Shown here piece after piece: positions 1 to 48,342 of a DNA stretch of 48,342 bases. Under the pieces are notes generated by a model. It had not been told where the DNA came from and did not search any database. It saw only the letters and a list, made by a program, of their open reading frames with translations. This DNA is from Candidatus Wildermuthbacteria bacterium RIFCSPHIGHO2_01_FULL_49_22b. GTDB taxonomy: Bacteria > Patescibacteriota > Minisyncoccia > Minisyncoccales > UBA10102. Both the position numbers and the translations under genes were made by a program. The stretch lies in the NCBI GenBank assembly GCA_001823165.1, contig MHTT01000008.1, forward strand, positions 1 to 48,342. Direction: 5' to 3'. Positions within the stretch are counted from its first letter, which is position 1, and each line of letters opens with the position of its first letter.

Positions 1-1
1 A

Positions 2-3000
2 ACTTCAGCTGCTGTGGAACGAATGAGAATAGATAGCTCTGGCAAGGTCGGCATCGGCACTGCCACCCCGGGAGCCCTGCTCTCTGTTGCCACAGACGGT
101 GCCAACGACGCCTTCCGCATCGGAGACAATGGCGCCGGGAACATTCTTACCGTGCAGAACGGAGGCAACGTCGGCATCGGGACGGCGAGTCCGGGAACGA
201 AGCTAGAAGTAAACTTAGGGGGAGTTAGTATAACTGCTATTCGAGCCTTAAGTGGCGGTGTTAATAATTATACTGCTATAGGTATTGGAAGAACATCACT
301 AGAGGGAGCCCTCGCGATTGCAGCTGGGGCCGGACAATGGTCCAGCTTTGCCACTACTGGAGATATTATTCTGCGGTCTGACACGGAAGATTTAATTTTA
401 GGTGCCAGAAATGCTACCGGATCTCTTCGTTTTGCGACTGGCTTTCCTGATACAGAGAAAATGACAATTTTATCTGGCGGCAACGTCGGCATCGGCGACA
501 CCACCCCGGACGCTCTCTTGGAGATTGTGTCTTCCGGAGGCAAGAACCTTTTTGCCCTTACCGATACCACAGACGGAGATGTGTTTATGGTGAACAACGC
601 CGGCAGGGTGGGCATCGGAGATACCACCCCGGACGCGGCACTAGAGATTGTAACCTCCGGCACCACAGACGCGTTCCATATCTCTTCTACAGCCGCCAGA
701 GACGGAGACCTTTTTACCATTACCGCTTTAGGAAACGTGGGCATCGGGACGGCAAGCCCCGGAGTGGCTCTTGAGCTTGGAGCCGACAAATCATTCCGCA
801 TTACGGGGGGAACGGCTTTCCCCGCCTCGCCGTCTGAAGGGCAGATGTTTTTTAGAACCGACACAACCCAGCTCTATGTGTACGCCAACGCAAAATGGCA
901 GGCGGACCGGACTACGGCAACCAAGATAGTGGCTGCCAGCGACTCCAGCAACGAAGAGAAAGCCGACTATGTGGCAGACGGCACCAACGACGAGGTAACG
1001 ATTGAGGCCGCCCTAGCCGCCCTTCCGGCTGGAGGAGGCATGGTGTTTCTTTTGGAAGGAACCTACAGCATTGGGGCCGCCATAGACATAACTCAATCAA
1101 AGGTGTCGCTTGTCGGTTCAGGAAAGGCAACCATACTGCAAAGGGCCGCAAATGCCATTGACGTTATCGTGGTGGGAAACGCGGGAACCGCGTATGAGAG
1201 AGTGATTATCTCCAACCTTCAGATAGACGGAGCAAAAGCTACCCATACGAGCGGCGCGAACGATGGAATAGTTTTTAACCAGAAAATCACCAATTCAGAG
1301 ATTCTAGATACCTGGATTCACGACAATGCGGGCTCTGGCATTTATCTCTTAAGCGGCGGGACCAGCGGCACTGCCAATAACGATAATGTTGTAAGAGGCA
1401 ACAAAATTTTGTCCAACGGCGGTTATGGTCTCGTGATAGCAACTTATGGCTCCAGAAACCGCATAGAGAACAACGATATTAGCTCCAACACGAACAGCGG
1501 AATTCTTTTTTCAACCGGCGCCTATAACAATATGGCCATTGGAAATAGAATTGCCTCAAATTCCTCAAATGGAATAGAAATTGGCAGGGGAGAGGACAAC
1601 ATGATTGCGAATAATTATATTAACTCAAATACGGGAGACGGAGTGAGAATCGCAGGCGACGGCAACGACACGGCTATCATCGGCAACTATATAGAGTTAA
1701 ATACGGGCGACGCAATAGACACAACAACAGGAACCCAGGCGAGCGAACGGCACAGCATTGTATCAAACCTTATCATTGACGATATTACGCTGGGCGGCAC
1801 GGGAATACACTTGGTCTCTTCCAACCGCGTGACAGGCAATATCACCATAAACGCCAGCTCTAATGATAATTATCTTGCGGGCAACACGATTAGCGGAACA
1901 ATCACCGACAACGGCTCAAACAACGTCATTCAGCACAGCAGCCAGTTCAAAATAGAATCCACCTCTGCCACCGTGGTGCCCCTCACCATTACAGCCGATT
2001 CTCTCGCCGCGGCAAACGGCATTGCCCTTTCCGTTGACGGCCTAACCACAGGCACCGGCCTTGATATTTCTTCTACCTCTACTGCGGGAGGAGCTTCTGG
2101 CGTTTCCAAACTGATTAACCTCTCTCGGTCGGGAACCAATGCCAACGCCTCCCACACCGCCTACGGCCTGTACTCCGCGGTAACCAACACAGGGACAACC
2201 TCTACGAATATCGCGGGATATTTCTCTGCCTCCGGCGCCACAAACAACTACGCTGGTATATTTGAGAACGGAAGCGTTGGCATAGGGGATACTACCCCGG
2301 ACGCTCTCTTGGAGATTGTGTCTTCCGGAGGCAAGAACCTTTTTGCCCTTACCGATACCACAGACGGAGATGTGTTTATGGTGAACAACGCCGGCAGGGT
2401 GGGCATCGGAGATACCACCCCGGACGCTACCCTAGAGGTTGTGACGATAGGCACCACAGACGCGTTCCATATCTCTTCTACGGCCGCCGGAGACGGAGAC
2501 CTGCTTACGGTCACTGCCTTAGGAAACGTGGGCATCGGGGCGGCGAGTCCGGGAAGCAAGCTTACCATTGGAAGCGGCTCCTTTGATCTTAGCAGTCAGG
2601 GTTCCATACTTAACGTCGGCAACTCCGGCAGCGACCTTACTGACGGGGTATGGTCTGTCGCGCGCAGCAACAACCAGGCGCAGTTCAGCGTACAAACCTT
2701 TGACGACGCCGGCAACACGCCTCCTGTGCTGAATCTTGCAAGCGCCTTGAGCGACACCATAGGCACCTACACGGCGGTCACCAATACGACAGTGCTTGGC
2801 AGAATTGACTTTCAAGGAGCAGACGGCACCGGTTTTGGCACGGGAACGCGCATTGAAGGCGTTGCCACCGAGACATTCAGCGGTTCCGCCACCGGGGCCT
2901 ACCTTAGTTTCTACACTACCGATACCGGCACCAACACAAAAGACGAGCGCCTGCGCATTGACCAGGATGGGGGCATTTTCATGTATGCCATGGCCGACAA

Positions 3001-4312
3001 CTTAGTTGAAGACGGGGCAGTATGCATTTCGGGCGATGAGCTTTCAGATGAATCAGACGGCCTGTGCGATGCCTCGTCCATAAAGGTCAAGACCGATGTT
3101 CGGGACCTGGACTACGGCATTGCAGAGTTAATGCAGCTTCGTCCGGTGTTCTTCCGCTACAAGGAGGACTTCAAGCCGGACTTTCAGGCAGTGCGGGCCG
3201 GATTCATTGCCGAAGAAATGAACCTGGTTATACCCGAAGTTGTAACGTACGACAGCTACGATGAACACGGAATTCCCAACGGAGATCCTGACGGCATTGA
3301 CTACGGCAAACTGACCGCAGTGCTCACAAAAGCAATGCAGGAACAGCAAAAGCAGATTGAAGAACTGGAGCAATCGCTTCTGACTGTCGCTCAAAACATC
3401 TCTGGCGAACTGGTGAATGTGGACCCGGAATACTTCAGGCAGGGGCTTTCTTCCCTGGGTCTTGCGGTGAACACCAACGGAGTGCTGGAGGTAGACACTC
3501 TCAAAGCAAAAAAGGCGGTATTGGACACCCTTGAGTTAAAAGACCAGCTTACCGGAAAAGTATGGTGCACCTGGATTGAAAACGGAGAATGGCAAAAGGT
3601 GGAAGCAAACTGCGAGCAGATTTCGTACCTGAACGGCCAGCTTGTGATAAACGGGCAGCCCGCGGACTATGACGCCATTGCCGCGGCCAATGGCCTGGTT
3701 TTAGAGCCCCAGCCAGAGGAGCCCGCCCCTGATTCCCTTACCGACACGGTCTCTGATTCCATCTTTGACTCCACTCCCCCCATTATCTCCTTGCTCGGAC
3801 CAAGTTTGCTGGAGATTGAGCTGAACGCAGAATATGTGGATGCCGGAGCTACCGCGACAGATGACGTTGACGGCGACATTTCAGCAAACATTGCAGTAGA
3901 CAACCCAGTGGATACTTCCGTCCTTGGTGCTTATTTCGTCACCTACACTGTGTCTGATGCCGCGGGAAACAAGGCAACGCCAGCGACCCGTACCGTGAAC
4001 GTTGTAGAAGCGCTCTCTGCTCCAGAACCAGCTCTGGAACCAGAGCCAGAACCCCAGGACAGCATGCCTCCGGTCATCACTCTTCTTGGCGAAGCTGTGG
4101 TGGAGCTTGAAGTCGGTGGAATATACGAAGACGCTGGAGCCACCGCGGCAGACGATGTGGACGGAGACATCACTGCAAACATTATTGTCAGCAACCCCGT
4201 AGATACCGCTACTGTTGGCGCCTACACCGTTACCTATATCGTTTCTGACGCGGCCGGTAACGAGGCTGCCCCAGCCGCCCGCACCGTCAATGTCGTACTA
4301 AATCCGATTTAG
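2..4312 (+). CDS. Giant surface/tail-fibre-like protein, 5' partial (frame open to the window edge). Contains GNVGIGT..P repeat modules, a right-handed beta-helix (NosD/pectate-lyase-like) region, an internal peptidase-S74-like intramolecular chaperone domain, a coiled coil and two C-terminal DUF5011/Ig-like repeats.
   Basis: 1432-aa ORF with no stop back to nt 2. Recurrent GNVGIGTASPG/GRVGIGDTTPDA motifs. N/G/I-rich ~22-aa repeats (NNDISSNTNSGI, GNRIASNSSNGIEI, NNYINSNTGDGVRI) typical of parallel beta-helix. DLDYGIAELMQLRPVFFRYKED...GFIAEEMNLVIPEVV...IDYGKLTAVLTKAMQEQQKQIEELE matches the S74 chaperone-of-endosialidase pattern. Two PP(I/V)I(S/T)LLG...YxDAGATAxDDVDGDIxANI...GAYxVTYxVSDAAGN units match the DUF5011 pattern. 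Confidence 0.85.
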   Translation, partial: TSAAVERMRIDSSGKVGIGTATPGALLSVATDGANDAFRIGDNGAGNILTVQNGGNVGIGTASPGTKLEVNLGGVSITAIRALSGGVNNYTAIGIGRTSLEGALAIAAGAGQWSSFATTGDIILRSDTEDLILGARNATGSLRFATGFPDTEKMTILSGGNVGIGDTTPDALLEIVSSGGKNLFALTDTTDGDVFMVNNAGRVGIGDTTPDAALEIVTSGTTDAFHISSTAARDGDLFTITALGNVGIGTASPGVALELGADKSFRITGGTAFPASPSEGQMFFRTDTTQLYVYANAKWQADRTTATKIVAASDSSNEEKADYVADGTNDEVTIEAALAALPAGGGMVFLLEGTYSIGAAIDITQSKVSLVGSGKATILQRAANAIDVIVVGNAGTAYERVIISNLQIDGAKATHTSGANDGIVFNQKITNSEILDTWIHDNAGSGIYLLSGGTSGTANNDNVVRGNKILSNGGYGLVIATYGSRNRIENNDISSNTNSGILFSTGAYNNMAIGNRIASNSSNGIEIGRGEDNMIANNYINSNTGDGVRIAGDGNDTAIIGNYIELNTGDAIDTTTGTQASERHSIVSNLIIDDITLGGTGIHLVSSNRVTGNITINASSNDNYLAGNTISGTITDNGSNNVIQHSSQFKIESTSATVVPLTITADSLAAANGIALSVDGLTTGTGLDISSTSTAGGASGVSKLINLSRSGTNANASHTAYGLYSAVTNTGTTSTNIAGYFSASGATNNYAGIFENGSVGIGDTTPDALLEIVSSGGKNLFALTDTTDGDVFMVNNAGRVGIGDTTPDATLEVVTIGTTDAFHISSTAAGDGDLLTVTALGNVGIGAASPGSKLTIGSGSFDLSSQGSILNVGNSGSDLTDGVWSVARSNNQAQFSVQTFDDAGNTPPVLNLASALSDTIGTYTAVTNTTVLGRIDFQGADGTGFGTGTRIEGVATETFSGSATGAYLSFYTTDTGTNTKDERLRIDQDGGIFMYAMADNLVEDGAVCISGDELSDESDGLCDASSIKVKTDVRDLDYGIAELMQLRPVFFRYKEDFKPDFQAVRAGFIAEEMNLVIPEVVTYDSYDEHGIPNGDPDGIDYGKLTAVLTKAMQEQQKQIEELEQSLLTVAQNISGELVNVDPEYFRQGLSSLGLAVNTNGVLEVDTLKAKKAVLDTLELKDQLTGKVWCTWIENGEWQKVEANCEQISYLNGQLVINGQPADYDAIAAANGLVLEPQPEEPAPDSLTDTVSDSIFDSTPPIISLLGPSLLEIELNAEYVDAGATATDDVDGDISANIAVDNPVDTSVLGAYFVTYTVSDAAGNKATPATRTVNVVEALSAPEPALEPEPEPQDSMPPVITLLGEAVVELEVGGIYEDAGATAADDVDGDITANIIVSNPVDTATVGAYTVTYIVSDAAGNEAAPAARTVNVVLNPI
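500..765 (+). repeat. Intragenic direct repeat, copy 1 (~265 bp) inside the giant surface protein gene
   Basis: accccggacgctctcttggagattgtgtcttccggaggcaagaacc... recurs at offset +1791. About the first 130 nt are identical by eye and the rest is diverged. Confidence 0.9.
2291..2556 (+). repeat. Intragenic direct repeat, copy 2
   Basis: Same sequence as 500-765. It encodes the duplicated module TTPDALLEIVSSGGKNLFALTDTTDGDVFMVNNAGRVGIGDTTPDA. Confidence 0.9.
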
Positions 4313-4338
4313 CTATCCCCACCTAAATCGGATTTAGG
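4298..4338. repeat. REP-like palindrome doublet (family C) immediately upstream of the RayT-like gene
   Basis: ctaaatCCGatttag (4298-4312) and cctaaatCGGatttagg (4322-4338). Each is a 7-bp-arm perfect palindrome, and the two differ only in the central base (opposite orientations). The first copy contains the TAG stop and the last codons (LNPI*) of the giant protein. Confidence 0.85.
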
Positions 4339-4382
4339 ATATAGGGGAAACAGAGTCAGTAGATTAGAATATAATATAAAGC

Positions 4383-5099
4383 ATGCCAAGAACAAAACCA
4401 GAAAAGGGAAAAATCTACCATATTTTCAACCGTGGCGTAGAAAAGCGGAACATCTTTATATCCGAAGGAGATCGCTGGAGATTTTTGCAGGGGATGTATT
4501 TGTTTAATAATGAAGATTCCACCACAAATCTTCTCTATCGTCTTGAGCAAAGAAAGGGCAAGATGCATTTTGGCATCCTGCGAGATTATATGCAGCGAGA
4601 AGGCGTTAAGCGCAAGCCCTTGGTACGCATTATGGCAGATTGCCTTAAGCATAATCACTTTCATTTTAGCATTGAAGAAACTCAAGAAAACGGCATTTCC
4701 CGTTTTATGCAAAAGCTGGGTATTGGATATACAAAATATTTTAATAAAAAATATGAGCGCGTAGGACCGCTGTTTCAAGGAAAGTTTAAACTGGTAGAGA
4801 TACAAAGCGATGCGCAGCTTATGTATCTTATTGCCTATATTAATGCGATTAACCCCGGCCAAGAGTTAGAGCCAGAACTAAAATCAGTAGCGCAAGATCC
4901 AGAGCAAATCCTTGAGTTTATTCAACATTACCCATGGAGTACTCATTTGGAGTATTTGGGCAAAAGAGATTCTATTATTATAGATAAAGGTGTTGCGGGA
5001 GAATTATTTGGTACCCCAATTGCTTACCGAAAGTTTGTAGAAGATATTGTAAAAGGCAAAAAAAGTTTTGGTTTGTCAAAGAAAGATTTTCTTGAGTAG
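4383..5099 (+). CDS. IS200/IS605-like Y1 (HUH) transposase of the REP-associated RayT type (COG1943-like)
   Basis: YHIFNRGVEKRNIF N-terminus. HUH motif in CLKHNHFHFSI. GPLFQGKFK and the LIAYINAINP Tyr helix. HYPWSTHLEY tail. Flanked on both sides by the same palindrome doublets. Confidence 0.8.
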   Translation: MPRTKPEKGKIYHIFNRGVEKRNIFISEGDRWRFLQGMYLFNNEDSTTNLLYRLEQRKGKMHFGILRDYMQREGVKRKPLVRIMADCLKHNHFHFSIEETQENGISRFMQKLGIGYTKYFNKKYERVGPLFQGKFKLVEIQSDAQLMYLIAYINAINPGQELEPELKSVAQDPEQILEFIQHYPWSTHLEYLGKRDSIIIDKGVAGELFGTPIAYRKFVEDIVKGKKSFGLSKKDFLE

Positions 5100-5101
5100 T
5101 T

Positions 5102-5138
5102 CCTAAATCCGATTTAGTTTTACTAAATCGGATTTAGG
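5102..5138. repeat. REP-like palindrome doublet (family C) immediately downstream of the RayT-like gene
   Basis: cctaaatCCGatttag (5102-5117) and ctaaatCGGatttagg (5123-5138), in the same CCG-then-CGG order as the upstream doublet. Confidence 0.85.
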
Positions 5139-5153
5139 AGAATTAGGAGAATT

Positions 5154-5969
5154 ATGAGAGAAATTTTAGAAAAAGTAAAAAATGGGGTGCTGGACGCGGT
5201 ATTTCCGGCAACCTGCATGGGTTGCGGTAGAGAAGGAAAGTATATCTGCCAAAGGTGCGAAGGTTTTGTAAGCGAAGTTGCTTTCATCTGCCCAGTATGT
5301 GAACAGTCGAGTTTTGCCGGAGAGCGGCACCAAACCTGCAAATCGTTCTATGGTTTTGATGGTTTGGTAAGCATTTGGGAATACGAGGGGCTCATGAAGA
5401 GTTTACTGCATTATATAAAGTACAATGGCATTACCCATGCTGCCAAAGAAACCACGGAGCGCGCATTTGAGGTGATTGGGCGCGACAGAGAACGATTTGG
5501 CGCATTTTTATCTTTTTTGTTATCTCAAGATACTTTTGTGACGTATGTGCCCATGTTCAAGAAAAAAGAGAGAAAAAGAGGGTTTAACCAGGCGGAGATA
5601 CTTGCAAGAGAGCTTGGAAAAATAGCCGGGAAAGAAACTCTTTGCGCCTTAGAGAAGATACATGATACAAAACCGCAGGTTGAGCTGAAGAAAGAAGAAC
5701 GGCTGGTAATCGTACAAGGCGCCTTTCAGACAACATTGCCCGCCTTTGCCGACCTGCCTGCTGGCAAGGTGGGGGCTTTGGCGGGCAGGCAAATTACAAA
5801 TCCAGACAATCAATTATCAATGGTCAATCATCAATGGTCGGCACCGCAGAAAGTGGTGCTGGTAGATGACGTGTGGACCACAGGAGCTACCATGAAAGAA
5901 TGCTGCAGGGTTTTGAAAAGGGCTGGCGCCAAAGAAATATGGGGGCTTACTATCGCAAGAACCCCCTAA
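5154..5969 (+). CDS. comF: ComF-family protein (phosphoribosyltransferase-like competence protein) carrying a ~30-40 aa extra segment
   Basis: N-terminal CxxC...CxxC zinc finger. RGFNQAE, VQGAF and VVLVDDVWTTGAT PRTase motifs. SD aggaga lies 5 nt upstream of the ATG. Confidence 0.85.
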   Translation: MREILEKVKNGVLDAVFPATCMGCGREGKYICQRCEGFVSEVAFICPVCEQSSFAGERHQTCKSFYGFDGLVSIWEYEGLMKSLLHYIKYNGITHAAKETTERAFEVIGRDRERFGAFLSFLLSQDTFVTYVPMFKKKERKRGFNQAEILARELGKIAGKETLCALEKIHDTKPQVELKKEERLVIVQGAFQTTLPAFADLPAGKVGALAGRQITNPDNQLSMVNHQWSAPQKVVLVDDVWTTGATMKECCRVLKRAGAKEIWGLTIARTP

Positions 5970-6040
5970 ATTTTCAATCAATGACCCAATTTCACAATTT
6001 TTCAATTGAACATTAAAACATTGATAATTCATTGAAAATT
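5967..6040. repeat. AT-rich TIR-bounded miniature element (family E), copy 1. It fills the comF-dprA spacer.
   Basis: Begins taaattttcaat (the TAA is the comF stop) and ends cattgaaaatt. aaattttcaat and attgaaaatt are reverse complements. It shares the blocks cccctaaattttcaat, caatgacc.aattt and tgataatt...cattgaaaatt with 43185-43271. Confidence 0.7.
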
Positions 6041-6046
6041 AGTGTC

Positions 6047-6952
6047 ATGGCTGACAGTATAACTAAAGAAAGTCCTCGATACCCAACACTACTCGGTGAA
6101 CTTAGGGACGCGCCAAAGCAGCTGTATTATAGGGGAAATTGGGACGGGATTTTTTCCGTCGAAGGCGGATCCGCCTCTGGCGGAGAAAAATGCCTGGCGG
6201 TTGTAGGCACGCGGAGAATGACCAGCTATGGAAAGCGCATGACCGAGCAGATCGTGGGTGAGGTTGCTGCGGCCGGGGTGACCGTTGTTTCTGGTTTTAT
6301 GTACGGTATTGATGCTGAAGCCCACAAAGCAGCTTTGAGAGCCGGCGGCAAAACCATTGCCGTAATGCCCTGCGGAATTGACGTTGTGCACCCAGAATAT
6401 CAGGCGGACTTATATCAAGAGATTTTAGATACGGGCGGCTTAGTGGTTTCAGAATACGAAGGCACGCATCCTGCTTTGTATTGGACGTTTCCACGCCGAA
6501 ATCGCATTGTAGCAGGCCTTTCAAAGGCAACGCTGGTAGTGGAGGCCGGTGAAGACAGCGGAGCATTGATTACCGCAGACCTTGCTAAAAAATACGGCAG
6601 AAAACTCTTTGCCGTGCCAAATCCTTTAACGAGCGCGGTTTCGCAAGGAGTAACGCGGTTGCTAAAAGAGGGTGCAACGATTGCAAGCAGCGCAGACGAT
6701 ATTTTGAAGTATTTTGGGTTTCGTACGCGGAGTAGGGTCAGACCCTACTCGCAAGTAGGGTCTGACCCTACTCCGCAGATTGCAGGCGAACTTGAGCAAA
6801 AGATTATGCAGGTGCTTTTCAAGGAATCAATGCAGATTGACGCGCTTGCCAGAAAACTTAAGATACCGGCAGCGCAGCTGGGAGCCGCAATTTCCATGTT
6901 GCAGTTGGAAGGATGCATAACAGAAGAACAGGGCAAATTATATGTTGTTTAA
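6047..6952 (+). CDS. dprA: DNA processing protein DprA
   Basis: LAVVGTRRMTSYGKRMT, VVSGFMYGIDAEAHKAAL, FPRRNRIVAGLS and a C-terminal winged-helix-like tail. The ORF is open from TTG 6032 but ATG 6047 is the more likely start. Confidence 0.9.
   Translation: MADSITKESPRYPTLLGELRDAPKQLYYRGNWDGIFSVEGGSASGGEKCLAVVGTRRMTSYGKRMTEQIVGEVAAAGVTVVSGFMYGIDAEAHKAALRAGGKTIAVMPCGIDVVHPEYQADLYQEILDTGGLVVSEYEGTHPALYWTFPRRNRIVAGLSKATLVVEAGEDSGALITADLAKKYGRKLFAVPNPLTSAVSQGVTRLLKEGATIASSADDILKYFGFRTRSRVRPYSQVGSDPTPQIAGELEQKIMQVLFKESMQIDALARKLKIPAAQLGAAISMLQLEGCITEEQGKLYVV
6727..6776. repeat. Family B palindromic doublet translated in frame within dprA
   Basis: gcggaGTAGGGTCaGACCCTACtcgcaaGTAGGGTCtGACCCTACtccgc. 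It is two 8-bp-arm hairpin units and the whole 50-mer is nearly self-complementary. It encodes [17 protein letters not shown] in the linker between the Rossmann and winged-helix domains. Confidence 0.85.
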
Positions 6953-8474
6953 GGTGCAATCTGCAGCAAACTCGGGACTGGAGGCACTCGGGGTGGACAT
7001 TGAAATAAGCGTTTCAAACAGGGGGTTGCCGGGTTTTGACATTGTGGGGCTTCCCGACAAGGCCGTTCAAGAAAGCAAGGAGCGGGTGAGAGCTGCCATT
7101 GGAAATTCAAAAATTGAGTTTCCTCAAAGAAAAATTACCGTAAACTTGGCGCCAGCCGATATTCCCAAAGAAGGCTCTCTGTACGACTTGCCCATAGCAG
7201 TGGGAATTATGGCCTCGGTTTTGCAATATGAGATTCCCCCAAACAGCTTATTTTTGGGAGAGCTTTCTTTAGACGGCAAGCTTCGCCACACAAAAGGGGC
7301 CGTACTTATGGCGCTTTTTGCAAAAGAACAGGGATTTCAAAATGTGTTTGTTCCAGCAGAATCCGCAAACGAGGCAGCTATTATTCAAGGCGTAAACGTG
7401 TACGGAATAAAAAACCTTACCGAAATAGCCGGACTTTTCTTGGGTAAATCTTTTTTGCGGCCCGTTGCTTACCAGAAAAAAGAAGAGCTCACTGAGGATA
7501 TAGAGTTTGACATGGCAGAAGTACTTGGCCAGGAAACCGCCAAGCGCGCCGTAGAGATAGCTGCCGCCGGCGGCCATAATATATTAATGATAGGAAGCCC
7601 TGGTTCCGGGAAAACCATGCTGGCGCGGGCCTTGCCAGGCATTTTGCCAAGGTTAAATGAAGAAGAGTCCTTGGAGGTTACGAAACTCTATTCTATTGCA
7701 GGGAGCATGCCGCCCCGGGGATCTCTTATCACCACGCGCCCTTTTCGCTCGCCCCATCACAGCGTTTCTCAAATTGGGCTGATAGGAGGCGGTCAAAAAC
7801 CGCAACCTGGAGAAATAAGCTTGGCTCACCGAGGGGTCTTGTTTTTAGACGAGTTTAACGAGTTCCCTCGGTCTGTATTAGAAGGTCTCCGCCAACCCGT
7901 AGAAGACGGCGCGCTTACCATTTCAAGAAGCAAAGAACGAGTAACCTATCCTTGCCGTTTTATGTTGGTGGCGTCTGCAAATCCTTGTCCGTGCGGATAC
8001 TTAAATCACCCAAGGAAACCCTGTGTCTGCACTCCTCGAGAGATAAAAAAGTACCGGAAGCGAGCATCCGGCCCTATTTTAGAGCGCATTGATTTGCATG
8101 TTGAAGTGCCGGAGGTTGACGTGGAAGAGTTTCGCGGCAATCAAAAGTCCACGAGCGCCGCAGAAAGCTCTTGTTCTATTCGGGAACGAATGAGCGAGGC
8201 GCGAAAAATCCAAGAAACAAGATTTGCAGAAGAGTCCATCTATACGAATGCAGAAATGAAAAACGCGCATATTAAAAAATACGCCGCACTTTCAAAAGAG
8301 GCCGAGCAGATGGTACTACGGGCTGCGCTTCAATATCAGCTTTCTGCAAGGTCATTTATGAAAATGATAAAGATCGCCCGCACCATTGCAGACCTTGCCT
8401 TTGAGCAACAGATTGGAAAAGAACACATGCTCGAGGCCTTGCAGTATCGCCCCAAGATATATGAGTTGGACTGA
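6942..8474 (+). CDS. comM: YifB/ComM-family Mg-chelatase-like AAA+ ATPase
   Basis: 510 aa. Walker A IGSPGSGKT, Walker B VLFLDEF, a Lon-protease-like N-terminal domain and ALQYRP near the C-terminus. It overlaps the dprA stop by 11 nt. Confidence 0.92.
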   Translation: MLFKVQSAANSGLEALGVDIEISVSNRGLPGFDIVGLPDKAVQESKERVRAAIGNSKIEFPQRKITVNLAPADIPKEGSLYDLPIAVGIMASVLQYEIPPNSLFLGELSLDGKLRHTKGAVLMALFAKEQGFQNVFVPAESANEAAIIQGVNVYGIKNLTEIAGLFLGKSFLRPVAYQKKEELTEDIEFDMAEVLGQETAKRAVEIAAAGGHNILMIGSPGSGKTMLARALPGILPRLNEEESLEVTKLYSIAGSMPPRGSLITTRPFRSPHHSVSQIGLIGGGQKPQPGEISLAHRGVLFLDEFNEFPRSVLEGLRQPVEDGALTISRSKERVTYPCRFMLVASANPCPCGYLNHPRKPCVCTPREIKKYRKRASGPILERIDLHVEVPEVDVEEFRGNQKSTSAAESSCSIRERMSEARKIQETRFAEESIYTNAEMKNAHIKKYAALSKEAEQMVLRAALQYQLSARSFMKMIKIARTIADLAFEQQIGKEHMLEALQYRPKIYELD

Positions 8475-8482
8475 AAAAATAT

Positions 8483-8845
8483 ATGAGAGTACACAATATG
8501 ATAGGAGAGAGAGGGGAGGAGATTGCGCGCCAGTTTTTGGAGAACAAAGGATATACAATTATTGAGTGCAATTACAGGACAAAGAGAGCAGAAATTGATA
8601 TCATTGCAAAACATAAAAATAAACTAGTGTTTGTGGAGGTGCGAACAAAGCACCGCGAACAATACGGAACCCCAGAAGAAACTATTGATTATAAAAAACG
8701 CATGAGATTGAAAAAGAATGCCGCAGCTTATGTCCATCGAAAGAAATATTATGGGCCTTTTCGCATAGACGCCGTATGTCTGGTACTAGATGAGAACGCG
8801 GGGCTCCAGCGGATTAACCACTATGAAAACATTGTGGAAAACTAG
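8483..8845 (+). CDS. yraN: YraN-family (UPF0102) putative endonuclease
   Basis: GERGEEIARQFLENKGYTIIECNYRTKRAEIDIIAK...VFVEVRT...IDAV pattern. ATG 8498 is an alternative start. Confidence 0.85.
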   Translation: MRVHNMIGERGEEIARQFLENKGYTIIECNYRTKRAEIDIIAKHKNKLVFVEVRTKHREQYGTPEETIDYKKRMRLKKNAAAYVHRKKYYGPFRIDAVCLVLDENAGLQRINHYENIVEN

Positions 8846-8905
8846 GCGAGACCAAGGATTCCTTGGTCTCGCCTAAGAGCTAAAACTAAGGAGCTCATGG
8901 GAACA
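8762..8905 (+). repeat. 144-bp direct repeat, left copy (yraN 3' end, hairpin, and start codon of the next ORF)
   Basis: Identical to 10847-10990 except one mismatch (8790 t versus 10875 c) by my alignment. Contains the 13-bp-stem hairpin ggcgagaccaagg-att-ccttggtctcgcc (8845-8873). Confidence 0.9.
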
Positions 8906-9418
8906 AACGAGGCCGAAATGTCTGTTTTCCAAAACAGGACTGTTCTTGGAAGTATTGCACGAGGAATACAAAAGATACCGGGGGGAGAAATAGTGGTGCC
9001 GTTCGGACGCACTCCTTCTGCTGTGGCAATGCAAATTATCAACTATTCACCAGTAGGGATTGTAAGGGCCATTGTGCAGAACATTGGCAAGGGCAGGTTT
9101 GACCAAAGAACATTCTCCCAGATGATGGGACGCGGCATTGTTGGTACTGGACCATATTTATTGGAATGGAGCTTTTTGGAAAAGACCTTATTTCTCTTGA
9201 TTGGCCTACCACAGAAAGGGAACGCAAGTGGCGAATTGAAAAGCCCAAAGAAACTTCAAAGAACGCTTACGCCTTCTCCGCTACGTCCATTCTTGAGAGA
9301 AAAAAAGCAGAAGCCTTTTGCGGTTCCTGCCGGAGCTGGGTTTGGGGAGTTTCCTAACTTTCCTGACTTTCCCGAGTTCCCTGATTTCCCAGAGTTCCCT
9401 GAGTTTACGGGATTTTAG
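8897..9418 (+). pseudogene. Chimeric, frameshifted remnant ORF. Its first three codons (MGT) come from the duplicated start of the downstream Wzy/TPR gene.
   Basis: It starts inside the direct repeat with the same catgggaaca as 10982. The reading frame appears to switch near 9150-9170, where the 9166..9357 frame continues with GKDLISLDWPTTERERKW. It ends in a 9-bp tandem repeat. Confidence 0.5.
9346..9408 (+). repeat. 9-bp tandem repeat, about 7 units
   Basis: gagtttcct aactttcct gactttccc gagttccct gatttccca gagttccct gagtttacg, encoding (E/D/N)FP x7. Confidence 0.85.
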
Positions 9419-9429
9419 AAAAAACCTAC

Positions 9430-9597
9430 TTATTCCTCTATATGTTTTTCAAACTTTTCCTTGTGAGCATTATCATTATCTATTATGTATAACCAGAATA
9501 AAATACCCCCAAGCCACATCCAAAAGCCAGACATACCCCCAAACTTTATGAGCAAGAATAATGAAACAACAATACCAAAAGCTTTAACCCAGCTCAT
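9430..9597 (-). CDS. Small 55-aa two-TM protein, possible holin (below the ORF-track length cutoff)
   Basis: My reverse-strand translation is MSWVKAFGIVVSLFLLIKFGGMSGFWMWLGGILFWLYIIDNDNAHKEKFEKHIEE. It has two hydrophobic helices and a charged tail. A G-rich ggggggagg lies directly upstream, though the spacing to the ATG is short. Confidence 0.3.
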   Translation of the reverse strand: MSWVKAFGIVVSLFLLIKFGGMSGFWMWLGGILFWLYIIDNDNAHKEKFEKHIEE

Positions 9598-9635
9598 ACC
9601 TCCCCCCTACCACCCCTAACCCACCTCGTCAAGCT

Positions 9636-9878
9636 ATGGAACAAAACCACGAACAACTAAACAACATTGAGTGTACCCTCGGAGAAGTTTTGGGGGAAAT
9701 GAAAGGTATAAACGGACATCTTGCTCGTATCAACGGCCGCCTTGACATCCATTCCGACAGAATACGCAATGTTGAAGGCGAACAGAAAGTGCTGAAAACC
9801 AAGGCGGCTATGTTAGGAGGCGGACTTGGGGTTGGCGTTGTGGTAATATGGGAGTGGTTGAAAATGCAATTCAAGTAG
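9636..9878 (+). CDS. XhlA-like small protein (N-terminal coiled coil plus C-terminal TM helix), phage-lysis associated
   Basis: 80 aa. The coiled-coil segment is LNNIECTLGEVLGEMKGINGHLARINGRLDIHSDRIRNVEGEQ, followed by the TM helix AAMLGGGLGVGVVVIWEWL. The architecture matches the XhlA family. No clear SD. Confidence 0.45.
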   Translation: MEQNHEQLNNIECTLGEVLGEMKGINGHLARINGRLDIHSDRIRNVEGEQKVLKTKAAMLGGGLGVGVVVIWEWLKMQFK

Positions 9879-9947
9879 GATTTTCTTGAGGGGACAAGAA
9901 TAACTTGCCCTCTCAATAAAGTTCTTTCAAAAGAAAGGAGGAAGTCA

Positions 9948-10190
9948 ATGTGTCCGTACTGCAAGACCGAGAGCGCCTTGGTCAAAGAAAGAGATAGATA
10001 CGGCCTTTACATTTCATGTCGGGTGTGCGGGTGGCTCAAAGACCTTGGAGTTCCTTCGCCAGACAAAATCCTCGCTTCAGACGAAAGAAGCAAAGGAAGG
10101 AGGGGAATGGTATTTTTGCCCCGCAACGGCAGAAACCCATATTTTCATCTAAAGCGCACAAGGAGGGAAAGGAAGAGAAGAAAGGAGTGA
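9948..10190 (+). CDS. Small zinc-ribbon protein with a very basic C-terminus
   Basis: CPYC...CRVC pair. Strong SD aaggagg lies 7-8 nt upstream of the ATG. K/R-rich tail. Confidence 0.5.
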   Translation: MCPYCKTESALVKERDRYGLYISCRVCGWLKDLGVPSPDKILASDERSKGRRGMVFLPRNGRNPYFHLKRTRRERKRRKE

Positions 10191-10257
10191 ACGAAATGAA
10201 GCTTGAGGCATTGGAGGTTTTAATGCTCACTGACCGAGTGAGGAACGAAGACACGAA

Positions 10258-10773
10258 ATGACTTCTCTCAAGAAGGGCGGGGAAAAGGAGAATAAAAATA
10301 ATCCCCAGTACCTGCCCACCGATTCAATGAAAAATAATATGAACAAGTTTATCTACAGGCCCATTAAGTTTAATCGGATAACCCAGATTTTCGGAGAGAA
10401 CAAAACAGATTACTCCAAACTTGGTATGCTCGGACATAATGGTCTTGATATGGCTACCTGGAATGGGACACCAATATATCATTCTGGTGACTATATGGGT
10501 TATATGAAGACAGAAATTGATGCAATGGGTGGCATAGGAGTAGATATCTATTCTAATACTCCCCAGATTGATGGAAAACGTATCAAATTGCGTTATTGGC
10601 ACTTAAAGCAAGTTGTAGGGTGGGATGGAAAAGAAGTGCGACCAGGACAACTTATAGGTTTTGCTGATAATACTGGATTTTCAACAGGAGACCATTTATA
10701 CTTTGATTTAAAATGTGTAGATGAGAATGACAAAACATCACGAACAATACGGAAGCCCGGAAGAAACCATTGA
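10258..10773 (+). CDS. M23/LytM-family peptidase-like protein (endolysin-like), 3' end running into the yraN-like fragment
   Basis: GHNGLDM (HxxxD) and NTGFSTGDHLYFDL. The usual HxH reads HLY, so it is possibly degenerate. The C-terminus is read out of the yraN-homologous DNA in another frame. Confidence 0.55.
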   Translation: MTSLKKGGEKENKNNPQYLPTDSMKNNMNKFIYRPIKFNRITQIFGENKTDYSKLGMLGHNGLDMATWNGTPIYHSGDYMGYMKTEIDAMGGIGVDIYSNTPQIDGKRIKLRYWHLKQVVGWDGKEVRPGQLIGFADNTGFSTGDHLYFDLKCVDENDKTSRTIRKPGRNH

Positions 10774-10930
10774 TTATGAAAAACGCATGAGACTGCAGCG
10801 AAACGCAAGAGCGTATATTCACCGAACAAAGTACCGCGGCCCATACCGCATAGACGCCGTATGTCTGGTACTAGACGAGAACGCGGGGCTCCAGCGGATT
10901 AACCACTATGAAAACATTGTGGAAAACTAG
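10722..10930 (+). pseudogene. Displaced, duplicated 3' fragment of a yraN-like gene
   Basis: It encodes ...HEQYGSPEETIDYEKRMRLQRNARAYIHRTKYRGPYRIDAVCLVLDENAGLQRINHYENIVEN, parallel to residues ~53-120 of the intact YraN. The N-terminal catalytic part is absent. Confidence 0.8.
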
Positions 10931-10990
10931 GCGAGACCAAGGATTCCTTGGTCTCGCCTAAGAGCTAAAACTAAGGAGCTCATGGGAACA
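10847..10990 (+). repeat. 144-bp direct repeat, right copy
   Basis: See 8762-8905. The hairpin copy is at 10930-10958. Confidence 0.9.
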
Positions 10991-13198
10991 TTTTTTGACT
11001 TCATTATTAGAACAAGTGTTGTCCTTTTGGTGTTCTTGGTTCCTTTAGCGTGGAGCCCCTGGACCTTTGAGGCCTTTGAGTTTTCAAAGCAGTATCTTTT
11101 GTTCTTTTTGGTTCTCTTGGGCCTGTTTGCTTGGATAGCACGCATGGTGCTGGTTGAGCGCGAGGTGCGGTTCAAGAAGACCCCGCTTACCTTCTTTGTC
11201 TTTCTGTTTGTTGCCGCCGCCCTGCTTTCTAGCTTGTTTTCAGCTGACCGCTGGTCTTCTTTGTTTGGGCACTACGGAAGTTTTTCTGACGGACTCCCAG
11301 GCATTCTTGCTTCTGCGGGGGTTTACTTTCTTGTGACCAACGCCGTGCGCCAGCCGCGTTTTCTACTCAAGCCCTTTTTCGCTTCAGCTGCTCTTGCGGT
11401 GTTCCTCGCTTACCTTTCTTTGTTTGGAGTGCTGCCCCAAGCGGGTTTTAACCCGGTAGCGGAAAATTTTGAGAGCTTTTCCGTCTTCCTTGCCTTTCTC
11501 ATTTCTCTCCTTTCCTTTTTTGTCATACGCCCCCAACAAAACCAGCTGCCGTTTGCCGGAACTATTGTTTTGCTGGTTTCCGCTTTTGGCTTACTCCTTG
11601 CGGCGCATGAATCTACGAACTGGGCCGTGGTTTTTGCGGGCCTGCTGCTGTCGCTGTTTGCAGGACTACTGCAACGTTTGTGGACAGGGGAGGCGGGAAA
11701 AATAAGGGGATTGGGGTTGCCTCTGCTGCTTTTGTTCCTGACCTTTGTTGCCTTGCTTTCCCCGGCCTGGCCGGATCTTCCCTGGGCGTTTCCCCTGGAA
11801 CCCGCGCTTTCTCAAAGAATGTCTTGGGGTATTGCCCTTGACACTGTCAGCGACAACGCTAAAAACCTGTTCTTGGGTTCGGGACCCGGCACCTTTGCCC
11901 TGGATGTTTCCCTGCACAAGCCGGTTTCTTTGAATCAAACAGACCAGTGGCAGACCCGTTTTGACCGGCCCTCCAGCTTTTTTGCAGGACTTTTTGCCAC
12001 GACAGGACTCCTTGGTTTTCTCTTGTATCTTGCGCTGCTTTGCTGGTTCTTCCTGGTTTCTCTGGCGTTCTTGAGAAAACAGGAGAGCATGCCTTTTCTT
12101 CTTGGGGCCGCGGTGCTTGCGGCAGGCCAGGTCGCGCATGACCAGATGACGGCGCTCCAGCTTTCTTTTTGGCTGTTTTTGGGGCTCTGCCAGGTTTCCT
12201 GGAAAATTCCTGCCAGGGAGACCCGCTTTTCCCTGCCAAGGACCGCCGAGTTTCAGCTTGCAGCCAGGGCCGCGCTCCTGCTGGTGTTCCTTGCCTCTGC
12301 GGCAGCTTTCTTTTTTGGGAGCCGCCTGTACGCAGCAGATATGAAGTACGCGGCTTCCGTGAAGGCCGCGCCGTATTTTCCTGCAGCGGGCATTGAACAG
12401 GGACAAGAAGCCGCAGGATTGAATCCCTGGCAGGCAGAATACAGGATTTTCCTCTCCCGGCTTCACCTGCAGCGCGCCCTGGCCGAATTGCAAAAGCCAG
12501 AAAACCTCCGCAGCAAAGAGCAAGTTTCCAAGGACGTGCAGCTTGCCATTGCATACGCGAGGGGAGGCAGTGTGGAAGACCAAAGGATCGTGGGCGCCTT
12601 GGAGCTTAGTTCAGCCAGGGTCGCCTCGTGGGAAACGCTCGGAACAGTGTACAAAAACATTGCGTCAGCTCCCGGGGCCTTGGATTGGGGTATCCGTTCT
12701 TTTGAGACAGCGATTGCCCTGGAACCCGCAAATCCCGTTCTCCACACTGAATTGGGAAAGCTGTATGTCAAAAATGAGCAGTTTGACAAGGCGCGAGAGC
12801 GCTTTCAAAAAGCGATTGAATTAAAGCCCGACTACGCGCAGGCCCGAATGCAGCTTGCCTTGATTGCGGAAAAAGAGGGGAATGCCGGCAAAGCCATTGG
12901 GCAGCTCCATGACCTCGTTGTCCGCTTTCCTCGGGATTCAGAAACCCTGTTCCAGCTGGGAAGATTGTATTATAATGAAGGGGAGGTTGCCGGGGCGATT
13001 TCCCAATTTGAACGGGTGCTTGCAGGAGCCCCCAATCATTCCAACGCCTTGTTTGCCTTGGGTCTTGCCTATGAAAGCCAGGGGAGAATCCAGGAGGCCG
13101 CGCAGAAGTTTGAAAGGGTCTTGCAGCTGAACCCCGGAAACGAGGAAGTCCGCCGAAAGTTGCAAGAGCTTGGCAGGGAAAGTATAATACGGGAATAG
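10982..13198 (+). CDS. Polytopic O-antigen-ligase-like (Wzy_C) membrane protein with C-terminal TPR repeats
   Basis: About 10-12 hydrophobic helices. LFLGSGPGTFALDVSLHKP motif. The C-terminal third has TPR-like repeats (AIALEPANPVLHTELGKLY, AIELKPDYAQARMQLA, VLQLNPGNEEVRRKL). Confidence 0.8.
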   Translation: MGTFFDFIIRTSVVLLVFLVPLAWSPWTFEAFEFSKQYLLFFLVLLGLFAWIARMVLVEREVRFKKTPLTFFVFLFVAAALLSSLFSADRWSSLFGHYGSFSDGLPGILASAGVYFLVTNAVRQPRFLLKPFFASAALAVFLAYLSLFGVLPQAGFNPVAENFESFSVFLAFLISLLSFFVIRPQQNQLPFAGTIVLLVSAFGLLLAAHESTNWAVVFAGLLLSLFAGLLQRLWTGEAGKIRGLGLPLLLLFLTFVALLSPAWPDLPWAFPLEPALSQRMSWGIALDTVSDNAKNLFLGSGPGTFALDVSLHKPVSLNQTDQWQTRFDRPSSFFAGLFATTGLLGFLLYLALLCWFFLVSLAFLRKQESMPFLLGAAVLAAGQVAHDQMTALQLSFWLFLGLCQVSWKIPARETRFSLPRTAEFQLAARAALLLVFLASAAAFFFGSRLYAADMKYAASVKAAPYFPAAGIEQGQEAAGLNPWQAEYRIFLSRLHLQRALAELQKPENLRSKEQVSKDVQLAIAYARGGSVEDQRIVGALELSSARVASWETLGTVYKNIASAPGALDWGIRSFETAIALEPANPVLHTELGKLYVKNEQFDKARERFQKAIELKPDYAQARMQLALIAEKEGNAGKAIGQLHDLVVRFPRDSETLFQLGRLYYNEGEVAGAISQFERVLAGAPNHSNALFALGLAYESQGRIQEAAQKFERVLQLNPGNEEVRRKLQELGRESIIRE

Positions 13199-13230
13199 TA
13201 ATTTATTTTTCTCATATAATATAAATATAT

Positions 13231-15552
13231 ATGAAACTCATTCTCTGGCTTGAAAGGATTTCAAAGGGAAGCTTGTACGCTGCGGTGCTTCTTTTGCCCC
13301 TTTGGTTTTTGCCCTTTACGCAGAATATGGTGATATACCAAAAGCAGACCCTGCTCTTGGTGCTGGTGTTTGTGGGGCTGGTTGCGTGGCTGGCCAAGGC
13401 GGTGAACCAAGGCGAGATTCGTCTTAGGCTCTCTCTGATATTTATTCCCGCCTTCCTCCTGCTTTTGGGCGCGGGGGTTTCCACCCTGCTTTCTCTGTGG
13501 GTTTCCTCCAGTTTCTGGGGCTGGCCCCTGGATGTTACCGACAGCTTCCTGACATTGGCCGCTTTCGTCCTGTTTTCCTTTTTGGCATTCCAGGTTGTCC
13601 AAGACCACAAGGAGCTGTTTCGTCTGCTCTTGGTCCTGCTGGTTTCCTCGGGGCTTGCCGCGCTGTATGCTTTGGCGCAGGTCTACGGGGCGTATGTCTT
13701 GCCCTTTGCCTTTGCGAAATCTTCTGTTTTCAACACCATAGGGAACAGCAATGATGTTTCCCTGTTTGCCGCCGTGCTTCTGCCTCTTGCCCTGGCCCTG
13801 GCATTTGTCGCAAAGCGGCAGCTTCGCTTGGCCCTATGGGTTGTAGCAGGTATATTATTGGCATGCGTTGTGCTCTTTAACTTTCAGACGGCCTGGATTG
13901 TTCTTATAGCAGGACTCTTGGTGCTTTTGGCTTTTGGCATATGGAACATGCAAAAGAGAGCCGAGTCGGGGTGGATTTCCTTTCCCATGGCCCTGATTAT
14001 TGCGGCCGTGTTCTTCCTGACATTTCAGGTTTCTCTGCCTGGAGCTCCCAAAGACCTGCCGGTTCAGGTTTCCTTGAGCCAGCGGGCAACGCTCAATGTC
14101 GCAAAAGACGTGCTTAAAGAACGGGCGCTCTTTGGAGGGGGTCCCGGAACCTTTTCCTTGGAGTATGCAAGGCACCGGCCAGCAGAGCTGAACCAGACCA
14201 TATTTTTTGGCACAAGGTTTGCCTCGGGCGCGACAGAATTGTTTGACTGGTTCGTGACCAAGGGAGCGGTCGGCTTGCTCTTGCTCCTGGCGCTTTTTGG
14301 GGTCTTAAAGGTGGTTGGAGCTAAATCCCTGGTGGATTTTCGGGGTGAAAAGGTTGTGTGGATGCTGCAGCTGGGAATCTTTGCCTCGCTTGTCGCCCTG
14401 GTGGTTTCCCAGTTTTTGTATCCTTCCTCCTTTCTGCTCTGGTTTGTCTTTTGGGTACTGGCTGCGGCCCTGGCGCTTAGCGCGGCCCCAAAGACCCTGC
14501 ACTTTACGGTTTCCACGTACCCGTTTCTTGCCTTAGCGTCTTCGTTCGTGTTCTTGGTTGTTTTTGTCTTTGGGCTCGGGCTCTTGTTTCTCGGAGGGCA
14601 AAAGTATGCAGCTGAAGTTCTGTACCTGCAGGGAGCAAAGGCCTCAGCGGCAGGGGATTTGCAAGGAGCCATTGCCAAGATTGGTTCTGCTGCCAACCTG
14701 AATGGCAGCGTTGATATCTACTGGAGGGACCTGGCCCAGCTGTACCTGCTCAAGATGAATCAGGTTGTTGGCGCCGCAGGCCTTTCTCAAGAGCAAAAAC
14801 AGCAGCAGACGCAGACAGCAATATCCAACGTGGTTAGAGCGGCCCGGGCCGCGACCAGCGCAGCTCCCGCAAACGTTGCAAACTGGAATGTGCAGGGATT
14901 TGTGTACCGTTCCCTCATTGGCATTCAGGGAGCGGAAGCGCTGGCGCAGGAGGCCTACCTGAAGGCGGCAGAACTGGAGCCAACTTCTCCTTTCCCTTGG
15001 ACCGAGCTGGCGCGTTCCCAGGTAATGCAGGCCAAGAACCTTGGCAGACAGCAAGGCGTTTCGCAGATTCAGGGCCAGATGCTGGAGAATGCCTTAGAAA
15101 ACCTGCAGAAGGCCTTGGCGTTAAAGTCCGACTATGCCCCGGCCCATTACCTTTTGGCCGTGGTGTATGAGCAACAGGGAAAGGTTGAAGAAGCCGTTGC
15201 CAAGCTTGAGGAAACAAAGCTCATTGCCCAAAACGACGTGGGCCTTGCCTTCCAGCTTGGAGTCATCTACTGGCAGCGCCAAGAATGGGATAAGGCGGCC
15301 CTAGAACTGGAACGCGCAAGAAGAATTAATCCCAACTATTCTAACGCAAGATACATTCTGGGTTTAGTGTATGATGTGAAAGGCAACAAGGAAGCGGCGC
15401 GCCAGGAGTTTTCTGCGGTCTGGCGCCTGAACCCCGACAATGAAGAGGTGCAGCGCATTCTGGAAAACCTGGAGCAGGGGCTCCCTGCTTTAGAGGGTAT
15501 TACTCCAGCACAACCTCCGGTGCAGGAAACTCCGCCTGAAATCCAGAAGTAA
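13231..15552 (+). CDS. Paralogous O-antigen-ligase-like (Wzy_C) membrane protein with C-terminal TPR repeats
   Basis: Same architecture as the preceding gene. LFGGGPGTFSLEYARHRP motif. TPR repeats (ALALKSDYAPAHYLLAVVY, ARRINPNYSNARYILGLVY, VWRLNPDNEEVQRIL). Confidence 0.8.
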   Translation: MKLILWLERISKGSLYAAVLLLPLWFLPFTQNMVIYQKQTLLLVLVFVGLVAWLAKAVNQGEIRLRLSLIFIPAFLLLLGAGVSTLLSLWVSSSFWGWPLDVTDSFLTLAAFVLFSFLAFQVVQDHKELFRLLLVLLVSSGLAALYALAQVYGAYVLPFAFAKSSVFNTIGNSNDVSLFAAVLLPLALALAFVAKRQLRLALWVVAGILLACVVLFNFQTAWIVLIAGLLVLLAFGIWNMQKRAESGWISFPMALIIAAVFFLTFQVSLPGAPKDLPVQVSLSQRATLNVAKDVLKERALFGGGPGTFSLEYARHRPAELNQTIFFGTRFASGATELFDWFVTKGAVGLLLLLALFGVLKVVGAKSLVDFRGEKVVWMLQLGIFASLVALVVSQFLYPSSFLLWFVFWVLAAALALSAAPKTLHFTVSTYPFLALASSFVFLVVFVFGLGLLFLGGQKYAAEVLYLQGAKASAAGDLQGAIAKIGSAANLNGSVDIYWRDLAQLYLLKMNQVVGAAGLSQEQKQQQTQTAISNVVRAARAATSAAPANVANWNVQGFVYRSLIGIQGAEALAQEAYLKAAELEPTSPFPWTELARSQVMQAKNLGRQQGVSQIQGQMLENALENLQKALALKSDYAPAHYLLAVVYEQQGKVEEAVAKLEETKLIAQNDVGLAFQLGVIYWQRQEWDKAALELERARRINPNYSNARYILGLVYDVKGNKEAARQEFSAVWRLNPDNEEVQRILENLEQGLPALEGITPAQPPVQETPPEIQK

Positions 15553-15562
15553 ACAAGAGACC

Positions 15563-15586
15563 ATGTGTGAAACCTGGTTTCACACA
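15563..15586. repeat. Family D palindrome, copy 1, 11 nt after the stop of the TPR protein
   Basis: atgtgtgaaacctggtttcacaca is identical to 42247-42270. The arms tgtgtgaaacc/ggtttcacaca are perfect reverse complements. Confidence 0.9.
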
Positions 15587-15629
15587 ACTTGTTGAAAACG
15601 TGGGGAAAAGCCCGGTTTGACATGAGGGC

Positions 15630-15658
15630 TTGACATTTTTGCTAAGATTGCTTACCAT
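15630..15658 (+). promoter_or_regulatory. Candidate sigma-70 promoter upstream of rpoB
   Basis: TTGACA, 17-nt spacer, TACCAT. The -10 is weak. Confidence 0.3.
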
Positions 15659-15763
15659 GATGTTCAGTTAAATATTTTGAAAGGTTCCCAAACCTTGGCC
15701 TCTTTTTTTGCATAAGCAGTAAGTCGCCGCCAGGCCCTTTTTGTATTGGGACCTTTGTTTTGT

Positions 15764-18700
15764 ATGCCTGTTCCGCAGCCTTCCTTTAAAAACTTTGGCA
15801 AATCCGGCGTTCATTTTCCCTTGCCCTATCTTTTGCAGGTACAGCAGGACAGCTGGAGCCAATTTTGGCGCGGGGATTTTAAAGAACTGCTGCAGGAAAT
15901 CTCGCCCATATACGACCACACGAAAAAAGAGTTTGAGCTGTGGTTTGTGGACTTTAAACTCGGCGAGCCCAACTACGCCACGGACCTGGAGGCCAAAGAA
16001 AACGATGATTCTTTTGAGGCGCCCCTGCGCGTGAAGGTGCGTTTGGTGAACCTCAAAACCAAAGAGCAAAAAGAGCAGGAGATTTTCCTTACTGATTTCC
16101 CCTTGATGACCGAGCGGGGCACGTTCATTATCAACGGGGTGGAGCGAGTCGCCATTTCCCAGCTCATTCGTTCTCCGGGGGCCTTCTTTACCGGACAAGA
16201 AGCCAAGGTAACAAGAAAGCTGTTCGGAGCAAAAATCATTCCCAACCGCGGGGCCTGGCTGGAATTTGAAACGGAAAACTCGGGATTCATCGGTGTTCGC
16301 ATTGACCGAAAAAGAAAGGCGCCCGCCACCACGCTCCTGAAGGCCTTTGGCCTGGAGACTGAGGAAGCCATACAGAGCGCCTTTTCTGACGTGGACAAAG
16401 GCAGCGTGAGTTACATCGCGGAAACCCTGAAAAAAGATACCGCCAAAGGGCAGGGAGAGGCCTTAATGGAGATTTACCGACGGTTGCGCCCCGGCGACTA
16501 CGTCACTCCCGACACCGCAAAAGAACTGATAGGGAACATGTTCTTTAATTTTGAACGATATGACCTTTCCCGGGTGGGGCGATGGAAAACGCTGCAGCGC
16601 CTGCCCGCGTTAAAAAATCCAAAATCCAAAACAGAAGAGGAAGTTTCTCTTAAAGACAGAGTGCTGAAATTAGAAGACATCATTGAGGTTTTGCGGGAAA
16701 TCATCCGTCTCAACAATGCGCCGGGGGCCGTGCCCGACCAGATTGACCACCTGGGAAATCGAAGGGTGAGAACGTTCGCCGAGTTCTTGCAGAACCGCCT
16801 GCGCGTCGGGTTCATGAGAATGGAACGCATCGTGAAAGACAGGATGTCCACCCTTGACGCAAGCATGTTGACGCCTGCCCAGCTGGTGAACCCCAGGCCG
16901 GTCATGGCCATGGTCAAGGAGTTCTTTACGTCATCCCAGATAACGCAGTTCATGGACAATGAAAACCCGCTGGCCGAACTGGAGCACAAAAGAAGGGTGT
17001 CTGCCACGGGACCCGGGGGATTGACCCGAGAGCGGGCCGGCTTTGAGGTGCGGGACGTGCAGCCCTCCCACTACGGAAGGATTTGCCCCATTCAGACCCC
17101 CGAGGGCCCCAACATCGGACTCGTTGGGCATATGGCAAGCTACGCACGCATTAACTCGTACGGATTCCTGGAAACTCCGTACTTTGAGGTGCGCAAAGAG
17201 AAGGTGACCGAAAGGATTAAGTATCTGAACGCGTTTGAAGAAGAGCAGGAGGTTATAGCGCACGCGGGAATTCCCCTGGATGCAAAGGGCGCCATTATCC
17301 CCGACAAGGTGGAAGCCAGGGTTAGGGGGGAAGCGGGAATGGCCGCAAAGAAGGACGTCACGTACATTGACGTGGGCCCCGAGCAGTCCATTTCCGTTGC
17401 CACGGCCCTGATTCCCTTTTTGAGAAACGACGACGCAAACCGCGCACTCATGGGTTCTAACATGCAGCGCCAGGCCGTTCCCTTGCTGCGGGCCGAAAGT
17501 CCTTTGGTGGGAACTGGCCTTGAGGAAAAGGTGGCAAAGGATTCCGGTTTGGCCGTGGTGGCGCAGGAAGACGGGGTTGTAAAGGAAGTTGACGCAAGAC
17601 ATATTACGGTTAAGCCCGCAACCGAGAAATCGCATACCTATGAGCTCAAAAACTTTGTAAGGACAAACCAGTATACTTCCTTTCATCAGCGTCCCATCGT
17701 GGATGTGGGCCAAAAGATAAAAAAAGGACAGGTGATAGCAGACGGGGGCGCCATTGACCAGGGACGCCTGGCTTTGGGAACCAACCTGCTGGTTGCCTTC
17801 ATTTCCTGGCGGGGAGGCAACTACGAGGACGCCATTATCTTGTCTGAACGCCTGGTAAAGGATGACCGGTACACCTCAATCCATATTGAGGATTTTGTGG
17901 CCGACATCAGGGAAACCAAGCTGGGCCCAGAACTGACCACATCAGACATTCCCAACGTAGGGGAGGAGAAATTAAAGGATTTGGACGAAGAGGGAGTGGT
18001 GCGCGCGGGGGCTGAAGTGGGGCCCAACGACATTCTGGTTGGTAAGATTTCTCCCAAAGGGGAAGCCGATCTCACGTCGGAAGAACGGCTCTTGCGAGCC
18101 ATATTCGGGGAAAAGGCGCGGGACGTGAAAGACAGCTCTTTGCTGATGCCCCACGGAAAGCGTGGGCGGGTGGTTTCCGTAAAAGTGTTTGAACGCGTCC
18201 AGGGCCATAAGCTAGAGCCCGGGGTGATAAAGCGCATCCATGTTGAGGTGGCAGAGCTTAGAAAAGTGCAGCCGGGAGACAAGCTGGCAGGAAGACACGG
18301 CAACAAAGGGGTCATTTCCTTTGTACTCCCCGAAGAGGATATGCCCTTTATGGAAGACGGAACCCCCGTGGATATTGTTTTAAACCCGTTGGGGGTTGCT
18401 TCCCGAATGAACATCGGCCAAATCCTGGAAACGCATCTTGGCTGGGCGGCAAAGAAGCAAGGGTACTTTGCTTTGACCCCGGGCCTGGCGGGAGCAAATG
18501 AAAAAGACATCAAAGCGGAACTCAAGGCAGCCGGGCTCCCGGAAGACGGTAAGGTGACCCTGTTTGACGGCAGGGACGGAACGTCCTTCCCCCAGAAAAT
18601 CACGGTGGGCATGATATATATGATGAAGCTCATTCACATGGTGGAAGACAAGATTCACATGCGCTCCATTGGCCCCTATTCTTTGATTACCCAGCAGCCC

Positions 18701-18997
18701 CTGGGAGGGAAAGCGCAGTTTGGAGGACAGCGGTTCGGGGAAATGGAGGTGTGGGCGCTGGAAGGATACGGGGCCTCTCACATCCTCCAGGAAATGCTTA
18801 CCATCAAGTCAGACGATGTTCCGGGAAGGGCAGCCACGTATGAAAGCATCCTGCGGGGACAGCCCATTCAAACCCCCAACCTGCCTGCCTCCTTTTCGCT
18901 TTTACTTGCTGAATTGAGGTCGCTTGGCCTTAACATTGAAGTAAAGGAGACGCAACGGGCGGAAAGAAAACAAGAAGACGAAAGAGAAAAATCCTAA
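15764..18997 (+). CDS. rpoB: DNA-directed RNA polymerase subunit beta
   Basis: Full-length conserved RpoB (FMDNENPLAELEHKRRVSATGPGGL, NMQRQAVPL, GRHGNKGVIS, GGQRFGEMEVWALEGYGA). The ORF is open from TTG 15746 and ATG 15764 is preferred. Confidence 0.97.
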   Translation: MPVPQPSFKNFGKSGVHFPLPYLLQVQQDSWSQFWRGDFKELLQEISPIYDHTKKEFELWFVDFKLGEPNYATDLEAKENDDSFEAPLRVKVRLVNLKTKEQKEQEIFLTDFPLMTERGTFIINGVERVAISQLIRSPGAFFTGQEAKVTRKLFGAKIIPNRGAWLEFETENSGFIGVRIDRKRKAPATTLLKAFGLETEEAIQSAFSDVDKGSVSYIAETLKKDTAKGQGEALMEIYRRLRPGDYVTPDTAKELIGNMFFNFERYDLSRVGRWKTLQRLPALKNPKSKTEEEVSLKDRVLKLEDIIEVLREIIRLNNAPGAVPDQIDHLGNRRVRTFAEFLQNRLRVGFMRMERIVKDRMSTLDASMLTPAQLVNPRPVMAMVKEFFTSSQITQFMDNENPLAELEHKRRVSATGPGGLTRERAGFEVRDVQPSHYGRICPIQTPEGPNIGLVGHMASYARINSYGFLETPYFEVRKEKVTERIKYLNAFEEEQEVIAHAGIPLDAKGAIIPDKVEARVRGEAGMAAKKDVTYIDVGPEQSISVATALIPFLRNDDANRALMGSNMQRQAVPLLRAESPLVGTGLEEKVAKDSGLAVVAQEDGVVKEVDARHITVKPATEKSHTYELKNFVRTNQYTSFHQRPIVDVGQKIKKGQVIADGGAIDQGRLALGTNLLVAFISWRGGNYEDAIILSERLVKDDRYTSIHIEDFVADIRETKLGPELTTSDIPNVGEEKLKDLDEEGVVRAGAEVGPNDILVGKISPKGEADLTSEERLLRAIFGEKARDVKDSSLLMPHGKRGRVVSVKVFERVQGHKLEPGVIKRIHVEVAELRKVQPGDKLAGRHGNKGVISFVLPEEDMPFMEDGTPVDIVLNPLGVASRMNIGQILETHLGWAAKKQGYFALTPGLAGANEKDIKAELKAAGLPEDGKVTLFDGRDGTSFPQKITVGMIYMMKLIHMVEDKIHMRSIGPYSLITQQPLGGKAQFGGQRFGEMEVWALEGYGASHILQEMLTIKSDDVPGRAATYESILRGQPIQTPNLPASFSLLLAELRSLGLNIEVKETQRAERKQEDEREKS

Positions 18998-19085
18998 GAA
19001 ATCCTAAATCCGATTTAGAGAAATCCTAGATTTAGTAAGAAATCCTAAATCCGATTTAGTAAGAAATCCTAAATCCGATTTAGAA
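18988..19085 (+). repeat. Tandem array of family C REP-like palindromes in the rpoB-rpoC spacer
   Basis: cctaaatccgatttag at 19003-19018, 19044-19059 and 19068-19083, with a degenerate copy at 19024-19035, at ~24-nt period (aagaaatcctaaatccgatttagt). All are in the CCG orientation. The rpoB TAA stop (18995-18997) lies in a partial unit aaatcctaag. Confidence 0.85.
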
Positions 19086-19125
19086 ATTTTAGAAATTAGA
19101 ATTTAGAGTTTTAGTTTTAGCATAC

Positions 19126-22100
19126 ATGAGGGTAACCGATTTAGAATCCATTCGAATAAAGCTCGCCTCCCCGGACAACGTTTTGGCGTGGTCTCACGGG
19201 GAGGTTACGAAGCCCGAAACCATCAACTACCGCACCCAGCGCGCGGAAAAGGAAGGTTTGTTTGACGAGCGCATCTTTGGTCCGGAAAAGGACTATGAGT
19301 GCTATTGCGGCAAGTACCGCAAGATACGCTACAAGGGCGTGGTGTGCGACCGGTGCCAAGTGGAGGTGACCAAATCCTCGGTGCGCCGCGAGCGCATGGG
19401 CCACATCAAGCTGGCCTCGCCCTGCTCGCACATCTGGTTTCTGCGGGGGGTGCCCTCGCGCATGGGCCTTGTTTTGGATATTCCTTCTGGCGCCTTGGAG
19501 CGCGTCATCTACTTTGCCTCGTATATCATCACCAAGGTGAACGAGGAGGCAAAAGCCAAGGCCGCAGACGAGATTGAGGCGGAATTCAAGCAGAAATTCA
19601 AGAACAAGGGAGAAGAAGAAAAGCAGCAGCTCAAGGGAGCGCGCGACCGGGCCAGAGAAGAGCTCAAGCTCCTCCAGCCCTTGAAAATCCTTTCTGAAGC
19701 AGAGTATCAGAACCTTTCTTTAAAGTACGGCCAGGCCTTTGAGGCGGGAACCGGAGCTGGAACCCTAAGAAAAATATTTCAAGAAGTGGATTTAAAGAAG
19801 CTTCTCAATCAGGTAAAAAAAGACCTGGAAAAGGCGAGTTTGGTGACGAAACGAAAACTCTTGGTCAGGATGCGACTGCTGCAGGGAATGCTGGAGTCCT
19901 CTATTCGCCCCGAATGGATGTTTTTCACCCACTTGCCTGTTCTTCCTCCCGACCTGCGTCCCATGGTGCAGCTGGACGGGGGAAGGTACGCTTCCTCTGA
20001 CTTAAACGACCTGTACCGCAGGGTGATTAACCGCAACAACCGCTTAAAGTATCTGCTGGAAATTGAGGCCCCGGACGTGATTGTGCGCAACGAGAAGCGC
20101 ATGCTGCAGGAAGCCGTGGACGCCCTGATTGACAACTCTATGAGAAAAGGACAACTCACGTCAGCTACCACGGGAGGAAGGCGCCTGTTAAAGTCCCTAG
20201 CGGACATGCTCAAGGGAAAGCAGGGACGGTTCCGCCAGAACCTGCTGGGAAAGCGTGTGGACTACTCGGGGAGGTCGGTCATTGTGGTGGGTCCCACCAT
20301 GAGTTTGAAGAACGTGGGACTGCCAAAGCGCATGGCCCTGGAGCTGTTTAAGCCCTTTGTGATTCAAAAAATCCTTGAACGGGAGTTTGCCTTCAATGTC
20401 CGGGGAGCAAATCGGCTTATTGAACAGGAAACCAACGATGTATGGGCGATTTTGGAAGAGGTTGTCGCAGAAAGAATGGTGCTCTTGAACCGCGCGCCGA
20501 CTCTTCACCGCTTGGGCATCCAGGCCTTTTACCCGCAGCTCGTGGAAGGGGAGGCCATCCGCCTGCATCCTCTGGTGTGCTCCGCCTTCAACGCGGACTT
20601 TGACGGAGACCAGATGGCCGTCCATGTGCCTCTGTCCAAAGAGGCCCAGGAAGAGGCCAGAAACCTGATGCTGTCGGCAAACAATCTGTTAAAGCCCGCC
20701 ACGGGAATCCCGGTGGCCGGTCCCCGCCAGGATATGGTGCTCGGCTGCTATTACTTGACCGGCGCAGACAAAAAACCGCAGGAACAAAAGAAGAGTTTTT
20801 CGTCTCCGCAGGAGGTCCTGCTTGCCATGGAAGCCGGGGCTGTCGGGTTGCGGGACGCCATACGGGTGCGTATGCCAAAGACCTGGGGAGGGGACGGTAT
20901 TTCTCTTGCGGAAACCACGCCAGGCCGCCTCATTTTCAACGAGTCCTTGCCTTCCGGGTTCCCGTTTGTCAACGAACAGATTACCGCAAAAAGAATGGAA
21001 CGCCTGGTGGCGGATATTATTAAGCATTATCCTGCCGAGGAGGCCCCCGGCATGTTAGACAAAATCAAGGAGCTGGGATTTGAATATGCGACCAAGTCCG
21101 GAATCACTTGGGGCATGGATGATCTGACGGTCCCGGAAGAAAAGAAAGAGCTGCTGGGGCAAGCTGCGCAAGAGATTGAAGTCATTGATTCCCATTTTGC
21201 AAGGGGATTGCTTTCCAAGGAGGAGAGGTCGGCTAAGGTCATTGAAATCTGGCAGCGGGTGAAGTCCGCGGTGGAAAAACTCGTGCCGAAATCCCTGCCT
21301 GAAGGCGGTTCGGTCTTTTCCATTATTGACTCCGGGGCAAGGGGTTCTTGGTCCCAGCCCGTGCAGATGGCGGGCATGAAGGGCTTGGTGATTAACCCGG
21401 CAGGCCGCATTATTGAGCTGCCCGTCAAGAGTTCTTTCAAGGAAGGGTTTGACGTACTGGAGTACTTCATTTCCACGCACGGGGCAAGAAAGGGAACCGC
21501 GGACACCGCCTTGAGAACGTCCACGGCAGGGTATCTTACCCGCCGTTTGATTGACGTTGCCCATGACGTGCTGGTAACCTTGCATGACTGCAAAGACACG
21601 GCGGGCATCGTCATTACCAAGGCCGTGGCCCAAGAGCTGGGCCAGAACATTGCTTTAAAGCTTGCTGGCAGGATTTCCCTGCAGGACCTGAAAGGAATTG
21701 TGAAGAAAGGAGGGTACATTGATTGGGACAAGGCCCAGGCAATTGGAGAAGACGAGAAGGTAAAGGAGGTGTGGGTACGCTCGCCTTTGTCGTGCCGCGC
21801 GGTGCGGGGAGTGTGCCAGCTGTGCTACGGATGGGATATGGGCAGGAACAGGGAGATTGAGCTGGGAGCGGCTGTTGGCATCGTGGCGGCCCAATCCATT
21901 GGAGAGCCGGGAACGCAGCTTACCATGAGAACATTCCACACGGGAGGGGTTGCTGGAGGAGGCGACATTACCCAGGGACTTCCCCGCGTAGAGGAAATCT
22001 TTGAAGGAAGGGTTCCGAGCGGCAAGGCCGTCTTATCAGAGCTTGCAGGGAAAGTGGTTGAGATAACTCCAGAGGGCGCGGTGAAGATACAAGCAACAAT

Positions 22101-22716
22101 TGACAATTTACAATTGACAATTGACAAGAAGAATAGTCGTCAAAAGTCAAAAGTCAAGAGTCAAGAGTCAATCGTGGAATACCAGATTCCCGCAAAGCGG
22201 GCTTTGTGGGTAAAGCTTGGAGACCAGGTCGTGAAAGGGCAGCAACTGTGCGAAGGGCACCCGGACCTTCAAGAGATATTTTCCCTCACCGGAAAGGACG
22301 GCGCGGCGTCTTATATCGTCAGAGAAGTGCAAAGTATTTACACTTCCCAGGGCGCTTCCATCCACGACAAGCATATTGAGACCATAGCGCGCCAGATGTT
22401 TTCCCGCATCAGAATCAAGGATGCGGGAGACGCCGCCTTCACGGAAGGGGAAGTGGTAGAAAGGGCCGTATTTCTGGAAGAAAACGCCAAGGTCAAGAAG
22501 CTTTCAAAGAGAGGAGCCGTGGGCTCCCAGCTTCTCTTGGGCATTTCCAAAATTGCCCTCACCACGGACAGCTTTCTGTCCTCGGCCTCGTTCCAGGAAA
22601 CCTCCCGCGTTTTGATTAAGGCCTCTCTGGAAGGCAAGGAAGACCGCCTGCGGGGTCTGAAAGAAAACGTGATTATCGGGAAGCTTATTCCTGCGGGAAC
22701 CGGGTTCAAGAAATAA
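19126..22716 (+). CDS. rpoC: DNA-directed RNA polymerase subunit beta-prime
   Basis: Zn-finger CYCGKYRKIRYKGVVCDRCQVEV, catalytic NADFDGDQMAVHVPLS, trigger-loop region GEPGTQLTMRTFHTGG and C-terminal ASFQETSRVL. Confidence 0.97.
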   Translation: MRVTDLESIRIKLASPDNVLAWSHGEVTKPETINYRTQRAEKEGLFDERIFGPEKDYECYCGKYRKIRYKGVVCDRCQVEVTKSSVRRERMGHIKLASPCSHIWFLRGVPSRMGLVLDIPSGALERVIYFASYIITKVNEEAKAKAADEIEAEFKQKFKNKGEEEKQQLKGARDRAREELKLLQPLKILSEAEYQNLSLKYGQAFEAGTGAGTLRKIFQEVDLKKLLNQVKKDLEKASLVTKRKLLVRMRLLQGMLESSIRPEWMFFTHLPVLPPDLRPMVQLDGGRYASSDLNDLYRRVINRNNRLKYLLEIEAPDVIVRNEKRMLQEAVDALIDNSMRKGQLTSATTGGRRLLKSLADMLKGKQGRFRQNLLGKRVDYSGRSVIVVGPTMSLKNVGLPKRMALELFKPFVIQKILEREFAFNVRGANRLIEQETNDVWAILEEVVAERMVLLNRAPTLHRLGIQAFYPQLVEGEAIRLHPLVCSAFNADFDGDQMAVHVPLSKEAQEEARNLMLSANNLLKPATGIPVAGPRQDMVLGCYYLTGADKKPQEQKKSFSSPQEVLLAMEAGAVGLRDAIRVRMPKTWGGDGISLAETTPGRLIFNESLPSGFPFVNEQITAKRMERLVADIIKHYPAEEAPGMLDKIKELGFEYATKSGITWGMDDLTVPEEKKELLGQAAQEIEVIDSHFARGLLSKEERSAKVIEIWQRVKSAVEKLVPKSLPEGGSVFSIIDSGARGSWSQPVQMAGMKGLVINPAGRIIELPVKSSFKEGFDVLEYFISTHGARKGTADTALRTSTAGYLTRRLIDVAHDVLVTLHDCKDTAGIVITKAVAQELGQNIALKLAGRISLQDLKGIVKKGGYIDWDKAQAIGEDEKVKEVWVRSPLSCRAVRGVCQLCYGWDMGRNREIELGAAVGIVAAQSIGEPGTQLTMRTFHTGGVAGGGDITQGLPRVEEIFEGRVPSGKAVLSELAGKVVEITPEGAVKIQATIDNLQLTIDKKNSRQKSKVKSQESIVEYQIPAKRALWVKLGDQVVKGQQLCEGHPDLQEIFSLTGKDGAASYIVREVQSIYTSQGASIHDKHIETIARQMFSRIRIKDAGDAAFTEGEVVERAVFLEENAKVKKLSKRGAVGSQLLLGISKIALTTDSFLSSASFQETSRVLIKASLEGKEDRLRGLKENVIIGKLIPAGTGFKK
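22097..22172 (+). repeat. Family A heptamer-array hairpin element translated within rpoC
   Basis: caa TTGACAA TTTACAA TTGACAA TTGACAA gaagaat agtcgtc AAAAGTC AAAAGTC AAGAGTC AAGAGTC aat, encoding TIDNLQLTIDKKNSRQKSKVKSQES. Homologous to 36963-37036 and to the reverse complement of 34589-34662. Confidence 0.85.
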
Positions 22717-22725
22717 CAGAAACCA

Positions 22726-22750
22726 AAAATCGCCTTCAAGGCGGTTTTTT
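22726..22750 (+). terminator. Rho-independent terminator after rpoC
   Basis: aaaaatCGCCttcaaGGCGgtttttt, a short GC stem flanked by an A-run and a T-run, 10 nt after the stop. Confidence 0.55.
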
Positions 22751-22799
22751 GGTACAATAGGGTGGAGGATATTCTCTAGGTTTGATATAATAAGGGAAC

Positions 22800-24968
22800 G
22801 TGGCACGGAAAAAACGCAAGAAGAATAACGTGAACAAAAGAGGATTCCATCTTGATGTTCCAGAGGATGCCAAGCGAAAGATTGCCGGCGTTTTGATGTT
22901 TGTGCTGGCTCTCATTTTTGCCTTTGCCTTTTTTCAGAAGGCGGGGTCGGCGGGCGTCCTGCTCTTTGACGGCGCCGCTCTTTTAGCTGGGAAGGTGGTA
23001 TTCTTGATTCCCCTGTTTTTGGTTATCTCGGGCCTGGTGTTCTTTGGCATGAGGTACTGGGGCCTTTGGCAGGTGATGCTTGCCTTGCTGCTGCTGTTTT
23101 TGGGTGCGGGGGGAATCGTGGGGACTCTTGCGCGTTCTCAAGAAATGAACATTCAGCAAGCAGCCGGCTGGCTGGGGTTCTTGGTGTCCTGGCCCGTGTT
23201 TTCTGCCTTTGGGTTCTGGGTGGCAGAGATTATCTTTGCCGCTTTGGTTGCGGTTTCAGGCATCATCTTCTGGCAGTTATTAGACCATGAGAAGATTGGA
23301 GAATCTTCGTTTGCCCAGGGGGCGAAAGAGAAGATGCGGAAAATCTTTGAACCGAAGTTCAGCGTGGAGTCCGTGGAACCTGAAGTGAAAGGCCAGGAGT
23401 TAGCTCCCAAGGAAGAAGAAAAAGTCGCCTCATCAGCGACCCACCGAGAAGGCGGAAAAGAGGAGGGGGGCTTTCAGACCTTGCCTCTGGCCGGCAGCTA
23501 TCAATTTCCGCCTGCCTCCATTTTAGAGTCAGAAAGCGGCGTTCCCAACGCGGGGGATATTAAAATATATTCTGCCATCATTAAAAAAACCCTGGCGAAC
23601 TTTGACATCCCCGTGGAGATTTCCGAGGTGAACATTGGCCCTGCGGTCACCCAGTACGCCTTCAAGCCCGCGGAAGGCATTAAACTGGCCCGCATCACGG
23701 CCCTTTCCAACGACTTGGCCTTGGCCTTGGCGGCCCACCCCATTCGTATTGAAGCCCCCATTCCGGGAAGGTCCCTGGTGGGCATTGAGATTCCCAACAA
23801 GGTGCGCACCGTGGTTCGCCTGCGCACCCTGATTGAGAACTCCAGGTTTAAGAATTCCCCCGACCCTTTGCTTTTTTCCCTGGGAAAGGATGTTGCGGGA
23901 AACCCCATTTTCACGGATTTGGCCCACATGCCCCATCTTCTGGTAGCTGGGGCCACGGGAACGGGCAAGACCATTGCCTTGAGCAACATTATCTTGAGCC
24001 TGATTTACCGCAACCCGCCTTCCCGGGTACGTTTCATTCTTGTTGACCCAAAGCGGGTGGAGTTCCCGGTGTACAACGACCTTTCCCATCTCTTGACCCC
24101 CGTCATCTTGGACACCCAGCGCGCCCTGAATGCCTTAAAATGGCTGGTCAAGGAAATGGAGCGAAGGTTTCTGGCGCTCTCGGCCGCGCGCGCCAGGGAC
24201 ATTGCAAGCTATCACGTCCTCCAGCAGCAGGGGCAAGAGAAAGGAAAGAAAAAAAGAGGAGAGGACCAGGATACCATGCCCTACATTGTAGTTATCATTG
24301 ATGAATTAGCCGATCTTATAGCCTCAAGGGGAAAAGAGATTGAGGCCTTGGTGGTGCGTTTAGCTCAGATGGCGCGGGCCGTAGGCATTCACCTGGTCTT
24401 GGCAACCCAGCGCCCTTCCGTGGAGATTATCACCGGACTCATTAAAGCCAACATTACCTCGCGCGTTGCATTTCAGGTCGCCTCGCAAGTGGATTCCAGG
24501 ACCATTCTGGATGCAGCCGGAGCAGAAAAGCTCCTGGGAAGGGGAGACATGCTGTTTATTTCCTCTGAATTTTCCCGTCCAAAGAGGATTCAGGGTGCGT
24601 ATGTTTCAGACAAGGATGTCAAGCGCGTGGTGGAATGGATTCAAAAGAACACCAAGGATTTTGTGAGGGAAGGAATAGCGGAAGATGAGCTTTCCCAGGC
24701 CGCGACAGAGGGCATGGGAGTTGCGTCCAGCGGGGACCGCGAAGACCCAATGTACGAGGAGGCAAAGCGCTTGGTGGTGGAGTACAAAAAGGCATCCGCC
24801 TCCCTGCTGCAGCGGCGCCTGAAGGTTGGATACGCCAGGGCAGCCCGTCTGCTGGATATTTTGGAAGAGCGGGGAGTCATTGGCCCGGGAGAGGGGGCAA
24901 AACCCAGGGAAGTGTACGGGTCGCCCCAAGGAGAAAGCTCAAAGGCCTCTGACTGGTTCAGTCCTTAG
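22800..24968 (+). CDS. ftsK: FtsK/SpoIIIE-family DNA translocase
   Basis: GTG start. N-terminal TM helices. Motor domain with VAGATGTGKT, IVVIIDELADL and ATQRPS. C-terminal gamma winged helix (LLQRRLKVGYARAARLLDILEERGVIG). Confidence 0.93.
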   Translation: MARKKRKKNNVNKRGFHLDVPEDAKRKIAGVLMFVLALIFAFAFFQKAGSAGVLLFDGAALLAGKVVFLIPLFLVISGLVFFGMRYWGLWQVMLALLLLFLGAGGIVGTLARSQEMNIQQAAGWLGFLVSWPVFSAFGFWVAEIIFAALVAVSGIIFWQLLDHEKIGESSFAQGAKEKMRKIFEPKFSVESVEPEVKGQELAPKEEEKVASSATHREGGKEEGGFQTLPLAGSYQFPPASILESESGVPNAGDIKIYSAIIKKTLANFDIPVEISEVNIGPAVTQYAFKPAEGIKLARITALSNDLALALAAHPIRIEAPIPGRSLVGIEIPNKVRTVVRLRTLIENSRFKNSPDPLLFSLGKDVAGNPIFTDLAHMPHLLVAGATGTGKTIALSNIILSLIYRNPPSRVRFILVDPKRVEFPVYNDLSHLLTPVILDTQRALNALKWLVKEMERRFLALSAARARDIASYHVLQQQGQEKGKKKRGEDQDTMPYIVVIIDELADLIASRGKEIEALVVRLAQMARAVGIHLVLATQRPSVEIITGLIKANITSRVAFQVASQVDSRTILDAAGAEKLLGRGDMLFISSEFSRPKRIQGAYVSDKDVKRVVEWIQKNTKDFVREGIAEDELSQAATEGMGVASSGDREDPMYEEAKRLVVEYKKASASLLQRRLKVGYARAARLLDILEERGVIGPGEGAKPREVYGSPQGESSKASDWFSP

Positions 24969-24993
24969 AGATTTTCAATAGTAATATAAAGTT

Positions 24994-26001
24994 ATGCCAA
25001 AGAAAAAATCAGAACCAAAAGAGTTAGCCGACCTCCAAGAGGCCATTGATGAGATAAAGCAAAGATTCGGGGAGGGAGCCATTATGAAACTTTCGGAAGC
25101 TACAGCCATGGACGTTGAGGTTATCCCCACCGGCTCTGTTTCCATTGATTTGGCCCTGGGAGTAGGGGGCATACCCAGAGGACGGGTGGTTGAAATCTAT
25201 GGACCAGAAGCCACCGGCAAGACAAGTTTGTCGCTGCATATTATAGCTGAAGCTCAAAAAAAAGGCGGAGTCGCCGCGTTTATTGACGCTGAACACGCCC
25301 TGGACCCTGACTATGCAAAGAGGATTGGAGTGAAGGTGGAGGATCTCTTAATCTCCCAGCCCGATTCGGGCGAGCAAGCCCTGCAGATATTGGAAACCCT
25401 GGTGCGCTCGGGCGAGGTAGACGTTATCGTTGTTGACTCCGTGGCGGCGCTCACCCCCAGAAACGAGATTGCAGGGGAGATGGGGGAATTTCAAATTGGC
25501 CTGCAGGCCCGGCTCATGTCTTCTGCCCTGCGGAAATTGTCTGCCATTGTTTCCAAAACCAAAACCACGGTTATTTTCTTGAACCAGATTAGAATGAAAA
25601 TCGGGATTGTCTATGGCAATCCGGAAGTCACGCCGGGAGGTCTGGCCCTCAAGTTCTACTCTTCCGTGCGCATTGAGCTGAGAAGAATAGCGCAGTTAAA
25701 ATCAGGGGATCAGATTATCGGGAACCGCGTTCGGGCAAAGATTGTCAAAAACAAAGTGGCCCCTCCGTTCAAGACCTGCGAGTTTGACATCTACTACAAC
25801 GAGGGGATTTCGGCTGCAGCAGATCTCTTGAACGCGGGGGTCAAGGAAGGAGTGGTAACGAAAGCCGGCTCCTGGCTGCAGTACGAAACCGTAAGGATGG
25901 GCCAGGGCATGGAGGCCTCAAGAAAGTTCCTGGGAGAGAACCCCAAGATTGCAAAGGAAATCCGAGAAAAGCTACTTTTGCGAGGCAGAGAGCAGGCCTA
26001 G
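24994..26001 (+). CDS. recA: Recombinase RecA
   Basis: [10 protein letters not shown] Walker [21 protein letters not shown] and [10 protein letters not shown]. Confidence 0.97.
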
Positions 26002-26169
26002 GTGACGGGCCCGCTTGACGGCTCTTGCAATGCGGCGCTGGTGGGTGGAACACAGCCCTGTTTTTCTTTTTGGGCGTATCTTTCCAAGCCCTGAAATGTA
26101 GTTTCGCAAAAGAAAGGTTTCCTTAAAATCAATGTCCTTGATGTTTTTTTTGCACAAATAGCACTCCAT
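25972..26169 (-). CDS. rpsR: 30S ribosomal protein S18
   Basis: 65 aa: [48 protein letters not shown]. Convergent 30-nt overlap with the recA 3' end. Confidence 0.9.
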
Positions 26170-26292
26170 AGATTTTACTGCGTAAAAGAAATTACAAATT
26201 CAAAGCACCAAATTCCAAACGCTTTTGGTTTGTGATTTGTGGTTTTGGTCATTGTAATTTGTTTGTAGTTTGGAATTTGTAATTTGTGATTT
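26170..26292 (-). repeat. Family F intercistronic element (ssb-rpsR spacer)
   Basis: The reverse complement is colinear with the groES-groEL spacer. It has a CA-rich tract (aaatcacaaa...), then gcgtttggaatttggtgct(t/g)tgaatttgtaatttcttttacg(c/a)agtaaaa directly before the ATG. Inverted termini are aaattacaaattc.../...tttggaatttgtaattt. Confidence 0.8.
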
Positions 26293-27182
<890 letters not shown>

Positions 27183-27290
27183 AAAGTCAGGGTATCACAG
27201 AGGGGTCTTTGGGTCAAGCTTCCCCGCAAACTAAGCTTAATTTTAGCATACCCAGCATCACTTTTTTTGGAAAGCGGCGCTGGGTATGGT

Positions 27291-28088
27291 ATGATGGGGG
27301 ATATGAAAAATATCAAAGACATCACAGAACAAGAGTTGGGGGCGCTTCGGGTTATTACTTTTGATATTGACGGCGTTATCATTCCTACTGGCACCCAGCT
27401 TCAGGAAAACGCGGATGGGACGGAGCTACACATGAAATCAAAACAGCTCTCAAGGCAGTTTGTCGAGAACTTAAAAGAGCTGAAAAAGCATCTCAAGTTA
27501 AACTTCTCCTCTGGCAGGAATATTCTGTATCTTAAAAGTTTGGTGAATGAAATTTTTGATGAGGATATATTTTTGCAGGCAGAGAACGGCAATATCAGCT
27601 GGTTTGAGGGAAAGCTCACCCATTCCAGCCATTCTGCAGATTACTTCCAGAAGCTGAAAATCATCCGGGAGCGGATAAAAGGGATGATTGCTGGGGGAGA
27701 CAAAAGAATCAGGGGCTTTGAGCCCAAGATGTTCATTCTTACCTCTCATTCTGACCAGATGGAAGACATACCGAATCTGGTACAGGAGGTGGATCCCGAA
27801 GGAGAATTATACTGCCTGTGGACGAATGAAGGTTATGATATAGGGAGTAAAAGCATGAGTAAGGGAAAGGGTATTAAAAAACTTGCGCGGCATCTCGGCA
27901 TTAACCCTAAAGAGATTATGACTACAGGGAATAATTATAACGATGCTGAAATGCTGAAGGTGGGCACGGGAGTCACGGTGGAACCTGTCAGGGTGGAGGC
28001 GCAATATTTTATTGAACACCAACCAGATGAACTCGGTGGAGAGTTGCTTGCCGAATTTCTCCTGGACTATTATAGGAAACGCGCTTGA
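27291..28088 (+). CDS. HAD-superfamily (Cof/SPP-like, type IIB) phosphatase
   Basis: ITFDIDGVIIP (DxD motif), SGRN, and KGKGIKKLARHLGI...TTGNNYNDAEML. The 5' part of the 420-aa track ORF (26826-27290) is antisense to rpsF and was discarded. Confidence 0.75.
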   Translation: MMGDMKNIKDITEQELGALRVITFDIDGVIIPTGTQLQENADGTELHMKSKQLSRQFVENLKELKKHLKLNFSSGRNILYLKSLVNEIFDEDIFLQAENGNISWFEGKLTHSSHSADYFQKLKIIRERIKGMIAGGDKRIRGFEPKMFILTSHSDQMEDIPNLVQEVDPEGELYCLWTNEGYDIGSKSMSKGKGIKKLARHLGINPKEIMTTGNNYNDAEMLKVGTGVTVEPVRVEAQYFIEHQPDELGGELLAEFLLDYYRKRA

Positions 28089-28101
28089 GGCCTTGACCAT
28101 C

Positions 28102-28137
28102 ATAACACTAATTTGACGGTCGTCTCTCTAATGTTAT
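28102..28137. repeat. Left ~35-bp terminal inverted repeat flanking the PaaX/Cas2-like gene
   Basis: ataacactaatttGACGGTCGTCTCTctaatgttat. Its reverse complement aligns with 28704-28738 (13-bp perfect core plus the outer ataaca/tgttat arms). Confidence 0.8.
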
Positions 28138-28146
28138 TTTGGGGAT

Positions 28147-28707
28147 ATGCGCTTGATGAGACAAAATTCTCTTCCGTACAAAATTCTTAGCCACCTAGAA
28201 GATATCGGAGAAGATATGCTTGATTTTATCGTGAACCCTCCAAAAACCATGTATCAAGCTGTGAAAAGATTGGATCGGGAACAGCGCAAGCAAAGGATAC
28301 AATATGCATTGTTTCGATTATGGAAACGAGGGTTAATAGAGAGTACTATGCGCAATAATAAAAAATATATTGCGATTAGTAAAAAAGGAAGAATTCAAAT
28401 TGCCCGATATGTTATAGAAAAAAAGAAAAAGATGCCTTGGGACGGAAAATGGCGCATTGTGATTTTTGATATCCGGGAGGCAGCAAGAAGAGATAGAAAT
28501 TTTTTTCGGCGACAGCTTCAATGGTTTAGTTTTATAGAATTGCAAAAAAGTGTATGGGTTATTCCTTGGGATGTGACGAAGGAATTCCGCGATTTTCTTT
28601 CTGCATGCAAAGCTGAATTAACAGGCGATATGCGTTTTCTTGTTGTGGAGAAGATTGATACTGATTACGATTTAAAAAAACGTTTTGGTTTGGTTGAAAC
28701 AAAATAA
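28147..28707 (+). CDS. PaaX-family-like regulator (wHTH plus Cas2-like ferredoxin-fold segment)
   Basis: 186 aa. WDGKWRIVIFDIREAARRDRNFFRRQLQWFSFIELQKSVWVIPWD matches the PaaX/Cas2-type motif (W.G.W..v.fdIpe..R..R...r..L...gF..lq.SvWv.P). The N-terminal part looks wHTH-like. Confidence 0.6.
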   Translation: MRLMRQNSLPYKILSHLEDIGEDMLDFIVNPPKTMYQAVKRLDREQRKQRIQYALFRLWKRGLIESTMRNNKKYIAISKKGRIQIARYVIEKKKKMPWDGKWRIVIFDIREAARRDRNFFRRQLQWFSFIELQKSVWVIPWDVTKEFRDFLSACKAELTGDMRFLVVEKIDTDYDLKKRFGLVETK

Positions 28708-28738
28708 CACAAAAGAGACGACCGTCGCATTAATGTTA
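28704..28738. repeat. Right ~35-bp terminal inverted repeat flanking the PaaX/Cas2-like gene
   Basis: ataacacaaaAGAGACGACCGTCgcattaatgtta. It overlaps the TAA of the PaaX-like gene (28705-28707) and the TAA of the convergent trpS (28736-28738). Confidence 0.8.
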
Positions 28739-29719
28739 AGATTGGAGGAGGCCGATTTTTTCCCGGACGTCTTGCATGGTGGCTTTTGCAATGGAGGAAG
28801 CCCGGTTTTGTCCCTGGCGCAGGATTTCTTTTACGTACAGCTCCCGCGAATCCAGCTCCCTTTTCTTTTTCCTGAGAGGTTCCAATTTTTGAGTGAGCAG
28901 GGCGGCAAGGGATTTCTTTAAAAAGGCGTAGTCCTTTTTCTGGAACTTCTTTTCCGCCTTCTGCATGGGTTCTTTTGAGAATAAAGAATAGATGGTGAGA
29001 AGGTTGGAAATGCCGGGCTTTTTCTTTTCGTCAAACTTTATCTCTTTGCCCGTATCCGTGGTTGCCGCCATGATTTTCTTTTTCATGCTCTCTGGCTCCT
29101 CAAAAATGCCAAGATAGGAGTCGGGTTTGTCTGACTTGGACATCTTCTTTCTTGGCTCTTTCAACGACATGATTCTTGCTCCTTCCTTTTTGAGAATGGT
29201 CTTTGGCTCAACAAATGTTTCCCCGAATCTTGAATTGAACTTTTTAGCCAGAGTTCTTGTGAGCTCCAGATGCTGGGCCTGGTCTTGCCCGACCGGGACC
29301 GCCTGGGTCTTGTACAAGAGGATGTCTGAAGCCATAAGCACGGGGTAGTTGAAGAGTCCCGCGAAGACCTCCGTCTTTTGCTTTTTTGCCTTGTCTTTGA
29401 ACTGCGTCATTCGCTCCAGTTCCCCCAGGGGAGTCATGGTATTGAGAATCCAGGCAAGTTCGGTGTGTTCTGGCACTTGAGATTGTACGAACAAGGCGCA
29501 TTTCTCGGGGCTAATGCCCGTGGCCAGGAGTTCAATGACCTTGTTTCTTGTCGCTAGCTCCAGCTCTTTTGGGTTCTGGGGAACGGTAATGGCGTGCAAG
29601 TCAACCACGCAAAAGAAGCATTCGTGCTGTTTTTGCAACTCTAACCACTGGGAGACAGCTCCCAGGTAGTTTCCAATGTGCATTGGGCCTGTTGGTTGAA
29701 TCCCGCTGAATATACGCAT
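28736..29719 (-). CDS. trpS: Tryptophan--tRNA ligase
   Basis: SGIQPTGPMHIGNYLGA (HIGH-type) and KMSKS. Class Ic size of 327 aa. Confidence 0.95.
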   Translation of the reverse strand: MRIFSGIQPTGPMHIGNYLGAVSQWLELQKQHECFFCVVDLHAITVPQNPKELELATRNKVIELLATGISPEKCALFVQSQVPEHTELAWILNTMTPLGELERMTQFKDKAKKQKTEVFAGLFNYPVLMASDILLYKTQAVPVGQDQAQHLELTRTLAKKFNSRFGETFVEPKTILKKEGARIMSLKEPRKKMSKSDKPDSYLGIFEEPESMKKKIMAATTDTGKEIKFDEKKKPGISNLLTIYSLFSKEPMQKAEKKFQKKDYAFLKKSLAALLTQKLEPLRKKKRELDSRELYVKEILRQGQNRASSIAKATMQDVREKIGLLQS

Positions 29720-29788
29720 ACGCTTAGTGTAAATCTAAATCTTGAAAATACAACGTCTTTGCCCACGCCCGTTCGCCCATGCCCGCGG

Positions 29789-31471
29789 TTATACCTCAAT
29801 AATCACGGGGAGCACCATGGGGCGTCTGTTGGTTTTCTTTTGCAGGAAATCCGACACCTCCTTTTTCACCTGGTCTCTCACATATACCCAGTTCACGGCC
29901 CCTCCGGTTCCAGAGGCCCTGTCTACGATTCCCACCACCCTTCTTCTCACGTCTCGCAAAAGGTCTTTTGATTCCCGCAGGTAAATGAATCCCCTGGAGA
30001 TGATGTCCGGGGAGCCCCGCACGGTTCCTTTTTGGCGGTCCACCACGGCGATAATCACGAACATGCCGTCTTTGGCCAGGTTCTGGCGATCCCGGAGCAC
30101 AATTTCTCCCACGTCTCCCACGCCCAGACCGTCCACCATGATAAGGTTTGAGGGAACGGTCTTTTTATCAATGGACACCTGGTTTTTCGTGAGGTTTATG
30201 ATGTTTCCGTTTTCCGGGATGACAATGTTTTTTTCCGCAACACCCTCTTTTTGCGCCAGGTCCGCATGGGCATACATCATGGAAAACTGGCCGTGAATTG
30301 GCATGAAAAACTTGGGTTTCAGGTATGAGATGAGCTCTTTGAGCTCGTCTTCGTTGGCGTGTCCTGAAGCATGAATGTCCATCATTTTGTAGTGAAAGAC
30401 CAAGGCGCCCTGGCGGTAGAGATGGTCCTTCACAAACTGCACGGTCCGTTCGTTTCCCGGAATAACCGAAGAAGAGAAGATAACAGAATCCCCCCTCTGA
30501 ATGCGCAGGGTCTTGTGCTCTTTGTTGATGATGCGCATTAAGACCGCATTTTCTTCCCCCTGGGCGCCCGTGGCAAGAATGGTCACCTTATGGTCGGGGT
30601 ATTTTAACACCTCGCTGGTGGAGAGCAGGGTGCCCTTCTTTGCTTTTATGTACCCCAGCTGCTTTGCGATTTCCACGTTGGTTTTCATGGAGTATCCTTC
30701 AATGGCGACTCTCCTGCCGTGCTTTTCAGACAGGGTGATAATTTGCTGGATGCGGTTCAAAAGGGAACCGAAGGTTGCCGTGATAATCCTGCCCTGGGCC
30801 TGTTTGAAGATTTCATCCAGGTTCTCCATGATTACTTTTTCAGACAGAGAGTGGTTGGGCTGTTCGGCGTTCGTGGAATCGGACATTAAGAGGAGTACGC
30901 CTTCTTTGCCGAATCTCTTTAACCTCTCATAGTCGGTCGGAGGGTCATTGACGGGGGAGTCGTCGAACTTGAAGTCCGATGTGTGAAGGATTTTTCCCAC
31001 CGAGGTTTCAATGACGAACCCAAAGTTGTCATTGATGTTGTGGTTCTGGCGGAAGGGCTCTATGGAGAAAGGACCTATGCGCAGCAGCTTGCCGTCTTCA
31101 ATTGGGGCTATCTTGAGCTTGGGCTGACGCTGAAAGTCCTCCTGGCGTTTTAAGATGATGCCTTTGGAAAGAGGCGAGGCCCACAGGGGAGGACTGCCGA
31201 GTTTTCCCACCAGGTACGGGATTGCCCCCACGTGGTCTAAGTGTCCGTGGGTGATGAGAATACCCGCGATGTCCCGCTCTCTTCCCTTTAGGAAAGTGAT
31301 GTTGGGGATGATGTAGTCAATGCCGGGCATGTCTTCTTCTGGCATGCGAAGGCCCATGTCAACAATCAAAAGTTTGCCCTGGTCTTCAATGACGAGCATG
31401 TTTTTGCCAACCTCACCTAATCCCCCCAAGGGGATTATCTTAACTGTTTGTTGAGTACGTTGTTGGGGCAT
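29789..31471 (-). CDS. rnj: Ribonuclease J
   Basis: Metallo-beta-lactamase HGHLDHVGA, beta-CASP region and C-terminal domain, 560 aa. The N-terminus VKIIPLGGLGEVGKNM is typical of RNase J. Confidence 0.92.
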   Translation of the reverse strand: MPQQRTQQTVKIIPLGGLGEVGKNMLVIEDQGKLLIVDMGLRMPEEDMPGIDYIIPNITFLKGRERDIAGILITHGHLDHVGAIPYLVGKLGSPPLWASPLSKGIILKRQEDFQRQPKLKIAPIEDGKLLRIGPFSIEPFRQNHNINDNFGFVIETSVGKILHTSDFKFDDSPVNDPPTDYERLKRFGKEGVLLLMSDSTNAEQPNHSLSEKVIMENLDEIFKQAQGRIITATFGSLLNRIQQIITLSEKHGRRVAIEGYSMKTNVEIAKQLGYIKAKKGTLLSTSEVLKYPDHKVTILATGAQGEENAVLMRIINKEHKTLRIQRGDSVIFSSSVIPGNERTVQFVKDHLYRQGALVFHYKMMDIHASGHANEDELKELISYLKPKFFMPIHGQFSMMYAHADLAQKEGVAEKNIVIPENGNIINLTKNQVSIDKKTVPSNLIMVDGLGVGDVGEIVLRDRQNLAKDGMFVIIAVVDRQKGTVRGSPDIISRGFIYLRESKDLLRDVRRRVVGIVDRASGTGGAVNWVYVRDQVKKEVSDFLQKKTNRRPMVLPVIIEV

Positions 31472-31669
31472 ATATTATGTTGAATGTGTGATACAATTAG
31501 TATACGGGGCGATTAACCAGGGCATGCATTACGTGTATTCCCGCCAGAACTCCGCTTTTGCGGGGTTTTTGTTTTTTCATGATTATTTTTTGATGCCTGG
31601 GGCGAGACCCGGGGAGTGATAAACACTCCCCGCCCCGTGTTCATCACGGGGCGAACTCGCTTGTGCTTG

Positions 31670-31753
31670 TGTCGGAGGAGGGACTCGAACCCTCATGGGT
31701 GTTACCCCACATGGTCCTGAACCATGCGCGTCTACCGGTTCCGCCACCCCGAC
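31670..31753 (-). tRNA. tRNA-Leu(CAG), class II with a long variable arm. CCA is not encoded.
   Basis: The reverse complement folds as GUCGGGG UG GCGGAACCGGUAGACGC G CAUGG UUCAGGA CCAUG UGGGGUAACACCCAU GAGGG UUCGAGU CCCUC CUCCGAC A. Confidence 0.9.
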
Positions 31754-31756
31754 AAT

Positions 31757-33763
31757 TCATCGCGCCCACACCCTTTTTGTCTTTATATACCACTCCGCGA
31801 TTCCAGAAAACCTTTGGGAGGGCTCGGGCAGGAGCTGTTCTTTCACGCCTTTAACTTCCTTTGAAACGATATACTGAAAGGGAAGATCGTAGAGGGCAAG
31901 GGCGGGAAGGTCTGAAAGCAGGAGTTCCTGGAGCTGAAGCAGAAGAGCTCCCCGATTCTCCTTGTCAAAGCTTCTGCGAATCTGTTCTAAGAGCGCGTCT
32001 GCCTTGCTGTTGTCGTATCCGGTGAGATTGAGCCCGGGGTCCTTGACCTGCGAGGAATGCCAGAAGGGAAGAGGGTCTGGAACCTTGCTTAAAATCTCTC
32101 CAAACAAGAGTATTTCAAAGTTTCTTGGTTTTAGCACATCTCGCTCCAATTCACCAGGGGTCAAAAGGACAAGCTCGGTGGCAATGCCAAGCTCCTGCCA
32201 CGAGAAAGCAACAAAGGAAGCCGCATCTTTTAAGGGGGACTGGTTGAGCGTGGTGAGCTTGAGGGTGAGGGGAGTTGCCTCTTGCGGGACAGAGCAGACC
32301 TCCTTGAGTTTCGCCCTTGTTGAGGGGCCCGCGGTTCCCGTTCCCTTCTTGAGCCCCGAGGGATTGAGCACGTCTTTCGCGTATTTTTCCTGAAAGGCAA
32401 TGACTGCTTGCTGGGTTACGGGACCAAATATGCCGTTCACGGTTCCTTGGGGGTATACCTCTTTGTCTTTCGCTAGGCATTCTTGCAGGGCAATGACACT
32501 GGGTCCTTGGTTTCCCCGGCGGAGATCTGCTGAAAAGTCGTCCGACAAGACAATCTTCGCCAGATTCCCGGAATCTGTCCGTTCGTATCCTCCTTTTGAA
32601 AGCAGCGAGAGGGCCAGTTCAACGTCTTTGCGCTGTACAGGAGGGTTCTCAAACGAAAACAGGTCCGGACGCAGCGGGGAAGACAGGAGTATCGCGTTTC
32701 CTCCAAACACGCTTTTGTTCAGCTCCTCTTGGTCAATTGCCAGAGCAAGGGCTTTTCGCACGGAGTATTCTGCAACCGGGGAATTCGCCTCAAGATTAAA
32801 AAACAAAGAGTAGGAGCGCGGCAGAGAGAACGCGTACAGCTGGAGCGCGGGATTGCGCAGCCTGGAGGGGGCGGGGTCGGCCAAAGAGAAACTCTGCAGC
32901 TTGCCCTCGTTAGCTTCGCGGAGGAGGTCGGCCTCCGTTTCAAAGAATTTGAACACCAGGGTTGAAATGAAGGGGCCTTCCAAATGGTAGCGCGTATTGG
33001 CCTGAAGCCGCATTTCTTTCACCGTTCCTGACTTGTCGCGTTTTACGTCCGAGAGGCGGTAGGGCCCGGTTCCCACGGGCTGCAGGTTATACAGAGAAAG
33101 GGCAAAGTTTTCAGGGCTGATTTCTTCCCAGAGGTGCCGGGGCAGAATGTTTAGAGTCAGGCGGTCAGGGAAGCCGGCAAAGGGATCTTTAAGAACAAAC
33201 CTCACCTTGAGAGGGGAAAGCTTTTCTACGCTTACCCCCACCCAGTTTGCCCGCACCGGCGACTTGTACCTGGGGTCTTGCGCGGTCTGCACGGTAAAGA
33301 GAACGTCGTCTGCGGAAAATGCGTAGCCGTCGTGCCACCTTACGCCGTCTTTGAGGTTGACCTCAAATATCTTCCCGCCCTCCAGGACGCTGTAGCTTTC
33401 GGCCAGGTCGGGCGCCAGGTTGCCTTGGCTGTCGTAACGCAAGAGCCCTGAAAAAACGAGCTCCGTAAGGCTCCGGTCAATGTCGTTTACCTCAGCATAC
33501 ACCGGATTGAGAAAACGGGGACTGCCCACCACGCCTTCCACCAGAGTCCCTCCTTGAGTTGGGACTTGCACGGTGGAGGTGATGTAAGCCCTGGAGGTCA
33601 GGAAAACGAAGGAACCCGCAAAGAGCAGGGAAAGCGCGACAAGCGCCTTTTTTTCTTTTGGGGAGAGAACGCGCGGGAACTTTGTCCATTGATTAAAGGA
33701 AGGAAAGCTGGTTTTCCGCGTGAAATTGGCGAACTGTTCAAAATAAGGGAGTTTTTGAAACAT
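31757..33763 (-). CDS. Family-5 (peptide/nickel type) ABC substrate-binding protein with an N-terminal TM anchor and an embedded PG_binding_1-like module. No ABC partner genes are adjacent.
   Basis: SBP_bac_5-like blocks (GGTLVEGVVGSPRFLNP, WHDGYAFSADDVLFT, GTGPYRL). An inserted segment GNQGPSVIALQECLAKDKEVYPQGTVNGIFGPVTQQAVIAFQEKY (~32293-32545) matches the peptidoglycan-binding domain pattern. Confidence 0.8.
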   Translation of the reverse strand: MFQKLPYFEQFANFTRKTSFPSFNQWTKFPRVLSPKEKKALVALSLLFAGSFVFLTSRAYITSTVQVPTQGGTLVEGVVGSPRFLNPVYAEVNDIDRSLTELVFSGLLRYDSQGNLAPDLAESYSVLEGGKIFEVNLKDGVRWHDGYAFSADDVLFTVQTAQDPRYKSPVRANWVGVSVEKLSPLKVRFVLKDPFAGFPDRLTLNILPRHLWEEISPENFALSLYNLQPVGTGPYRLSDVKRDKSGTVKEMRLQANTRYHLEGPFISTLVFKFFETEADLLREANEGKLQSFSLADPAPSRLRNPALQLYAFSLPRSYSLFFNLEANSPVAEYSVRKALALAIDQEELNKSVFGGNAILLSSPLRPDLFSFENPPVQRKDVELALSLLSKGGYERTDSGNLAKIVLSDDFSADLRRGNQGPSVIALQECLAKDKEVYPQGTVNGIFGPVTQQAVIAFQEKYAKDVLNPSGLKKGTGTAGPSTRAKLKEVCSVPQEATPLTLKLTTLNQSPLKDAASFVAFSWQELGIATELVLLTPGELERDVLKPRNFEILLFGEILSKVPDPLPFWHSSQVKDPGLNLTGYDNSKADALLEQIRRSFDKENRGALLLQLQELLLSDLPALALYDLPFQYIVSKEVKGVKEQLLPEPSQRFSGIAEWYIKTKRVWAR

Positions 33764-33818
33764 TTCCTAATTTTGAGCAAGGTGAGAAATCAAGGTTTTT
33801 GAGCGAAGCGAAGGGTTC

Positions 33819-34034
33819 TCATGCCACGAGATTGGCAAGGGCAAGAAGCACGAAAAGAGTGCCCAGGACAACGCTTGCCCAGTAGAGTTTTCGCTGGAGG
33901 CCCCTTCTTGCCGCGTAAAATCCTCCGCCTTCACCCCCGAAGGCGCCGCCCAGGCCTCCTCCTCTTTGCTGGAGAAGAATGGCTGCAACCAAGAGGACTG
34001 CGATTGCTATCTGCGCTAGGGAAAGGTAGGACAT
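33819..34034 (-). CDS. secG: Preprotein translocase subunit SecG
   Basis: 71 aa, two TM helices, LLQQRGGGLGGAFGG glycine-rich loop. Confidence 0.8.
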   Translation of the reverse strand: MSYLSLAQIAIAVLLVAAILLQQRGGGLGGAFGGEGGGFYAARRGLQRKLYWASVVLGTLFVLLALANLVA

Positions 34035-34040
34035 GCAAGA

Positions 34041-34382
34041 TTAGATCTTGCCTTTGCTAAACAGGGAAAGCACGATAAGCACTGCTGCGACCGCAAACCC
34101 CGTCAGCGCAAGAGACGTGAGGTTGGGAATGGTGAGCTCGGGAAAGAATATGTCCAGCGCCCATACGGCGGAAAAAACCAGGGCCAAGAGAACCGCGAGC
34201 TTCACAATCAAGGAAAAAAGATTCAGTAAGGGGCGCGCCACAGCCAGAATGATACCAAGAATGAGCCCCGCAATCAAGAAGTTTTTCAGCTCCCCCGTAA
34301 AATCCACTCCCGGCACGAACTCTGTTGCAATCCAAAGGCCGGCCAATCCCGCGAGCAGAGAGAGAACAATGGTATGAAGCAT
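34041..34382 (-). CDS. Four-TM membrane protein, DUF360/phage-holin-4-like family
   Basis: 113 aa and entirely hydrophobic helices. Its start overlaps the uvrC stop (TAATG), implying translational coupling. Confidence 0.6.
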   Translation of the reverse strand: MLHTIVLSLLAGLAGLWIATEFVPGVDFTGELKNFLIAGLILGIILAVARPLLNLFSLIVKLAVLLALVFSAVWALDIFFPELTIPNLTSLALTGFAVAAVLIVLSLFSKGKI

Positions 34383-35788
34383 TAAGATAGCGTACCCCGC
34401 TTTTGAGATTTGGTCAATCCGAGGACTTGTTCCCTGAGCTTTCGATGGTAAGAAATGGCAAAGCGGTGCGCTTCGTCCCTGATATGGAGAAACAGATTCT
34501 CAAGGGGCCTCGGCAGGTCTCTCAAAAGCACTGGTCTTGATTTGCCGGGAAAGAACAGCTCGTTTTGTTTTTTTGCCAGTGCCACCATGATTGACTTTTG
34601 ACCTTTGACTTTTGACGATTGACTTTTTTTGCTGTCAATTGTCAATTGTGAATTGCCAATTGTTAGCTCCCGCAGCGCAGAGAGCGCTGCGGTGAGCTGC
34701 CCCTTTCCTCCGTCAATGACCATGAGCTGGGGATAGGGCCATTCGGGGTGCCGGAGACGCCTTGAGAGAAGTTCTTCCATCATAGCATAATCATTTGATT
34801 TACCAGATATGCGAATCTTGTACTTTCTATAGGATTCCTTGAGAGGGGCCCCTTTAAGAAAGGTAACCTGGGAACCTGTTGCTTGTTTCCCTTGGATGTT
34901 GGAGATGTCATAGGCCTCCATGCGGGAGATTCGTTTTCTTGTTTCAAAGAGCTTCTGGAGTTCCTTTTCTATGAGGTTCCAGTTGGTGGAGGGCGCGGTC
35001 TCGCGGGAAAGGAGCCGCGCATGAGAAACAATGCGCTCTAAAGCGAGAAATTGATCTCTCAATCCTGCTGCTTTTTCAAAACCCTGATTCTTTGCGGCCT
35101 CGTTCATTTCTTTTTTCAGTTGTCTGAAAACCGAGGTTCTCTTTCCTTTGAGGACGGCGGCAAGTTTGCGCAGGTTCTTTTTGTATGTTTTCTCATCTGG
35201 GTCGGGTCCCGGGCAGAGATTGAGCTGGCACCAGGAGCAGGGAAGGGAGCCGTGCTTTTTTGCCGTGTAATAGGGGAATACCCTCCGAAGCAATCTCAAT
35301 ACCCGCCTGATTGCCTTTCCTTCCGTGAAAGGGCCAATATAGTTTGTATCTTGTATTTTGTATCTTGTATTTTGTATTTTTTTCTCCTTTTTCATACCAG
35401 ATACCAGATACGAGCTACAAGATACAAGGCGGGGCTGATGCGTCAAAAAGATTCTCGGAAGTTTATCTTTTGTTATTCCAACAAAAAAATACCCCTTGTC
35501 GTCTTTCCACATGACGTTGTATTTGGGCTGCAGCTTCTTTATGAGCTGCGACTCCAGCAACAAGGCATCAATTTCAGATTGAGTTTCAAGATATCCTACC
35601 CTGGTTACTTGGGATGTGAAAAGATTGTCCCGGTAGCTGGGCTGGGCAAAGTGGATTCTGACCCGGTCTTTGATATTCCCCGCCTTTCCTATATACAGCA
35701 CCGCTTTGGGAGAAGCCAAAGCATACACCCCGGGTGCTTTTGGAAGGGTTGAGAGTTTTGATTTGGGAACATACCGAAACTTTTCCAT
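34382..35788 (-). CDS. uvrC: Excinuclease ABC subunit C, short form (no C-terminal HhH2 domain), carrying two in-frame repeat insertions
   Basis: GIY-YIG (GVYALASPKAVLYIGKAGNIKDRV), UVR domain (EMNEAAKNQGFEKAAGLRDQFLALERI) and endonuclease V-like domain ending IRDEAHRFAISYHRKLR. ATG 35788 fits the canonical N-terminus, but the frame stays open to TTG 36091. Confidence 0.9.
   Translation of the reverse strand: MEKFRYVPKSKLSTLPKAPGVYALASPKAVLYIGKAGNIKDRVRIHFAQPSYRDNLFTSQVTRVGYLETQSEIDALLLESQLIKKLQPKYNVMWKDDKGYFFVGITKDKLPRIFLTHQPRLVSCSSYLVSGMKKEKKIQNTRYKIQDTNYIGPFTEGKAIRRVLRLLRRVFPYYTAKKHGSLPCSWCQLNLCPGPDPDEKTYKKNLRKLAAVLKGKRTSVFRQLKKEMNEAAKNQGFEKAAGLRDQFLALERIVSHARLLSRETAPSTNWNLIEKELQKLFETRKRISRMEAYDISNIQGKQATGSQVTFLKGAPLKESYRKYKIRISGKSNDYAMMEELLSRRLRHPEWPYPQLMVIDGGKGQLTAALSALRELTIGNSQLTIDSKKSQSSKVKGQKSIMVALAKKQNELFFPGKSRPVLLRDLPRPLENLFLHIRDEAHRFAISYHRKLREQVLGLTKSQKRGTLS
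34589..34662 (-). repeat. Family A heptamer-array hairpin element translated within uvrC
   Basis: The coding strand reads caa TTGGCAA TTCACAA TTGACAA TTGACAG caaaaaa agtcaat cGTCAAA aGTCAAA gGTCAAA aGTCAAT cat, encoding TIGNSQLTIDSKKSQSSKVKGQKS. Confidence 0.85.
35344..35428. repeat. Family G heptamer-array hairpin element translated within uvrC
   Basis: The plus strand reads TTGTATC TTGTATT TTGTATC TTGTATT TTGTATT tttttctcctttttc ATACCAG ATACCAG ATACGAG CTACAAG ATACAAG. ttgtat and atacaa are reverse complements. It encodes the extra segment ...LVSCSSYLVSGMKKEKKIQNTRYKIQDTNY.... Confidence 0.8.
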
Positions 35789-36091
35789 GAGTATAGTATA
35801 TCTGCTTTGCGGAGTTGCGTCTAAAAAAAAGTGTCCTGAAGCGCTTGGCTCAGGACACAGGAACAGCAGGACACAGAAACAAGGATGGTATGGCCCTAGT
35901 TTATTATGATTGGCAGAGCAGATGCTCCTTGCTGCCGTAAGGCCAAGGAAGCATCCGGCAAGGCCCAGAACCAGGGTTGAGACAACGATGGAGGTCTGGC
36001 TGGGTCCTTGGGGAAGAAGGGATACCAGGATGCCAATTCCTGCACCCAGCAACCCTCCGATTATGATAATGATGCCGAATATCTTATCCAA
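35789..36091 (-). CDS. SD-led two-TM ORF segment in frame with uvrC. It is either a separate small membrane protein whose stop is missing or frameshifted, or an N-terminal membrane anchor of UvrC.
   Basis: TTG start at 36091 preceded by gaAGGAGGaatc (SD 5 nt upstream). Translation is MDKIFGIIIIIGGLLGAGIGILVSLLPQGPSQTSIVVSTLVLGLAGCFLGLTAARS, then low-quality Cys-rich sequence across the terminator hairpin. TAA TAA and TAG occur in the other two frames right after TM2. Confidence 0.35.
35823..35858 (-). terminator. Rho-independent terminator-like hairpin on the minus strand, between the upstream 2-TM ORF segment and the uvrC ATG
   Basis: The minus strand reads GTGTCCTGA-gccaagcgct-TCAGGACAC followed by TTTTTTTT. 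Confidence 0.55.
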
Positions 36092-36189
36092 GATTCCTCC
36101 TTCGTGCCTTGCTCAACTTGAATTTGCTTGTATTAGAACTTGTATCATATATTTTTCTCAATGTCAATAGTCGCGAGCGTCCTTATCTC

Positions 36190-36218
36190 TTGAAATGATT
36201 TGACGGGGAAGGTATAAT
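36190..36218 (+). promoter_or_regulatory. Candidate sigma-70 promoter of uvrA
   Basis: TTGAAA, 17-nt spacer, TATAAT. SD-like aagga lies 5 nt before ATG 36230. Confidence 0.5.
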
Positions 36219-36229
36219 TGTAAGGACCT

Positions 36230-39157
36230 ATGGCACAGGATTTCATTAAAATCAGGGGAGCACGGGTTCACAACCTCAAGAACATTGACGTTGATATCCC
36301 CAAGGGCAAGCTTGTGGTGATTACCGGGCTTTCCGGGTCAGGGAAAAGCTCTCTTGCCTTTGATACTCTGTATGCTGAAGGACAGAGAAGGTACGTTGAG
36401 AGTTTGTCCGCATACGCGCGGCAATTCCTGGGCGTCATGCAAAAGCCCGATGTGGATTCCATTGAGGGCATTAGTCCTGCCATTGCCATTGACCAGAGAA
36501 AGGGAGCTCACAACCCTCGTTCTACCGTTGGGACCATTACGGAGATATATGACTATCTCCGTCTTTTGTTTGCAAGGATAGGAGTTCCGCACTGTCCCAA
36601 CTGCGGCAGGGAAGTCAAGCGCCAGTCGGTTTCCTCCATTGCAGACCAGGTGCAGAAACTTCCCGCCAAAGACGAGATTGCCATTCTTGGTCCTGTAATC
36701 AGGGAGAAAAAAGGGGAGCACCGGGGAGTTTTAGAAGAAATCCAGCGTTCCGGGTTTGTGAGGGCTCGCATTGACGGCATTGTGGAGCGCGTTGAAGAGG
36801 CCCTGGAAAAGGAGTTGGACCGCAAAAAGAAGCATTCCATTGAAGTGCTCGTGGACCGGCTAACCATAGACAAGGATCTGGACCGCCCCCGCCTCATCGA
36901 TTCTTTAGAGACCGCCTTAAAGCTTGGGAAAGGGCTGGTGATTGTGCGGGCACAGTCACCAACAATTGACAATTCACAATTAACAATTAGCAAGAAGAAT
37001 CGTCGTCAAAAGTCAACAGTCAATAGTCAAAAGTCAGGAGAAGACCTGGTCTTCAGCGAGCGCTTTGCCTGCGAGCAATGCAGTATTTCCCTGCCAGAGA
37101 TTGAGCCGAGAATGTTTTCTTTCAACTCTCCCTTTGGGGCGTGTCCTGCGTGCCAGGGATTAGGAGAAAAGCTGGAGGTTGATCCCAAACTGGTGATTCC
37201 CAACCCCCGGCTTTCCCTTGCCGAGGGCGCCATTTTCCCCTGGGCGCACGCTTCCCATAAGATAGGACGCCAGGGATTCTTTTGGTGGAAACTGGAAGAC
37301 CTGGCGAAAGAAAGGAAGTTTTCTTTGAATACTCCAGTAGAGGAGCTTTCTCCTAAAGTCATTAGCCTGGTCTTGCAAGGAGATAGAGGGTTTGCCGCCC
37401 GCAGAAGCGGGCGAGCCTCACCCGCCTCTGAAGAGGCGAGGTGGGAAGGAGTGATTCCCTGGCTGGAACGAAGATACCATGAGACCGACTCTGAATACGC
37501 CAGGGAAGAGATTGAGCAGTATATGATAGAGCGCTTGTGCGAAATGTGCCAGGGAAAGAGGTTGAAACCCGAGGTGGTGGCGGTAACCGTGGGGGCAAAG
37601 TCCATTCACGGGGTCGTAAACCTGCAGCTCAACCGCGTCAAAGAGTTTTTTGGCAAACTCTTCTTGAAAGAGCATGAGAAAAAGATAGCAAGCCCCATTG
37701 TAAAAGAGATTGTGAATCGCCTTCAGTTTTTAATTGATGTGGGCTTGGAGTATCTCACCCTGGCGAGAAAAGCCGCGACCCTGTCAGGAGGAGAAGAACA
37801 GAGAATACGGCTCGCCACCCAGATTGGCTCAAAGCTTACTGGGGTCTTGTACATATTGGACGAGCCCTCTGTCGGTTTGCATGCCAGAGACCAGCATCGC
37901 CTCATTGCGACCTTGCAGCAATTGCGCTCTTTGGGCAATACCATTGTAGTAGTAGAGCATGACCCCCAAACCATACGGTCAGCTGACTGGGTGGTGGATA
38001 TTGGCCCTGGAGCAGGAAAGCACGGGGGCCGTGTCACTTTTACCGGAACGCCAAAACAGCTGCTCAAGTCGCGCACACTTACCGGAGATTACCTAGCGGG
38101 GCGCAGAACTGTTCAGATAAGCAAAGTAGGGTCAGACCCTACTCGGGTGAGTAGGGTCAGACCCTACTCACAGCTGATTGTCCAGGGGGCAACGCACAAC
38201 AACTTAAAGAACATTGACGTTGCAATACCGCTGGAAAGGATGGTGTGCGTGACCGGGGTTTCAGGGTCTGGCAAAAGTTCTCTGGTCAGCGATATTGTGG
38301 CAAAAGCCCTGCTGCAGAAGTTCTACAGGGCAAAGGAAGAACCGGGAGAGCATAAGGCAATTTTAGGCACGGAGCATCTTAACAAGGTGGCGCTGGTGGA
38401 CCAGTCGCCCATTGGCAGAACTCCGCGTTCCAACCCCGCAACCTACACAGGGTCCTTTTCTGTCATACGGGATTTGTTTGCTTTATGCAAAGAGGCCAGG
38501 GTGCGGGGCTACAAGCCGGGAAGATTTTCTTTTAATGTAAAGGGAGGAAGATGCGAGTCCTGCGAGGGCCAGGGGCTAAAAAAGATTGAGATGTACTTTT
38601 TACCGGACGTGTATGTGGAGTGCGAGGAATGCCAGGGACAGCGATACATGAAAGAGGTCCTGGAGGTGGAATACCGAGGCAAAAACATTGCCCAGGTTCT
38701 GGCAATGACCGTGGAGGAAGCCCTGGCGTTTTTCAGAAACATTCCCGCCCTGACAGCGAAGTTGAAGACCTTAAACGACGTGGGACTCTCGTATGTGGAG
38801 CTGGGACAGCCCGCCCCCTCCCTTTCTGGGGGAGAGGCCCAGCGAGTAAAGCTGGCAACCGAGCTTGCAAAGAAAGCAACAGGAAAGACCCTGTACATTC
38901 TAGACGAGCCAACCACGGGTCTTCATTTTGACGACGTGAAAAAACTGCTTCAGGTGTTGGGGGAACTGACGGACAAGGGAAACACGGTATTGATTATTGA
39001 GCACAATCTTGATGTGGTGCGCAATTCGGACTGGATTATTGACCTGGGACCAGAGGGAGGAGAAAAAGGGGGGAAATTGGTCGCAGAGGGAACCCCAAGA
39101 GATGTTGCCAAAATAAAAAAGAGCTATACGGGGCAGTACTTGCGTAAGTTCAGCTGA
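36230..39157 (+). CDS. uvrA: Excinuclease ABC subunit A, carrying two in-frame repeat insertions
   Basis: Two ABC modules ([51 protein letters not shown]), zinc modules (CPNCG, CEQC...[12 protein letters not shown]...CEECQGQRY), 975 aa. Confidence 0.97.
36963..37036 (+). repeat. Family A heptamer-array hairpin element translated within uvrA
   Basis: caa TTGACAA TTCACAA TTAACAA TTAGCAA gaagaat cgtcgtc AAAAGTC AACAGTC AATAGTC AAAAGTC a, encoding [25 protein letters not shown]. Confidence 0.85.
38125..38168. repeat. Family B palindromic doublet translated within uvrA
   Basis: aGTAGGGTCaGACCCTACtcgggtgaGTAGGGTCaGACCCTACt, encoding [17 protein letters not shown]. These are the same two peptide readings as in dprA but in swapped order. 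Confidence 0.85.
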
Positions 39158-39385
39158 TTTGGTATGATTTTTGTAGATTTTTCTCGGAGATGCATATAAG
39201 GCGCGGGACATCCTTTCGCGGAATGTTACCCCTGCGCTAAAGGACATCCGCAAGATGCTATCGTGGATCTTTCCGCCTTTGCTTTTTGCCGCAGGTGCTT
39301 TGCGACTTGGAACCCAGACCCAGAGGCGAGACCTTCTGAAAAACGAGGATGGATAAGGAGATTCTTCGGATGGCACAGCTCTTGA

Positions 39386-39419
39386 CCCCCACCCTTTGCA
39401 TTTATGCAAAGGGTGGGGG
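39386..39419. repeat. Perfect 16-bp-arm palindrome upstream of the groES promoter
   Basis: cccccaccctttgcat-tt-atgcaaagggtggggg, followed by ttgactttttt. Confidence 0.85.
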
Positions 39420-39447
39420 TTGACTTTTTTGCGGGGCTGTGTAAGAT
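39420..39447 (+). promoter_or_regulatory. Candidate sigma-70 promoter of groES-groEL
   Basis: TTGACT, 16-nt spacer, TAAGAT, located just upstream of the CIRCE-like inverted repeat. Confidence 0.5.
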
Positions 39448-39457
39448 AGGGACTGGA

Positions 39458-39484
39458 TTGGCACTCAAAGGTCTTGTTTGCTAA
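39458..39484 (+). promoter_or_regulatory. CIRCE-like inverted repeat (putative HrcA operator)
   Basis: TTGGCACTC-aaaggtctt-GTTTGCTAA against the consensus TTAGCACTC-N9-GAGTGCTAA (8/9 and 7/9 matches). The position between the -10 and groES is canonical. Confidence 0.6.
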
Positions 39485-39522
39485 CGTATATAATTCAAGA
39501 ATAAAAAACAAAGATTCACCAT

Positions 39523-39816
39523 ATGCAGATAAAGCCATTGGCAGATCACGTTTTGATTGAGCCCTTAGAGGAGGAGCAAAAGACCAAGACCGGCATTCTT
39601 TTGCCGGAAACAGCGGAACAAGAAAGGTCAGAACAGGGGACCGTTGTCGCCGTGGGTCCCGGCAAGAAAGGCAAAGACGGCAAGGTGATTCCTTTGGAGG
39701 TAAAGGCGGGGGACCTTGTACTGTTTGCCAAGTACGGTCCAAGCGAGGTGAAGGTGGACGGCAAAGAATACCTTATTGCAGAAGAAAAAGACATCCTCGC
39801 GATTTTAGAGCGCTAA
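39523..39816 (+). CDS. groES: Co-chaperonin GroES
   Basis: MQIKPLADHVLIEPLEEEQKTKTGILLPE...GDLVLFAKYG...ILAILE. Confidence 0.96.
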   Translation: MQIKPLADHVLIEPLEEEQKTKTGILLPETAEQERSEQGTVVAVGPGKKGKDGKVIPLEVKAGDLVLFAKYGPSEVKVDGKEYLIAEEKDILAILER

Positions 39817-41586
<1,770 letters not shown>

Positions 41587-41615
41587 TATATATCCTTCCT
41601 CCGAGGAAGAAAAAG

Positions 41616-41655
41616 AACAACATGCGCCCCCTCCAGGGCGGTGTTGTATTTTTTG
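41616..41655 (+). terminator. Rho-independent terminator after groEL
   Basis: aacaacatgcgccc-cctcca-gggcggtgttgt followed by attttttt. Confidence 0.6.
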
Positions 41656-41680
41656 GGGGTTGTTGGTATACTAGAAACAT

Positions 41681-42244
41681 ATGAACACCATACAAATTAT
41701 CATTTTGGTCGCAGCCATTGTCGTTGTCTGGGCCATTTTTAGCTACAACCGCCTTATCGCGTTGCGCAATCGGGTAAAGGAGGCATTCTCTGACATTGAT
41801 GTGCAATTAAAGCGCAGATACAACCTTATCCCCAACTTAGTGGAAGCGGTGAAAGGATACGCCGCACACGAAAAAGGGGTTTTTGAGAAGGTGACTGAGG
41901 CGCGGGCAAAGGCGCTTTCCGCAGAGCAGACAGGAAAGGTAAAAGATATGGCGGGAGCGGAAAACATGCTCTCGGGGGCATTGAAGTCCCTGTTTGCCGT
42001 AGCAGAGAATTATCCCCAGCTGCAGGCATCCCAGAACTTCATGGAGTTGCAGCGGGAATTGCGCGACGCAGAAGACAAGATTCAGGCGGCGAGAAGATTC
42101 TTTAATACCACGGTCATGTCTCTGAACACAAAGATTGAGAGCTTTCCCGTGGTGCTTGTTGCCAAGAGTTTTGGATTCAAAGAAGAAGAGTTCTTTGAGA
42201 TTGAAGAAGAAGTGCAGCGGGCAGTTCCAAAAGTAAAATTTTAG
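41681..42244 (+). CDS. lemA: LemA-family membrane protein
   Basis: N-terminal TM helix, then YNRLIALRNRVKEAFSDIDVQLKRRYNLIPNLVE...YPQLQASQNFMELQ...RRFFN. Confidence 0.9.
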   Translation: MNTIQIIILVAAIVVVWAIFSYNRLIALRNRVKEAFSDIDVQLKRRYNLIPNLVEAVKGYAAHEKGVFEKVTEARAKALSAEQTGKVKDMAGAENMLSGALKSLFAVAENYPQLQASQNFMELQRELRDAEDKIQAARRFFNTTVMSLNTKIESFPVVLVAKSFGFKEEEFFEIEEEVQRAVPKVKF

Positions 42245-42246
42245 CA

Positions 42247-42270
42247 ATGTGTGAAACCTGGTTTCACACA
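42247..42270. repeat. Family D palindrome, copy 2, between the lemA stop and the htpX start
   Basis: atgtgtgaaacctggtttcacaca, identical to 15563-15586. Confidence 0.9.
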
Positions 42271-42281
42271 TCCTTGAGCTT

Positions 42282-43187
42282 GTGAATATCTACTCGCACG
42301 CTGAAGCAAACACAAGAAAAACATGGTTGTACCTTCTGGGGTTTTTTGTCTTTGTGGTTGCGATTGGCTGGTTCATGAGTTATGCCTTAGGCAGTCAGGT
42401 CATCTTGTGGATTGCGGTTGGTTTGAGCATTGTCATGAGCTTTGGTTCTTTTTGGTATTCAGACAAACTGGTGCTGTCTTTATCGCATGCAAAACCCATT
42501 GAGAAGAAAGATGCCCCCGAATTGTACCGTATGGTGGAGAATTTGAGCATCACGGCAGGACTGCCAACGCCGCGAGTATTCATTATCCAGGACGCGCAGC
42601 CCAACGCTTTTGCAACAGGCAGGGACGCAAAGCACGCCGTGGTGGCAGTAACCACGGGTTTGTTCAGTCGTTTGGAGCGCACCGAGCTGGAAGGAGTGCT
42701 TTCCCACGAACTCTCCCACATTGGCAACAAGGATATGCTGGTTTCCACGGTTGTGGTGGTTTTGGTTGGCGTGGTGGTTTTGCTTGCAGATCTTTTCTTT
42801 CGCCTTGCCTATTTTGGAGGCATGGGAGGGCGAAGCGATAGAGGAGGAGGGCAGGCAAGGATCGCGCTCATTCTGATTGCGCTCGCCTTCCTTATCCTGG
42901 CCCCCATGCTGGCCCAGGCAATGAAGTTTGCCATTTCCCGGAAACGCGAGTTTCTGGCCGACGCTTCCGGAGCCCTTCTCACAAGGTATCCTGAAGGCCT
43001 GGCCTTGGCCCTAGAAAAGATTTCAAGCGACCCGCACCAGTTAAAATCCGCCAACGACGCCACCTCCCATCTATATATTGCAAATCCGTTTAGGGGCAAA
43101 GAGCAGAAGAGCTGGATTCACAAACTATTCATGTCGCATCCGCCGGTAGAGGAGCGCGTCAAGGCATTGCGCGGTATGCGCCCCTAA
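42282..43187 (+). CDS. htpX: M48-family zinc metalloprotease HtpX
   Basis: GTG start, HELSHI zinc motif, four TM helices, EFLADASGALLT, SHPPVEERV. Confidence 0.93.
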   Translation: MNIYSHAEANTRKTWLYLLGFFVFVVAIGWFMSYALGSQVILWIAVGLSIVMSFGSFWYSDKLVLSLSHAKPIEKKDAPELYRMVENLSITAGLPTPRVFIIQDAQPNAFATGRDAKHAVVAVTTGLFSRLERTELEGVLSHELSHIGNKDMLVSTVVVVLVGVVVLLADLFFRLAYFGGMGGRSDRGGGQARIALILIALAFLILAPMLAQAMKFAISRKREFLADASGALLTRYPEGLALALEKISSDPHQLKSANDATSHLYIANPFRGKEQKSWIHKLFMSHPPVEERVKALRGMRP

Positions 43188-43271
43188 ATTTTCAATTATC
43201 AATTTCCAATTTTTAATCAAACCCCAATGACCAAATTTTTAAACAGTCTGATAATTGAAGCATTGAAAATT
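43185..43271. repeat. AT-rich TIR-bounded miniature element (family E), copy 2
   Basis: It starts at the htpX TAA (cccctaaattttcaat...) and ends ...cattgaaaatt. It shares blocks with 5967-6040. Confidence 0.7.
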
Positions 43272-43303
43272 CACTGAAGATTGAGAATTGCAAATTGAGA
43301 ATT

Positions 43304-43840
43304 ATGCGTAAATTGTGTCCGCATCATCAGACATCTTTAGAGCAAGCAGCCATCTTGGGGGTGCAGATTGATTACTGCCCCCAGGACTACGGCCTGTGGT
43401 TTGACGAAGAGGAACTAAGAGAAGCAAAAGATGCCAGAGACCGGGATTTGAGATGGCTGGATATTGATTTGTGGAAAGATCCCGCCAAGTTTATTCTTTC
43501 CCCAAAGCAAAAGCTGTGCCCCAAAGACCGCCTTCCTCTGTACGAAGTGGAATACGGGGACTCCGGCATTAAGGTGGACGTGTGCAATCTGTGCCATGGG
43601 GTGTGGCTGGACCGAGGAGAGTTTAAAAATCTTACTGTTTACCTGCGAGAGAAAGCCGAACACCGGATTCTGTACCACTATGCCCGAGATGTGTTTGAGG
43701 AGGCCTGGGAAGTGTTTTCGGGGCCTGAAATCTTAAGAGAGGAAATTCTGGACTTCCTGGCTGTGCTCAAGCTTTTAACGTACAAGTTTGCCGCCCAGTA
43801 TGGCCGGCTTTCCCAGCTTATGGTATCTTTGCCGAGGTGA
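43304..43840 (+). CDS. Protein with two TFIIB-type zinc-ribbon (zf-TFIIB-like) modules
   Basis: CPHH...YCPQDYGLWFDEEELREA and CPKD...VCNLCHGVWLDRGEFKNL. The ORF is open from TTG 43295. Its stop overlaps the first bases of tRNA-Ser. Confidence 0.7.
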   Translation: MRKLCPHHQTSLEQAAILGVQIDYCPQDYGLWFDEEELREAKDARDRDLRWLDIDLWKDPAKFILSPKQKLCPKDRLPLYEVEYGDSGIKVDVCNLCHGVWLDRGEFKNLTVYLREKAEHRILYHYARDVFEEAWEVFSGPEILREEILDFLAVLKLLTYKFAAQYGRLSQLMVSLPR

Positions 43841-43925
43841 GGTGGCTGAGCGGCCGAAAGCGATTGCTTGGAGAGCAATTATGCAGGAAACTGCATCGTG
43901 GGTTCGAATCCCACCCTCACCGCCA
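43836..43925 (+). tRNA. tRNA-Ser(GGA), class II, CCA encoded
   Basis: GGUGAGG UG GCUGAGCGGCCGAAAGC G AUUGC UUGGAGA GCAAU UAUGCAGGAAACUGCAUC GUGGG UUCGAAU CCCAC CCUCACC G CCA. Confidence 0.92.
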
Positions 43926-43971
43926 GTTCTCAAAGAAAGGTTGAAGATAATAGCTTATTATTTCTTTCACT

Positions 43972-44418
43972 ATGCCGAAAAATGTCTATCTCATTATTGG
44001 AGTTGTCGCGTTTCTCATCGTTGGAGGATTTTTGTTTTTGCGGGGCAGCGAGGTTCAGGCTCCAGGTCAAGAGCAGACCACGCAAGAGCAAGTGGAAGCT
44101 CCTCTTGAGGTTGTTGTAACCTACACGGACTTTGGGTTTTCCCCGCGCGAGGTTACCGTAGCAAAGGATGGCACCGCGACGTTCCAGAATCAAAGCTCCA
44201 GGGACATGTGGCCTGCCAGTGCCGTGCACCCCACGCACATGGCGTACCCTGGCTCTGACATTGAAAAGTGCGGAACTGCAGAAGAACCCCGGCTCTTTGA
44301 CGCCTGCGGTCCTGTTGCTCCAGGTGAAAGCTGGTCTTTTGTGTTTACAGAGCAGGGGAGCTGGGGATACCACGACCACCTAAATGTTTCCAACACGGGA
44401 CGAATTGCCGTACAATAG
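43972..44418 (+). CDS. Membrane-anchored cupredoxin-like domain protein
   Basis: N-terminal TM helix, then a beta-rich domain with FSPREVTVAKDGTATFQNQSSRDMWPASAVHPTH...C...WGYHDHLN (His/Cys ligand-like pattern). Confidence 0.6.
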   Translation: MPKNVYLIIGVVAFLIVGGFLFLRGSEVQAPGQEQTTQEQVEAPLEVVVTYTDFGFSPREVTVAKDGTATFQNQSSRDMWPASAVHPTHMAYPGSDIEKCGTAEEPRLFDACGPVAPGESWSFVFTEQGSWGYHDHLNVSNTGRIAVQ

Positions 44419-44501
44419 CGGTATATGTTCCAGCACGTCTACGCAATCCTCATTTTGGCCCTTGCCTTGAGCCGGTTGAACAGGTAGAATAAAGCAGAAT
44501 T

Positions 44502-46262
44502 ATGCTTCAGTCGCCAATTGAGGAGGTGAAGAACCGCCTGGATATTGTACAGGTGGTGGGAGAATACCTTAAGCTGCAAAAGGCCGGGGCGAACTTTCGC
44601 GCCCTGTGTCCGTTTCATGCTGAAAAAGGCCCCTCTTTTTTTGTGACCCCGGCCCGTCAGATGTGGCATTGTTTTGGGTGCGGCATCGGGGGGAGCGTTT
44701 TTGATTTTGTCATGCACATTGAGGGCTTGGAGTTTGGGGACGCCCTGCGCCTGCTGGCTCAAAAGGCAGGGGTGGAGCTCCCAAAGCGCAGCCCTGCCTT
44801 TGTGCAGCAAGAGACGGAACGAAAGCGTCTTTTGGAAATCACCGAGCTTGCCGCCAGATTTTTTGAAAAGCAGCTGTCTTCAAAGGCGGGAGCGGCGGCC
44901 AAAGAATACTTACAGAAAAGAGGGGTAAGCAACGAGTCGTTTGCGGCTTGGCGCATTGGGTACGCCCCAGGAACCAAACGCTCCATGCTGGATTTCTTGG
45001 TGCAGCAAGGATACCGCGAGCAGGAAATTGGCAGGGCAGGATTGCTGGTGCGGGGAGAACAAGGAGTGTTTGACCGCTTCCGTTCCCGCATCATGTTTCC
45101 CGTGTTCAACCTGCAGGGAGAGGTTATGGGATTTGGGGGAAGGATTTTTGGGAAGGAAGACAAGGACATGGCAAAGTATGTGAATACCCCGAATACACCG
45201 CTGTATGACAAGGGCAGGATTCTGTACGGGCTAGACAAGGCAAAACTGGAGGTCAGAAAGCAGGATTCCTGCGTTCTGGTAGAAGGGTACATGGATGCCA
45301 TCTTGGTTTCGCAGGCAGGCACGAAAAACGTGGTGGCTACGTCTGGGACCGCCCTAACCTCTTTTCACCTTCAGCTCTTGCGGCGCTACTCAGAAAACCT
45401 TGTGCTGGCTTTTGACATGGACATTGCGGGAGATACCGCGACAAAGAGAGGTATTGAACTGTCAATGGCCGAGGGGTTTTTAGTAAAGATTGTGCGTCTG
45501 ACAGAAGGCAAGGACCCGGCTGAAGCCGCGCACAACCCCGAGTCCTGGCATTTGGCCTTGGACAGGGCAACCTCCATCATTGATTACTATTTTGAAAGCA
45601 CGTTTTCCTCTTTTAACAAGAGAACGCTTGATGGAAAGAGCAAGGCGGCCTCCCTTTTGCTTTCCGTCATCTTTAAGCTCCCGAACAAGATTGTGCAGAG
45701 CCACTGGATTCAGCGTTTGGCAGAGGAACTAGGGGTGAGAGAGGAGGCAGTGAGGGAAGAACTGGCAAAGGTGAAGGCCGAACCTCGCCTGCAAAGAACA
45801 AACGCTCCCTTTGCGCTCTCGGCGCGGGAAAAGAAGGGGAGAAGGGAACTGATTGAAGAGCGCATTCTCGTGCTCGTGTTTTGCGACCCAGGCAATCTTA
45901 AACAATTAAAAGAAGAGGACGTCCGCCAGATGTCGCTCACGATGCAGGAAATCGTTGCCGGGCTGCAGCAGGCCGAAAATCTGGAGTTTTCTTCTTTGGA
46001 ACAAGTGTTCTCTCAAACAAATCTGCAGACGGTACGGCACGCAGCCCTGCTTGCTGAACTTGAAAAAGGTGAGGAAGAGCTCAAAGACGAGTTCAGCTTG
46101 TGCTTAAAATCCCTCGCCATCTTTTCCTTAAAAGGGCGCCTGGAGGAGATTATGCGGGAAATCAAGAAGGCGGAAGGGGAACAGGAGTTGTCCAGGATTG
46201 ATTTGCTTTTGCGCGAATTCCAGGAGATAGCCAAGGAGTTGACAGTTCCCCCGACCCCCTGA
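44502..46262 (+). CDS. dnaG: DNA primase
   Basis: Zinc-binding CPFHAEKGPSFFV...WHCFGCG, and a TOPRIM domain with VLVEGYMDAI and AFDMDIAGDTA. Confidence 0.95.
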   Translation: MLQSPIEEVKNRLDIVQVVGEYLKLQKAGANFRALCPFHAEKGPSFFVTPARQMWHCFGCGIGGSVFDFVMHIEGLEFGDALRLLAQKAGVELPKRSPAFVQQETERKRLLEITELAARFFEKQLSSKAGAAAKEYLQKRGVSNESFAAWRIGYAPGTKRSMLDFLVQQGYREQEIGRAGLLVRGEQGVFDRFRSRIMFPVFNLQGEVMGFGGRIFGKEDKDMAKYVNTPNTPLYDKGRILYGLDKAKLEVRKQDSCVLVEGYMDAILVSQAGTKNVVATSGTALTSFHLQLLRRYSENLVLAFDMDIAGDTATKRGIELSMAEGFLVKIVRLTEGKDPAEAAHNPESWHLALDRATSIIDYYFESTFSSFNKRTLDGKSKAASLLLSVIFKLPNKIVQSHWIQRLAEELGVREEAVREELAKVKAEPRLQRTNAPFALSAREKKGRRELIEERILVLVFCDPGNLKQLKEEDVRQMSLTMQEIVAGLQQAENLEFSSLEQVFSQTNLQTVRHAALLAELEKGEEELKDEFSLCLKSLAIFSLKGRLEEIMREIKKAEGEQELSRIDLLLREFQEIAKELTVPPTP

Positions 46263-46410
46263 TTTAGAAACAATGTACCTGGGCATTTCCTTATCTCGCG
46301 GTCCTTCGATAAACTTAGGATATCGTTTGCAGAGAAAATGCCCGCCGAAAGCAAAGCAGTTTGCTTTTGGTCCGCGAGGGGAACTAAAAATTTTGTAAAC
46401 AAAATTTTGC

Positions 46411-47619
46411 ATGGCAATAAAAAAAGGTAAAAAGAAACCAGTCAGAAAAAAGCTGCAAAAGAAGGGCAGGGTTCCAAAGAAAAGAAAGTTGGCTCAAAAA
46501 AGGCGCGCCGCCAGAAAAAAGCCCCTGCGAGAACAAACAAGCAAAAAAAGAAAGGCGTCCCTGCTCCCGGAAGACCAGCTGCGAGGGCTTTTTGAAAGGG
46601 GCCAGCCCCGGGGGTTTGTAACGTATTCTGAAATTTTGTACGCCTTCCCTGGCATTGAAAAGAAAATCCCCGCCCTGGAGGCCTTGTACGCAAAACTTGA
46701 GGAGTCCGGGATTCGGGTGGAAGAGGTGAGGGAGTATCTGAATTTGCCAGAAAAGGAAGAGGTAGAAAGGAGAAAAGTAGAAGAAGAAGCCCCCCTGGAC
46801 CCCGTGCAAATGTACCTGAAAGAGATCGGCAAGATTTCTTTTGTGACGGCCGAGCAGGAAAAGGAGTTGGCAAAACGCATTGAAAAAGGCGACTTGGAAG
46901 CAAAAAAGCAGCTGGCCAGAGCAAATCTTCGCCTTGTGGTTTCCATTGCCAAAAGATACGTTGGCAGGTCTCCGAACCTTACCCTCCTGGATTTGATTCA
47001 AGAGGGAAACCTTGGCCTGTTTCGGGCAGTGGAGAAGTTTGACTGGAGGCGGGGATACAAGTTTTCAACGTACGCTACCTGGTGGATACGTCAGGCCATA
47101 ACCAGGGCTTTAGCTGACCAGGCAAGGACCATACGCATTCCCGTTCACATGATTGAAACCATCTCAAAGTACACCCAGGTAAGGAGGCGTCTCCTGCAGG
47201 ACTTGGGCAGAGAGCCCCTGGCAGAAGAGGTGGCAGCGGAAATGGGGCTGGAAGTGGAAAAGGTGCACCAGATTCAGAGAATCTCCCAGGAAACCGTGTC
47301 CCTGGAGACCCCGGTGGGGGAAGATGAAGAAGACAGCGTGCTGGCAGAGTTTGTAGAAGACGAAAAGGTTCCCCCTCCTTCGGTGGAAGCTGCGCGCAAT
47401 CTTCTCAAGGAACGATTAAAAGAGATTCTCATTGACTTGACCCCGCGGGAACAAAAGATTCTTGCCATGCGTTTTGGTTTGGATGATGGAGTAACCCACA
47501 CGTTAGAGGAGGTGGGGAGTGAGTTTGGCGTGACCCGAGAAAGAATACGCCAGATTGAAGCCAAAGCCCTAGAGAAAATCCGCGACCACCGCTCGTTAAA
47601 GAAACTGAGAGGATATTAA
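46411..47619 (+). CDS. rpoD: RNA polymerase sigma-70 factor RpoD with a lysine-rich N-terminal tail
   Basis: Region 1.2 [11 protein letters not shown], region 2 [12 protein letters not shown]...[17 protein letters not shown]...[13 protein letters not shown], region 3 and region 4 [20 protein letters not shown]. Confidence 0.96.
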
Positions 47620-47638
47620 AGCCTAACGGGGGGCAAGG

Positions 47639-47666
47639 ACAGTCGGCATAGGGCCGGCTGTTTTTG
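47639..47666 (+). terminator. Rho-independent terminator after rpoD
   Basis: acagtcggc-loop-gccggctgt stem (one G-U pair) followed by ttttt. Confidence 0.55.
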
Positions 47667-47669
47667 CTG

Positions 47670-47698
47670 TTGCAATCTTGCGTGTCTTCTCCTATAAT
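47670..47698 (+). promoter_or_regulatory. Candidate promoter of the intron-containing tRNA-Asn
   Basis: TTGCAA, 17-nt spacer, TATAAT. The -10 ends 16 nt before tRNA position 1. Confidence 0.55.
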
Positions 47699-47714
47699 GG
47701 CACTGCTATCATAT

Positions 47715-47999
47715 TCCGCGGTAGCTCAGCTGGTAGAGCGGCTCGCTGTGAGTAAAGTTGCAGCTTCTTGGAGCAATCCAGGTTGAAAAACGGGGTTAAT
47801 TGCGGGAAACCTAAAGCGAAAGCCAAGGCAATCCGCAGCCAAGGGATGTAACATTTTGCCTTGCAAAATTGTACGTTCAAGGTTCAGAGACTATACGCCC
47901 CGCACCCCTTTGGGGTGATGAGATAGTCCACGCCAGTATGAAAGTATTGGGTTGCGTGTAACGAGATGGTCGTAGGTTCGAATCCTACCCGCGGAGCCA
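47715..47999 (+). tRNA. tRNA-Asn(GUU) interrupted in the anticodon loop by a group I intron. Exons are 47715-47749 and 47959-47999 (CCA encoded).
   Basis: The spliced product is UCCGCGG UA GCUC AGCUGGUA GAGC G GCUCG CUGU|UAA CGAGA UGGUC GUAGG UUCGAAU CCUAC CCGCGGA G CCA. U1-A72, G73 and overall similarity to bacterial tRNA-Asn support the call. One 27-43 mismatch. Confidence 0.85.
47750..47958 (+). ncRNA. Group I self-splicing intron (209 nt, tRNA-intron/IC3-like, no ORF)
   Basis: The canonical core elements are all present: P aattgcgggaaa (~47798), Q aatccgcagc (47830-47839), R gttcagagacta (47882-47893) and S agatagtcc (47921-47929). P1 pairs exon gcugU (47745-47749) with IGS Gcagc (47760-47764), giving a U-G wobble at the 5' splice site. 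The intron ends in G (47958). Confidence 0.88.
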
Positions 48000-48342
48000 A
48001 ATAGGATGATACGAGTTCTCCGCCTCGGGGCTTCGCCCCTCGGCGGGCAAATCGGCGAGAATTTTCCACGACTTTTTGGGTTCAAAGCAAATCGCTTGCA
48101 AGCGCAAAACGCGGTTCGCCGCGCGAAGCGCCGAGGCAACAAACTCACAACATACAATTTGGCTCCGAACGCTGAACGAAATCCGAACATTTTTTAGCGA
48201 AAATCCGAACGCTGAATTTTGACGCTCCGCCCCGCCGCCGCTCGCTACCACTCGCCGCACTACAGAAAAATACTCTTTGCTCTTTTCGTTTTGCGCGCGC
48301 CCAATTTTTTCTTCTAAAAGGAAAAGAATGTTTTGCTTGGCT

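Follow-up and report, generated by a model that had tools for sequence, protein, structure and literature searches.

Gene content and repeat families of the window

Candidatus Wildermuthbacteria (CPR/Parcubacteria) is an ultra-small groundwater bacterium. The window considered here, i.e. the whole stretch of 48,342 nt that was analysed, carries a gene for a giant protein followed by Y1_Tnp-comF-dprA-yifB-yraN-TPR-TPR-rpoB, as well as other core genes such as rpoC, uvrC and uvrA. The RpoC encoded in it shows 100% identity to a protein from a Wildermuthbacteria RIFCSPH MAG; an exact search for its RecA gave no match. With about 50% GC over the 48 kb, the genome is not AT-rich. Seven repeat families (A to G) are present at the positions given in Table 1, where the original prediction had placed them, in numbers far above chance as judged from shuffled sequences. 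They recur in six independent JGI and ENA assemblies, which reproduce the region at 99.9–100% identity, repeats included.

Perfect palindromes with a stem of at least 9 bp occur 16 times in the window, compared with 1.2 times in shuffles. Tandem 7-nt units are over-represented against both chance and other periods: 17 of the 49 TRF rows for the 48 kb have a period of 7, and five exact heptamer arrays are found where none is expected. The families are not unrelated to one another, as had been assumed, but follow two architectures: paired heptamer arrays (A, E, F and G) and palindromes of the REP type (B and C, and probably D likewise). Their description as hairpin families is apt for B, C and G, whose DNA folding z-scores are strong (−6.5 to −10.8), while D and F reach −3 to −6; it suits A and E less well, as these fold weakly (−1.3 to −3.7 for both, −1.4 to −3.7 for A alone). 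A search of the whole window against Rfam at gathering thresholds returned no family matching any of the repeats. The Rfam matches in the window are limited to two tRNAs and one group I intron.

No stop codon interrupts the reading frames across A, B and G, and the host proteins align on either side of the elements. Judging from these sequences, the elements in RpoC, UvrA, UvrC and DprA would be translated as in-frame inserts, as originally proposed, and the same appears to apply to those in ComF and RpoB.

Table 1. Repeat elements and the predicted transposase gene in the 48,342-nt window
Feature	Position	Strand	Details
Family C, inverted pair of units ahead of the transposase gene	4296..4340	.	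fold z −6.8
RAYT/TIRYT-like Y1 (HUH) tyrosine transposase gene (predicted)	4383..5099	+	238 aa; PF01797, fold, BLASTP, synteny
Family C, inverted doublet separating the transposase gene from comF	5100..5140	.	18-bp stem; z −8.2
ATCAATG-type heptamer array in comF, part of a 29-aa insertion	5791..5839	+	separate from the E element at the comF stop
Family E from the comF stop, AAATTTTCAAT ... ATTGAAAATT	5964..6042	+	TAA at 5967–5969
Family B doublet (GTAGGGTCWGACCCTAC x2), inside dprA, in frame	6724..6776	+	23-bp stem; z −10.8
Family D palindrome, 11 nt past the TPR gene stop	15563..15586	.	palindrome scan, relatives
(AAAATCC)x2.6 array inside rpoB	16611..16635	+	other inserts at this site in relatives
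Family C array, rpoB-rpoC spacer	18995..19107	+	three same-orientation 24-nt units and a degenerate unit, then TTAGAAA heptamers
Family A, (ACAATTG)n-spacer-(GTCAAAA)n, inside rpoC, in frame	22094..22177	+	
Family F, ssb–rpsR gap (stop to start)	26170..26292	-	aligned core 26173–26288
Family A inside uvrC, in frame	34585..34664	-	register as in the rpoC and uvrA copies
Family G, (TTTGTAT/CTTGTAT)n facing (ATACCAG/ATACAAG)n, hairpin inside uvrC, in frame	35343..35427	-	z −6.5
Family A inside uvrA, in frame	36960..37036	+	
Family B doublet inside uvrA, in frame, predicted 17-residue peptide	38118..38170	+	open frame, relatives' variants
Family F, groES–groEL gap (stop to start)	39817..39948	+	aligned core 39831–39946
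Family D palindrome, lemA–htpX gap (stop to start)	42247..42271	.	the relative L249 lacks it at this junction
Family E from the htpX stop	43183..43275	+	TAA at 43185–43187

The Y1 transposase and the palindromic families

The gene ahead of comF encodes, according to its sequence and structural model, a RAYT-like Y1 transposase, as had been suggested. It scores 25.4 bits against Pfam PF01797 (Y1_Tnp; cut-off 23), and all of 37 homologues keep the HFH motif at residues 92–94 (H92, H94) and the tyrosines Y148 and Y152. Since phmmer retrieved no chain from the PDB sequences even at E 10, a fold search was needed. The best PDB match of the AF2 model (pLDDT 84) is 4ER8_A (E 3.7e-4, probability 1.0), the E. 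coli RAYT bound to a REP hairpin, followed by the TnpA proteins of IS608 and ISDra2. In BLASTP, the best matches are published TIRYTs (PMC3733652) from Geobacter, Desulforudis, Stenotrophomonas and Rhodopirellula (E 2e-16), with no match to E. coli or Pseudomonas RAYTs. REP_Tyr_transpos is the sole NCBIfam family matched; against the curated RAYT model NF047646 (cut-off 80 bits), the protein reaches 17.9 bits, far below the threshold, compared with 47.4 bits for a paralogue associated with family B (L143) and 23.8 bits for the second gene of L252.

Homologues of the transposase share 66–79% identity across Parcubacteria. Orthologues occupy the matching position ahead of comF-dprA-yifB in L007–L009, L250, L251 and L252, and this position is kept in five lineages, the window included. 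In L250, L251, L252 (with two genes), L143 and L142, every orthologue or paralogue has its own palindrome on either side. L007–L009 share the position without a flanking palindrome in the part retrieved, and in L009 none lies 3' of the gene. The stems of related flanking palindromes differ by compensatory changes (CCTAAATC.GATTTAGG, CCTAAGC...GCTTAGG and CTAAAC...GTTTAG).

In the window, it is inverted doublets of family C (unit CTAAATCSGATTTAG) that border the transposase gene on both sides. Seven C units are present versus none expected. The family is extragenic, except for one unit that forms the last codons and the stop of a gene; the first unit of the upstream doublet provides the TAG stop of ORF 14–4312. 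The array between rpoB and rpoC, whose three same-orientation units span 18995–19084, fills a spacer that is missing in the relative L009, where the two genes overlap. The three C loci of the window have no counterpart in about 55 kb of further sequence resembling the same genome, and among all 317 loci retrieved, the C and D patterns occur only in this region's own assemblies; both families may thus be low-copy. C-like doublets are found at no fewer than eight loci in 43 kb of a relative.

Family B (unit GTAGGGTCWGACCCTAC) is represented in the window by four units arranged as two doublets, with none expected from 100 shuffles. Stem-loops of the Di Nocera classes bear an unpaired GTAG (or CGTC) tag at one end. 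B begins with GTAG, but this is paired with CTAC at the opposite end; C has no such tag. At the dprA site, L009 carries a C-like doublet of equal length, and at the uvrA site, B-like variants are found in relatives, their stems altered in a compensatory manner. One variant from a relative, GGGGTCAG, fits the TIR motif GGGGWSAS (Di Nocera, PMC3733652), and searches of the supplements of that paper with the B core and the B peptide gave no match. On L143, L232 and L142, B both flanks and sits within the gene of a paralogue of 237 aa, with 36% identity to the window transposase (E 3e-41). The transposase had been described as the only candidate mobilising enzyme, which is correct within the window but not beyond it.

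Two of the families, A and B, extend past the window. Copies of B lie in tatD, mnmA and a gene for an LTD protein, on contigs whose tetranucleotide correlation with the window exceeds 0.9 (r), where L142, L156, L176 and L177 are assigned to the same genome by tetranucleotide similarity alone. Intragenic B is therefore found in dprA, uvrA, tatD, mnmA, the LTD protein gene and the paralogous transposase gene, and B loci number at least six in about 105 kb, a sample itself picked by a search for B. In viral contigs, B gave two matches only, leaving phage carriage unsupported.

Family D is a 24–25-nt palindrome with two copies in the window. At the site behind the TPR gene, a second, tandem 69-nt unit is present in L001–L003, i.e. 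in three of the four assemblies covering it. A role of D, E and F as terminators was rejected because they have no T-run. The sole convincing intrinsic terminator nearby is located at 39382–39423, outside the repeat families.

Heptamer-array families and empty sites in relatives

The three copies of family A are 84–90% identical over about 77 nt, non-repetitive spacer included, and share a substitution in unit 2 that removes an in-frame TGA. Exactly one of the six frames is open through the A copies, namely the frame in use. An A-type element lies at the matching UvrA site in L317, an A-like pair is found on L177, and leuS contains a heptamer array on a contig with a tetranucleotide correlation to the window of r>0.9. 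The two F copies are 86–91% identical over 94–116 nt, also in their non-repeated parts, and stand immediately 5' of start codons that have no Shine–Dalgarno motif. None of these heptamer families has a transposase linked to it.

Relatives whose RpoC is about 85% identical are without A to D at the syntenic sites. Compared with relatives, F, D, E and the C array have clean junctions, and the insertions show up as whole blocks of about 80–133 nt at junctions that measure 1–3 nt in relatives. The gap between ssb and rpsR is 2–3 nt in L009 and L010, and that between groES and groEL is 1 nt in L249. From htpX to the next gene, there are 22 nt in L249 versus about 110 nt in the window, and comF and dprA overlap in L009, with no spacer where family E sits in the window. 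The presence or absence of elements varies among close relatives. Comparison with the empty sites revealed no duplication of the target at F, D or E.

Origin of the repeats

We favour, with a probability of about 0.6, the reading that this Wildermuthbacteria genome has been colonised by two kinds of short repeats, TIRYT-linked REP palindromes and heptamer composites, whose copies are filtered by selection. The sites colonised would be permissive ones: junctions right past stop codons or right ahead of start codons, and variable protein linkers. B and C, and probably D, would each be tied to their own RAYT-like Y1/HUH transposase of the type published as "TIRYT". On the model of the E. coli TnpA-REP and IS200/IS605 enzymes, it would recognise single-stranded hairpins, cleave and rejoin the DNA next to them, and thereby copy the palindromes to new sites. 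The heptamer composites (A, E, F, G and the smaller comF and rpoB arrays) would spread as whole units, after which slippage may alter the number of units. Selection would keep those copies that spare genes, either outside coding sequences or in the lone stop-free frame of a surface linker, and this filter would explain the translated copies in the essential genes rpoC, uvrA, uvrC and dprA.

For the heptamer families, the main competitor of whole-unit transposition is a local origin, in which A, E, F and G are not mobile but arise by replication slippage and hairpin-templated repair at permissive sites; the copies would be alike because the same seeds (TTGAC-type units) expand alike, or through gene conversion. 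Among long simple repeats, those of 7 nt are the commonest in many bacteria, and polymerase slippage is their proposed source (Mrazek 2007, as cited in PMC4679880 and PMC4692102). Arrays of GTCAAAA and ACAATTG are also found in cyanobacteria, in Chloroflexota and, on the viral side, in 62 contigs of 29–65% GC, and the family A pattern, run against a genome collection, hits mostly cyanobacteria among the matches listed. Moreover, the UvrA, RpoC, RpoB and rpoB-rpoC junction sites bear different arrays in different lineages. Units shared with unrelated genomes and protein sites hit repeatedly accord with local generation no less than with transposition, and the missing target duplication and linked enzyme speak for a local origin. 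However, independent slippage does not readily yield three A copies with a common spacer, arm order and unit-2 substitution, two F copies that agree beyond their repeated parts, or entire blocks where relatives have nearly closed junctions, and a local origin is therefore regarded as rather unlikely. Of similarly low probability is a two-part proposal in which the TIRYT-like gene is a domesticated, vertically inherited part of a competence/ssDNA cluster (Y1_Tnp-comF-dprA-yifB-yraN), its hairpins having a host role and the intragenic copies being a by-product, and in which the paired heptamer arrays form a distinct self-propagating class. The latter idea draws on the unit types common to cyanobacteria and phages and on the adaptation of family A to one reading frame.

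The repeats could also be selected host signals, such as DNA-uptake sequences, hairpins for RNA stability or termination, or translation enhancers ahead of rpsR and groEL. The Y1 gene stays beside competence genes, at the head of the comF-dprA-yifB cluster, in all five lineages, and repeats are located in DNA repair and recombination genes. The uptake sequences of Neisseria and Haemophilus are reportedly biased to such genes. D, E and C lie about 0–11 nt from stop codons, and the position of F ahead of starts recalls the TAACTGA repeats of Beggiatoaceae (PMC4679880). Against a signal function, the sequences are lineage-specific, the relatives mentioned above having the same genes and operons without them, and D, for want of a T-run, is no canonical terminator. 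An uptake sequence, expected at roughly one motif per kb, was rejected on density, as B has four units and no family more than seven in 48 kb. Host signalling thus appears improbable, more so than a local origin. Collapsed or misjoined repeats had to be considered because the window stems from a metagenome-assembled genome, and because homologous transposase genes often lie on contigs of about 1 kb, indicating that such repeats break assemblies. This explanation was rejected and retains a negligible probability: six contigs from separate assemblies agree through the repeats, essential-gene frames are open across the elements, and related elements occupy the same protein sites in other organisms.

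Significance

CPR genomes are very small and tightly packed, and little room for repeats would be expected in them. Repeats nevertheless persist here at stop and start junctions and in linkers of RNA polymerase, UvrA, UvrC and DprA. They form a natural record of protein sites that tolerate 17–30 extra residues, and may account for some lineage-specific insertions in CPR core proteins. Translated insertions bring lineage-specific segments into marker-gene alignments, and the repeats probably fragment CPR assemblies, as many homologous transposase genes stand alone on their short contigs. Two leads emerge: the fixed place of the RAYT-like gene next to competence genes, and the defined heptamer elements. 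If the two-part proposal above were true, the co-evolving hairpins would help the host deal with incoming or replicating single-stranded DNA, and the heptamer class would repeatedly rewrite essential-protein linkers and intercistronic junctions of streamlined genomes.

Comparison with known systems

At the outset, no description had been known for this lineage. A literature search found no description of a REP/TIRYT-type system for CPR/Parcubacteria, but transposase genes bordered by their own palindromes are already known, as are intragenic REPs in uvrA, uvrB and other repair genes, e.g. in uvrA of Opitutus terrae and Thioalkalivibrio and uvrB of Rickettsia conorii (PMC3733652, Di Nocera et al. 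2013). The closest parallel is the TIRtron/TIRYT and REPtron/RAYT systems (PMC3733652; Bertels and Rainey, 10.1101/2021.07.10.451892), in which, like here, a Y1/HUH gene lies at a fixed position between short palindromes, these also occur elsewhere as singles, inverted doublets or tandem groups, and each paralogue has its own repeat. The present system differs in its CPR/Parcubacteria host, in a protein under the curated RAYT cut-off, in a gene that always heads the comF-dprA-yifB cluster and in copy numbers that look modest in the loci sampled. REPINs are, in addition, described as almost exclusively extragenic, whereas most B copies seen here are intragenic.

With the intragenic REPs of repair genes and the Rickettsia RPEs, a likeness that was aptly drawn from the outset, the elements share palindromes, often dimers that code for 20–30 amino acids, in frame in uvrA, uvrC and replication/repair genes, and repeat ends that furnish stop codons. 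The host is another one, the sequence families apparently differ as well, heptamer-array elements are apparently translated too, and the resemblance to RPEs is one of arrangement. Heptanucleotide repeats of the cyanobacterial STRR type, of Beggiatoaceae (TAACTGA, PMC4679880) and of Xanthomonas (GGGAATC, PMC4692102) likewise form short 7-nt arrays, over-represented versus other periods, at times as inverted pairs, often ahead of starts without a Shine–Dalgarno motif and occasionally inside ORFs. Here, however, two different arrays and a spacer make up a defined element of about 80–130 nt that is copied whole, and family A is fitted to one frame in three essential genes. MITEs such as Correia elements are similarly small, non-coding, hairpin-forming, dispersed and co-transcribed with their neighbours; unlike them, the elements of the window show no target-site duplication at clean junctions and no parent insertion sequence, and E and F have weak terminal inverted repeats. 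In bacteria, REP-type repeats served by their own tyrosine transposase are a known phenomenon, from which the present case differs in its host and apparently in its sequence families.

The repeats and their two architectures

The original prediction placed seven families of short repeats (A–G) in the window, and each is present at its assigned location. Chance does not account for them: four exact units of B and seven of C occur in the window, compared with zero in 100 shuffles. Perfect palindromes with a stem of at least 9 bp number 16 versus 1.2 in shuffles, and five exact heptamer arrays occur where none is expected. An assembly artefact is excluded: separate assemblies in JGI and ENA supplied six contigs that agree with the window through the repeats at 99.9–100% identity. 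Folded as DNA, the hairpins are strongest for the doublets of B (z-scores of -8.6 and -10.8) and C (-6.8 and -8.2), followed by G (-6.5) and by D and F (-3 to -6). They are weakest for A and E (-1.3 to -3.7).

The families are not, as had been proposed, seven unrelated ones; they follow two architectures. Simple palindromes make up B, C and D, whether singly, as inverted doublets or in tandem groups. The other four families (A, E, F, G) consist of runs of 7-nt units; as a rule, two unlike runs face one another with a spacer in between. Period 7 recurs in 17 of the 49 tandem-repeat rows of the window, and smaller arrays of this kind lie in comF and rpoB. The initial observation is confirmed; its interpretation is supported in part.

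Coordinates of features in the window
Feature	Position	Remarks
Giant ORF	14–4312	truncated by the window start
Internal 286-nt repeats of the giant ORF	478–763; 2269–2554	90% identical
Inverted C doublets	4296–4340; 5100–5140	on both flanks of the transposase ORF
Y1 transposase-like ORF	4383–5099	238 aa
Transposase-comF-dprA-yifB-yraN	4383–8845	yifB ComM-like
Heptamer array in comF	5791–5839	
Direct repeat, 261 nt	8645–8905; 10730–10990	87% identical overall, final 144 nt 99%
Heptamer array in rpoB	16611–16635	
Hairpin TTTTACGNAGTAAAA	26173–26190; 39920–39946	start-codon end of both F copies
PaaX-domain segment	28099–28742	ORF with flanking 43-nt inverted repeats, 84% complementary
PaaX-domain ORF	28147–28707	186 aa; PaaX central (Cas2-like) domain
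GC-rich hairpin and promoter-like sequence	39382–39447	hairpin of 17–19 bp, then T-run
Split tRNA gene	47706–47995	
Group I intron	47740–47950	Rfam RF00028, 92.5 bits

Origin of the window

The window derives from a CPR/Parcubacteria genome: a Candidatus Wildermuthbacteria RIFCSPH MAG has a protein that matches its RpoC at 100% identity (next relatives, 85%). With a GC content of about 50%, the genome is not an AT-rich reduced one. The genes of the window are those for a large repeat protein, the Y1 transposase-like ORF, comF, dprA, yifB, yraN and two TPR proteins; rpoB, rpoC, ftsK, recA, rpsR-ssb-rpsF, trpS and RNase J; and uvrC, uvrA, groES-groEL, lemA, htpX, dnaG and a sigma-70 factor. The giant ORF also carries shorter repeats spaced 123 nt, and independent assemblies break near it. 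ARAGORN made no call for the tRNA gene split by the group I intron.

Insertion sites and turnover

Comparison with relatives of about 85% RpoC identity and common gene order shows that the elements are insertions, as the syntenic sites there lack all of A–D. Element A takes the place of a short variable loop in RpoC; the A and B copies of UvrA are positioned between conserved blocks. The groES-groEL and ssb-rpsR junctions, which measure 1–3 nt in relatives, are occupied by F in the window, and the rpoB-rpoC junction holds a C array where the genes overlap in a relative. D is located in the lemA-htpX gap, and E comes after the stop codons of htpX and comF. The number of D units differs at the strain level: three of the four assemblies covering the site have a second tandem 69-nt unit.

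At some sites the inserts differ among lineages. The B doublet of dprA corresponds to a C-like doublet of equal length in a relative, and the second UvrA site of relatives holds B-like units whose stems are GGGG/CCCC in place of TAGG/CCTA. The first UvrA site carries A-type elements in proteins only 71% identical but none in proteins 81% identical. In one such locus (L317), an A-rich spacer separates (ACAATTG)n from (GTCAAAT)n, and in other lineages the inserts are coded by different heptamers. Such hot spots reflect either repeated targeting of the sites or the precise loss of old insertions.

The PaaX-domain ORF is missing in the relatives L009 and L010, in which the neighbouring genes abut; it resembles a small mobile cassette.

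Copies predicted to be translated follow the reading frame of their host genes. In each of the three A copies, only one of six frames is open, and it is the frame used; the register (TIDN-QLTI..KK...) is identical in rpoC, uvrA and uvrC. A consensus ACAATTG run would introduce an in-frame TGA, which a substitution in unit 2 removes in all three copies. In the B doublets, either one or two frames are open, the used one among them. Predicted insert peptides include TIDNLQLTIDKK and VGSDPT.

The transposase and its palindromes

The product of the transposase ORF passes the Pfam Y1_Tnp cut-off, and 37 homologues show no change at its HUH histidines (H92, H94) or at its tyrosines Y148 and Y152. The closest PDB fold to its AlphaFold model (pLDDT 84) is 4ER8 (E 3.7e-4, probability 1.0), the E. 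coli REP-associated tyrosine transposase (RAYT) in complex with a REP hairpin, followed by IS608 and ISDra2 TnpA. The sole NCBIfam match is the curated RAYT model, at 17.9 bits far under the cut-off of 80. In a comparison with the protein set published as Additional file 5 by Di Nocera et al. 2013 (PMC3733652), the transposase best matched TIR-associated tyrosine transposases ("TIRYT", 220–240 aa, E 2e-16 to 1e-13), and the canonical E. coli and Pseudomonas RAYTs gave no match; it therefore falls among the TIRYTs. TIRYT genes are bordered by inverted repeats, some of them self-complementary, which can form repeat families (PMC3733652). At E<1e-5 the protein family numbers about 4000 relatives; those with a name come nearly all from Parcubacteria, and the best matches are 66–79% identical.

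Inverted C doublets flank the ORF on both sides. Its orthologue is syntenic in four other lineages (L007-9, L250, L251 and L252), with a giant surface protein on one side and comF-dprA-yifB-yraN on the other, and three of the four have their own palindrome on each side: CCTAAGC...GCTTAGG (L250), CTAAAC...GTTTAG (L251) and AACTTGGCCCGACCAAGTT (L252). No flanking palindrome was found within the fetched part of L007-9. Stem differences among C-like palindromes are paired changes that preserve the hairpin, and C-like doublets occupy at least eight loci within 43 kb of the relative GCA_022563395.1.

In all these lineages the gene heads comF-dprA-yifB-yraN, and it thus adjoins genes for DNA uptake and single-stranded DNA processing. 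The 261-nt direct repeat is a copy of the yraN 3' end plus a 33-nt perfect palindrome (TAGGCGAGACCAAGGATTCCTTGGTCTCGCCTA). The copies enclose about 1.8 kb, in which an M23 peptidase gene accompanies two unknown ORFs; in relatives, the TPR gene comes directly after yraN, without this segment. At the same spot, next to a truncated yraN, L252 carries a second Y1 transposase gene, with the palindrome TGTTGAAGATAATCTTCAACA.

Copies beyond the window

The claim of a single mobilising enzyme holds for the window, but the genome probably has more than one. On several contigs, three B units mark a 237-aa paralogue, one per side and one within the gene, that is 36% identical to the window transposase (E 3e-41). 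A second enzyme in the genome is probable because the tetranucleotide profile of one such contig (L142) correlates with the window at r=0.94, equal to one window half against the other. Contigs were assigned to the window's genome by composition (tetranucleotide profile) alone; those of window-like composition have a (TTTGTGC)x8 array in leuS, an A-like pair (L177) and copies of B within tatD, mnmA and the gene of a protein with a lamin-tail domain. C and D had no copy in any other fetched locus.

Among the matches listed, the B palindrome occurs in more than 119 metagenome contigs of 37–73% GC. The 17-nt palindrome GTAGGGTCWGACCCTAC (metagenome loci L130–L248) lies in contigs of 37% to 73% GC among the matches listed, which is unusually broad for a single exact sequence, and is usually lengthened by a few complementary bases on its flanks.

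The occurrence of the heptamer units extends beyond this lineage. Among the matches listed, heterocystous cyanobacteria commonly carry GTCAAAA runs; Chloroflexota and Patescibacteria have them in scattered places, and some form hairpin pairs. ACAATTG runs occur in 62 viral contigs (IMG/VR, loci L255–L316; 29–65% GC), several per contig, often as inverted pairs or immediately before start codons; often they pair with a facing array such as (TCCATTG)n or lead into other heptamer runs that end at an ATG. The repeated ACAATTG unit contains TTGACA, the sigma-70 -35 hexamer.

In an unrelated Parcubacterium (L317, about 7400), the spacer between groES and groEL contains the small hairpin of the F copies again, as GTTTTTACGAGGTAAAAAC. 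The GC-rich hairpin after uvrA, a good intrinsic-terminator candidate, belongs to none of the repeat families and is directly followed by a promoter-like TTGACT-16-TAAGAT ahead of groES.

Comparison with known systems

Heptamers outnumber other long simple repeats in many bacteria according to published work, which proposes slippage as their origin (summarised in PMC4679880 and PMC4692102); TAACTGA runs precede start codons without a Shine-Dalgarno motif (PMC4679880), and GGGAATC arrays show an inverted arrangement (PMC4692102). Intragenic REPs are also known, many in excision-repair and recombination genes, including uvrA; REP dimers code for 20–30 residues, repeat ends supply stop codons, and transposase genes are specific to their repeat (PMC3733652). 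REPIN-RAYT transposases are single-copy, syntenic and vertically inherited (bioRxiv 10.1101/2021.07.10.451892). A literature search gave no paper that connects Patescibacteria/CPR with RAYT or REPIN. The window differs from the published REP/RAYT/TIRYT picture in its host lineage, in the constant position of its type of transposase beside competence genes, in the large intragenic fraction of copies, and in its defined, frame-adapted heptamer elements.

Follow-up and report, generated by a model that had tools for sequence, protein, structure and literature searches.

A probable REPtron-like locus in a CPR bacterium: a RAYT-type Y1 gene between its own palindromes

The 48,342-nt stretch of DNA analysed here (the window) contains a 238-aa open reading frame for a Y1 HUH protein that is bracketed by pairs of short perfect palindromes, and the question it raises is whether gene and palindromes belong together and, if so, as what kind of system. 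Among domesticated bacterial transposases that live alongside mini-elements of their own, the best known are those of the REP/RAYT systems, and relatives of this kind spread palindromes in E. coli and Pseudomonas; to our knowledge, descriptions of such systems come almost entirely from Proteobacteria, with a few other phyla besides. We consider it likely that positions 4298-5138 are a REPtron-like locus, in which a putative ssDNA endonuclease/transposase of the RAYT/TnpA-REP kind, a Y1 enzyme (HUH, single catalytic tyrosine) that has been domesticated and is inherited vertically, stands between its own cognate palindromes.

An earlier note on this DNA had read the ORF as a Y1 HUH protein from two sequence motifs and had called it RayT-type, and both readings held up. 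The Pfam Y1_Tnp profile matched the protein at 25.4 bits (cut-off 23) and was matched by 28 of the 28 aligned homologues, among which H92, H94, Y148, Y152, N154, N157 and P158 were invariant, as were NHFH and YINAINP. The HUH motif is H92/H94, and Tyr152 (with Tyr148) lies in YLIAYINAINP; a WST motif comes next, and the C-terminal tail is helical. Searches of the PDB by sequence, with the protein or with its profile, found no relative and the fold search alone succeeded: for the AlphaFold2 model of the 238-aa protein (pLDDT 85.8) the top Foldseek match in the PDB was 4er8_A, E. coli RayT with a REP hairpin (E 6.5e-4, probability 1.0, TM 0.62), with the TnpA structures of IS608, ISDra2 and IS200 ranking below it. 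Alignment with E. coli RayT by hhalign brought the HUH, FQ/WQ, Y-I-N and (W/F)ST motifs together, setting Y152-I-N against the Y-I-N of RayT, at a very low probability. REP_Tyr_transpos was the sole NCBIfam family matched (by 26/28 members, all under the cut-off, best E 4.6e-7), and by solved structure and by NCBIfam family alike the closest relative is the REP-associated tyrosine transposase. The profile search proposed earlier gave a divided answer, Y1_Tnp being matched above its cut-off and the curated RAYT equivalog NF047646 not being reached (17.9 bits against a cut-off of 80).

The protein shares the Y1 HUH fold with E. coli RayT (TnpA-REP, YafM; the REP/BIME REPtron, Quentin subclass 2.2, Bertels Group 2; PDB 4ER8), but that protein has 165 aa, and in the one described here inserted residues follow helix A and separate the Tyr helix from the WST motif. 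TnpA-Y1 subclass 2.1 (Quentin et al. 2018; Bertels Group 1) has a median length of 238 aa, NH[YF]H and FQ motifs, a serine motif after the Tyr helix, a low copy number and flanking 16-mers repeated only moderately, at about 12 per replicon (PMC6006769, PMC5581495), traits that recall the locus described here; judged against Table 1 of PMC6006769 the agreement is in the 238 aa, NHFH and LFQG found here. The Y motif, however, is YINAINP as opposed to the Y[IV]xLNP of subclass 2.1, and although NP is present, 4 residues stand between the tyrosine and it, not the 3 of the class-2 motif Y---NP (PMC6006769). The C-terminal HTH of subclass 2.1 (Bac_DnaA_C, HTH_23 or HTH_28) was undetectable, no Pfam match to a C-terminal Bac_DnaA_C/HTH domain being found in the 28 members at E values up to 1. 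Subclass 2.1 has been reported without REP-like sequences, two surveys having found no REPs. In our case short palindromes flank the gene, not the long TIRs of subclass 2.1/TIRYT genes. The names TIRYT and TIRtron were reportedly given by Di Nocera et al. in 2013 to systems with long terminal inverted repeats carrying GGGGWSAS; the sole near match to that motif, GGGGAAAC upstream with one mismatch, was rejected.

Table 1. Features of the locus and its surroundings, in window coordinates
Feature	Position	Strand	Remark
Palindrome copy 1, CTAAAT-CCG-ATTTAG	4298..4312	.	encodes the final four codons plus TAG stop of the surface-protein gene (14-4312; 1432 aa)
10-nt linker CTATCCCCAC	4313..4322	+	loop of long hairpin
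Palindrome copy 2, G-centred (copy 1 reverse-complemented)	4323..4337	.	can pair with copy 1
Y1 HUH protein, RAYT-like, 238 aa	4383..5099	+	HNHFHF and AYINAINP motifs
Palindrome copy 3, C centre	5103..5117	.	3 nt past the Y1 stop codon
Palindrome copy 4, G centre	5123..5137	.	3' partner of copy 3
comFC	5154-5969	+	neighbour of Y1 gene
dprA	6032-6952	+	neighbour of Y1 gene
comM	6942-8474	+	neighbour of Y1 gene
yraN/UPF0102	8483-8845	+	neighbour of Y1 gene
Related module: linker-like TTTTCCACAA beside 36-nt hairpin CTAGGCGAGACCAAGGATTCCTTGGTCTCGCCTAAG	8832..8877	-	linker read on - strand
Palindrome array between rpoB and rpoC	19004..19083	+	flanking ORFs are RpoB and RpoC by Pfam

The palindromes themselves are far from a chance feature of the window. 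The motif CTAAATC[C/G]GATTTAG had 7 exact matches at 3 loci where 0.10 was expected (maximum of 1 in 100 shuffles): CTAAATCCGATTTAG starts at 4298, 5103, 19004, 19045 and 19069, and its reverse complement CTAAATCGGATTTAG at 4323 and 5123. The bracketing of the ORF by pairs in CCG-then-CGG order was thus found exactly as claimed, with a C-centred copy preceding a G-centred one on either side. The perfect palindrome is 15 nt at 4298-4312 and 17 nt at 4322-4338, while downstream it is 15 nt with one extra C at 5102-5117 and 15 nt with one extra G at 5123-5138. In other samples, ten strain-level contigs had the same four copies around the gene. A search tolerating as many as 3 mismatches gave no further credible copies in the window. 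Beyond the flanks of the Y1 gene there is one more locus only in 43 kb. This is the array between rpoB and rpoC, which the earlier note had also described; it has three complete copies, all oriented alike, with a period of 24 nt and a fourth, CTAGATTTAG at 19026-19035, that is internally deleted, joined by a linker (TAAGAAATC) unlike the conserved one, and it consists of palindrome copies without a Y1 gene. The related module of TTTTCCACAA and CTAGGCGAGACCAAGGATTCCTTGGTCTCGCCTAAG has a second copy, at 10918-10963.

The upstream 1432-aa ORF ends ...GTA CTA AAT CCG ATT TAG, so copy 1 encodes LNPI and the stop of this giant surface protein, in agreement with the reading frame proposed before; its last Ig-like domain is already complete at residue 1427. 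Overlap of palindrome and stop codon recurred at three other loci (truB in L136, yraN in L146 and yraN in L142). The further proposal that insertion of a REP remodelled the 3' end of the gene is borne out as far as the overlap goes, with the insertion itself plausible only.

A single palindrome copy is barely stable as a hairpin, at -1.4 kcal/mol compared to -13 to -18.5 for doublets. Copies 1 and 2 could form a 15-bp hairpin (-13.4 kcal/mol as DNA, z -6.2), and copies 3 and 4, with a TTT loop, an 18-bp hairpin (5101-5139; -17.8 kcal/mol, z -9.4) that ends just 5' of the comFC ribosome-binding site. Inverted doublets give a long hairpin whose loop contains the linker. No RNA family of Rfam was found at the palindromes and a terminator and promoter scan of the window gave none there either; the window's own copies have no T-run.

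Strong support for a functional link between gene and palindromes comes from related genomes. In eight related Parcubacteria, with a protein 58-77% identical, short palindromes again lay beside the orthologue, each genome having its own palindrome sequence that was also present in nearby spacers. Both flanks carried the genome's own repeated palindrome in L013, L140, L141, L142, L143, L144 and L146, and in L011 palindromes were on the upstream flank only. The combined probability of such both-flank occupancy by chance was 4e-4, a statistic which overstates independence because the nine genomes are phylogenetically related. A paralogue in L141 (34% identical) lies between copies of its own hairpin GTTGAAGATAATCTTCAAC, and a homologue in L147 (49% identical) is flanked by TGTGTGAGGCCCGGCCTCACACA, so the earlier link between gene and repeat extends to eight relatives with genome-specific palindromes and to these two further proteins. 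Across 17 linker-anchored units 98% of cells were paired and 8 of 12 pairs were changed on both sides (compensatory), and the observed score was reached by 0 of 500 shuffles. The palindrome sequence is replaced concertedly in each genome with base pairing retained.

In these genomes the usual module was a 15-nt palindrome with an invariant foot (CT...AG) and a conserved 10-nt linker, TTATCCACAG, with a period of 25 nt; the 5' flanks of palindromes were A-runs or linker, and the complement of the linker has GTGG, 4-6 nt from the next hairpin. The window linker is a weak form of the TTATCC(A/C)CA(G/C) linker kept in related genomes. Doublets in direct orientation, and those joining two unlike palindromes through the same linker, were as common as inverted ones, and so it is the single hairpin plus linker that is the kept unit; the long hairpin (REPIN) as the conserved unit was rejected, with 91% of cells paired compared to 98%. 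Copies filled several spacers in L140, L142 and L143, and the inter-domain linker of dprA carries in-frame palindrome doublets in two genomes.

Could the palindromes and linker be host elements independent of the Y1 protein, such as terminators, hairpins at mRNA ends or sites bound by a host protein (DnaA, for example), with the Y1 gene merely surrounded, as many spacers hold them? The linkers of most genomes (L011, L013, L135, L137 and L140-L144) fit the DnaA-box TT[AT]TNCACA, several arrays are edged by A-runs and T-runs as in a bidirectional terminator, copies lie at gene ends, often with a stop codon inside, and 5 of 8 spacers are occupied in L142. The consensus TTWTNCACA had 27 matches in 194 kb, 14 of them linkers, where about 15 were expected in all. 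Against this, occupancy of both flanks was well above chance, paralogues have specific flanking hairpins of their own, and stem sequence turns over freely with pairing kept, unlike protein operator sites; in the window the lack of a T-run and the negative terminator scan argue against terminators, and the linker is 2 mismatches off the DnaA box. We therefore regard host elements as an unlikely explanation. The idea that the last 79 residues of the Y1 protein form a DnaA-like HTH that would read the DnaA-box-like linker was also considered, and was unsupported by a Pfam match or by a separate model (pLDDT 71.7), which had no Foldseek match.

The gene's surroundings bear on whether it is still a mobile element. 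In 9 of 9 genomes with at least 58% identity the Y1 gene was inside the comFC-dprA-comM-yraN cluster, at one of three positions (ahead of comFC, at the comFC-dprA junction, or at that of comM and yraN). It is present once in 48 kb and was single-copy in all sequence examined, and the identical protein on 21 contigs had the same neighbours at 10 of the 10 places listed. Its identity to relatives (58-76%) is like that of ComM (66-85%) and above that of ComFC (49-62%), and the gene is under strong purifying selection. The earlier note had argued that the locus is not an IS for want of long IS-like ends, an argument that does not discriminate because IS200/IS605 elements too end in small hairpins; the conclusion survives on other grounds, since single copy, conserved neighbourhood and strong conservation exclude an IS identity. 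The protein resembles the TnpA of IS200/IS605 elements (IS608, ISDra2) in fold, catalytic logic, small hairpins at the gene ends and expected ssDNA dependence, but it is not multi-copy, has no tnpB, and combines 238 aa with an NP-type, not Q-type, Y motif, whereas IS200 TnpA has about 150 aa and Y[IV]ENQ (PMC6006769). That this is an autonomous IS200/IS605-type IS, with the hairpins as its left and right ends and still transposing whole, would suit the gene's presence with hairpins at three cluster positions in different lineages and a truncated N-terminal remnant adjoining the intact gene in L011. We hold it to be highly improbable, however, given conservation on a par with core genes, hairpins that also occur without the gene, and near-absence from plasmids and phages (only 7 distant plasmid matches and 1 phage match).

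The same cluster invites the reading that the Y1 protein functions within the machinery for DNA uptake and recombination (ComFC, DprA, ComM, YraN), processing incoming or replicating ssDNA at genome-specific hairpins, with repeat spread as a by-product. Its constant presence in the cluster at varying positions, the short gaps to comFC that suggest co-transcription, its high conservation and the doublets within dprA are in keeping with this. Homologues at 49% and 39% identity, however, lie in unrelated gene contexts, local moves among repeat-filled spacers could give the changing position without selection, and repeat density is far under that of known uptake sequences, and so we think this reading very unlikely. 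Only slightly less doubtful is the proposal that the module is a hairpin bearing a genuine DnaA box, with the Y1 enzyme as a fixed part of a Parcubacterial comFC-dprA-comM-yraN ssDNA cluster, the system marking or processing ssDNA at forks or in natural transformation, at genome-specific hairpin signals; if true, this would make it a self-recognition or DnaA-recruiting device, more than a selfish repeat family.

How far the REPtron-like palindromes have dispersed was approached by two scans. The 15-mer was found in at least 119 stretches from unrelated taxa in 185,579 genomes, which is uninformative as a census because 596 Gb is too much sequence for a 15-mer, and among the matches listed all but L113 (two copies) were single chance matches. 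A metagenome scan for the doublet gave at least 5 stretches representing 3 further distinct loci, a lower bound because contigs with known doublets (e.g. L001) were missed. One of these loci (L136/L139) had a tetranucleotide signature like that of the window (r 0.92), compatible with the same genome; L135/L138 is unlikely to be from it, with a GC of 43% and a tetranucleotide correlation of 0.69. Palindrome copy number, which is a criterion for classical REPs when high, is probably modest here, at tens per genome concentrated around the gene, in line with reports on Group 1 RAYTs.

The arrangement is like the E. coli REPtron in that a single-copy gene stands between cognate palindromes, often in inverted pairs, that recur in other spacers. 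BIMEs likewise join REPs via conserved linkers, one of which binds the host protein IHF. Canonical REPs have a GT[AG]G tag and bulges in an imperfect hairpin, whereas the palindromes here are perfect, 15 nt, AT-rich and without either, the linker is a constant 10-mer fitting the DnaA-box consensus and the host is a CPR bacterium. The locus would thus work like a REPtron, yet stands outside the classical RAYT subclasses because its palindromes are without the GT[AG]G tag. Pseudomonas fluorescens REPINs offer a further parallel, with inverted doublets forming long hairpins, the doublet as a common unit and a family specific to the genome and its RAYT, although here direct and heterologous doublets are equally common and the kept unit is a single hairpin with its linker.

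As a mechanism we propose that the enzyme would bind the hairpins while the DNA is in single-stranded form; the leading strand, which is G-rich, is here the + strand, and so presumably has the sequence of the lagging-strand template. The hairpin may be read by its shape, and the invariant foot and linker by their sequence, with cutting and rejoining through Tyr152 and an HUH-bound metal. Hairpin-plus-linker units would then be copied or inserted beside existing units and into other spacers, and such activity could both keep the copies of one genome uniform and allow a new variant to displace the old family.

A literature search turned up no publication on RAYT genes or REP sequences of CPR/Patescibacteria, in line with the earlier statement that the arrangement was not known to be characterised in CPR-like genomes, and the partnership of gene and repeat is new for these bacteria and for the long subclass-2.1-like branch reported without REPs. 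The same enzyme-repeat partnership would now be found in bacteria with tiny genomes, with a repeat that is unusually simple, a 15-nt hairpin of free stem sequence and a constant 10-nt linker, whose natural variants are a ready mutational series on recognition by the Y1 enzyme. Core genes (dprA, uvrA) receive in-frame insertions and stop codons from the repeats, a point of relevance to the annotation of CPR genomes, and the linker's DnaA-box match, together with the gene's place among DNA-uptake and recombination genes, provides testable leads on why hosts keep such enzymes.

Seven exact copies of CTAAATCCGATTTAG or its reverse complement, which differ solely at the central base, were found in the window where 0.10 were expected, flanking the ORF of the 238-aa Y1 protein and arrayed between rpoB and rpoC, in the layout that the earlier note had claimed; looser searches of the window, tolerating mismatches, gave no further credible copies. 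The same four flanking copies are present on 10 contigs of other samples coding the identical Y1 protein. The suggestion that the leftmost palindrome supplies the 3' end and TAG stop of the upstream gene was borne out, as the first copy holds the end (CTA AAT CCG ATT TAG) of a 1432-aa ORF for a surface protein carrying both beta-helix and Ig-like domains, which finishes 5 residues past the last complete Ig-like domain. The palindromes open with CTA or CTT and close with TAG or AAG; repeatedly, a neighbouring gene takes its stop codon from one of them.

Positions of palindromes and other elements in the window and in loci of other genomes
Locus	Position	Feature	Context
Window	4298	palindrome, C centre	upstream of ORF 4383-5099
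Window	4323	palindrome, G centre	upstream of ORF 4383-5099
Window	5103	palindrome, C centre	downstream of ORF 4383-5099
Window	5123	palindrome, G centre	downstream of ORF 4383-5099
Window	19004, 19045, 19069	palindromes, all C centre	between rpoB and rpoC
Window	4310-4312	stop codon inside palindrome	surface protein
L136	3895-3897	stop codon inside palindrome	truB
L146	4003-4005	stop codon inside palindrome	yraN
L142	5381-5383	stop codon inside palindrome	yraN
L140	14873	two palindromes, same linker	
L011	11612	two palindromes, same linker	
L143	7584	two palindromes, same linker	
L141	10203-11330	Y1 paralogue and two hairpins	site of yraN
L011	6583-6800	Y1 remnant	upstream of array and intact gene
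Window	8832-8877, 10918-10963	DnaA-box-like motif (- strand) and hairpin	
Window	8822-8898, 10903-10983	direct repeat, ~80 nt	upstream of ORFs 8897 and 10982
Window	6731-6773	second-family doublet	dprA
Window	38125-38170	second-family doublet	uvrA
L143	11507-11542	doublet of L143's own palindrome	dprA
Window	15565-15587, 42249-42271	third palindrome family	spacers
Window	22096-22171	~76-nt element	rpoC
Window	36961-37036	~76-nt element	uvrA
Window	34590-34663 (-)	~76-nt element	uvrC
Window	35343-35425	~76-nt element	
Window	47740-47950 (+)	Group I intron match	downstream of rpoD

The locus was compared with those of 8 further Parcubacteria genomes with a Y1 orthologue 58-77% identical (L011, L013, L140, L141, L142, L143, L144/L145 and L146). 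Short palindromes were present beside the Y1 gene in every one of these, with a sequence that differs from genome to genome, and the genome's own palindrome was found again in nearby spacers of L140 (7 copies), L142 (8) and L143 (9). The units are built alike: a 15-nt palindrome, whose foot (CT...AG) is invariant, and after it a linker of 10 nt (TTATCCACAG, TTATCCCCAC, TTTTCCACAG or TTATTCACAG). The arrays thus have a 25-nt period, and at three sites two different palindromes are joined by the same linker. A flank test, which took the commonest palindrome family per locus and asked whether both Y1-gene junctions were among the occupied junctions, gave per-locus probabilities of 0.007 to 0.5 and a combined 4e-4, an upper estimate of significance because the genomes are related.

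Palindromes beside the Y1 gene in each genome
Locus	Palindrome	Remark
Window	CTAAAT-CCG-ATTTAG	
L013	CTAAAC-TCG-GTTTAG	
L011	CTAAGC-CTC-GCTTAG	upstream side only
L140	CTTGCC-CTC-GGCAAG	
L141	CTTGG-CCCGA-CCAAG	
L142	CTTAAC-TTA-GTTAAG	downstream CTTAAT-TAA-ATTAAG
L143	CTAAGC-TTA-GCTTAG	
L144	CTAAAC-TTA-GTTTAG	
L146	CTTAGC-TTA-GCTAAG	

Further from the window's protein, a Y1 paralogue in L141 (34% identical) has its own hairpin, GTTGAAGATAATCTTCAAC, on each side, and a homologue in L147 (49% identical, other context) is flanked by the hairpin TGTGTGAGGCCCGGCCTCACACA; no obvious hairpin was seen in the flanks of the L148 homologue (39% identical). The L141 paralogue and its hairpins are located where yraN is a 49-aa call only, and so insertion of this unit may have taken place within yraN or next to it. 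L011 carries, just upstream of its present array and intact gene, a Y1 remnant (MIRKKFEQGNIYHVYNRGVEKRDVFLLL, then a stop) of 28 N-terminal codons of a second copy, 5' of which lie palindromes that are decayed and belong to other types (CTAAATTCCATTTAG, CTAAACGAGATTTAAG and CTAAATCTCATTTAAG); this resembles a vestige of turnover among repeat families. A third palindrome family of the window, TGTGTGAAACCTGGTTTCACACA, has the outer stem TGTGTGA...TCACACA in common with the hairpins flanking the L147 homologue.

A pairing test on 17 units, anchored on the linker rather than on palindromy, showed 98% of cells paired in a structure of two small hairpins, with 8 of 12 pairs altered on both sides (42 cells), a score reached by none of 500 shuffles, and pairing fell to 37-55% when the partner was slid by one column. 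The alternative, a single long hairpin, was 91% paired with its central pair broken in 6 of the 17, and since it is less well kept and direct and heterologous doublets are common, the conserved entity is the single hairpin plus linker. The Y1 protein is highly conserved, yet positions 3-6 of the stem change freely while still pairing; recognition of the stem therefore appears to go by its structure (as single-stranded DNA or RNA), and that of the foot and linker by sequence. Predicted folding as DNA gave only -1.4 kcal/mol for a single copy, and -13.4 (upstream), -17.8 (downstream) and -18.5 kcal/mol (L135, a metagenome locus) for inverted doublets with the linker in the loop.

The linker TTATCCACA corresponds by sequence to the DnaA-box consensus, as quoted in PMC6006769 (TT[AT]TNCACA). 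Across 194 kb of Parcubacteria loci this consensus was matched 27 times against ~15 expected from composition, 14 of these being palindrome-adjacent linkers; the linker of the window itself, CTATCCCCAC, matches poorly. The linker complement contains GTGG, a variant of the REP tag, away from the hairpin foot. Most linkers are oriented along transcription and GC skew is positive throughout the window, from which we infer that the linker strand is usually the lagging-strand template, fitting a single-strand mechanism. A literature search found no description of a DnaA box tied to these transposases beyond a remark in PMC6006769. Two copies of a related window module, with a DnaA-box-like TTTTCCACAA fitting the consensus beside a 36-nt GC-rich hairpin, lie in an ~80-nt direct repeat, whose linker-plus-hairpin build is thus that of the Y1-associated units.

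Of the profile searches proposed for the ORF, that against Pfam Y1_Tnp was narrowly positive (25.4 bits, cut-off 23; matched by 28 of 28 aligned homologues, best E-value 2e-9) and the RAYT side was not, REP_Tyr_transpos being the sole NCBIfam family matched by the homologues and every time far under cut-off. The family is large, and its members are of uniform length (4003 close homologues, many of them ~238 aa long and 70-79% identical, those named being from Parcubacteria, Wildermuthbacteria, Portnoybacteria or Yanofskybacteria; 11,690 matching representatives at the 50% clustering level). In the alignment, H92 and H94 (NHFH) and Y148, Y152, N154, N157 and P158 (YLIAYINAINP) are invariant. 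So are the N-terminal H13-x-x-NRGVE (residues 13-20), Y12 and K21 excepted, and the WST motif with the exception of S186 (all ≥90%). PDB sequence searches gave no match, and the AlphaFold2 model (pLDDT 85.8) had as its best structural match 4er8_A, the E. coli REP-associated tyrosine transposase with a REP hairpin (E 6.5e-4, probability 1.0), ahead of the IS608, ISDra2 and IS200 transposases. A profile alignment with E. coli RayT (probability 0.4, of no statistical weight) put the HUH, FQ/WQ, Y-I-N and (W/F)ST motifs in register, with 16 residues inserted past the tyrosine helix.

The Y1 gene is present once in the window, and 21 contigs code the identical protein, with the same context in all 10 places listed. 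Its conservation between genomes is at the level of ComM and above that of ComFC and the TPR proteins, and plasmid and phage collections hold only few, distant relatives. The single copy, constant context, ComM-like conservation and near absence from plasmids and phages make an insertion sequence improbable; such a profile is that of a RAYT rather than an IS (PMC5581495). Over evolutionary time the unit has nonetheless changed place: in the main clade the gene precedes comFC, L144 has it between comFC and dprA, and L146 has it between comM and yraN.

Besides the rpoB-rpoC array, a metagenome scan found at least 3 further loci with doublets of the exact palindrome, a lower bound because contigs known to carry doublets were missed. 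One (L136/L139), between a small HMA gene and truB, probably belongs to the window's genome, with a tetranucleotide r of 0.92 (range within the window 0.90-0.96), while L135/L138, with a perfect TTATCCACAG linker, GC of 43% and r of 0.69, looks like a different organism. Scanning reference genomes for the 15-mer gave, among the matches listed, chance matches only. Among these, one Bacteroidaceae MAG (RGIG8884) appears four times (L042, L059, L088, L133) and Xenococcaceae cyanobacteria several times (L036, L084, L113, the last with two copies 1145 bp apart), and a repeat of their own that includes this 15-mer may exist in these genomes. The loci compared suggest that palindromes cluster near the gene and that a genome has perhaps tens of copies, similar to the ~12 occurrences for Group 1 RAYT flanks (PMC5581495).

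Other repeats lie within genes of the window. Doublets of a second palindrome family, GAGTAGGGTC[A/T]GACCCTACTC, are inside the intact dprA and uvrA ORFs, in the stretch of DprA that links its DNA_processg_A and winged-helix domains (where L143 has its own doublet) and at about UvrA residue 632-647; other phyla are known to have REP insertions that keep the reading frame of repair genes (PMC3733652). A ~76-nt element, (ACAATTG)x4-5, ~15 nt, (GTCAAAA)x4-5, with partly complementary arms (TTGAC/GTCAA), is sense and in frame in three core genes, the rpoC copy encoding ATIDNLQLTIDKKNSRQKSKVKSQES. The Group I intron match (Rfam RF00028, 92.5 bits) has no tRNA around it by ARAGORN.

Judged by the motif table in Quentin et al. 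2018 (PMC6006769), the branch closest to the Y1 protein is subclass 2.1 (median 238 aa, NH[YF]H, FQ), which corresponds to Bertels Group 1 and the TIRYTs of Di Nocera et al., and which is reported to lack REP-like sequences. The protein differs in that its Y motif has one extra residue and that the C-terminal domain typical of that subclass, HTH or DnaA-like, is undetectable in it and its homologues by Pfam or model. The score under the curated family threshold, the lack of a GT[AG]G tag in the window palindromes and the different Y motif would place the protein outside the classical REP-associated subclasses. A literature search turned up no account of RAYT or REP in CPR/Patescibacteria, in agreement with the earlier note. 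The observation of that note is confirmed, and its REPtron-like interpretation is supported by the domesticated gene, cognate palindromes, copies elsewhere and genome-specific palindromes in relatives. In the REPtron of Ton-Hoang, Nunvar and Bertels, as described in PMC6006769, cognate palindromes enclose a domesticated Y1 gene and are also present at other sites. The window's gene is likewise domesticated and lies between its cognate palindromes, which recur elsewhere, so by analogy the locus would functionally be a REPtron, and its Y1 gene is constantly associated with comFC-dprA-comM-yraN, the cluster for DNA uptake and recombination.

Follow-up and report, generated by a model that had tools for sequence, protein, structure and literature searches.

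Our analysis of the window (the whole stretch of DNA analysed, 48,342 nt) reveals a 17-nt palindromic unit, termed here family B, that is present as two tight doublets, one translated in frame within dprA and the other translated in frame within uvrA. The doublets are probably copies of a GTAG-tagged REP arranged in a REPIN-like pair, that is, copies of a mobile palindrome filtered by selection. The first-pass annotation had proposed a palindromic element of this kind, and the proposal is supported by the use of two reading frames, by the hypervariability of the linkers that hold the doublets, and by the presence in relatives of other palindromes, or none, at the same places.

Family-B doublets in the dprA and uvrA linkers

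The family-B unit, GTAGGGTC-N-GACCCTAC, has the anatomy GTAG-GGTC-N-GACC-CTAC (17 nt, or 19–25 nt where the stems are extended), in which GTAG is base-paired with CTAC, an arrangement that is atypical for a REP tag. The pattern GTAGGGTCNGACCCTAC has four exact matches in the 48-kb window (at 6732, 6755, 38126, and 38151) and 0 matches in 100 dinucleotide-preserving shuffles of the window; the chance expectation is none. The four copies make up the two doublets, and a search of the whole window finds no isolated 8-mer GTAGGGTC outside them. Family B is therefore represented in the window by two loci only, both intragenic, and the same window also holds several other palindrome families.

The doublet in dprA is a perfect inverted repeat (23-nt arms, 100% complementary, with a 4-nt loop), comprising two units separated by the spacer TCGCAA and enclosed by the outer flanks GCGGA/TCCGC. 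The doublet in uvrA has the spacer TCGGGTGA, a second unit with an extended 11-bp stem (38147–38171), and 20-nt arms of 95% complementarity. The unit spacing is 23 nt in dprA and 25 nt in uvrA. Both doublets are predicted to fold as long hairpins, with energies of −30 kcal/mol (DNA) and −49.6 kcal/mol (RNA), z about −11, for dprA and −20.7 kcal/mol (DNA) and −37.4 kcal/mol (RNA) for uvrA; across the two doublets, the z-scores range from −8 to −11. Rfam contains no family matching either doublet, and no conserved target motif or direct target duplication was found around the units.

In DprA, the Pfam domains DNA_processg_A (residues 9–218) and DprA_WH (residues 245–301) flank the doublet, which encodes about residues 232–249, in the linker that joins the Rossmann-type domain to the C-terminal winged helix. 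The linker is hypervariable among 120 homologues, and the AF2 model of DprA has pLDDT values below 50 only at residues 38–44 and 229–245, both of which are palindrome-derived stretches. A TTG at 6032 was considered as an alternative start of dprA and gave no match in an exact-protein look-up; the called start is the ATG at 6047. The gene belongs to the competence cluster comF-dprA-comM, which is encoded in the window and is described as an operon. In UvrA, the doublet encodes residues about 632–647, in the NBD-I/NBD-II linker, at a hypervariable site that starts after TGDYLAGRR and that is variable in an alignment of 120 homologues of 910–1021 aa. The first-pass annotation had quoted the dprA 50-mer with its two hairpin units, placed it in the DprA linker, recognised the same doublet in uvrA, and translated both; sequence, location, identity, and translations all agree with our results.

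The family-B unit is translated in two frames, which yield the unrelated peptides VGSDPT and SRVRPY; the third frame contains TAG on either strand. As the first-pass annotation had argued, only two frames are free of stops and both are used. The further step, of taking this as a sign of selection after insertion, does not follow independently, since the use of both frames in swapped unit order follows from how far apart the units lie (23 and 25 nt), and since a stop-free frame is a logical necessity for any copy that keeps the ORF open.

Translation in the SRVRPY frame places the loop base at the first position of an NGA codon, such that a T in the loop would yield TGA. In the uvrA unit read in this frame, the loop A is the sole break in the inverted symmetry of that doublet.

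Table 1. Positions of the host genes, the Y1 transposase gene, and the palindromic doublets and clusters in the window
Feature	Positions	Strand	Description
RAYT-like Y1 (HUH) tyrosine transposase gene	4383–5099	+	238 aa; Pfam PF01797
dprA	6047–6952	+	host of first family-B doublet; ATG 6047; 306-aa ORF
uvrA	36230–39157	+	host of second family-B doublet; UvrA domains by Pfam
Family-B doublet in dprA	6727–6776		17-nt units 6732–6748 (loop A) and 6755–6771 (loop T)
Family-B doublet in uvrA	38125–38171		units 38126–38142 and 38151–38167, loop A in both
Family-A doublet (CTAAATCCGATTTAG ... CTAAATCGGATTTAG)	4298–4338		45 nt upstream of Y1 gene
Family-A inverted doublet	5101–5139		18-bp arms, 100% complementary; begins 2 nt past Y1 stop codon
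Family-A cluster, three units	19004–19083		spacer after rpoB-like ORF 15746–18997

A RAYT-like Y1 gene and the distribution of family B

The window contains a gene for a Y1 (HUH) transposase, which represents a candidate class of mobilising enzyme for the palindromes; no second Y1 gene was found in the 48 kb. The protein scores 25.4 bits against PF01797 (gathering score 23) and has an HUH motif (H92-F93-H94), tyrosines Y148/Y152, and an N157-P158 motif, with H92/H94, Y148/Y152, and N157-P158 invariant in 35 homologues. Its only NCBIfam match is REP_Tyr_transpos (NF047646), at 17.9 bits versus a cut-off of 80; by sequence score, the protein is thus a distant relative of RAYT and not a curated NF047646 member. 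A sequence search against the PDB gave no match. The AF2 model (pLDDT 86) has as its top Foldseek PDB match 4er8_A (TM(target) 0.68, E=7e-5), the E. coli RAYT bound to a REP hairpin, with the ISDra2 and IS608 TnpA structures ranking second to RAYT.

On both sides, the Y1 gene has doublets not of family B but of another palindrome family, family A, which has no GTAG tag. As the three-unit cluster downstream of the rpoB-like ORF shows, family A has dispersed, intergenic copies in the source genome. The synteny Y1-comF-dprA-comM is present in all seven retrieved lineages and extends in most of them through UPF0102, TPR genes, and rpoB (the synteny relatives number six: five retrieved for this test and L113, which comes from the source population). 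The Y1 homologues of the relatives are 70–79% identical, have a constant length of 238 aa, and are flanked by lineage-specific palindromes. There is a single Y1 gene per retrieved locus, except for one paralogue in L124; the second paralogue present in one relative is likewise flanked by doublets. The gene is, in sum, single-copy in the retrieved loci, vertically inherited, housekeeping-like, and palindrome-flanked, the pattern of a RAYT-like gene; housekeeping-like behaviour has been reported for RAYTs (PMC5581495).

Among GTDB genomes, the family-B 17-mer is present in at least 112 stretches. In the matches listed, several Betaproteobacteria MAGs carry it at high density (consensus gaaaaGTAGGGTCnGACCCTACttttc), and scattered copies are found in Saccharibacteria, Vogel-, Wolfe-, Lipton-, and Curtissbacteria, Sungiibacteriota, and other Parcubacteria. 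A metagenome scan with the doublet pattern gave four loci, the window's own contigs not being among them, and viral contigs contain only four copies, which argues against a phage link. The REP-like behaviour and intergenic copies that the first-pass annotation had envisaged are found in other genomes, where the unit is multi-copy, lies intergenically, often directly downstream of stop codons, and also lies in other genes: a doublet is in frame in mnmA (L119), and single units are in frame in recG (L056), alaS (L095), and uvrA of a relative (L017). By a rough count among the matches listed, roughly 40% of CPR copies are intragenic, a share that appears high for a REP family.

In a Saccharibacteria locus (L101), a Y1 homologue lies between two family-B units, the upstream one at 34 nt and the downstream one at 20 nt, and itself carries one family-B unit in frame; its score against NF047646 (49.5 bits, E=4e-13) is likewise under the cut-off of 80. 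In another locus (L075), the Y1 flanks are the variant GGAGGGTCAGACCCTCC. No RAYT was found beside the Betaproteobacterial copies in 8-kb loci with an HMM built from CPR proteins, a distant model applied to short loci. We infer that a Y1/RAYT-like enzyme moves family-B units and that the cognate enzyme of family B, if still present, would lie outside this window.

Turnover at the linker sites and alternative explanations

The occupant of the dprA linker changes from lineage to lineage. Where the window has family B, L134 has the family A of the window; L124, L128, and L133 carry other CCTAA-N7-TTAGG variants, L126 carries an imperfect G+C hairpin, and L127 has no hairpin, in a linker of 63 nt. 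In L128, the Y1 gene is flanked by the same family as the one in the linker, and in L124, the family of the linker doublet is also located ahead of the Y1 gene and has many copies at intergenic positions. Related dprA genes thus carry other palindrome families, or none, and the dprA linker displays a mark of mobility, namely different occupants at orthologous sites.

The uvrA linker likewise holds a different doublet in a relative, L017. Its arms are GCGGGGTC, its spacer is of the same type, its two frames come in the opposite order, and its units are ~30 nt apart (counted by eye) versus 25 nt in the window, differences that argue against simple orthology; the L017 palindrome is nested. The closest homologues without the element are only about 77–81% identical, such that an "empty site" cannot be reconstructed. 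One DprA homologue, P0002 (83% identical, palindrome-free), was considered as an empty site and set aside as possibly chimeric: it is almost identical to the window over its N-terminal two-thirds and to P0023 over its C-terminal third, and it has no contig on record. The net length change relative to relatives is about +3 to +6 residues in both genes, and, on sequence comparison, the doublets look more like replacement in a linker already holding hairpins than like simple addition.

Repeated occupancy of one place could also mean that the hairpin itself is selected, as an RNA or single-stranded DNA stem-loop in the dprA and uvrA linkers, with REP-like sequence as mere building material; possible roles are stabilisation or processing of comF-dprA-comM mRNA, translational pausing between domains, and a protein-binding site. 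We consider this distinctly unlikely. A strong hairpin is present at the same place of the dprA linker in 6 of 7 lineages, with unrelated stems of −29 to −50 kcal/mol (RNA), and 5 of 7 lineages have exactly 72 nt between the anchors; however, L127, with its shorter linker, has no such hairpin, many homologues have shorter, palindrome-free linkers, and the same units are present in unrelated genes and in intergenic DNA. The palindromes are perfect while the flanking coding sequence has diverged by 20–30%, but perfect arms are also expected from recent insertion or from arm-to-arm correction. Peptides compatible with hairpins of at least 17 bp are concentrated in the DprA linker (22 of 36 matches in about 8% of DprA length), whereas hairpin-compatible peptides are overall no commoner than in shuffled proteins (DprA, 36 versus 27; UvrA, 49 versus 73.5); the back-translation test (DNA hairpins of at least 12 or at least 17 bp) is too permissive globally, and only its concentration in the DprA linker is informative.

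The remaining readings fare worse. It is highly improbable that a motif of 8–17 nt serves as a DNA uptake sequence or other recognition site, even though copies are located in dprA and uvrA, and in recG of another CPR genome, the window encodes the competence genes comF, dprA, and comM, a competence gene cluster adjoins the copies, and intragenic uptake sequences in other bacteria are biased to genome-maintenance genes: the window has four units at two spots and no isolated half-sites, the genome has several further palindrome families, the same 17-mer is found in distant phyla, and family B brackets a Y1 transposase gene (in L101). The idea that VGSDPT/SRVRPY is a conserved functional peptide motif, with the palindrome as a by-product, has still less to commend it. 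VGSDPT recurs in several unrelated proteins, but the same DNA gives unrelated peptides in its two frames and also lies in non-coding DNA, the dprA peptide falls in a predicted disordered segment, the sequence found there in close homologues is altogether different, as it is at the uvrA site, and the variant GCGGGGTCTGACCCCGC keeps the palindrome while altering the peptide to AGSDPA. Relatives that conserve the peptide in non-palindromic codons, which the first-pass annotation had named as telling against an element, were not seen. A sequencing or assembly artefact, such as the foldback chimera also raised there, has a practically negligible probability. Library artefacts can create perfect long inverted repeats, but an identical DprA protein is encoded on 12 public contigs, and the DNA of the 5 contigs retrieved (from 5 different ENA and JGI assemblies) is 99.8–99.98% identical to the window, such that the matching DNA of five independent assemblies excludes this explanation; in addition, the dprA and uvrA ORFs remain open with conserved domains downstream, and family-B units are found in many unrelated genomes. 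The five assemblies are identical at both doublet sites, with no presence/absence polymorphism, and therefore do not demonstrate recent movement.

We therefore favour the reading of the doublets as mobile palindromes filtered by selection. The element would be a small mobile DNA that forms hairpins, is non-autonomous, and is handled by HUH/Y1 "RAYT" transposases on single-stranded DNA; copies would arise anywhere in the genome, and hairpins already in place would attract new insertions. Within genes, a copy would persist only if it can be translated without a stop (as VGSDPT, or as SRVRPY when the loop base is not T), does not shift the ORF, and falls in a disordered linker whose structure tolerates it, which would account for the positions of the copies between the domains of DprA and in the NBD-I/NBD-II linker of UvrA. 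The encoded peptides would be passengers.

An extension of this reading, which we regard as rather doubtful, is that the DprA inter-domain linker (and, less so, that of UvrA) is a heritable "landing pad" whose hairpin is overwritten by each lineage's active REPIN family, and that the sharing of the 17-mer by CPR and Betaproteobacteria reflects inter-phylum transfer. A long hairpin may have occupied this one spot throughout a Parcubacteria clade. If true, RAYT-like enzymes would insert or replace at hairpin apices, or the hairpin as such would be selected; the nested L017 palindrome, the locus-specific stem extensions of 11–24 nt around some units, and the equal 72-nt linker in five lineages fit the idea of insertion at apices. 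The identical 17-mer in CPR and certain Betaproteobacteria could reflect REP/RAYT transfer between phyla, for example from episymbiont to host or from host to episymbiont.

Relation to known systems and significance

REP/REPIN-RAYT systems have been characterised mainly in Proteobacteria. REPs or REPINs together with a RAYT form "REPtrons". Rickettsia palindromic elements (RPEs) are said to lie in frame in many protein-coding genes. As in GTAG REPs and REPINs, the elements described here have a 5′ GTAG tag and a short G+C stem-loop, form tight inverted dimers that fold into longer structures, coexist with a palindrome-flanked, housekeeping-like Y1/HUH gene that is single-copy in the retrieved loci, and occur as several families alongside several Y1 genes per genome. 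Unlike in GTAG REPs, the 17 nt of the unit form a perfect palindrome, and GTAG is not an unpaired tag; unlike in a REPtron, family B of the window does not flank the Y1 gene; and the Y1 protein is a divergent form under the NCBI RAYT cut-off.

The elements share with RPEs the in-frame location of palindromes, a reduced-genome host, tolerance owing to insertion in permissive regions, and additional intergenic copies, but their sequence is unrelated, the unit is 17 nt and the doublet 44–50 nt (versus about 100–150 bp for the Rickettsia-specific RPE-1), and a RAYT-like gene is present, whereas RPEs and CGTC REPs have no transposase. IS200/IS605 TnpA with PATEs/MITEs likewise involves an HUH/Y1 enzyme acting on subterminal hairpins in single-stranded DNA; in contrast, the Y1 gene here lacks an IS-like copy number and has conserved, housekeeping-like synteny, the palindromes are symmetrical with no distinct left and right ends, and tnpB is absent. 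The Neisseria DUS and Pasteurellaceae USS are also short motifs, can form inverted pairs, and have intragenic copies enriched in genome-maintenance genes, but the density here is far too low (4 units at 2 loci in 48 kb versus about 1 per kb), and several unrelated palindrome families, association with a transposase-like gene, and cross-phylum sharing set the present elements apart.

The available text of the survey by Di Nocera et al. 2013 (PMC3733652), which covers 8 phyla and more than 80 species, describes GTAG-tagged REPs, head-to-head dimers, and intragenic copies, the last notably in uvrA, other repair genes, and tRNA enzymes; intragenic dimers there encode about 15–30 residues, and copies lie mostly near gene ends. 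In the same text, a regulatory or mutator effect of intragenic hairpins is speculated, RPE-4 and RPE-6 are equated with CGTC REPs, and Patescibacteria are not named. Our search found no report of intragenic REP/REPIN insertions for CPR/Patescibacteria. The doublets thus add to the already known intragenic GTAG-REP dimers, and the pattern of site re-use is of interest.

The presence in ultra-small, streamlined CPR genomes of the full REP/RAYT anatomy, with doublets, palindrome families that differ among lineages, and a RAYT-like gene passed on vertically, widens the range of "domesticated" replicators. In these gene-dense genomes, a large share of copies is translated inside essential repair and competence proteins, which explains odd lineage-specific CPR insertions, such as PKSDLG, VGSDPT, SRVRPY, and GGSASGG, and which cautions against reading them as functional motifs. 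The repeated re-use of a single linker site provides a natural system for the study of target choice by HUH enzymes and of regulatory or mutator effects of the uvrA and dprA hairpins.

Family-B doublets in dprA and uvrA

The 17-nt pattern of family B, GTAGGGTCNGACCCTAC, has four exact matches in the window (6732, 6755, 38126, and 38151) and none in 100 dinucleotide-preserving shuffles of it; neither the 8-mer arm nor a relaxed pattern yields units in the window beyond these four. The 50-mer quoted for dprA by the first-pass annotation is exact, and the second doublet, in uvrA, matches its description. The dprA doublet is an inverted repeat with perfect 23-nt arms and a 4-nt loop, and the uvrA doublet is an inverted repeat with 20-nt arms of 95% complementarity. 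Both are predicted to fold as single strands into strong hairpins, far stronger than those of shuffles (z-scores of about -8 to -11). The two ORFs stay open across the doublets, with the 17-residue peptide quoted for each. In DprA, the doublet provides the codons for about residues 232-249, and Pfam places DNA_processg_A at residues 9-218 and DprA_WH at residues 245-301; the UvrA domains are likewise confirmed by Pfam. In all, 12 contigs encode this DprA protein (start ATG 6047) exactly. The five retrieved, each from a different ENA or JGI assembly, match the window at 99.8-99.98% DNA identity, and the palindromes do not differ at all. Identical palindromes in five independent assemblies rule out an assembly artefact as the source of the doublets, which are a real feature.

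The AlphaFold model of DprA has pLDDT below 50 in two segments only, residues 229-245 and 38-44. The former is the doublet-encoded peptide, while the latter derives from a second palindromic in-frame insertion, in the N-terminal region of dprA (6150-6189; TTTTTTCCGTCGAAGGCGGATCCGCCTCTGGCGGAGAAAA, encoding IFSVEGGSASGGEK), which is predicted to be disordered and is present in some homologues only (P0003, P0008, P0033, P0040, and P0071).

The readings open to a family-B unit are VGSDPT and SRVRPY; as the first-pass annotation had stated, the remaining frame gives TAG, and this holds for both strands. The two frames were correctly identified, but any ORF-preserving copy must be read in one of them, and this is not independent evidence. 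The swapped frame order is present as well and is explained by the start-to-start spacing of the units, which is 23 nt in dprA (SRVRPY, then VGSDPT) versus 25 nt in uvrA (VGSDPT, then SRVRPY). One constraint had been overlooked: when a unit is read as SRVRPY, its loop base opens an NGA codon, and a loop T would therefore give TGA. The dprA loops are A (SRVRPY unit) and then T (VGSDPT unit), as expected of a true inverted pair. In uvrA, the second unit has loop A, not T, the single mismatch in the inverted symmetry of that doublet, as would result from selection against a stop codon.

Palindromes and associated features in the window and in loci from other genomes (L-numbers)
Feature	Location	Sequence	Remarks
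Family-B doublet, dprA	6727-6776		DNA -30 kcal/mol; RNA -49.6 kcal/mol; z-score about -11
Family-B doublet, uvrA	38125-38168		DNA -20.7 kcal/mol; RNA -37.4 kcal/mol; z-score about -8
Y1 gene	4383-5099 (+)		PF01797 Y1_Tnp (IS200-like); immediately upstream of comF
Family-A doublet	4298-4338		One of two bracketing Y1 gene
Family-A doublet	5101-5139		One of two bracketing Y1 gene
Three more family-A units	19004-19083		
dprA linker, window			Family-B doublet
dprA linker	L134	CCTAAATCCGATTTAGG-taaaa-CTAAATCGGATTTAGG	Family A of the window; encodes PKSDLGKTKSDLG
dprA linker	L124	CCTAAACGAGATTTAGG-agct-CCTAAATCTCGTTTGGG	Same family upstream of L124 Y1 gene; abundant in its intergenic DNA
dprA linker	L128	CCTAAGCTAAGCTTAGG-agct-CCTAAGCTTAGCTTAGG	Family identical to units flanking L128 Y1 gene
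dprA linker	L133	CCTAAACCAGGTTTAGG-atct-CCTAAACCTGGTTTAGG	
dprA linker	L126		Imperfect G+C hairpin
dprA linker	L127		No hairpin
Intragenic CPR family-B copy	L119, mnmA	ATGHYARLSRVRPYQVGSDPTMH	Doublet
Intragenic CPR family-B copy	L056, recG wedge domain		Single units
Intragenic CPR family-B copy	L095, alaS		Single units
Intragenic CPR family-B copy	L017, uvrA of a relative		Single unit; same linker as in the window
Identical 33-nt palindromes	8843-8875; 10928-10960	TAGGCGAGACCAAGGA-T-TCCTTGGTCTCGCCTA	Inside 261-nt duplication, 8645-8905 / 10730-10990, 87% identity; TAG at 8843 is stop codon of UPF0102 ORF (8483-8845)
Hairpin, two copies	15564-15586; 42247-42271	TGTGTGAAACC-TGG-TTTCACACA	In spacers after ORFs
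Long perfect hairpins	39385-39420; 39798-39823	ACCCCCACCCTTTGCAT..ATGCAAAGGGTGGGGGT; CGCGATTTTAG..CTAAAATCGCG	After ORFs
Group I intron	47740-47950		Rfam, 92.5 bits

Palindrome turnover at the linkers

The dprA and uvrA linkers are hypervariable (120 homologues each). In related genomes the dprA linker holds other palindrome families, an imperfect hairpin, or none. The different occupants in L134, L124, L128, L133, and the window argue that this linker is one permissive site, occupied by different palindrome families in different lineages and by family B in the window. In uvrA, a relative that is 81% identical carries a doublet of GCGGGGTC arms whose frame order is opposite and whose spacing is different, L017 has a family-B doublet with the dprA-type spacer and with unit 1 split by a nested, unrelated palindrome, and the nearest homologues without a palindrome are only 6 residues shorter. 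This comparison of both linkers favours viewing the doublets as turnover, in linkers that either attract hairpins or tolerate them, over viewing them as single clean insertions.

Several further palindromes and oddities were observed. Three different palindromes are stacked in the L017 uvrA linker (6476-6587), where a family-B unit apparently has one of the three, AGGGCCATTGCTTCCCC-T-GGGGAAGCAATGGCCCT, nested in its loop. The window uvrA contains two more lineage-specific insertions (36960-37045 and 37400-37445), both absent from most close homologues: a roughly 30-aa low-complexity stretch from CAATT/AGTCAA-type repeats and a roughly 17-aa stretch with palindrome CGCCTCTGAAGAGGCG. The hairpins in spacers after ORFs could represent either terminators or additional REP-like families. 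The group I intron is flanked (about 47716-48003) by what appear by eye to be two tRNA-gene halves, GCGGTAGCTCAGCTGGTAGAGC ... GGTTCGAATCCTACCCGCGGAGCCA; ARAGORN calls no tRNA there. Relative to 15558-15560 of the window, the public scaffold L113 has about 100 extra bases (16258-16359), probably a scaffolding gap.

The Y1 gene and family B in other genomes

The window carries comF, dprA, comM, UPF0102, TPR-protein genes, rpoB, and rpoC; uvrC, uvrA, groES, and groEL lie further along. Its DprA and UvrA, and its Y1 protein, a RAYT-like HUH transposase, have their nearest homologues in Patescibacteria/Parcubacteria, several named Candidatus Wildermuthbacteria. A sequence search of PDB with the Y1 protein gave no match, and the sole NCBIfam match, REP_Tyr_transpos, is far under cut-off. 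In structure, the AlphaFold model (35 homologues; pLDDT 86) most closely matches 4er8_A (E=7e-5; TM normalised to target 0.68), which is the RAYT of E. coli in complex with a REP hairpin; ISDra2 and IS608 TnpA come next. In the alignment of the 35 homologues, H92-x-H94 (HUH), Y148/Y152, and N157-P158 are invariant. Of about 4,000 homologues, the close ones share 70-79% identity and are all about 238 aa long; in every relative retrieved, the gene likewise lies upstream of comF-dprA-comM. RAYTs are reported to be single-copy, vertically inherited, and housekeeping-like (PMC5581495), a pattern that the Y1 gene shares; no second Y1 gene is present in the window.

Family A is a perfect palindrome, CTAAATC-S-GATTTAG (S, C or G), and the Y1 gene bracketed by its doublets matches the layout of a REPtron, described in PMC3733652 as a RAYT gene flanked by its repeats. 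In the syntenic relative L124 (GCA_022563395.1, 671-kb contig), 42-nt inverted doublets (5292-5333 and 6099-6140) lie on both sides of a second, more divergent Y1 paralogue (5404-6102), so a CPR genome may contain several REPtrons.

A scan for the family-B 17-mer in one genome per GTDB species returned at least 112 stretches (L001-L112). Among the matches listed, a few MAGs of Betaproteobacteria, Burkholderiales, and Casimicrobiaceae hold it at high density (consensus gaaaaGTAGGGTCnGACCCTACttttc), as a high-copy, REP-like repeat that is often paired, 20-50 nt apart. Scattered copies occur in Thermoanaerobaculia and across many CPR lineages (Saccharibacteria, Vogel-, Wolfe-, Lipton-, and Curtissbacteria, Sungiibacteriota, and other Parcubacteria). 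Intergenic copies, which the first-pass annotation had left to be looked for, exist in other genomes, with high-GC doublets directly after stop codons. The most telling case for a RAYT association is L101 (Saccharibacteria), whose homologue of the window Y1 protein is 33% identical, has the HUH motif 'HIH', and matches the RAYT model at E=4e-13. Family-B units lie on both sides of its gene, 34 nt upstream and 20 nt downstream, and the gene itself carries a third unit in frame (1232-1248, LLLVGSDPTRH). In L075 (Saccharibacteria), a Y1-like gene is flanked by the variant GGAGGGTCAGACCCTCC and contains a canonical unit in frame (763-779). Units that flank and lie within Y1 homologues in this manner argue that family B is genuinely associated with RAYTs in CPR, though in the window it is not beside the Y1 gene.

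About 40% of family-B units have at least 3 extra complementary flanking bases, versus 1.6% expected, and some are extended by 11-24 locus-specific complementary bases, which suggests that pre-existing hairpins may carry the units at their apex. A lineage-specific REP would not be expected to have an identical 17-mer across phyla; possible explanations are horizontal transfer and convergence on a hairpin that RAYTs can recognise. The same asymmetric flank, GTAGGGTCnGACCCTAC-TATTGC, accompanies several CPR copies (L012, L041, L052, L087, and L107). Two of these, L012 and L052, represent one orthologous site in two genomes, where the flanks have diverged but the palindrome is identical.

Origin of the doublets

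The first-pass observation is borne out by the exact sequence, the four units against none in shuffles, and the five assemblies, and its reading of a mobile palindrome filtered by selection is supported by site turnover, intergenic copies, and the predicted disorder of the dprA linker. The main rival, that the hairpin itself is selected at the dprA and uvrA sites, we consider improbable. The dprA and uvrA sequences are best explained as GTAG-type REP/REPIN doublets, elements of a class on which RAYT-like Y1 enzymes act. In this explanation, a Y1 enzyme would mobilise the palindromes, a family-B-specific enzyme would exist in the genome of the window, insertion would be targeted to hairpins, and the doublets would be retained in frame in disordered linkers.

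Di Nocera et al. 2013 (PMC3733652) define GTAG-tagged REP families and their dimers, show REPs inside ORFs, many in uvrA/B/C/D, recBCD, polA, dnaE2, tRNA synthetases, and tRNA-modifying enzymes, plausibly in flexible linkers, and equate some Rickettsia RPEs with such repeats. The family-B doublets closely match the intragenic REPs described there, the uvrA location included. A literature search of limited scope found no report linking REPs with CPR/Patescibacteria. REPs of this kind are already known, and what is added is a CPR host, the turnover of families at one site, and a 17-mer identical across phyla.

Follow-up and report, generated by a model that had tools for sequence, protein, structure and literature searches.

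In Escherichia coli, the element e14 and phage 21 insert in icd and rebuild the 3′ end of this target gene. To our knowledge, few phage remnants have been described in the genomes of Parcubacteria (CPR). Foreign DNA may also enter chromosomes by homology-facilitated illegitimate recombination (HFIR; de Vries and Wackernagel, 2002; Prudhomme et al., 2002, both as cited in PMC3784515) or by single-crossover integration at short homologies (Amarir-Bouhram et al., 2011; PMC3240628). Where circular molecules integrated by single crossovers through one-sided or short homology, 109–950 bp of the homologous segment were found duplicated next to the foreign DNA (PMC3240628), and transformation can make duplications through alternative pairing (PMC3784515).

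The window analyzed here is a stretch of 48,342 nt from a groundwater member of the Parcubacteria, Candidatus Wildermuthbacteria bacterium RIFCSPHIGHO2_01_FULL_49_22b (contig MHTT01000008.1), in which the 3′ end of yraN is duplicated on either side of an insert (Table 1). The insert consists of decayed DNA of phage origin, which has no integrase and retains part of a lysis module. It reveals no phage attachment site and most likely arrived by ordinary recombination.

Table 1. Features of the yraN locus and its insert (positions in the window).
Feature	Position	Strand	Basis or remark
Resident yraN (UPF0102 nuclease-like), intact, 'A' allele	8483..8845	+	Pfam UPF0102, E 2.7e-26
Resident yraN codons 55–93	8645..8761	+	73% match to diverged foreign piece
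Left 144-nt copy: yraN codons 94–120, palindrome 8843–8875, SD + ATG GGA ACA	8762..8905	+	T at 8791
12-mer CGCATAGACGCC common to A and B yraN alleles	8762..8773	+	Putative homologous crossover; equivalent 10847–10858
Pseudogene fragment, T7-gp16-like internal virion protein, ~residues 1010–1100 of ~1400	8906..9258	+	Homologue comparison
9/18-nt tandem repeat (FPEFPDFPEF...), ORF173 tail	9347..9406	+	Without homology
55-aa ORF, two hydrophobic segments	9430..9597	-	Hydropathy
XhlA-like protein, 80 aa, intact ORF; coiled coil and C-terminal TM segment	9636..9878	+	
Zn-ribbon ORF, basic tail, strong SD	9948..10190	+	Preceded by AAAGGAGGAAGTCA
M23 peptidase (endolysin-type) gene remnant	10339..10729	+	Pfam PF01551
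Foreign 'B' yraN fragment, codons 55–93, from related Parcubacterium	10730..10846	+	
Right 144-nt copy, A-type; palindrome 10928–10960	10847..10990	+	C at 10876
Multi-pass membrane + TPR gene, downstream, intact	10982..13198	+	First three codons duplicated at 8897–8905

A repeat search combined with pairwise alignment delimited a direct repeat of 261 nt (8645–8905 and 10730–10990, spacing 2085). In its right 144 nt, 143 positions are identical, the sole mismatch being a T in the left copy and a C in the right one; in its left 117 nt, the copies agree at 85 positions (73%). The first-pass annotation of this DNA had correctly described 144-bp direct repeats with one mismatch around a 2085-bp insert. 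It also saw a diverged yraN-like stretch to the left of the right repeat, which is indeed present but measures 117 nt rather than about 125 nt. The contents of the repeat were likewise found as described: approximately the last 28 codons of yraN, a hairpin (a 33-nt palindrome), and, behind an SD, the first three codons of the downstream gene. This hairpin has two sites in the window, both in the repeat copies, where shuffled sequences predict none. It has no T-run, which rules it out as a canonical terminator, and Rfam, promoter, and terminator scans of 8300–11300 gave nothing above chance. The label 'Wzy/TPR' given to the downstream gene holds for the TPR part, which Pfam supports, but not for the Wzy part, as the N-terminal 500 aa match neither Wzy_C nor any other Pfam family. 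Directly upstream of yraN are the competence genes comFC-like, dprA, and comM, and yraN orthologues follow comM in 78 of 80 related genomes.

An assembly artefact could be ruled out, as many independent groundwater and sediment metagenome assemblies contain the same arrangement at 99.9–100% identity. It is also present in k-mer contigs of eight public runs, in which the word depth of the insert is close to that of its flanks; across these assemblies and runs, the T/C difference between the copies is constant. The k-mer contigs of public runs break at the repeat; in one sample (ERZ4903072), L005 and L018 are compatible with an empty site but are no proof of one. The comparison with sister genomes that had been proposed as a check bore out the expected uninterrupted junction: in the closest related genomes checked, dprA, comM, yraN, and the membrane/TPR gene follow one another without interruption. 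No cargo homologues were found at the 80 related-genome loci, nor was a second yraN-like region found within 8 kb in the 78 related genomes with yraN.

The first ORF of the insert, ORF173 (8897–9418), borrows its ATG GGA ACA start from the repeat. When read through a frameshift near 9150–9160, it matches P0001 with 53% identity, and homology decays beyond ~9258. The fragment itself has no direct PHROG match; its homologues P0001 (E 3.8e-8), P0003, P0004, P0012, and P0019 match phrog_6651 'internal virion protein' (down to E 5e-15). An SLT domain is present in P0003, full-length homologues combine an N-terminal SLT domain with phrog_6651, and one homologue matches 'internal virion protein D' of Desulfovibrio phage ProddE. 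In total, 3,532 homologues were found; among the best matches listed, most are 1,000–2,000 aa long and are aligned at approximately residues 600–1,900. Forty IMG/VR contigs (12–57 kb) encode such homologues, with up to 69% identity, and three of the 40 have an M23 homologue downstream on the same strand. By homology, ORF173 derives from the interior of a T7-gp16-like internal virion protein and carries a frameshift; the homologues agree with its earlier description as a frameshifted fragment with borrowed start codons. About 90–120 residues (~7%) of the virion protein are left in the window, without the ~1,000 N-terminal residues, and the tandem repeat in the ORF173 tail is probably scar sequence. 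Apparent virion-protein homology reaching into the core (tblastn, from 8756 or 8885) was attributable to run-on across a stop codon and to chance matches.

The remaining cargo includes lysis-type genes. The 80-aa ORF scores below the cut-off for Pfam XhlA (PF10779; E 0.002, 18.7 bits, cut-off 34.7) and is 39% identical (E 2e-17) to a Pfam-annotated XhlA gene in contig L181, which adjoins an M23 gene 72% identical to that of the window. Together with a C-terminal TM segment in its hydropathy profile, this similarity makes the ORF a probable XhlA homologue, in accordance with the first-pass call of an XhlA-like coiled-coil/TM protein. That call of a zinc-ribbon ORF with a strong SD was also borne out (AAAGGAGGAAGTCA upstream of 9948); its family matches are weak (Lar_restr_allev, E 0.0012). 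Phage contig L146 has small Zn-ribbon ORFs close to its M23 gene. The 55-aa ORF does have two hydrophobic segments and is at most a candidate holin. It has no Pfam or PHROG match and no homologue, and it lies on the strand opposite to the XhlA-like and M23 genes; related cassettes carry their holin downstream of M23.

The M23 ORF as listed (10258–10773) extends out of frame into the yraN piece. Its most likely start is 10339, where all homologues start, rather than 10258. It matches its Pfam family with 38 bits (cut-off 28.7), profile positions 89–96 being missing. HxxxD is kept (HNGLD) and, as previously reported, HxH reads HLY (GDHLYF), although H-x-H is present in all seven aligned homologues. 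The remnant also lacks the ~50 C-terminal residues found in all seven, and the C-terminal NGYxGA motif is lost. By descent, the window M23 gene is a member of this family, although it probably does not encode a working peptidase. Its relatives include a gene in an XhlA–M23–holin–SLT cassette (72% identity, L181) and one in a 51-kb contig with portal and capsid genes (60%, L179); XhlA and M23 are adjacent in L181 and L167. No close M23 relatives were found in IMG/VR, and the cargo DNA had no match among GenBank phages.

The phage origin of the insert follows from the virion-protein homologues in 40 viral contigs and from M23 and XhlA relatives in phage order, and its decay from the frameshift, the 3′ truncation of M23, and HLY in place of HxH. 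No insert ORF matches an integrase or recombinase family, as the first-pass annotation had stated, and the flanks are comM/yraN and the membrane/TPR gene. Its description of the decayed lysis end of a phage is right as regards decay, phage derivation, and a partial lysis module in phage order. The left border cuts a gene for a ~1,400-aa virion protein at approximately residue 1,010, with microhomology of at most a few nt at the joint, and on the right the yraN-like piece cuts M23 at ~10726–10734. Because both borders cut phage genes, they are best read as illegitimate joints and not as element ends.

What adjoins M23 is not resident sequence. Against the yraN of sister genome L057, the diverged piece reaches 89.7% identity and the resident gene 77%; the 73% given above compares the diverged piece with the resident yraN. 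The piece is also ~93% identical to the full-length yraN of co-occurring relatives. These values of ~90–93%, against 73% to the resident gene, identify the piece as a cellular allele of a relative. In contig L011, the yraN piece continues as B-type and leads into a spacer alignable with the one downstream of yraN in L057; in the window, the right copy turns from B-like to A-like within the 12-mer, and L011 departs from the window just after it.

Our preferred explanation, which we hold with modest confidence, is that the insert is debris of a T7-like podophage of Parcubacteria, non-autonomous, which was joined to the 3′ half of a relative's yraN and recombined into the chromosome. The route and order of events that we infer begin with the entry, by transformation or transduction, of a hybrid molecule of phage DNA and a relative's chromosomal DNA. 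This hybrid could have arisen either within a decayed prophage or through illegitimate recombination while the relative was being infected. The foreign yraN piece would then have recombined with the resident yraN, with the crossover in the shared 12-mer, and the phage end would have been joined illegitimately right after codon 3 of the membrane/TPR gene (8905/8906). This joint is 144 bp further downstream than the homologous crossover, which would leave a resident stretch of that length on both sides. Neither an integrase nor an att site would be needed, and with yraN and the 5′ region of the downstream gene kept intact the insert would be close to neutral and able to spread. One junction in a homologous stretch, another without homology, and a foreign B allele fit homology-facilitated illegitimate or short-homology integration, and the ComFC-like, DprA, and ComM genes make natural transformation a candidate route of uptake. 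Several points weigh against this explanation. A match of 12 nt is short for exchange by RecA, and an integrase, too, would leave direct repeats around foreign DNA. HFIR in its classical form mostly removes recipient DNA, and the duplications in PMC3240628 arose from circular molecules. The L011 arrangement (cargo, fully B-type yraN′, methylase) differs, and a larger island may exist. The donor molecule alone, either M23′ joined to yraN_B in a relative or a phage–host hybrid, was not seen.

The first-pass annotation had instead proposed an attP in the form of a yraN 3′ end carried by the element itself, which would make yraN-3′ an attachment site. A temperate phage would have integrated site-specifically, with the 144 nt as att core, and later deletions would have taken the integrase and most genes. 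Such an origin would account for near-perfect direct repeats around phage-derived DNA, for a lysis module that adjoins the right repeat, and for the absence of the insert from relatives, and it resembles the elements that rebuild the 3′ end of their target (e14, phage 21 in icd). However, att-type direct repeats are not diagnostic, since homology-based recombination gives them too, and we consider this origin unlikely on several grounds. M23 is cut by the yraN-like piece and the left repeat abuts the middle of the 1,400-aa virion protein gene; any deletion would need to begin no more than 15 nt from the core edge. The piece resembles the cellular yraN of relatives and is followed by a cellular-type spacer in L011. 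The suggested check for an attP-like core in viral contigs, run as an exact-pattern scan of IMG/VR for the core hairpin and a degenerate yraN coding motif, returned 0 contigs with either. Up to 10 kb from the virion protein gene, no homologue of yraN was seen in any of the 42 phage or phage-like loci retrieved with that gene (40 from IMG/VR). Furthermore, the site is not reused in 78 genomes, and the source phages are T7-gp16-type podophages, a mostly lytic group. In another model, capture of a phage fragment at a break duplicated 261 bp of resident sequence locally, and DNA from a relative later converted the first 117 nt of the right-hand copy. This would agree with the inter-copy homology, which sets in abruptly at yraN codon 55 and stops abruptly at codon 3 of the following gene. 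We regard this model as highly improbable: because M23 sequence starts at 10729, a conversion tract of 10735–10846 would have 5 nt of left homology, and in-place divergence of a simple duplication is ruled out, as it cannot yield a 27% difference beside one of 0.7%.

Two further readings start from L011. The window form could be a deletion derivative of a larger L011-type island (cargo, B-type yraN′, restriction-modification methylase, and more) bounded by two 144-nt cores, the remainder having been lost by recombination of the internal yraN′ with the distal core or with empty-site DNA. Three contigs of sample ERZ4903072 fit such a derivation: L005 stops precisely at the core, L011 begins with a T-type core followed by cargo, fully B-type yraN′, and an Eco57I/N6_Mtase methylase, and L018 begins with a T-type core followed by the membrane/TPR gene. 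As L011 is unbroken at 10858, that sample seems to contain the window-type right junction rarely or not at all. But L011 is just 3.2 kb long and is extended by no other contig, and it could be a chimera across 129 nt shared with the species-B yraN. The methylase cassette occurs in many unrelated contexts and adjoins yraN in none of 33 metagenome loci. In the search for an extension of L011, these loci and 190 proteins included none beside yraN and none more than 93% identical, the identity of the nearest methylase; no close relatives of the L011 methylase were found in IMG/VR. The same illegitimate joints would still be needed at both cargo borders, and this derivation appears improbable to us. 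It is possible, if rather doubtful, that the locus records interspecies exchange of Parcubacteria DNA by transformation or transduction, with three haplotypes segregating in one aquifer population: insert-free, with the short insert, and with a longer form that includes the restriction-modification methylase. If true, this would be a natural CPR example of foreign DNA gained by one-sided homology and partly removed via insert-free DNA.

For annotation, these results mean that yraN-3′ does not belong among recorded phage attachment sites: phage genes are cut at the borders, the IMG/VR scan gave no attP, and the 78 genomes showed no recurrent use. Nor should an annotation present the locus as a lysis cassette or prophage. 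More generally, the cargo links uncultured 40–50-kb T7-gp16-type podophages with XhlA–M23 lysis modules to Yanofskybacteria-like Parcubacteria hosts, and under our preferred explanation the locus would be a sequence-level trace of recombination between diverged alleles of neighboring species in a CPR population.

Among known systems, the Bacillus PBSX-type xhlA–xhlB–xlyA cassettes resemble the window in having an XhlA-like protein upstream of an endolysin, as do L181 and L167. The window endolysin, however, is an M23 peptidase and not an amidase, is truncated, and has lost one zinc ligand, and the downstream holin of related XhlA–M23 cassettes is missing. With T7 gp16, the internal virion protein D, the locus shares a fragment from the gp16-like family, whose full-length members carry an N-terminal SLT domain. 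Like cryptic or defective prophage remnants, it combines structural and lysis genes in the order known from phages with frameshifts, truncations, and a lost catalytic residue, has no integrase, and is absent from sister genomes; in contrast to them, it spans 2.1 kb only, both borders cut phage genes, and its right border is joined to a foreign cellular gene fragment, not to an att site. The locus shares with e14 and phage 21 a direct repeat over the 3′ end of a protein-coding gene and an insert with a diverged gene fragment at one of its ends. The target gene of those elements is completed by the phage-borne copy, and the host fragment that it displaces is distal, beside intact element genes and the integrase, whereas in the window the intact yraN is fully resident-type, the fragment truncates a phage gene, and neither an integrase nor an attP form was found. 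Classical HFIR usually deletes recipient DNA and the window shows a duplication; its anchor is a diverged allele (73%) resolved in 12 nt of identity, in an event deduced from sequence. As in HFIR and short-homology single-crossover integration, homology anchors one side and a non-homologous joint closes the other, a duplicated stretch flanks the insert (109–950 bp in PMC3240628), and competence genes are present in the genome.

A repeat search of the window returned a direct repeat of 261 nt, at 8645-8905 and 10730-10990 (spacing 2,085 nt), in which the right 144 nt (8762-8905 and 10847-10990, the core) differ at one position only, T at 8791 vs. C at 10876, whereas pairwise alignment gives 73% identity for the left 117 nt. 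The one-mismatch 144-bp repeats, the 2,085-bp insert, the diverged yraN-like stretch to the left of the right core, and the ORFs between the copies are therefore as the first-pass annotation had described them. The same arrangement occurs, at 99.9-100% identity and with the T/C difference unchanged, in numerous independent assemblies of groundwater and sediment metagenomes, and the word depth of the insert is close to that of its flanks in eight public runs; it is thus confirmed to be neither an assembly artefact nor due to chance.

Features in and around the repeat (window coordinates)
Feature	Position	Strand	Content
1,432-aa ORF	14-4312	+	Beta_helix/NosD, Peptidase_S74, and Ig-like/HYR domains
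Competence block	4383-8474	+	Y1_Tnp-like ORF (weak match), then ComFC-like (Pribosyltran and double Zn ribbon), DprA, ComM; directly upstream of yraN
yraN	8483-8845		Pfam UPF0102; last 28 codons inside the 144-nt repeat
33-nt palindrome			within the 144-nt repeat
Downstream membrane/TPR gene	10982-13198		SD and first three codons (ATG GGA ACA) inside the 144-nt repeat

Among species representatives, the nearest are Parcubacteria/Patescibacteria MAGs, including a Yanofskybacteria bin, with ComM 76-83% identical to that of the window. The order dprA-comM-yraN is kept in related genomes and, in the closest relatives, is followed directly by two membrane/TPR genes, so that these relatives do have the uninterrupted junction for which the first-pass annotation had suggested looking. 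Homologues of the cargo ORFs were found in none of 80 related loci, and of the 78 related loci with yraN none has another yraN-like stretch within 8 kb, so the insert is lineage-specific and the site is not in recurrent use. Of the label "Wzy/TPR" previously given to the downstream gene, TPR is recognized by Pfam, at the C-terminus only, and Wzy is putative: the N-terminal 500 residues (10982-12481) have no Pfam match. Just past the second membrane/TPR gene (about 15545-15596), the window differs in length by a few tens of bases from four contigs (L008, L009, L017, and L018). At the left end of the window, the 1,432-aa ORF could encode a surface protein or be another phage-derived gene; Peptidase_S74 is the endosialidase chaperone typical of phage tail spikes.

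At the left end of the insert, ORF173 (8897-9418) has no family match on its own in Pfam or PHROG. However, when read across a frameshift near 9150-9160, it is 53% identical to a homologue, P0001, that matches PHROG 6651 "internal virion protein." An exhaustive search yielded 3,532 homologues, the best of those listed being mostly 1,000-2,000 aa long, and the matching stretch lies deep within them (e.g., residues 1005-1178 of 1410). Full-length members of this family combine an N-terminal SLT domain with PHROG 6651; one of them, from a phage-like contig of 24 kb, has a match to the "internal virion protein D" (T7 gp16 type) of Desulfovibrio phage ProddE. The virion protein domain is also encoded by 40 IMG/VR contigs (12-57 kb), with identity of up to 69%. 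Only residues ~1010-1100 are left in the window, and homology past ~9258 decays into small deletions. The tail of ORF173 carries a 9/18-nt tandem repeat (9347-9406) encoding FPEFPDFPEF, and several assemblies and k-mer contigs break directly past it, at 9426-9460. In an unrelated metagenome (ERZ23486233; L136, a 566-nt contig), a second homologue, P0002, has 70 N-terminal residues from a Y1 (IS200-like) transposase fused in frame to a truncated fragment of the ORF173-type domain (76% identical), and is further debris of the same phage family.

Two further cargo ORFs are of the lysis type. The 80-aa ORF, called XhlA-like at first pass, has 39% identity (E 2e-17) to an XhlA gene annotated by Pfam; in an XhlA-M23-holin-SLT cassette, that gene immediately precedes the closest M23 homologue (72% identical). 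An M23 with 60% identity is encoded on a 51-kb contig that also has portal and capsid genes. In three of the 40 viral contigs, an M23 gene lies 3' of the virion protein gene, in the same orientation, and in one of these an XhlA-like coiled-coil/TM ORF immediately precedes M23 and a two-TM ORF follows it; the cargo gene order is the late-region order of related phages. All seven aligned M23 homologues begin at Met-28 of the window protein (10339), have H-x-H where the window has the H-L-Y already noted at first pass, and run ~50 residues further, with a conserved NGYxGA motif. The homology of the window M23 ends at 10726-10734, exactly at the start of the yraN-like sequence, and the native protein is predicted to be inactive on peptidoglycan. 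The proposed lysis-type cassette is thus supported in part: XhlA and M23 have homologues in phage order, but the holin found 3' of M23 in relatives is absent, and the 55-aa two-TM ORF, on the opposite strand, has no homologue in Pfam or PHROG. These comparisons establish the phage origin and the truncations of the cargo, which is a stump, with a virion protein gene cut at the left joint and M23 cut at the right. It is very probably phage debris. By descent, the insert is a defective phage remnant, and the earlier reading as decayed phage DNA is supported by the phage homologues, the frameshift, the truncations, and the lost H-x-H residue.

The yraN fragment has a different source. Its protein is ~80% identical to YraN of two sister genomes (L055 and L057) vs. 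73% to the resident one, and 10730-10846 shares 89.7% DNA identity with L057 yraN vs. 77% for the resident gene there, at a genome-wide level of 73% judged from comM. Every run examined contains full-length yraN genes of other organisms that are ~93% identical to 10730-10860 and whose upstream sequence encodes the LVFVEVR catalytic motif; across the eight runs (X1-X8), at least two co-occurring relatives have such an intact gene. Run X3 contains a further hairpin and gene-start variant, with 13 differences over 10939-11086. In L011, a contig from sample ERZ4903072, the cargo is 100% identical and the yraN fragment keeps the foreign (B) type up to its own stop codon, followed by a spacer that aligns with the L057 yraN-downstream spacer (80.9% over 256 nt) and then by an Eco57I/N6_Mtase-type methylase. 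The window copy, in contrast, is B-type up to the 12-mer CGCATAGACGCC (8762-8773 and 10847-10858), common to both alleles, and of the resident (A) type beyond, so the right copy is a mosaic. The cellular origin of the piece and this mosaic structure are established, and the piece is the chromosomal allele of a relative, not phage-borne, contrary to the first-pass proposal that an element had brought its own yraN 3' end (attP).

Three ERZ4903072 contigs meet at the core: L005 ends exactly there, L011 begins with the T-type core, and so does L018, a 41-kb contig that goes on from it to the membrane/TPR gene. At its simplest, this reads as a single way in with two ways out: an empty-site haplotype and the long L011 form. 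Alternatively, one genome could contain a second core and hence a larger island, from which the window form would have arisen by deletion, or the assembly of L011 could be chimeric, joined across the 129 nt that it has in common with a species-B yraN. The methylase (L011:2228-3238, loci L022-L054; complete length 513 aa) is found widely among groundwater CPR genomes (70-93% identity), in many different neighbourhoods, and behaves like a mobile restriction-modification cassette.

The first-pass annotation had also identified the yraN 3' end as an attachment site. No integrase was detected in or beside the insert by ORF, Pfam, and PHROG searches; an exact-pattern scan of IMG/VR, along the lines it had suggested, found neither the core hairpin nor a degenerate motif for the yraN coding sequence in any viral contig; the 42 phage or phage-like loci found via the virion protein (40 from IMG/VR) contain no yraN homologue; and IMG/VR and GenBank phages contain no close DNA-level relatives of the cargo. 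Phage genes are cut at both putative ends of the element. Nothing but the direct repeat is att-like, and such a repeat is equally produced by recombination through short homology. Among E. coli integrants of DNA with one-sided homology, most had the homologous segment duplicated over 109-950 bp (PMC3240628), and transformation can produce duplications via alternative pairing (PMC3784515). The insert is therefore probably a product of recombination and not of an att site.

In such a recombination, phage DNA fused to chromosomal DNA of a related Parcubacterium, at the joint between truncated M23 and B-type yraN, would have entered the lineage by transformation or transduction, in one event or two. 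The foreign yraN piece would pair with resident yraN and the exchange resolve in the shared 12-mer, while the phage end would be joined without homology past codon 3 of the downstream gene. Because this illegitimate joint would lie to the right of the crossover, at a distance of 144 bp, the stretch between them now stands in two copies; and since neither yraN nor the 5' region of its downstream neighbour is disrupted, the insert would be nearly neutral. We give this complete account, from phage debris on a relative's chromosome to recombination without an att site, slightly better than even chances. The locus links gp16-type podophages of an uncultured family, equipped with XhlA-M23 lysis modules, to Parcubacteria hosts, and marks a spot for studying between-species recombination in a CPR population. 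Elements such as e14 and phage 21 reconstitute the 3' end of the gene they target, but the likeness of the insert to them is only superficial; its mechanism most resembles the trapping of foreign DNA via one-sided homology.

Follow-up and report, generated by a model that had tools for sequence, protein, structure and literature searches.

A heptamer-ladder hairpin element in frame within rpoC, uvrA and uvrC of a Candidatus Wildermuthbacteria genome

Described systems and the family A element

RPEs are Rickettsia palindromes of about 100-150 nt that lie in frame in housekeeping genes (Ogata et al., 2000, 2002; as recounted in PMC10969869 and PMC1166351). Similar events beyond Rickettsia are raised only as speculation in a 2024 review (PMC10969869). 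The element considered here, termed family A, lies in a window of 48,342 nt (the whole stretch of DNA that was analyzed) from Candidatus Wildermuthbacteria, an uncultured groundwater bacterium of the CPR. Like RPEs, family A is a short palindromic repeat with several copies per genome (three in the 48 kb); it is in frame in unrelated housekeeping genes, at fold-compatible positions and with a predicted peptide, and it has neither an associated transposase nor an obvious target duplication. Family A differs from RPEs in its length of about 78 nt, in having arms made of 7-nt tandem arrays where RPE arms are unique sequence, and in that other families occupy the same loops in sister lineages; the host belongs to the CPR, not to Rickettsia. 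Because host, length and heptamer make-up all differ, family A is, on this comparison, an analogue of RPEs and not a member of that group.

REP/REPIN sequences are GC-rich, 20-40 bp long, marked by a GTAG or CGTC tag, essentially extragenic and mobilized by RAYTs (PMC3116915, PMC2817692, PMC3733652). Family A resembles them in being hairpin-forming, non-autonomous and free of target-site duplication, and a gene for a RAYT-like Y1 transposase lies in the window between inverted palindrome doublets. In contrast to REP/REPIN sequences, family A is an AT-rich heptamer ladder of 78 nt, is genic in all three window copies, and differs from the palindrome on either side of the window's RAYT-like gene.

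For most prokaryotic genomes, heptanucleotide repeats are given as the most abundant class among the long simple repeats (Mrazek, 2007, as cited in PMC4679880), with TAACTGA repeats in Beggiatoaceae, Cyanobacteria and Bacteroidetes (PMC4679880). Such repeats share with family A the period of 7, an occasional location inside ORFs, peptides with a seven-residue periodicity, and stop codons that limit the coding orientation; the arms of family A likewise consist of 7-nt units repeated head to tail in at least three copies, as in heptanucleotide tandem repeats. Heptanucleotide repeats run as direct arrays, for the most part between genes or near the edges of ORFs, whereas in family A two complementary arrays pair as a hairpin around a conserved loop, inside essential genes. 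In-frame fusions are also described for IS-derived MITEs, for example Coxiella QMITE1 (PMC5896051) and the Correia and ERIC elements (PMC10969869). Family A is similarly a small inverted-repeat element able to persist in frame in ORFs; it differs from IS-derived MITEs in that it lacks a target-site duplication, has no matching parent IS in the window, and is in its entirety one imperfect palindrome of simple repeats.

The rpoC copy and its predicted fold

The rpoC copy occupies positions 22094-22172 of the + strand, in frame within rpoC (19126-22716, +), an ORF of 1196 aa with an annotation as the β' subunit of RNA polymerase. The encoded segment comprises RpoC residues about 990-1016 (ATIDNLQLTIDKKNSRQKSKVKSQESI) and contains the peptide TIDNLQLTIDKKNSRQKSKVKSQES; the tryptic peptides predicted across the junctions of this β' segment are IQATIDNLQLTIDK and SQESIVEYQIPAK. 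The left arm (22100-22127, +) reads TTGACAA TTTACAA TTGACAA TTGACAA, the spacer that forms the hairpin loop (22128-22138, +) is an A-rich, non-repetitive stretch of 11 nt (GAAGAATAGTC), and the right arm (22139-22172, +) reads GTCAAAA GTCAAAA GTCAAGA GTCAAGA GTCAAT. The GTCAA words of the right arm are complementary to the TTGAC words of the left arm, and the ends of the element are inverted (ATTGAC...GTCAAT). A preliminary description had recognized an array of TTGAC and GTCAA heptamers at this place by reading the sequence, and Tandem Repeats Finder agrees, returning period-7 arrays at 22096-22127 (4.6 copies, 92% matches) and 22139-22171 (4.7 copies, 96% matches). The count of four units in the preliminary description holds for the left arm; the right arm, also counted as four, contains five GTCAA words.

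The succession of left arm, gap and right arm gives seven overlapping matches, which fall at three sites of the window, and none in any of 100 dinucleotide-preserving shuffles. Under one scoring rule the window contains seven arrays of period 7, and zero or one of each other period from 4 to 12. The identical RpoC protein is present on 11 independent contigs from several samples; an assembly artefact, which the preliminary description had named as a way in which its account could fail, is therefore ruled out for the rpoC element.

The strand of the rpoC copy is predicted to fold as a ladder of 5-bp helices with A/A internal loops in between, as had been proposed from the complementarity of the words. 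The RNA fold reaches -18.4 kcal/mol (z = -3.8), a stability equaled by none of 200 shuffles, and the DNA fold reaches -10 kcal/mol (z = -3.1). Two of the three window copies, those in rpoC and uvrC, fold significantly better than shuffles (z = -3.8 and -3.0), and the hairpin of the uvrA copy has decayed (RNA z = 0.0, DNA z = -1.0). The paired TTGAC and GTCAA words hardly vary, and copies with four right units pair in a different register from those with five. Rfam contains no credible match to positions 22000-22300, the best being a miRNA model that scores 16.9 bits where the gathering score is 70.

Copies in uvrA and uvrC

The further copies claimed for uvrA and uvrC were both located, on the coding strand and in the same element-relative frame as in rpoC. 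The uvrA copy (36960-37036, +) lies in the ORF at 36230-39157 and encodes a segment of 25 residues; the uvrC copy (34585-34664, -) lies in the ORF at 34382-36091, the true start of which is likely near 35788, and encodes the peptide TIGNSQLTIDSKKSQSSKVKGQKS. These three copies are the only ones in the 48-kb window, and all are genic. An alignment of eight copies reveals a single architecture of four left units, a loop and four to five right units. Family A as a whole is an AT-rich element of ~78 nt with arms (TTGACAA)4 and (GTCAAAA)4-5 around an A-rich loop.

Over 77 nt the copies in rpoC and uvrA show 90% identity, and the match extends through the non-repetitive spacer, which in uvrA (GAAGAATCGTC) is nearly identical to that of rpoC; the shared spacer sequence is GAAGAAT[A/C]GTCGTC, and both boundaries of the element are common to the two copies as well. 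This bears out the view that a nucleotide-level repeat has been inserted in three unrelated genes. Since the spacer that the rpoC and uvrA copies share is not itself repetitive, the comparison shows that family A was copied from locus to locus within a single genome. Neither a target-site duplication nor a common target motif was seen at the three window copies. In all three copies the spacer meets the right arm at a CGTC, which may be incidental.

Stop codons and the single open frame

An idealized, perfect element has no open frame among the six. Because TGA occurs in every frame of the perfect element, only the variant with TT[T/C]ACAA as unit 2 is coding-competent. All window copies, and L128 as well, have TTTACAA or TTCACAA as unit 2, and the variant of the window rpoC copy is found again in the uvrA copy of L128; in rpoC the G>T change in unit 2 of the left arm removes the in-frame TGA. 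Each window copy has one of its six frames open, always that of the host gene, in keeping with the earlier suggestion that the element survives only where it is in frame. The repeat-borne stop codons thus confine family A to one frame.

Related copies also occur within PheS, IleRS, TrpF and MurF, and genic related copies have hairpin z values from -5.5 to +0.3. Among the related copies classed as intergenic, meaning those not spanned by any ORF of at least 150 aa, some combine perfect TTGACAA units with strong hairpins (z of -3 to -10 in most), and some contain in-frame stops.

Insertion sites in orthologs and protein structures

Comparison with close RpoC orthologs had been put forward as a check on the presence or absence of the segment. 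The closest ortholog, at 85% identity, is without the element, and the nearest RpoC orthologs have KIQGKDPEAKAKKEEVVEY in its place; the nearest orthologs of UvrA (81-82%) and UvrC (about 68%) likewise lack it. At rpoC the element is no clean addition but stands in place of about 13 ancestral loop residues. In the sister genome another hairpin occupies this RpoC loop, with a related one in RpoB, and different lineages have hairpins of unlike sequence at corresponding gene positions; in orthologs these loops are filled by many different heptamer-derived peptides.

The history of the uvrA site is more involved. Family A is present at the same site in a UvrA clade about 71% identical, and the six nearest neighbors of the window UvrA are without it. 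A UvrA about 72% identical carries a perfect (AGTCAAA)x4, the right arm alone, at the same codon positions (UvrA site 1), and the sister genome has a degenerate version of this array there. Since relatives have the right-arm array alone, a single clean insertion is too simple an account of the uvrA copy, which may have been built up from an array already in place and not inserted as a complete element.

All three copies sit in hypervariable loops. The rpoC site had been expected in the variable region downstream of GLPRVEEIFEGR, and that is where it lies, in a hypervariable loop of the β' jaw that follows the trigger loop; the AlphaFold2 model places the insert at the tip of a β-hairpin between two confident β-strands, with a pLDDT of about 56 in the insert itself, and this loop maps to the protein surface. 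Across 111 RpoC homologs the loop differs in length by up to 32 residues, and the native jaw loops of RpoC relatives are Lys-rich too. In comparison with solved UvrA structures the UvrA site falls in a loop gap between aligned blocks, and both the uvrA and the uvrC sites would be surface-exposed.

A RAYT-like gene in the window

The ORF at 4383-5099 is RAYT-like: it matches PF01797 (Y1_Tnp) with 25.4 bits against a cut-off of 23, has an HUH-like HNHFHF motif and Tyr motifs, and is syntenic in the sister genome; a sequence search against the solved structures of the PDB gave no match. The gene lies between inverted palindrome doublets at 4297-4340 and 5103-5138 (CTAAATCCGATTTAG / CTAAATCGGATTTAG). 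The flanking palindrome CTAAATCCGATTTAG differs from family A, and nothing connects the gene to family A; no parent IS with ends matching family A is present in the 48-kb window. The same window also holds a group I intron within a tRNA gene.

Origin of family A

Family A is probably a short, non-autonomous palindromic repeat of the RPE-like kind, filtered by selection to permissive loops. An unlikely alternative is that each locus made its own heptamer array by slippage and turned it palindromic locally, with no movement between genes. Slippage is indeed the cause proposed for the abundant heptanucleotide repeats of prokaryotes (Mrazek, 2007, as cited in PMC4679880), and both the right-arm array that stands alone in UvrA relatives and the variety of heptamer-derived peptides in ortholog loops would suit such an origin. 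Separate origins do not, however, predict that rpoC and uvrA copies would have the same spacer and boundaries, or that one unit-2 variant would occur both in the window rpoC and in the uvrA of L128; moreover, a local fold-back of (GTCAAAA)n predicts TTTTGAC units, not the TTGACAA units found. It is similarly improbable that the element is a nucleic-acid signal of benefit to the host, either an mRNA hairpin acting in pausing, processing or stability, or a set of tandem TTGACA -35 boxes forming an internal promoter or protein-binding array. The significant folding of the rpoC and uvrC copies and the recurrence of different-sequence hairpins at the same gene positions across lineages point toward a signal, but pairing is lost in the uvrA copy, the closest orthologs manage without the element, a structural signal has no need of a single open frame, and Rfam offers no match. 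A promoter role for the TTGACA words, raised speculatively in the preliminary description, is unsupported: two promoter-like matches overlap the rpoC element against 0.2 expected, but both are weak (9/12 consensus positions) with poor -10 hexamers, AAGAAT or TATTCT, and the internal promoter was rejected.

Protein-level selection for a functional peptide module, for example a Lys-rich loop that contacts nucleic acid, has little probability. The host proteins all act on DNA, the inserted peptide has a hydrophilic and basic character, and relatives' own jaw loops are Lys-rich. The 7-nt period is nevertheless incompatible with codon-level repetition, copies with in-frame stops and no long spanning ORF exist, related copies sit in PheS, IleRS, TrpF and MurF, and AlphaFold2 confidence in the insert is low. 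A search with the 30-aa insert peptide (phmmer, 1.84 billion cluster representatives) gave no matches and is uninformative, because the query is too short and of low complexity. Least probable is that the segment is an intervening sequence that is excised or bypassed (intron-like, or by ribosomal bypass) or an artefact of assembly. Intervening sequences are known in CPR genomes, the tRNA intron of the window among them, but excision requires neither a length that is a multiple of 3 nt nor openness in the host frame only, no intron model of Rfam matches the rpoC site, and the 11 independent contigs speak against an artefact.

In the RPE-like reading, family A would fold as a ladder hairpin when its DNA is single-stranded or as RNA, and new copies would arrive in many places, most of them to be purged by purifying selection. 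Survivors would be those that add a multiple of 3 nt, take the sole stop-free orientation and frame, and enter a loop that tolerates about 25 hydrophilic residues. Such copies would then be transcribed and translated within β', UvrA and UvrC, and would drift after insertion, with decay of the hairpin and shrinkage of the arrays through slippage or deletion. A specific benefit to the host is most likely absent, the element serving as source material for Lys/Ser/Gln-rich loops. Two candidate routes of copying can be proposed: a hairpin-specific, single-strand Y1/HUH transposase such as the product of the RAYT-like gene, or transposase-free template switching or gene conversion between heptamer arrays.

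Wider occurrence and significance

Protein-coding palindromes, so far treated as a Rickettsia peculiarity, would now extend to an unrelated reduced-genome bacterium of the CPR. The palindrome here lies in the genes of the catalytic subunit of RNA polymerase and of two excision-repair proteins, and its architecture of paired 7-nt arrays is distinct. Family A thereby supplies a concrete nucleotide-level origin for some lineage-specific loops of CPR core proteins, and low-complexity inserts of CPR proteins such as TIDNxQLTI, KSQIPNP and KIQNTKY are better taken as repeat-derived than as functional motifs. Because different hairpins recur at identical sites in sister genomes and one arm stands alone at the UvrA site, the mechanism of insertion is testable.

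In a broader and doubtful, though conceivable, reading, heptamer-ladder hairpins would form a widespread, cross-phylum, coding-competent class that recurrently colonizes the same few permissive loops and would be a main source of lineage-specific insertions in the CPR; the loops concerned are those of RpoB/C, UvrA/C, aminoacyl-tRNA synthetases, MurF, TrpF and a DnaE2-like polymerase. Such a class might spread by an unrecognized hairpin- or array-directed mechanism, for which a domesticated RAYT-like Y1 enzyme, or array-seeded gene conversion with a direct heptamer array as landing pad, would be options. A literature search on in-frame palindromes or heptamer hairpins of CPR/Parcubacteria found nothing specific, and the viral contigs scanned for the family A pattern gave no match. 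With a stricter pattern, a metagenome scan returned 14 loci, the window's own copies being missed by that pattern. A permissive contig scan returned at least 118 loci; among the matches listed, most are plain tandem arrays, such as the (CAATTGT)n of Cyanobacteria and Bacteroidales. The STRR of cyanobacteria are heptanucleotide tandem repeats.

The rpoC copy and its position in the β' subunit

The family A element of rpoC (22094-22172) is real, and its reading as an inserted nucleotide-level repeat is supported. Its left part is AACAA-TTGACAA-TTTACAA-TTGACAA-TTGACAA, which is followed by the spacer GAAGAATAGTC and the right arm GTCAAAA-GTCAAAA-GTCAAGA-GTCAAGA-GTCAAT; Tandem Repeats Finder picks out 22096-22127 and 22139-22171 as arrays of period 7. 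The predicted fold of the copy is a ladder in which 5-bp TTGAC/GTCAA helices alternate with A/A internal loops (-18.4 kcal/mol, z = -3.8 as RNA; -10 kcal/mol, z = -3.1 as DNA), which bears out the hairpin of the preliminary description. Three places in the window match the left-arm/gap/right-arm pattern, versus 0 of 100 dinucleotide-preserving shuffles, and under one scoring rule the window holds seven arrays of period 7, with none or one for each other period from 4 to 12.

The host ORF (19126-22716, 1196 aa) has 5/5 Rpb1 Pfam domains and contains the segment in frame (predicted peptide TIDNLQLTIDKKNSRQKSKVKSQES); its annotation is β' of a Candidatus Wildermuthbacteria organism sampled in the Rifle aquifer. 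Several JGI and ENA samples together include 11 contigs that encode the identical protein, ruling out an assembly artefact as the origin of the segment.

Comparison with solved RNA polymerases places the site directly after the trigger-loop/GLPRV motif, in the β' jaw, a region that spans approximately residues 1149-1190 in E. coli. When the C-terminal 271 residues are modeled with AlphaFold2, the insert (pLDDT about 56, partly helical in the model) lies between two β-strands of pLDDT 85-95, consistent with the proposed landing in a loop; the spacing of two conserved anchors around this loop ranges from 64 to 96 residues in 111 homologs. The nearest RpoC relatives (85-79% identity), compared also at the DNA level, lack the segment and have KIQGKDPEAKAKKEEVVEY at the place of the window's KIQATIDNLQLTIDKKNSRQKSKVKSQESIVEY; therefore, the element replaces about 13 loop residues. 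The idea that a miniature repeat was inserted into three unrelated genes is supported overall by nearest orthologs without the element, but in rpoC the event was not a clean addition. No target-site duplication is seen at the copies of family A.

The uvrA and uvrC copies and the reading-frame filter

Nearly the same sequence had been noted on the coding strands of uvrA and uvrC, and both copies were recovered. The uvrA copy (36960-37036; predicted peptide of 25 residues) is 90% identical to the rpoC copy over 77 nt, with a common non-repetitive spacer (GAAGAATAGTCGTC vs GAAGAATCGTCGTC), and its insert falls between blocks aligned to Geobacillus UvrA residues 196-254 and 261-327. The uvrC copy (34585-34664; predicted peptide TIGNSQLTIDSKKSQSSKVKGQKS) is on the minus strand, which is the coding strand of uvrC. 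Family A is absent from the nearest UvrA and UvrC orthologs. Pairing in the uvrA copy is gone (z about 0 as RNA, -1 as DNA), which fits decay after insertion and not a structure maintained in place; the rpoC copy is fresher, being nearer the consensus, which argues that full-length elements were still copied recently. Taken at its longest, the uvrC ORF (34382-36091, minus strand) has 569 codons, of which about 100 at the N-terminal end encode a hydrophobic extension missing from orthologs; the gene probably starts instead near 35788, at the Met of MEKFRYVPK.

Since 7 and 3 have no common factor, TGA recurs in frame every 21 nt in each frame of a perfect TTGACAA array, and on the opposite strand the right arm (TTTTGAC) likewise puts TGA in every frame, so that all six frames of an idealised perfect element are closed. 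Each real copy in the window has one of six frames open, that of the host, because the second left-arm heptamer (unit 2) reads TTTACAA (Leu) or TTCACAA (Ser). A distant organism (L128) shares this unit-2 change in the related copy within its uvrA, and in a PheS copy (L143) a different change removes the stop. Metagenome relatives taken as non-genic (no ORF of at least 150 aa across the copy) include some whose TTGACAA units are perfect and whose hairpins are very stable; z ranges from -3 to -10 in most of these and from -5.5 to +0.3 in genic copies. This pattern of frames and stops is the mark of a nucleotide-level repeat whose copies have been sifted by selection for an open frame, in agreement with the earlier claim that copies survive only in frame.

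Repeated use of the same loops

A sister genome, represented in the comparison by contig NODE_195 (L009 and L146 merged), encodes an RpoC 84% identical to that of the window and carries another hairpin, CCTGAAACATGAAACC...GGTTTCAGGTTCC (DNA z = -4.6), in the same loop. The sister RpoB has a 25-aa hairpin insert of related sequence in one loop; at this site the window carries (AAAATCC)x2.6 in frame (NPKSKTE). Many other indels between the two genomes, one of them in rpoD, are hairpin-forming or have a 7-nt period, and further in-frame lineage-specific inserts lie in comF (5724-5846), dprA (6146-6193), a third uvrA site (37400-37432), and rpoB (16611-16635); GC-rich hairpin inserts have z = -3.8 (comF), -4.4 (dprA), and -2.9 (uvrA), and a heptamer array insert in comF has the predicted peptide QLSMVNHQW. 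A second heptamer hairpin family, (TTGTATC/TTGTATT)x5, loop, (ATACCAG)x4, is found in uvrC (35343-35427, minus strand; RNA -31.8 kcal/mol) with the in-frame predicted peptide LVSGMKKEKKIQNTRYKIQDT (KIQNTRYKI), and a UvrC ortholog with 58% identity (P0265) has it at the corresponding site. The loops are hotspots for different repeat families in different lineages.

At the UvrA site occupied by family A, all six nearest neighbours of the window's UvrA lack the element, which is found there in two mutual nearest relatives (P0151/L128 and P0163/L129) with UvrA about 71% identical to the window's. Another ortholog (L147/P0192) has a perfect (AGTCAAA)x4 at the same codon positions (peptide SQKSKVKSQK), a direct array corresponding to the right arm without the left arm, and the sister genome (P0122, merged contig) has a degenerate array (SQKSKAKNQND). 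This distribution fits an old hairpin whose stop-prone left arm was lost in most lineages; it also fits a direct array that predated the spacer and left arm and acted as their landing pad.

Hairpins with TTGACAA arms were found elsewhere, among the matches listed, in other CPR lineages, Bacteroides, Parabacteroides, and a Gemmataceae genome; because the search pattern fixed CAATT/GTCAA words, selection of the matches accounts in part for the unit shared across lineages. The loops differ, with a conserved one peculiar to the Bacteroides family (ATGCAG..GCGCAGC), so that these are separate families and not a single transferred element. Some of these hairpins are open within long ORFs (predicted read-through), as in Peribacteria (L079, IleRS-like), Bacteroides and Parabacteroides (L018, L080, and L082), and Gemmataceae (L010); host ORFs, assigned by eye, are presumably IleRS, PheS, TrpF, MurF, a DnaE2-like polymerase, and a GH10-GH43 junction. 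The Peribacteria ORF also has three copies of a GGLNRRLT motif.

Known repeat systems and mode of copying

Family A behaves like the Rickettsia palindromic elements (RPE), palindromes that occur in multiple copies, in frame and at surface-compatible positions, within housekeeping genes (PMC1166351, PMC10969869), but differs from them in host, length, and sequence type and is not a member. Heptanucleotide repeats such as TAACTGA share the 7-nt unit and the stop-codon constraint on orientation; unlike family A, they are direct and mostly intergenic (PMC4679880). Family A is not GC-rich, extragenic, or a RAYT-flanking repeat, as REP/REPIN sequences are, and it lacks the target duplication of IS-derived MITEs. 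No description of such elements was found in the literature on CPR bacteria.

No enzyme tied to family A was found in the window. A Y1/IS200-like (RAYT-like) ORF (4383-5099, plus strand; PF01797, 25.4 bits against a cut-off of 23; HUH-like HNHFHF motif), syntenic in the sister genome, has inverted doublets of the palindrome CTAAATCCGATTTAG on both sides (4297-4340 and 5103-5138). The layout is that of classical RAYT-REPIN loci (PMC3116915), but with a palindrome other than family A; three more CTAAATCCGATTTAG copies and heptamer-like arrays fill the rpoB-rpoC spacer (18983-19107). Two candidate modes of copying would suit the anatomy of family A: one acts on single strands, is directed by the hairpin, and makes no duplication, and the other is template switching between arrays.

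Other repeats in the window

REP-like GTAG...CTAC palindrome doublets, AGTAGGGTCAGACCCTACT, occur at the dprA end (6724-6776) and in frame inside uvrA (38118-38170), where the 15-residue predicted peptide lies in a linker hypervariable in orthologs. A 116-nt hairpin element with TTTGTAA/TTTGGAA-type heptamers is present twice in inverted orientation (86% complementary) and fills the rpsR-ssb (26173-26288) and groES-groEL (39831-39946) spacers; the minus-strand ORF at 39813-40499 is probably spurious because it is antisense to groEL. Another heptamer-ladder hairpin (43187-43305, -24.5 kcal/mol), with AATTTTC/AATTATC ... GAGAATT units, fills the spacer between genes for an M48 peptidase and a Zn-ribbon protein. 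Within a tRNA gene at about 47715-48005 (plus strand), not called by ARAGORN, lies a group I intron (47740-47950; Rfam RF00028, 92.5 bits). The 3' end of the UPF0102 gene is duplicated as part of a 261-nt direct repeat (8645-8905 and 10730-10990, 87% identity), inside which lie two identical 33-nt near-perfect palindromes, TAGGCGAGACCAAGGATTCCTTGGTCTCGCCTA (8843-8875 and 10928-10960, 97% complementary). A 23-24-nt palindrome, TGTGTGAAACCTGGTTTCACACA, directly downstream of a TPR gene (15563-15586) and lemA (42248-42271), may represent either a terminator-like hairpin common to both genes or one more family of small repeats.
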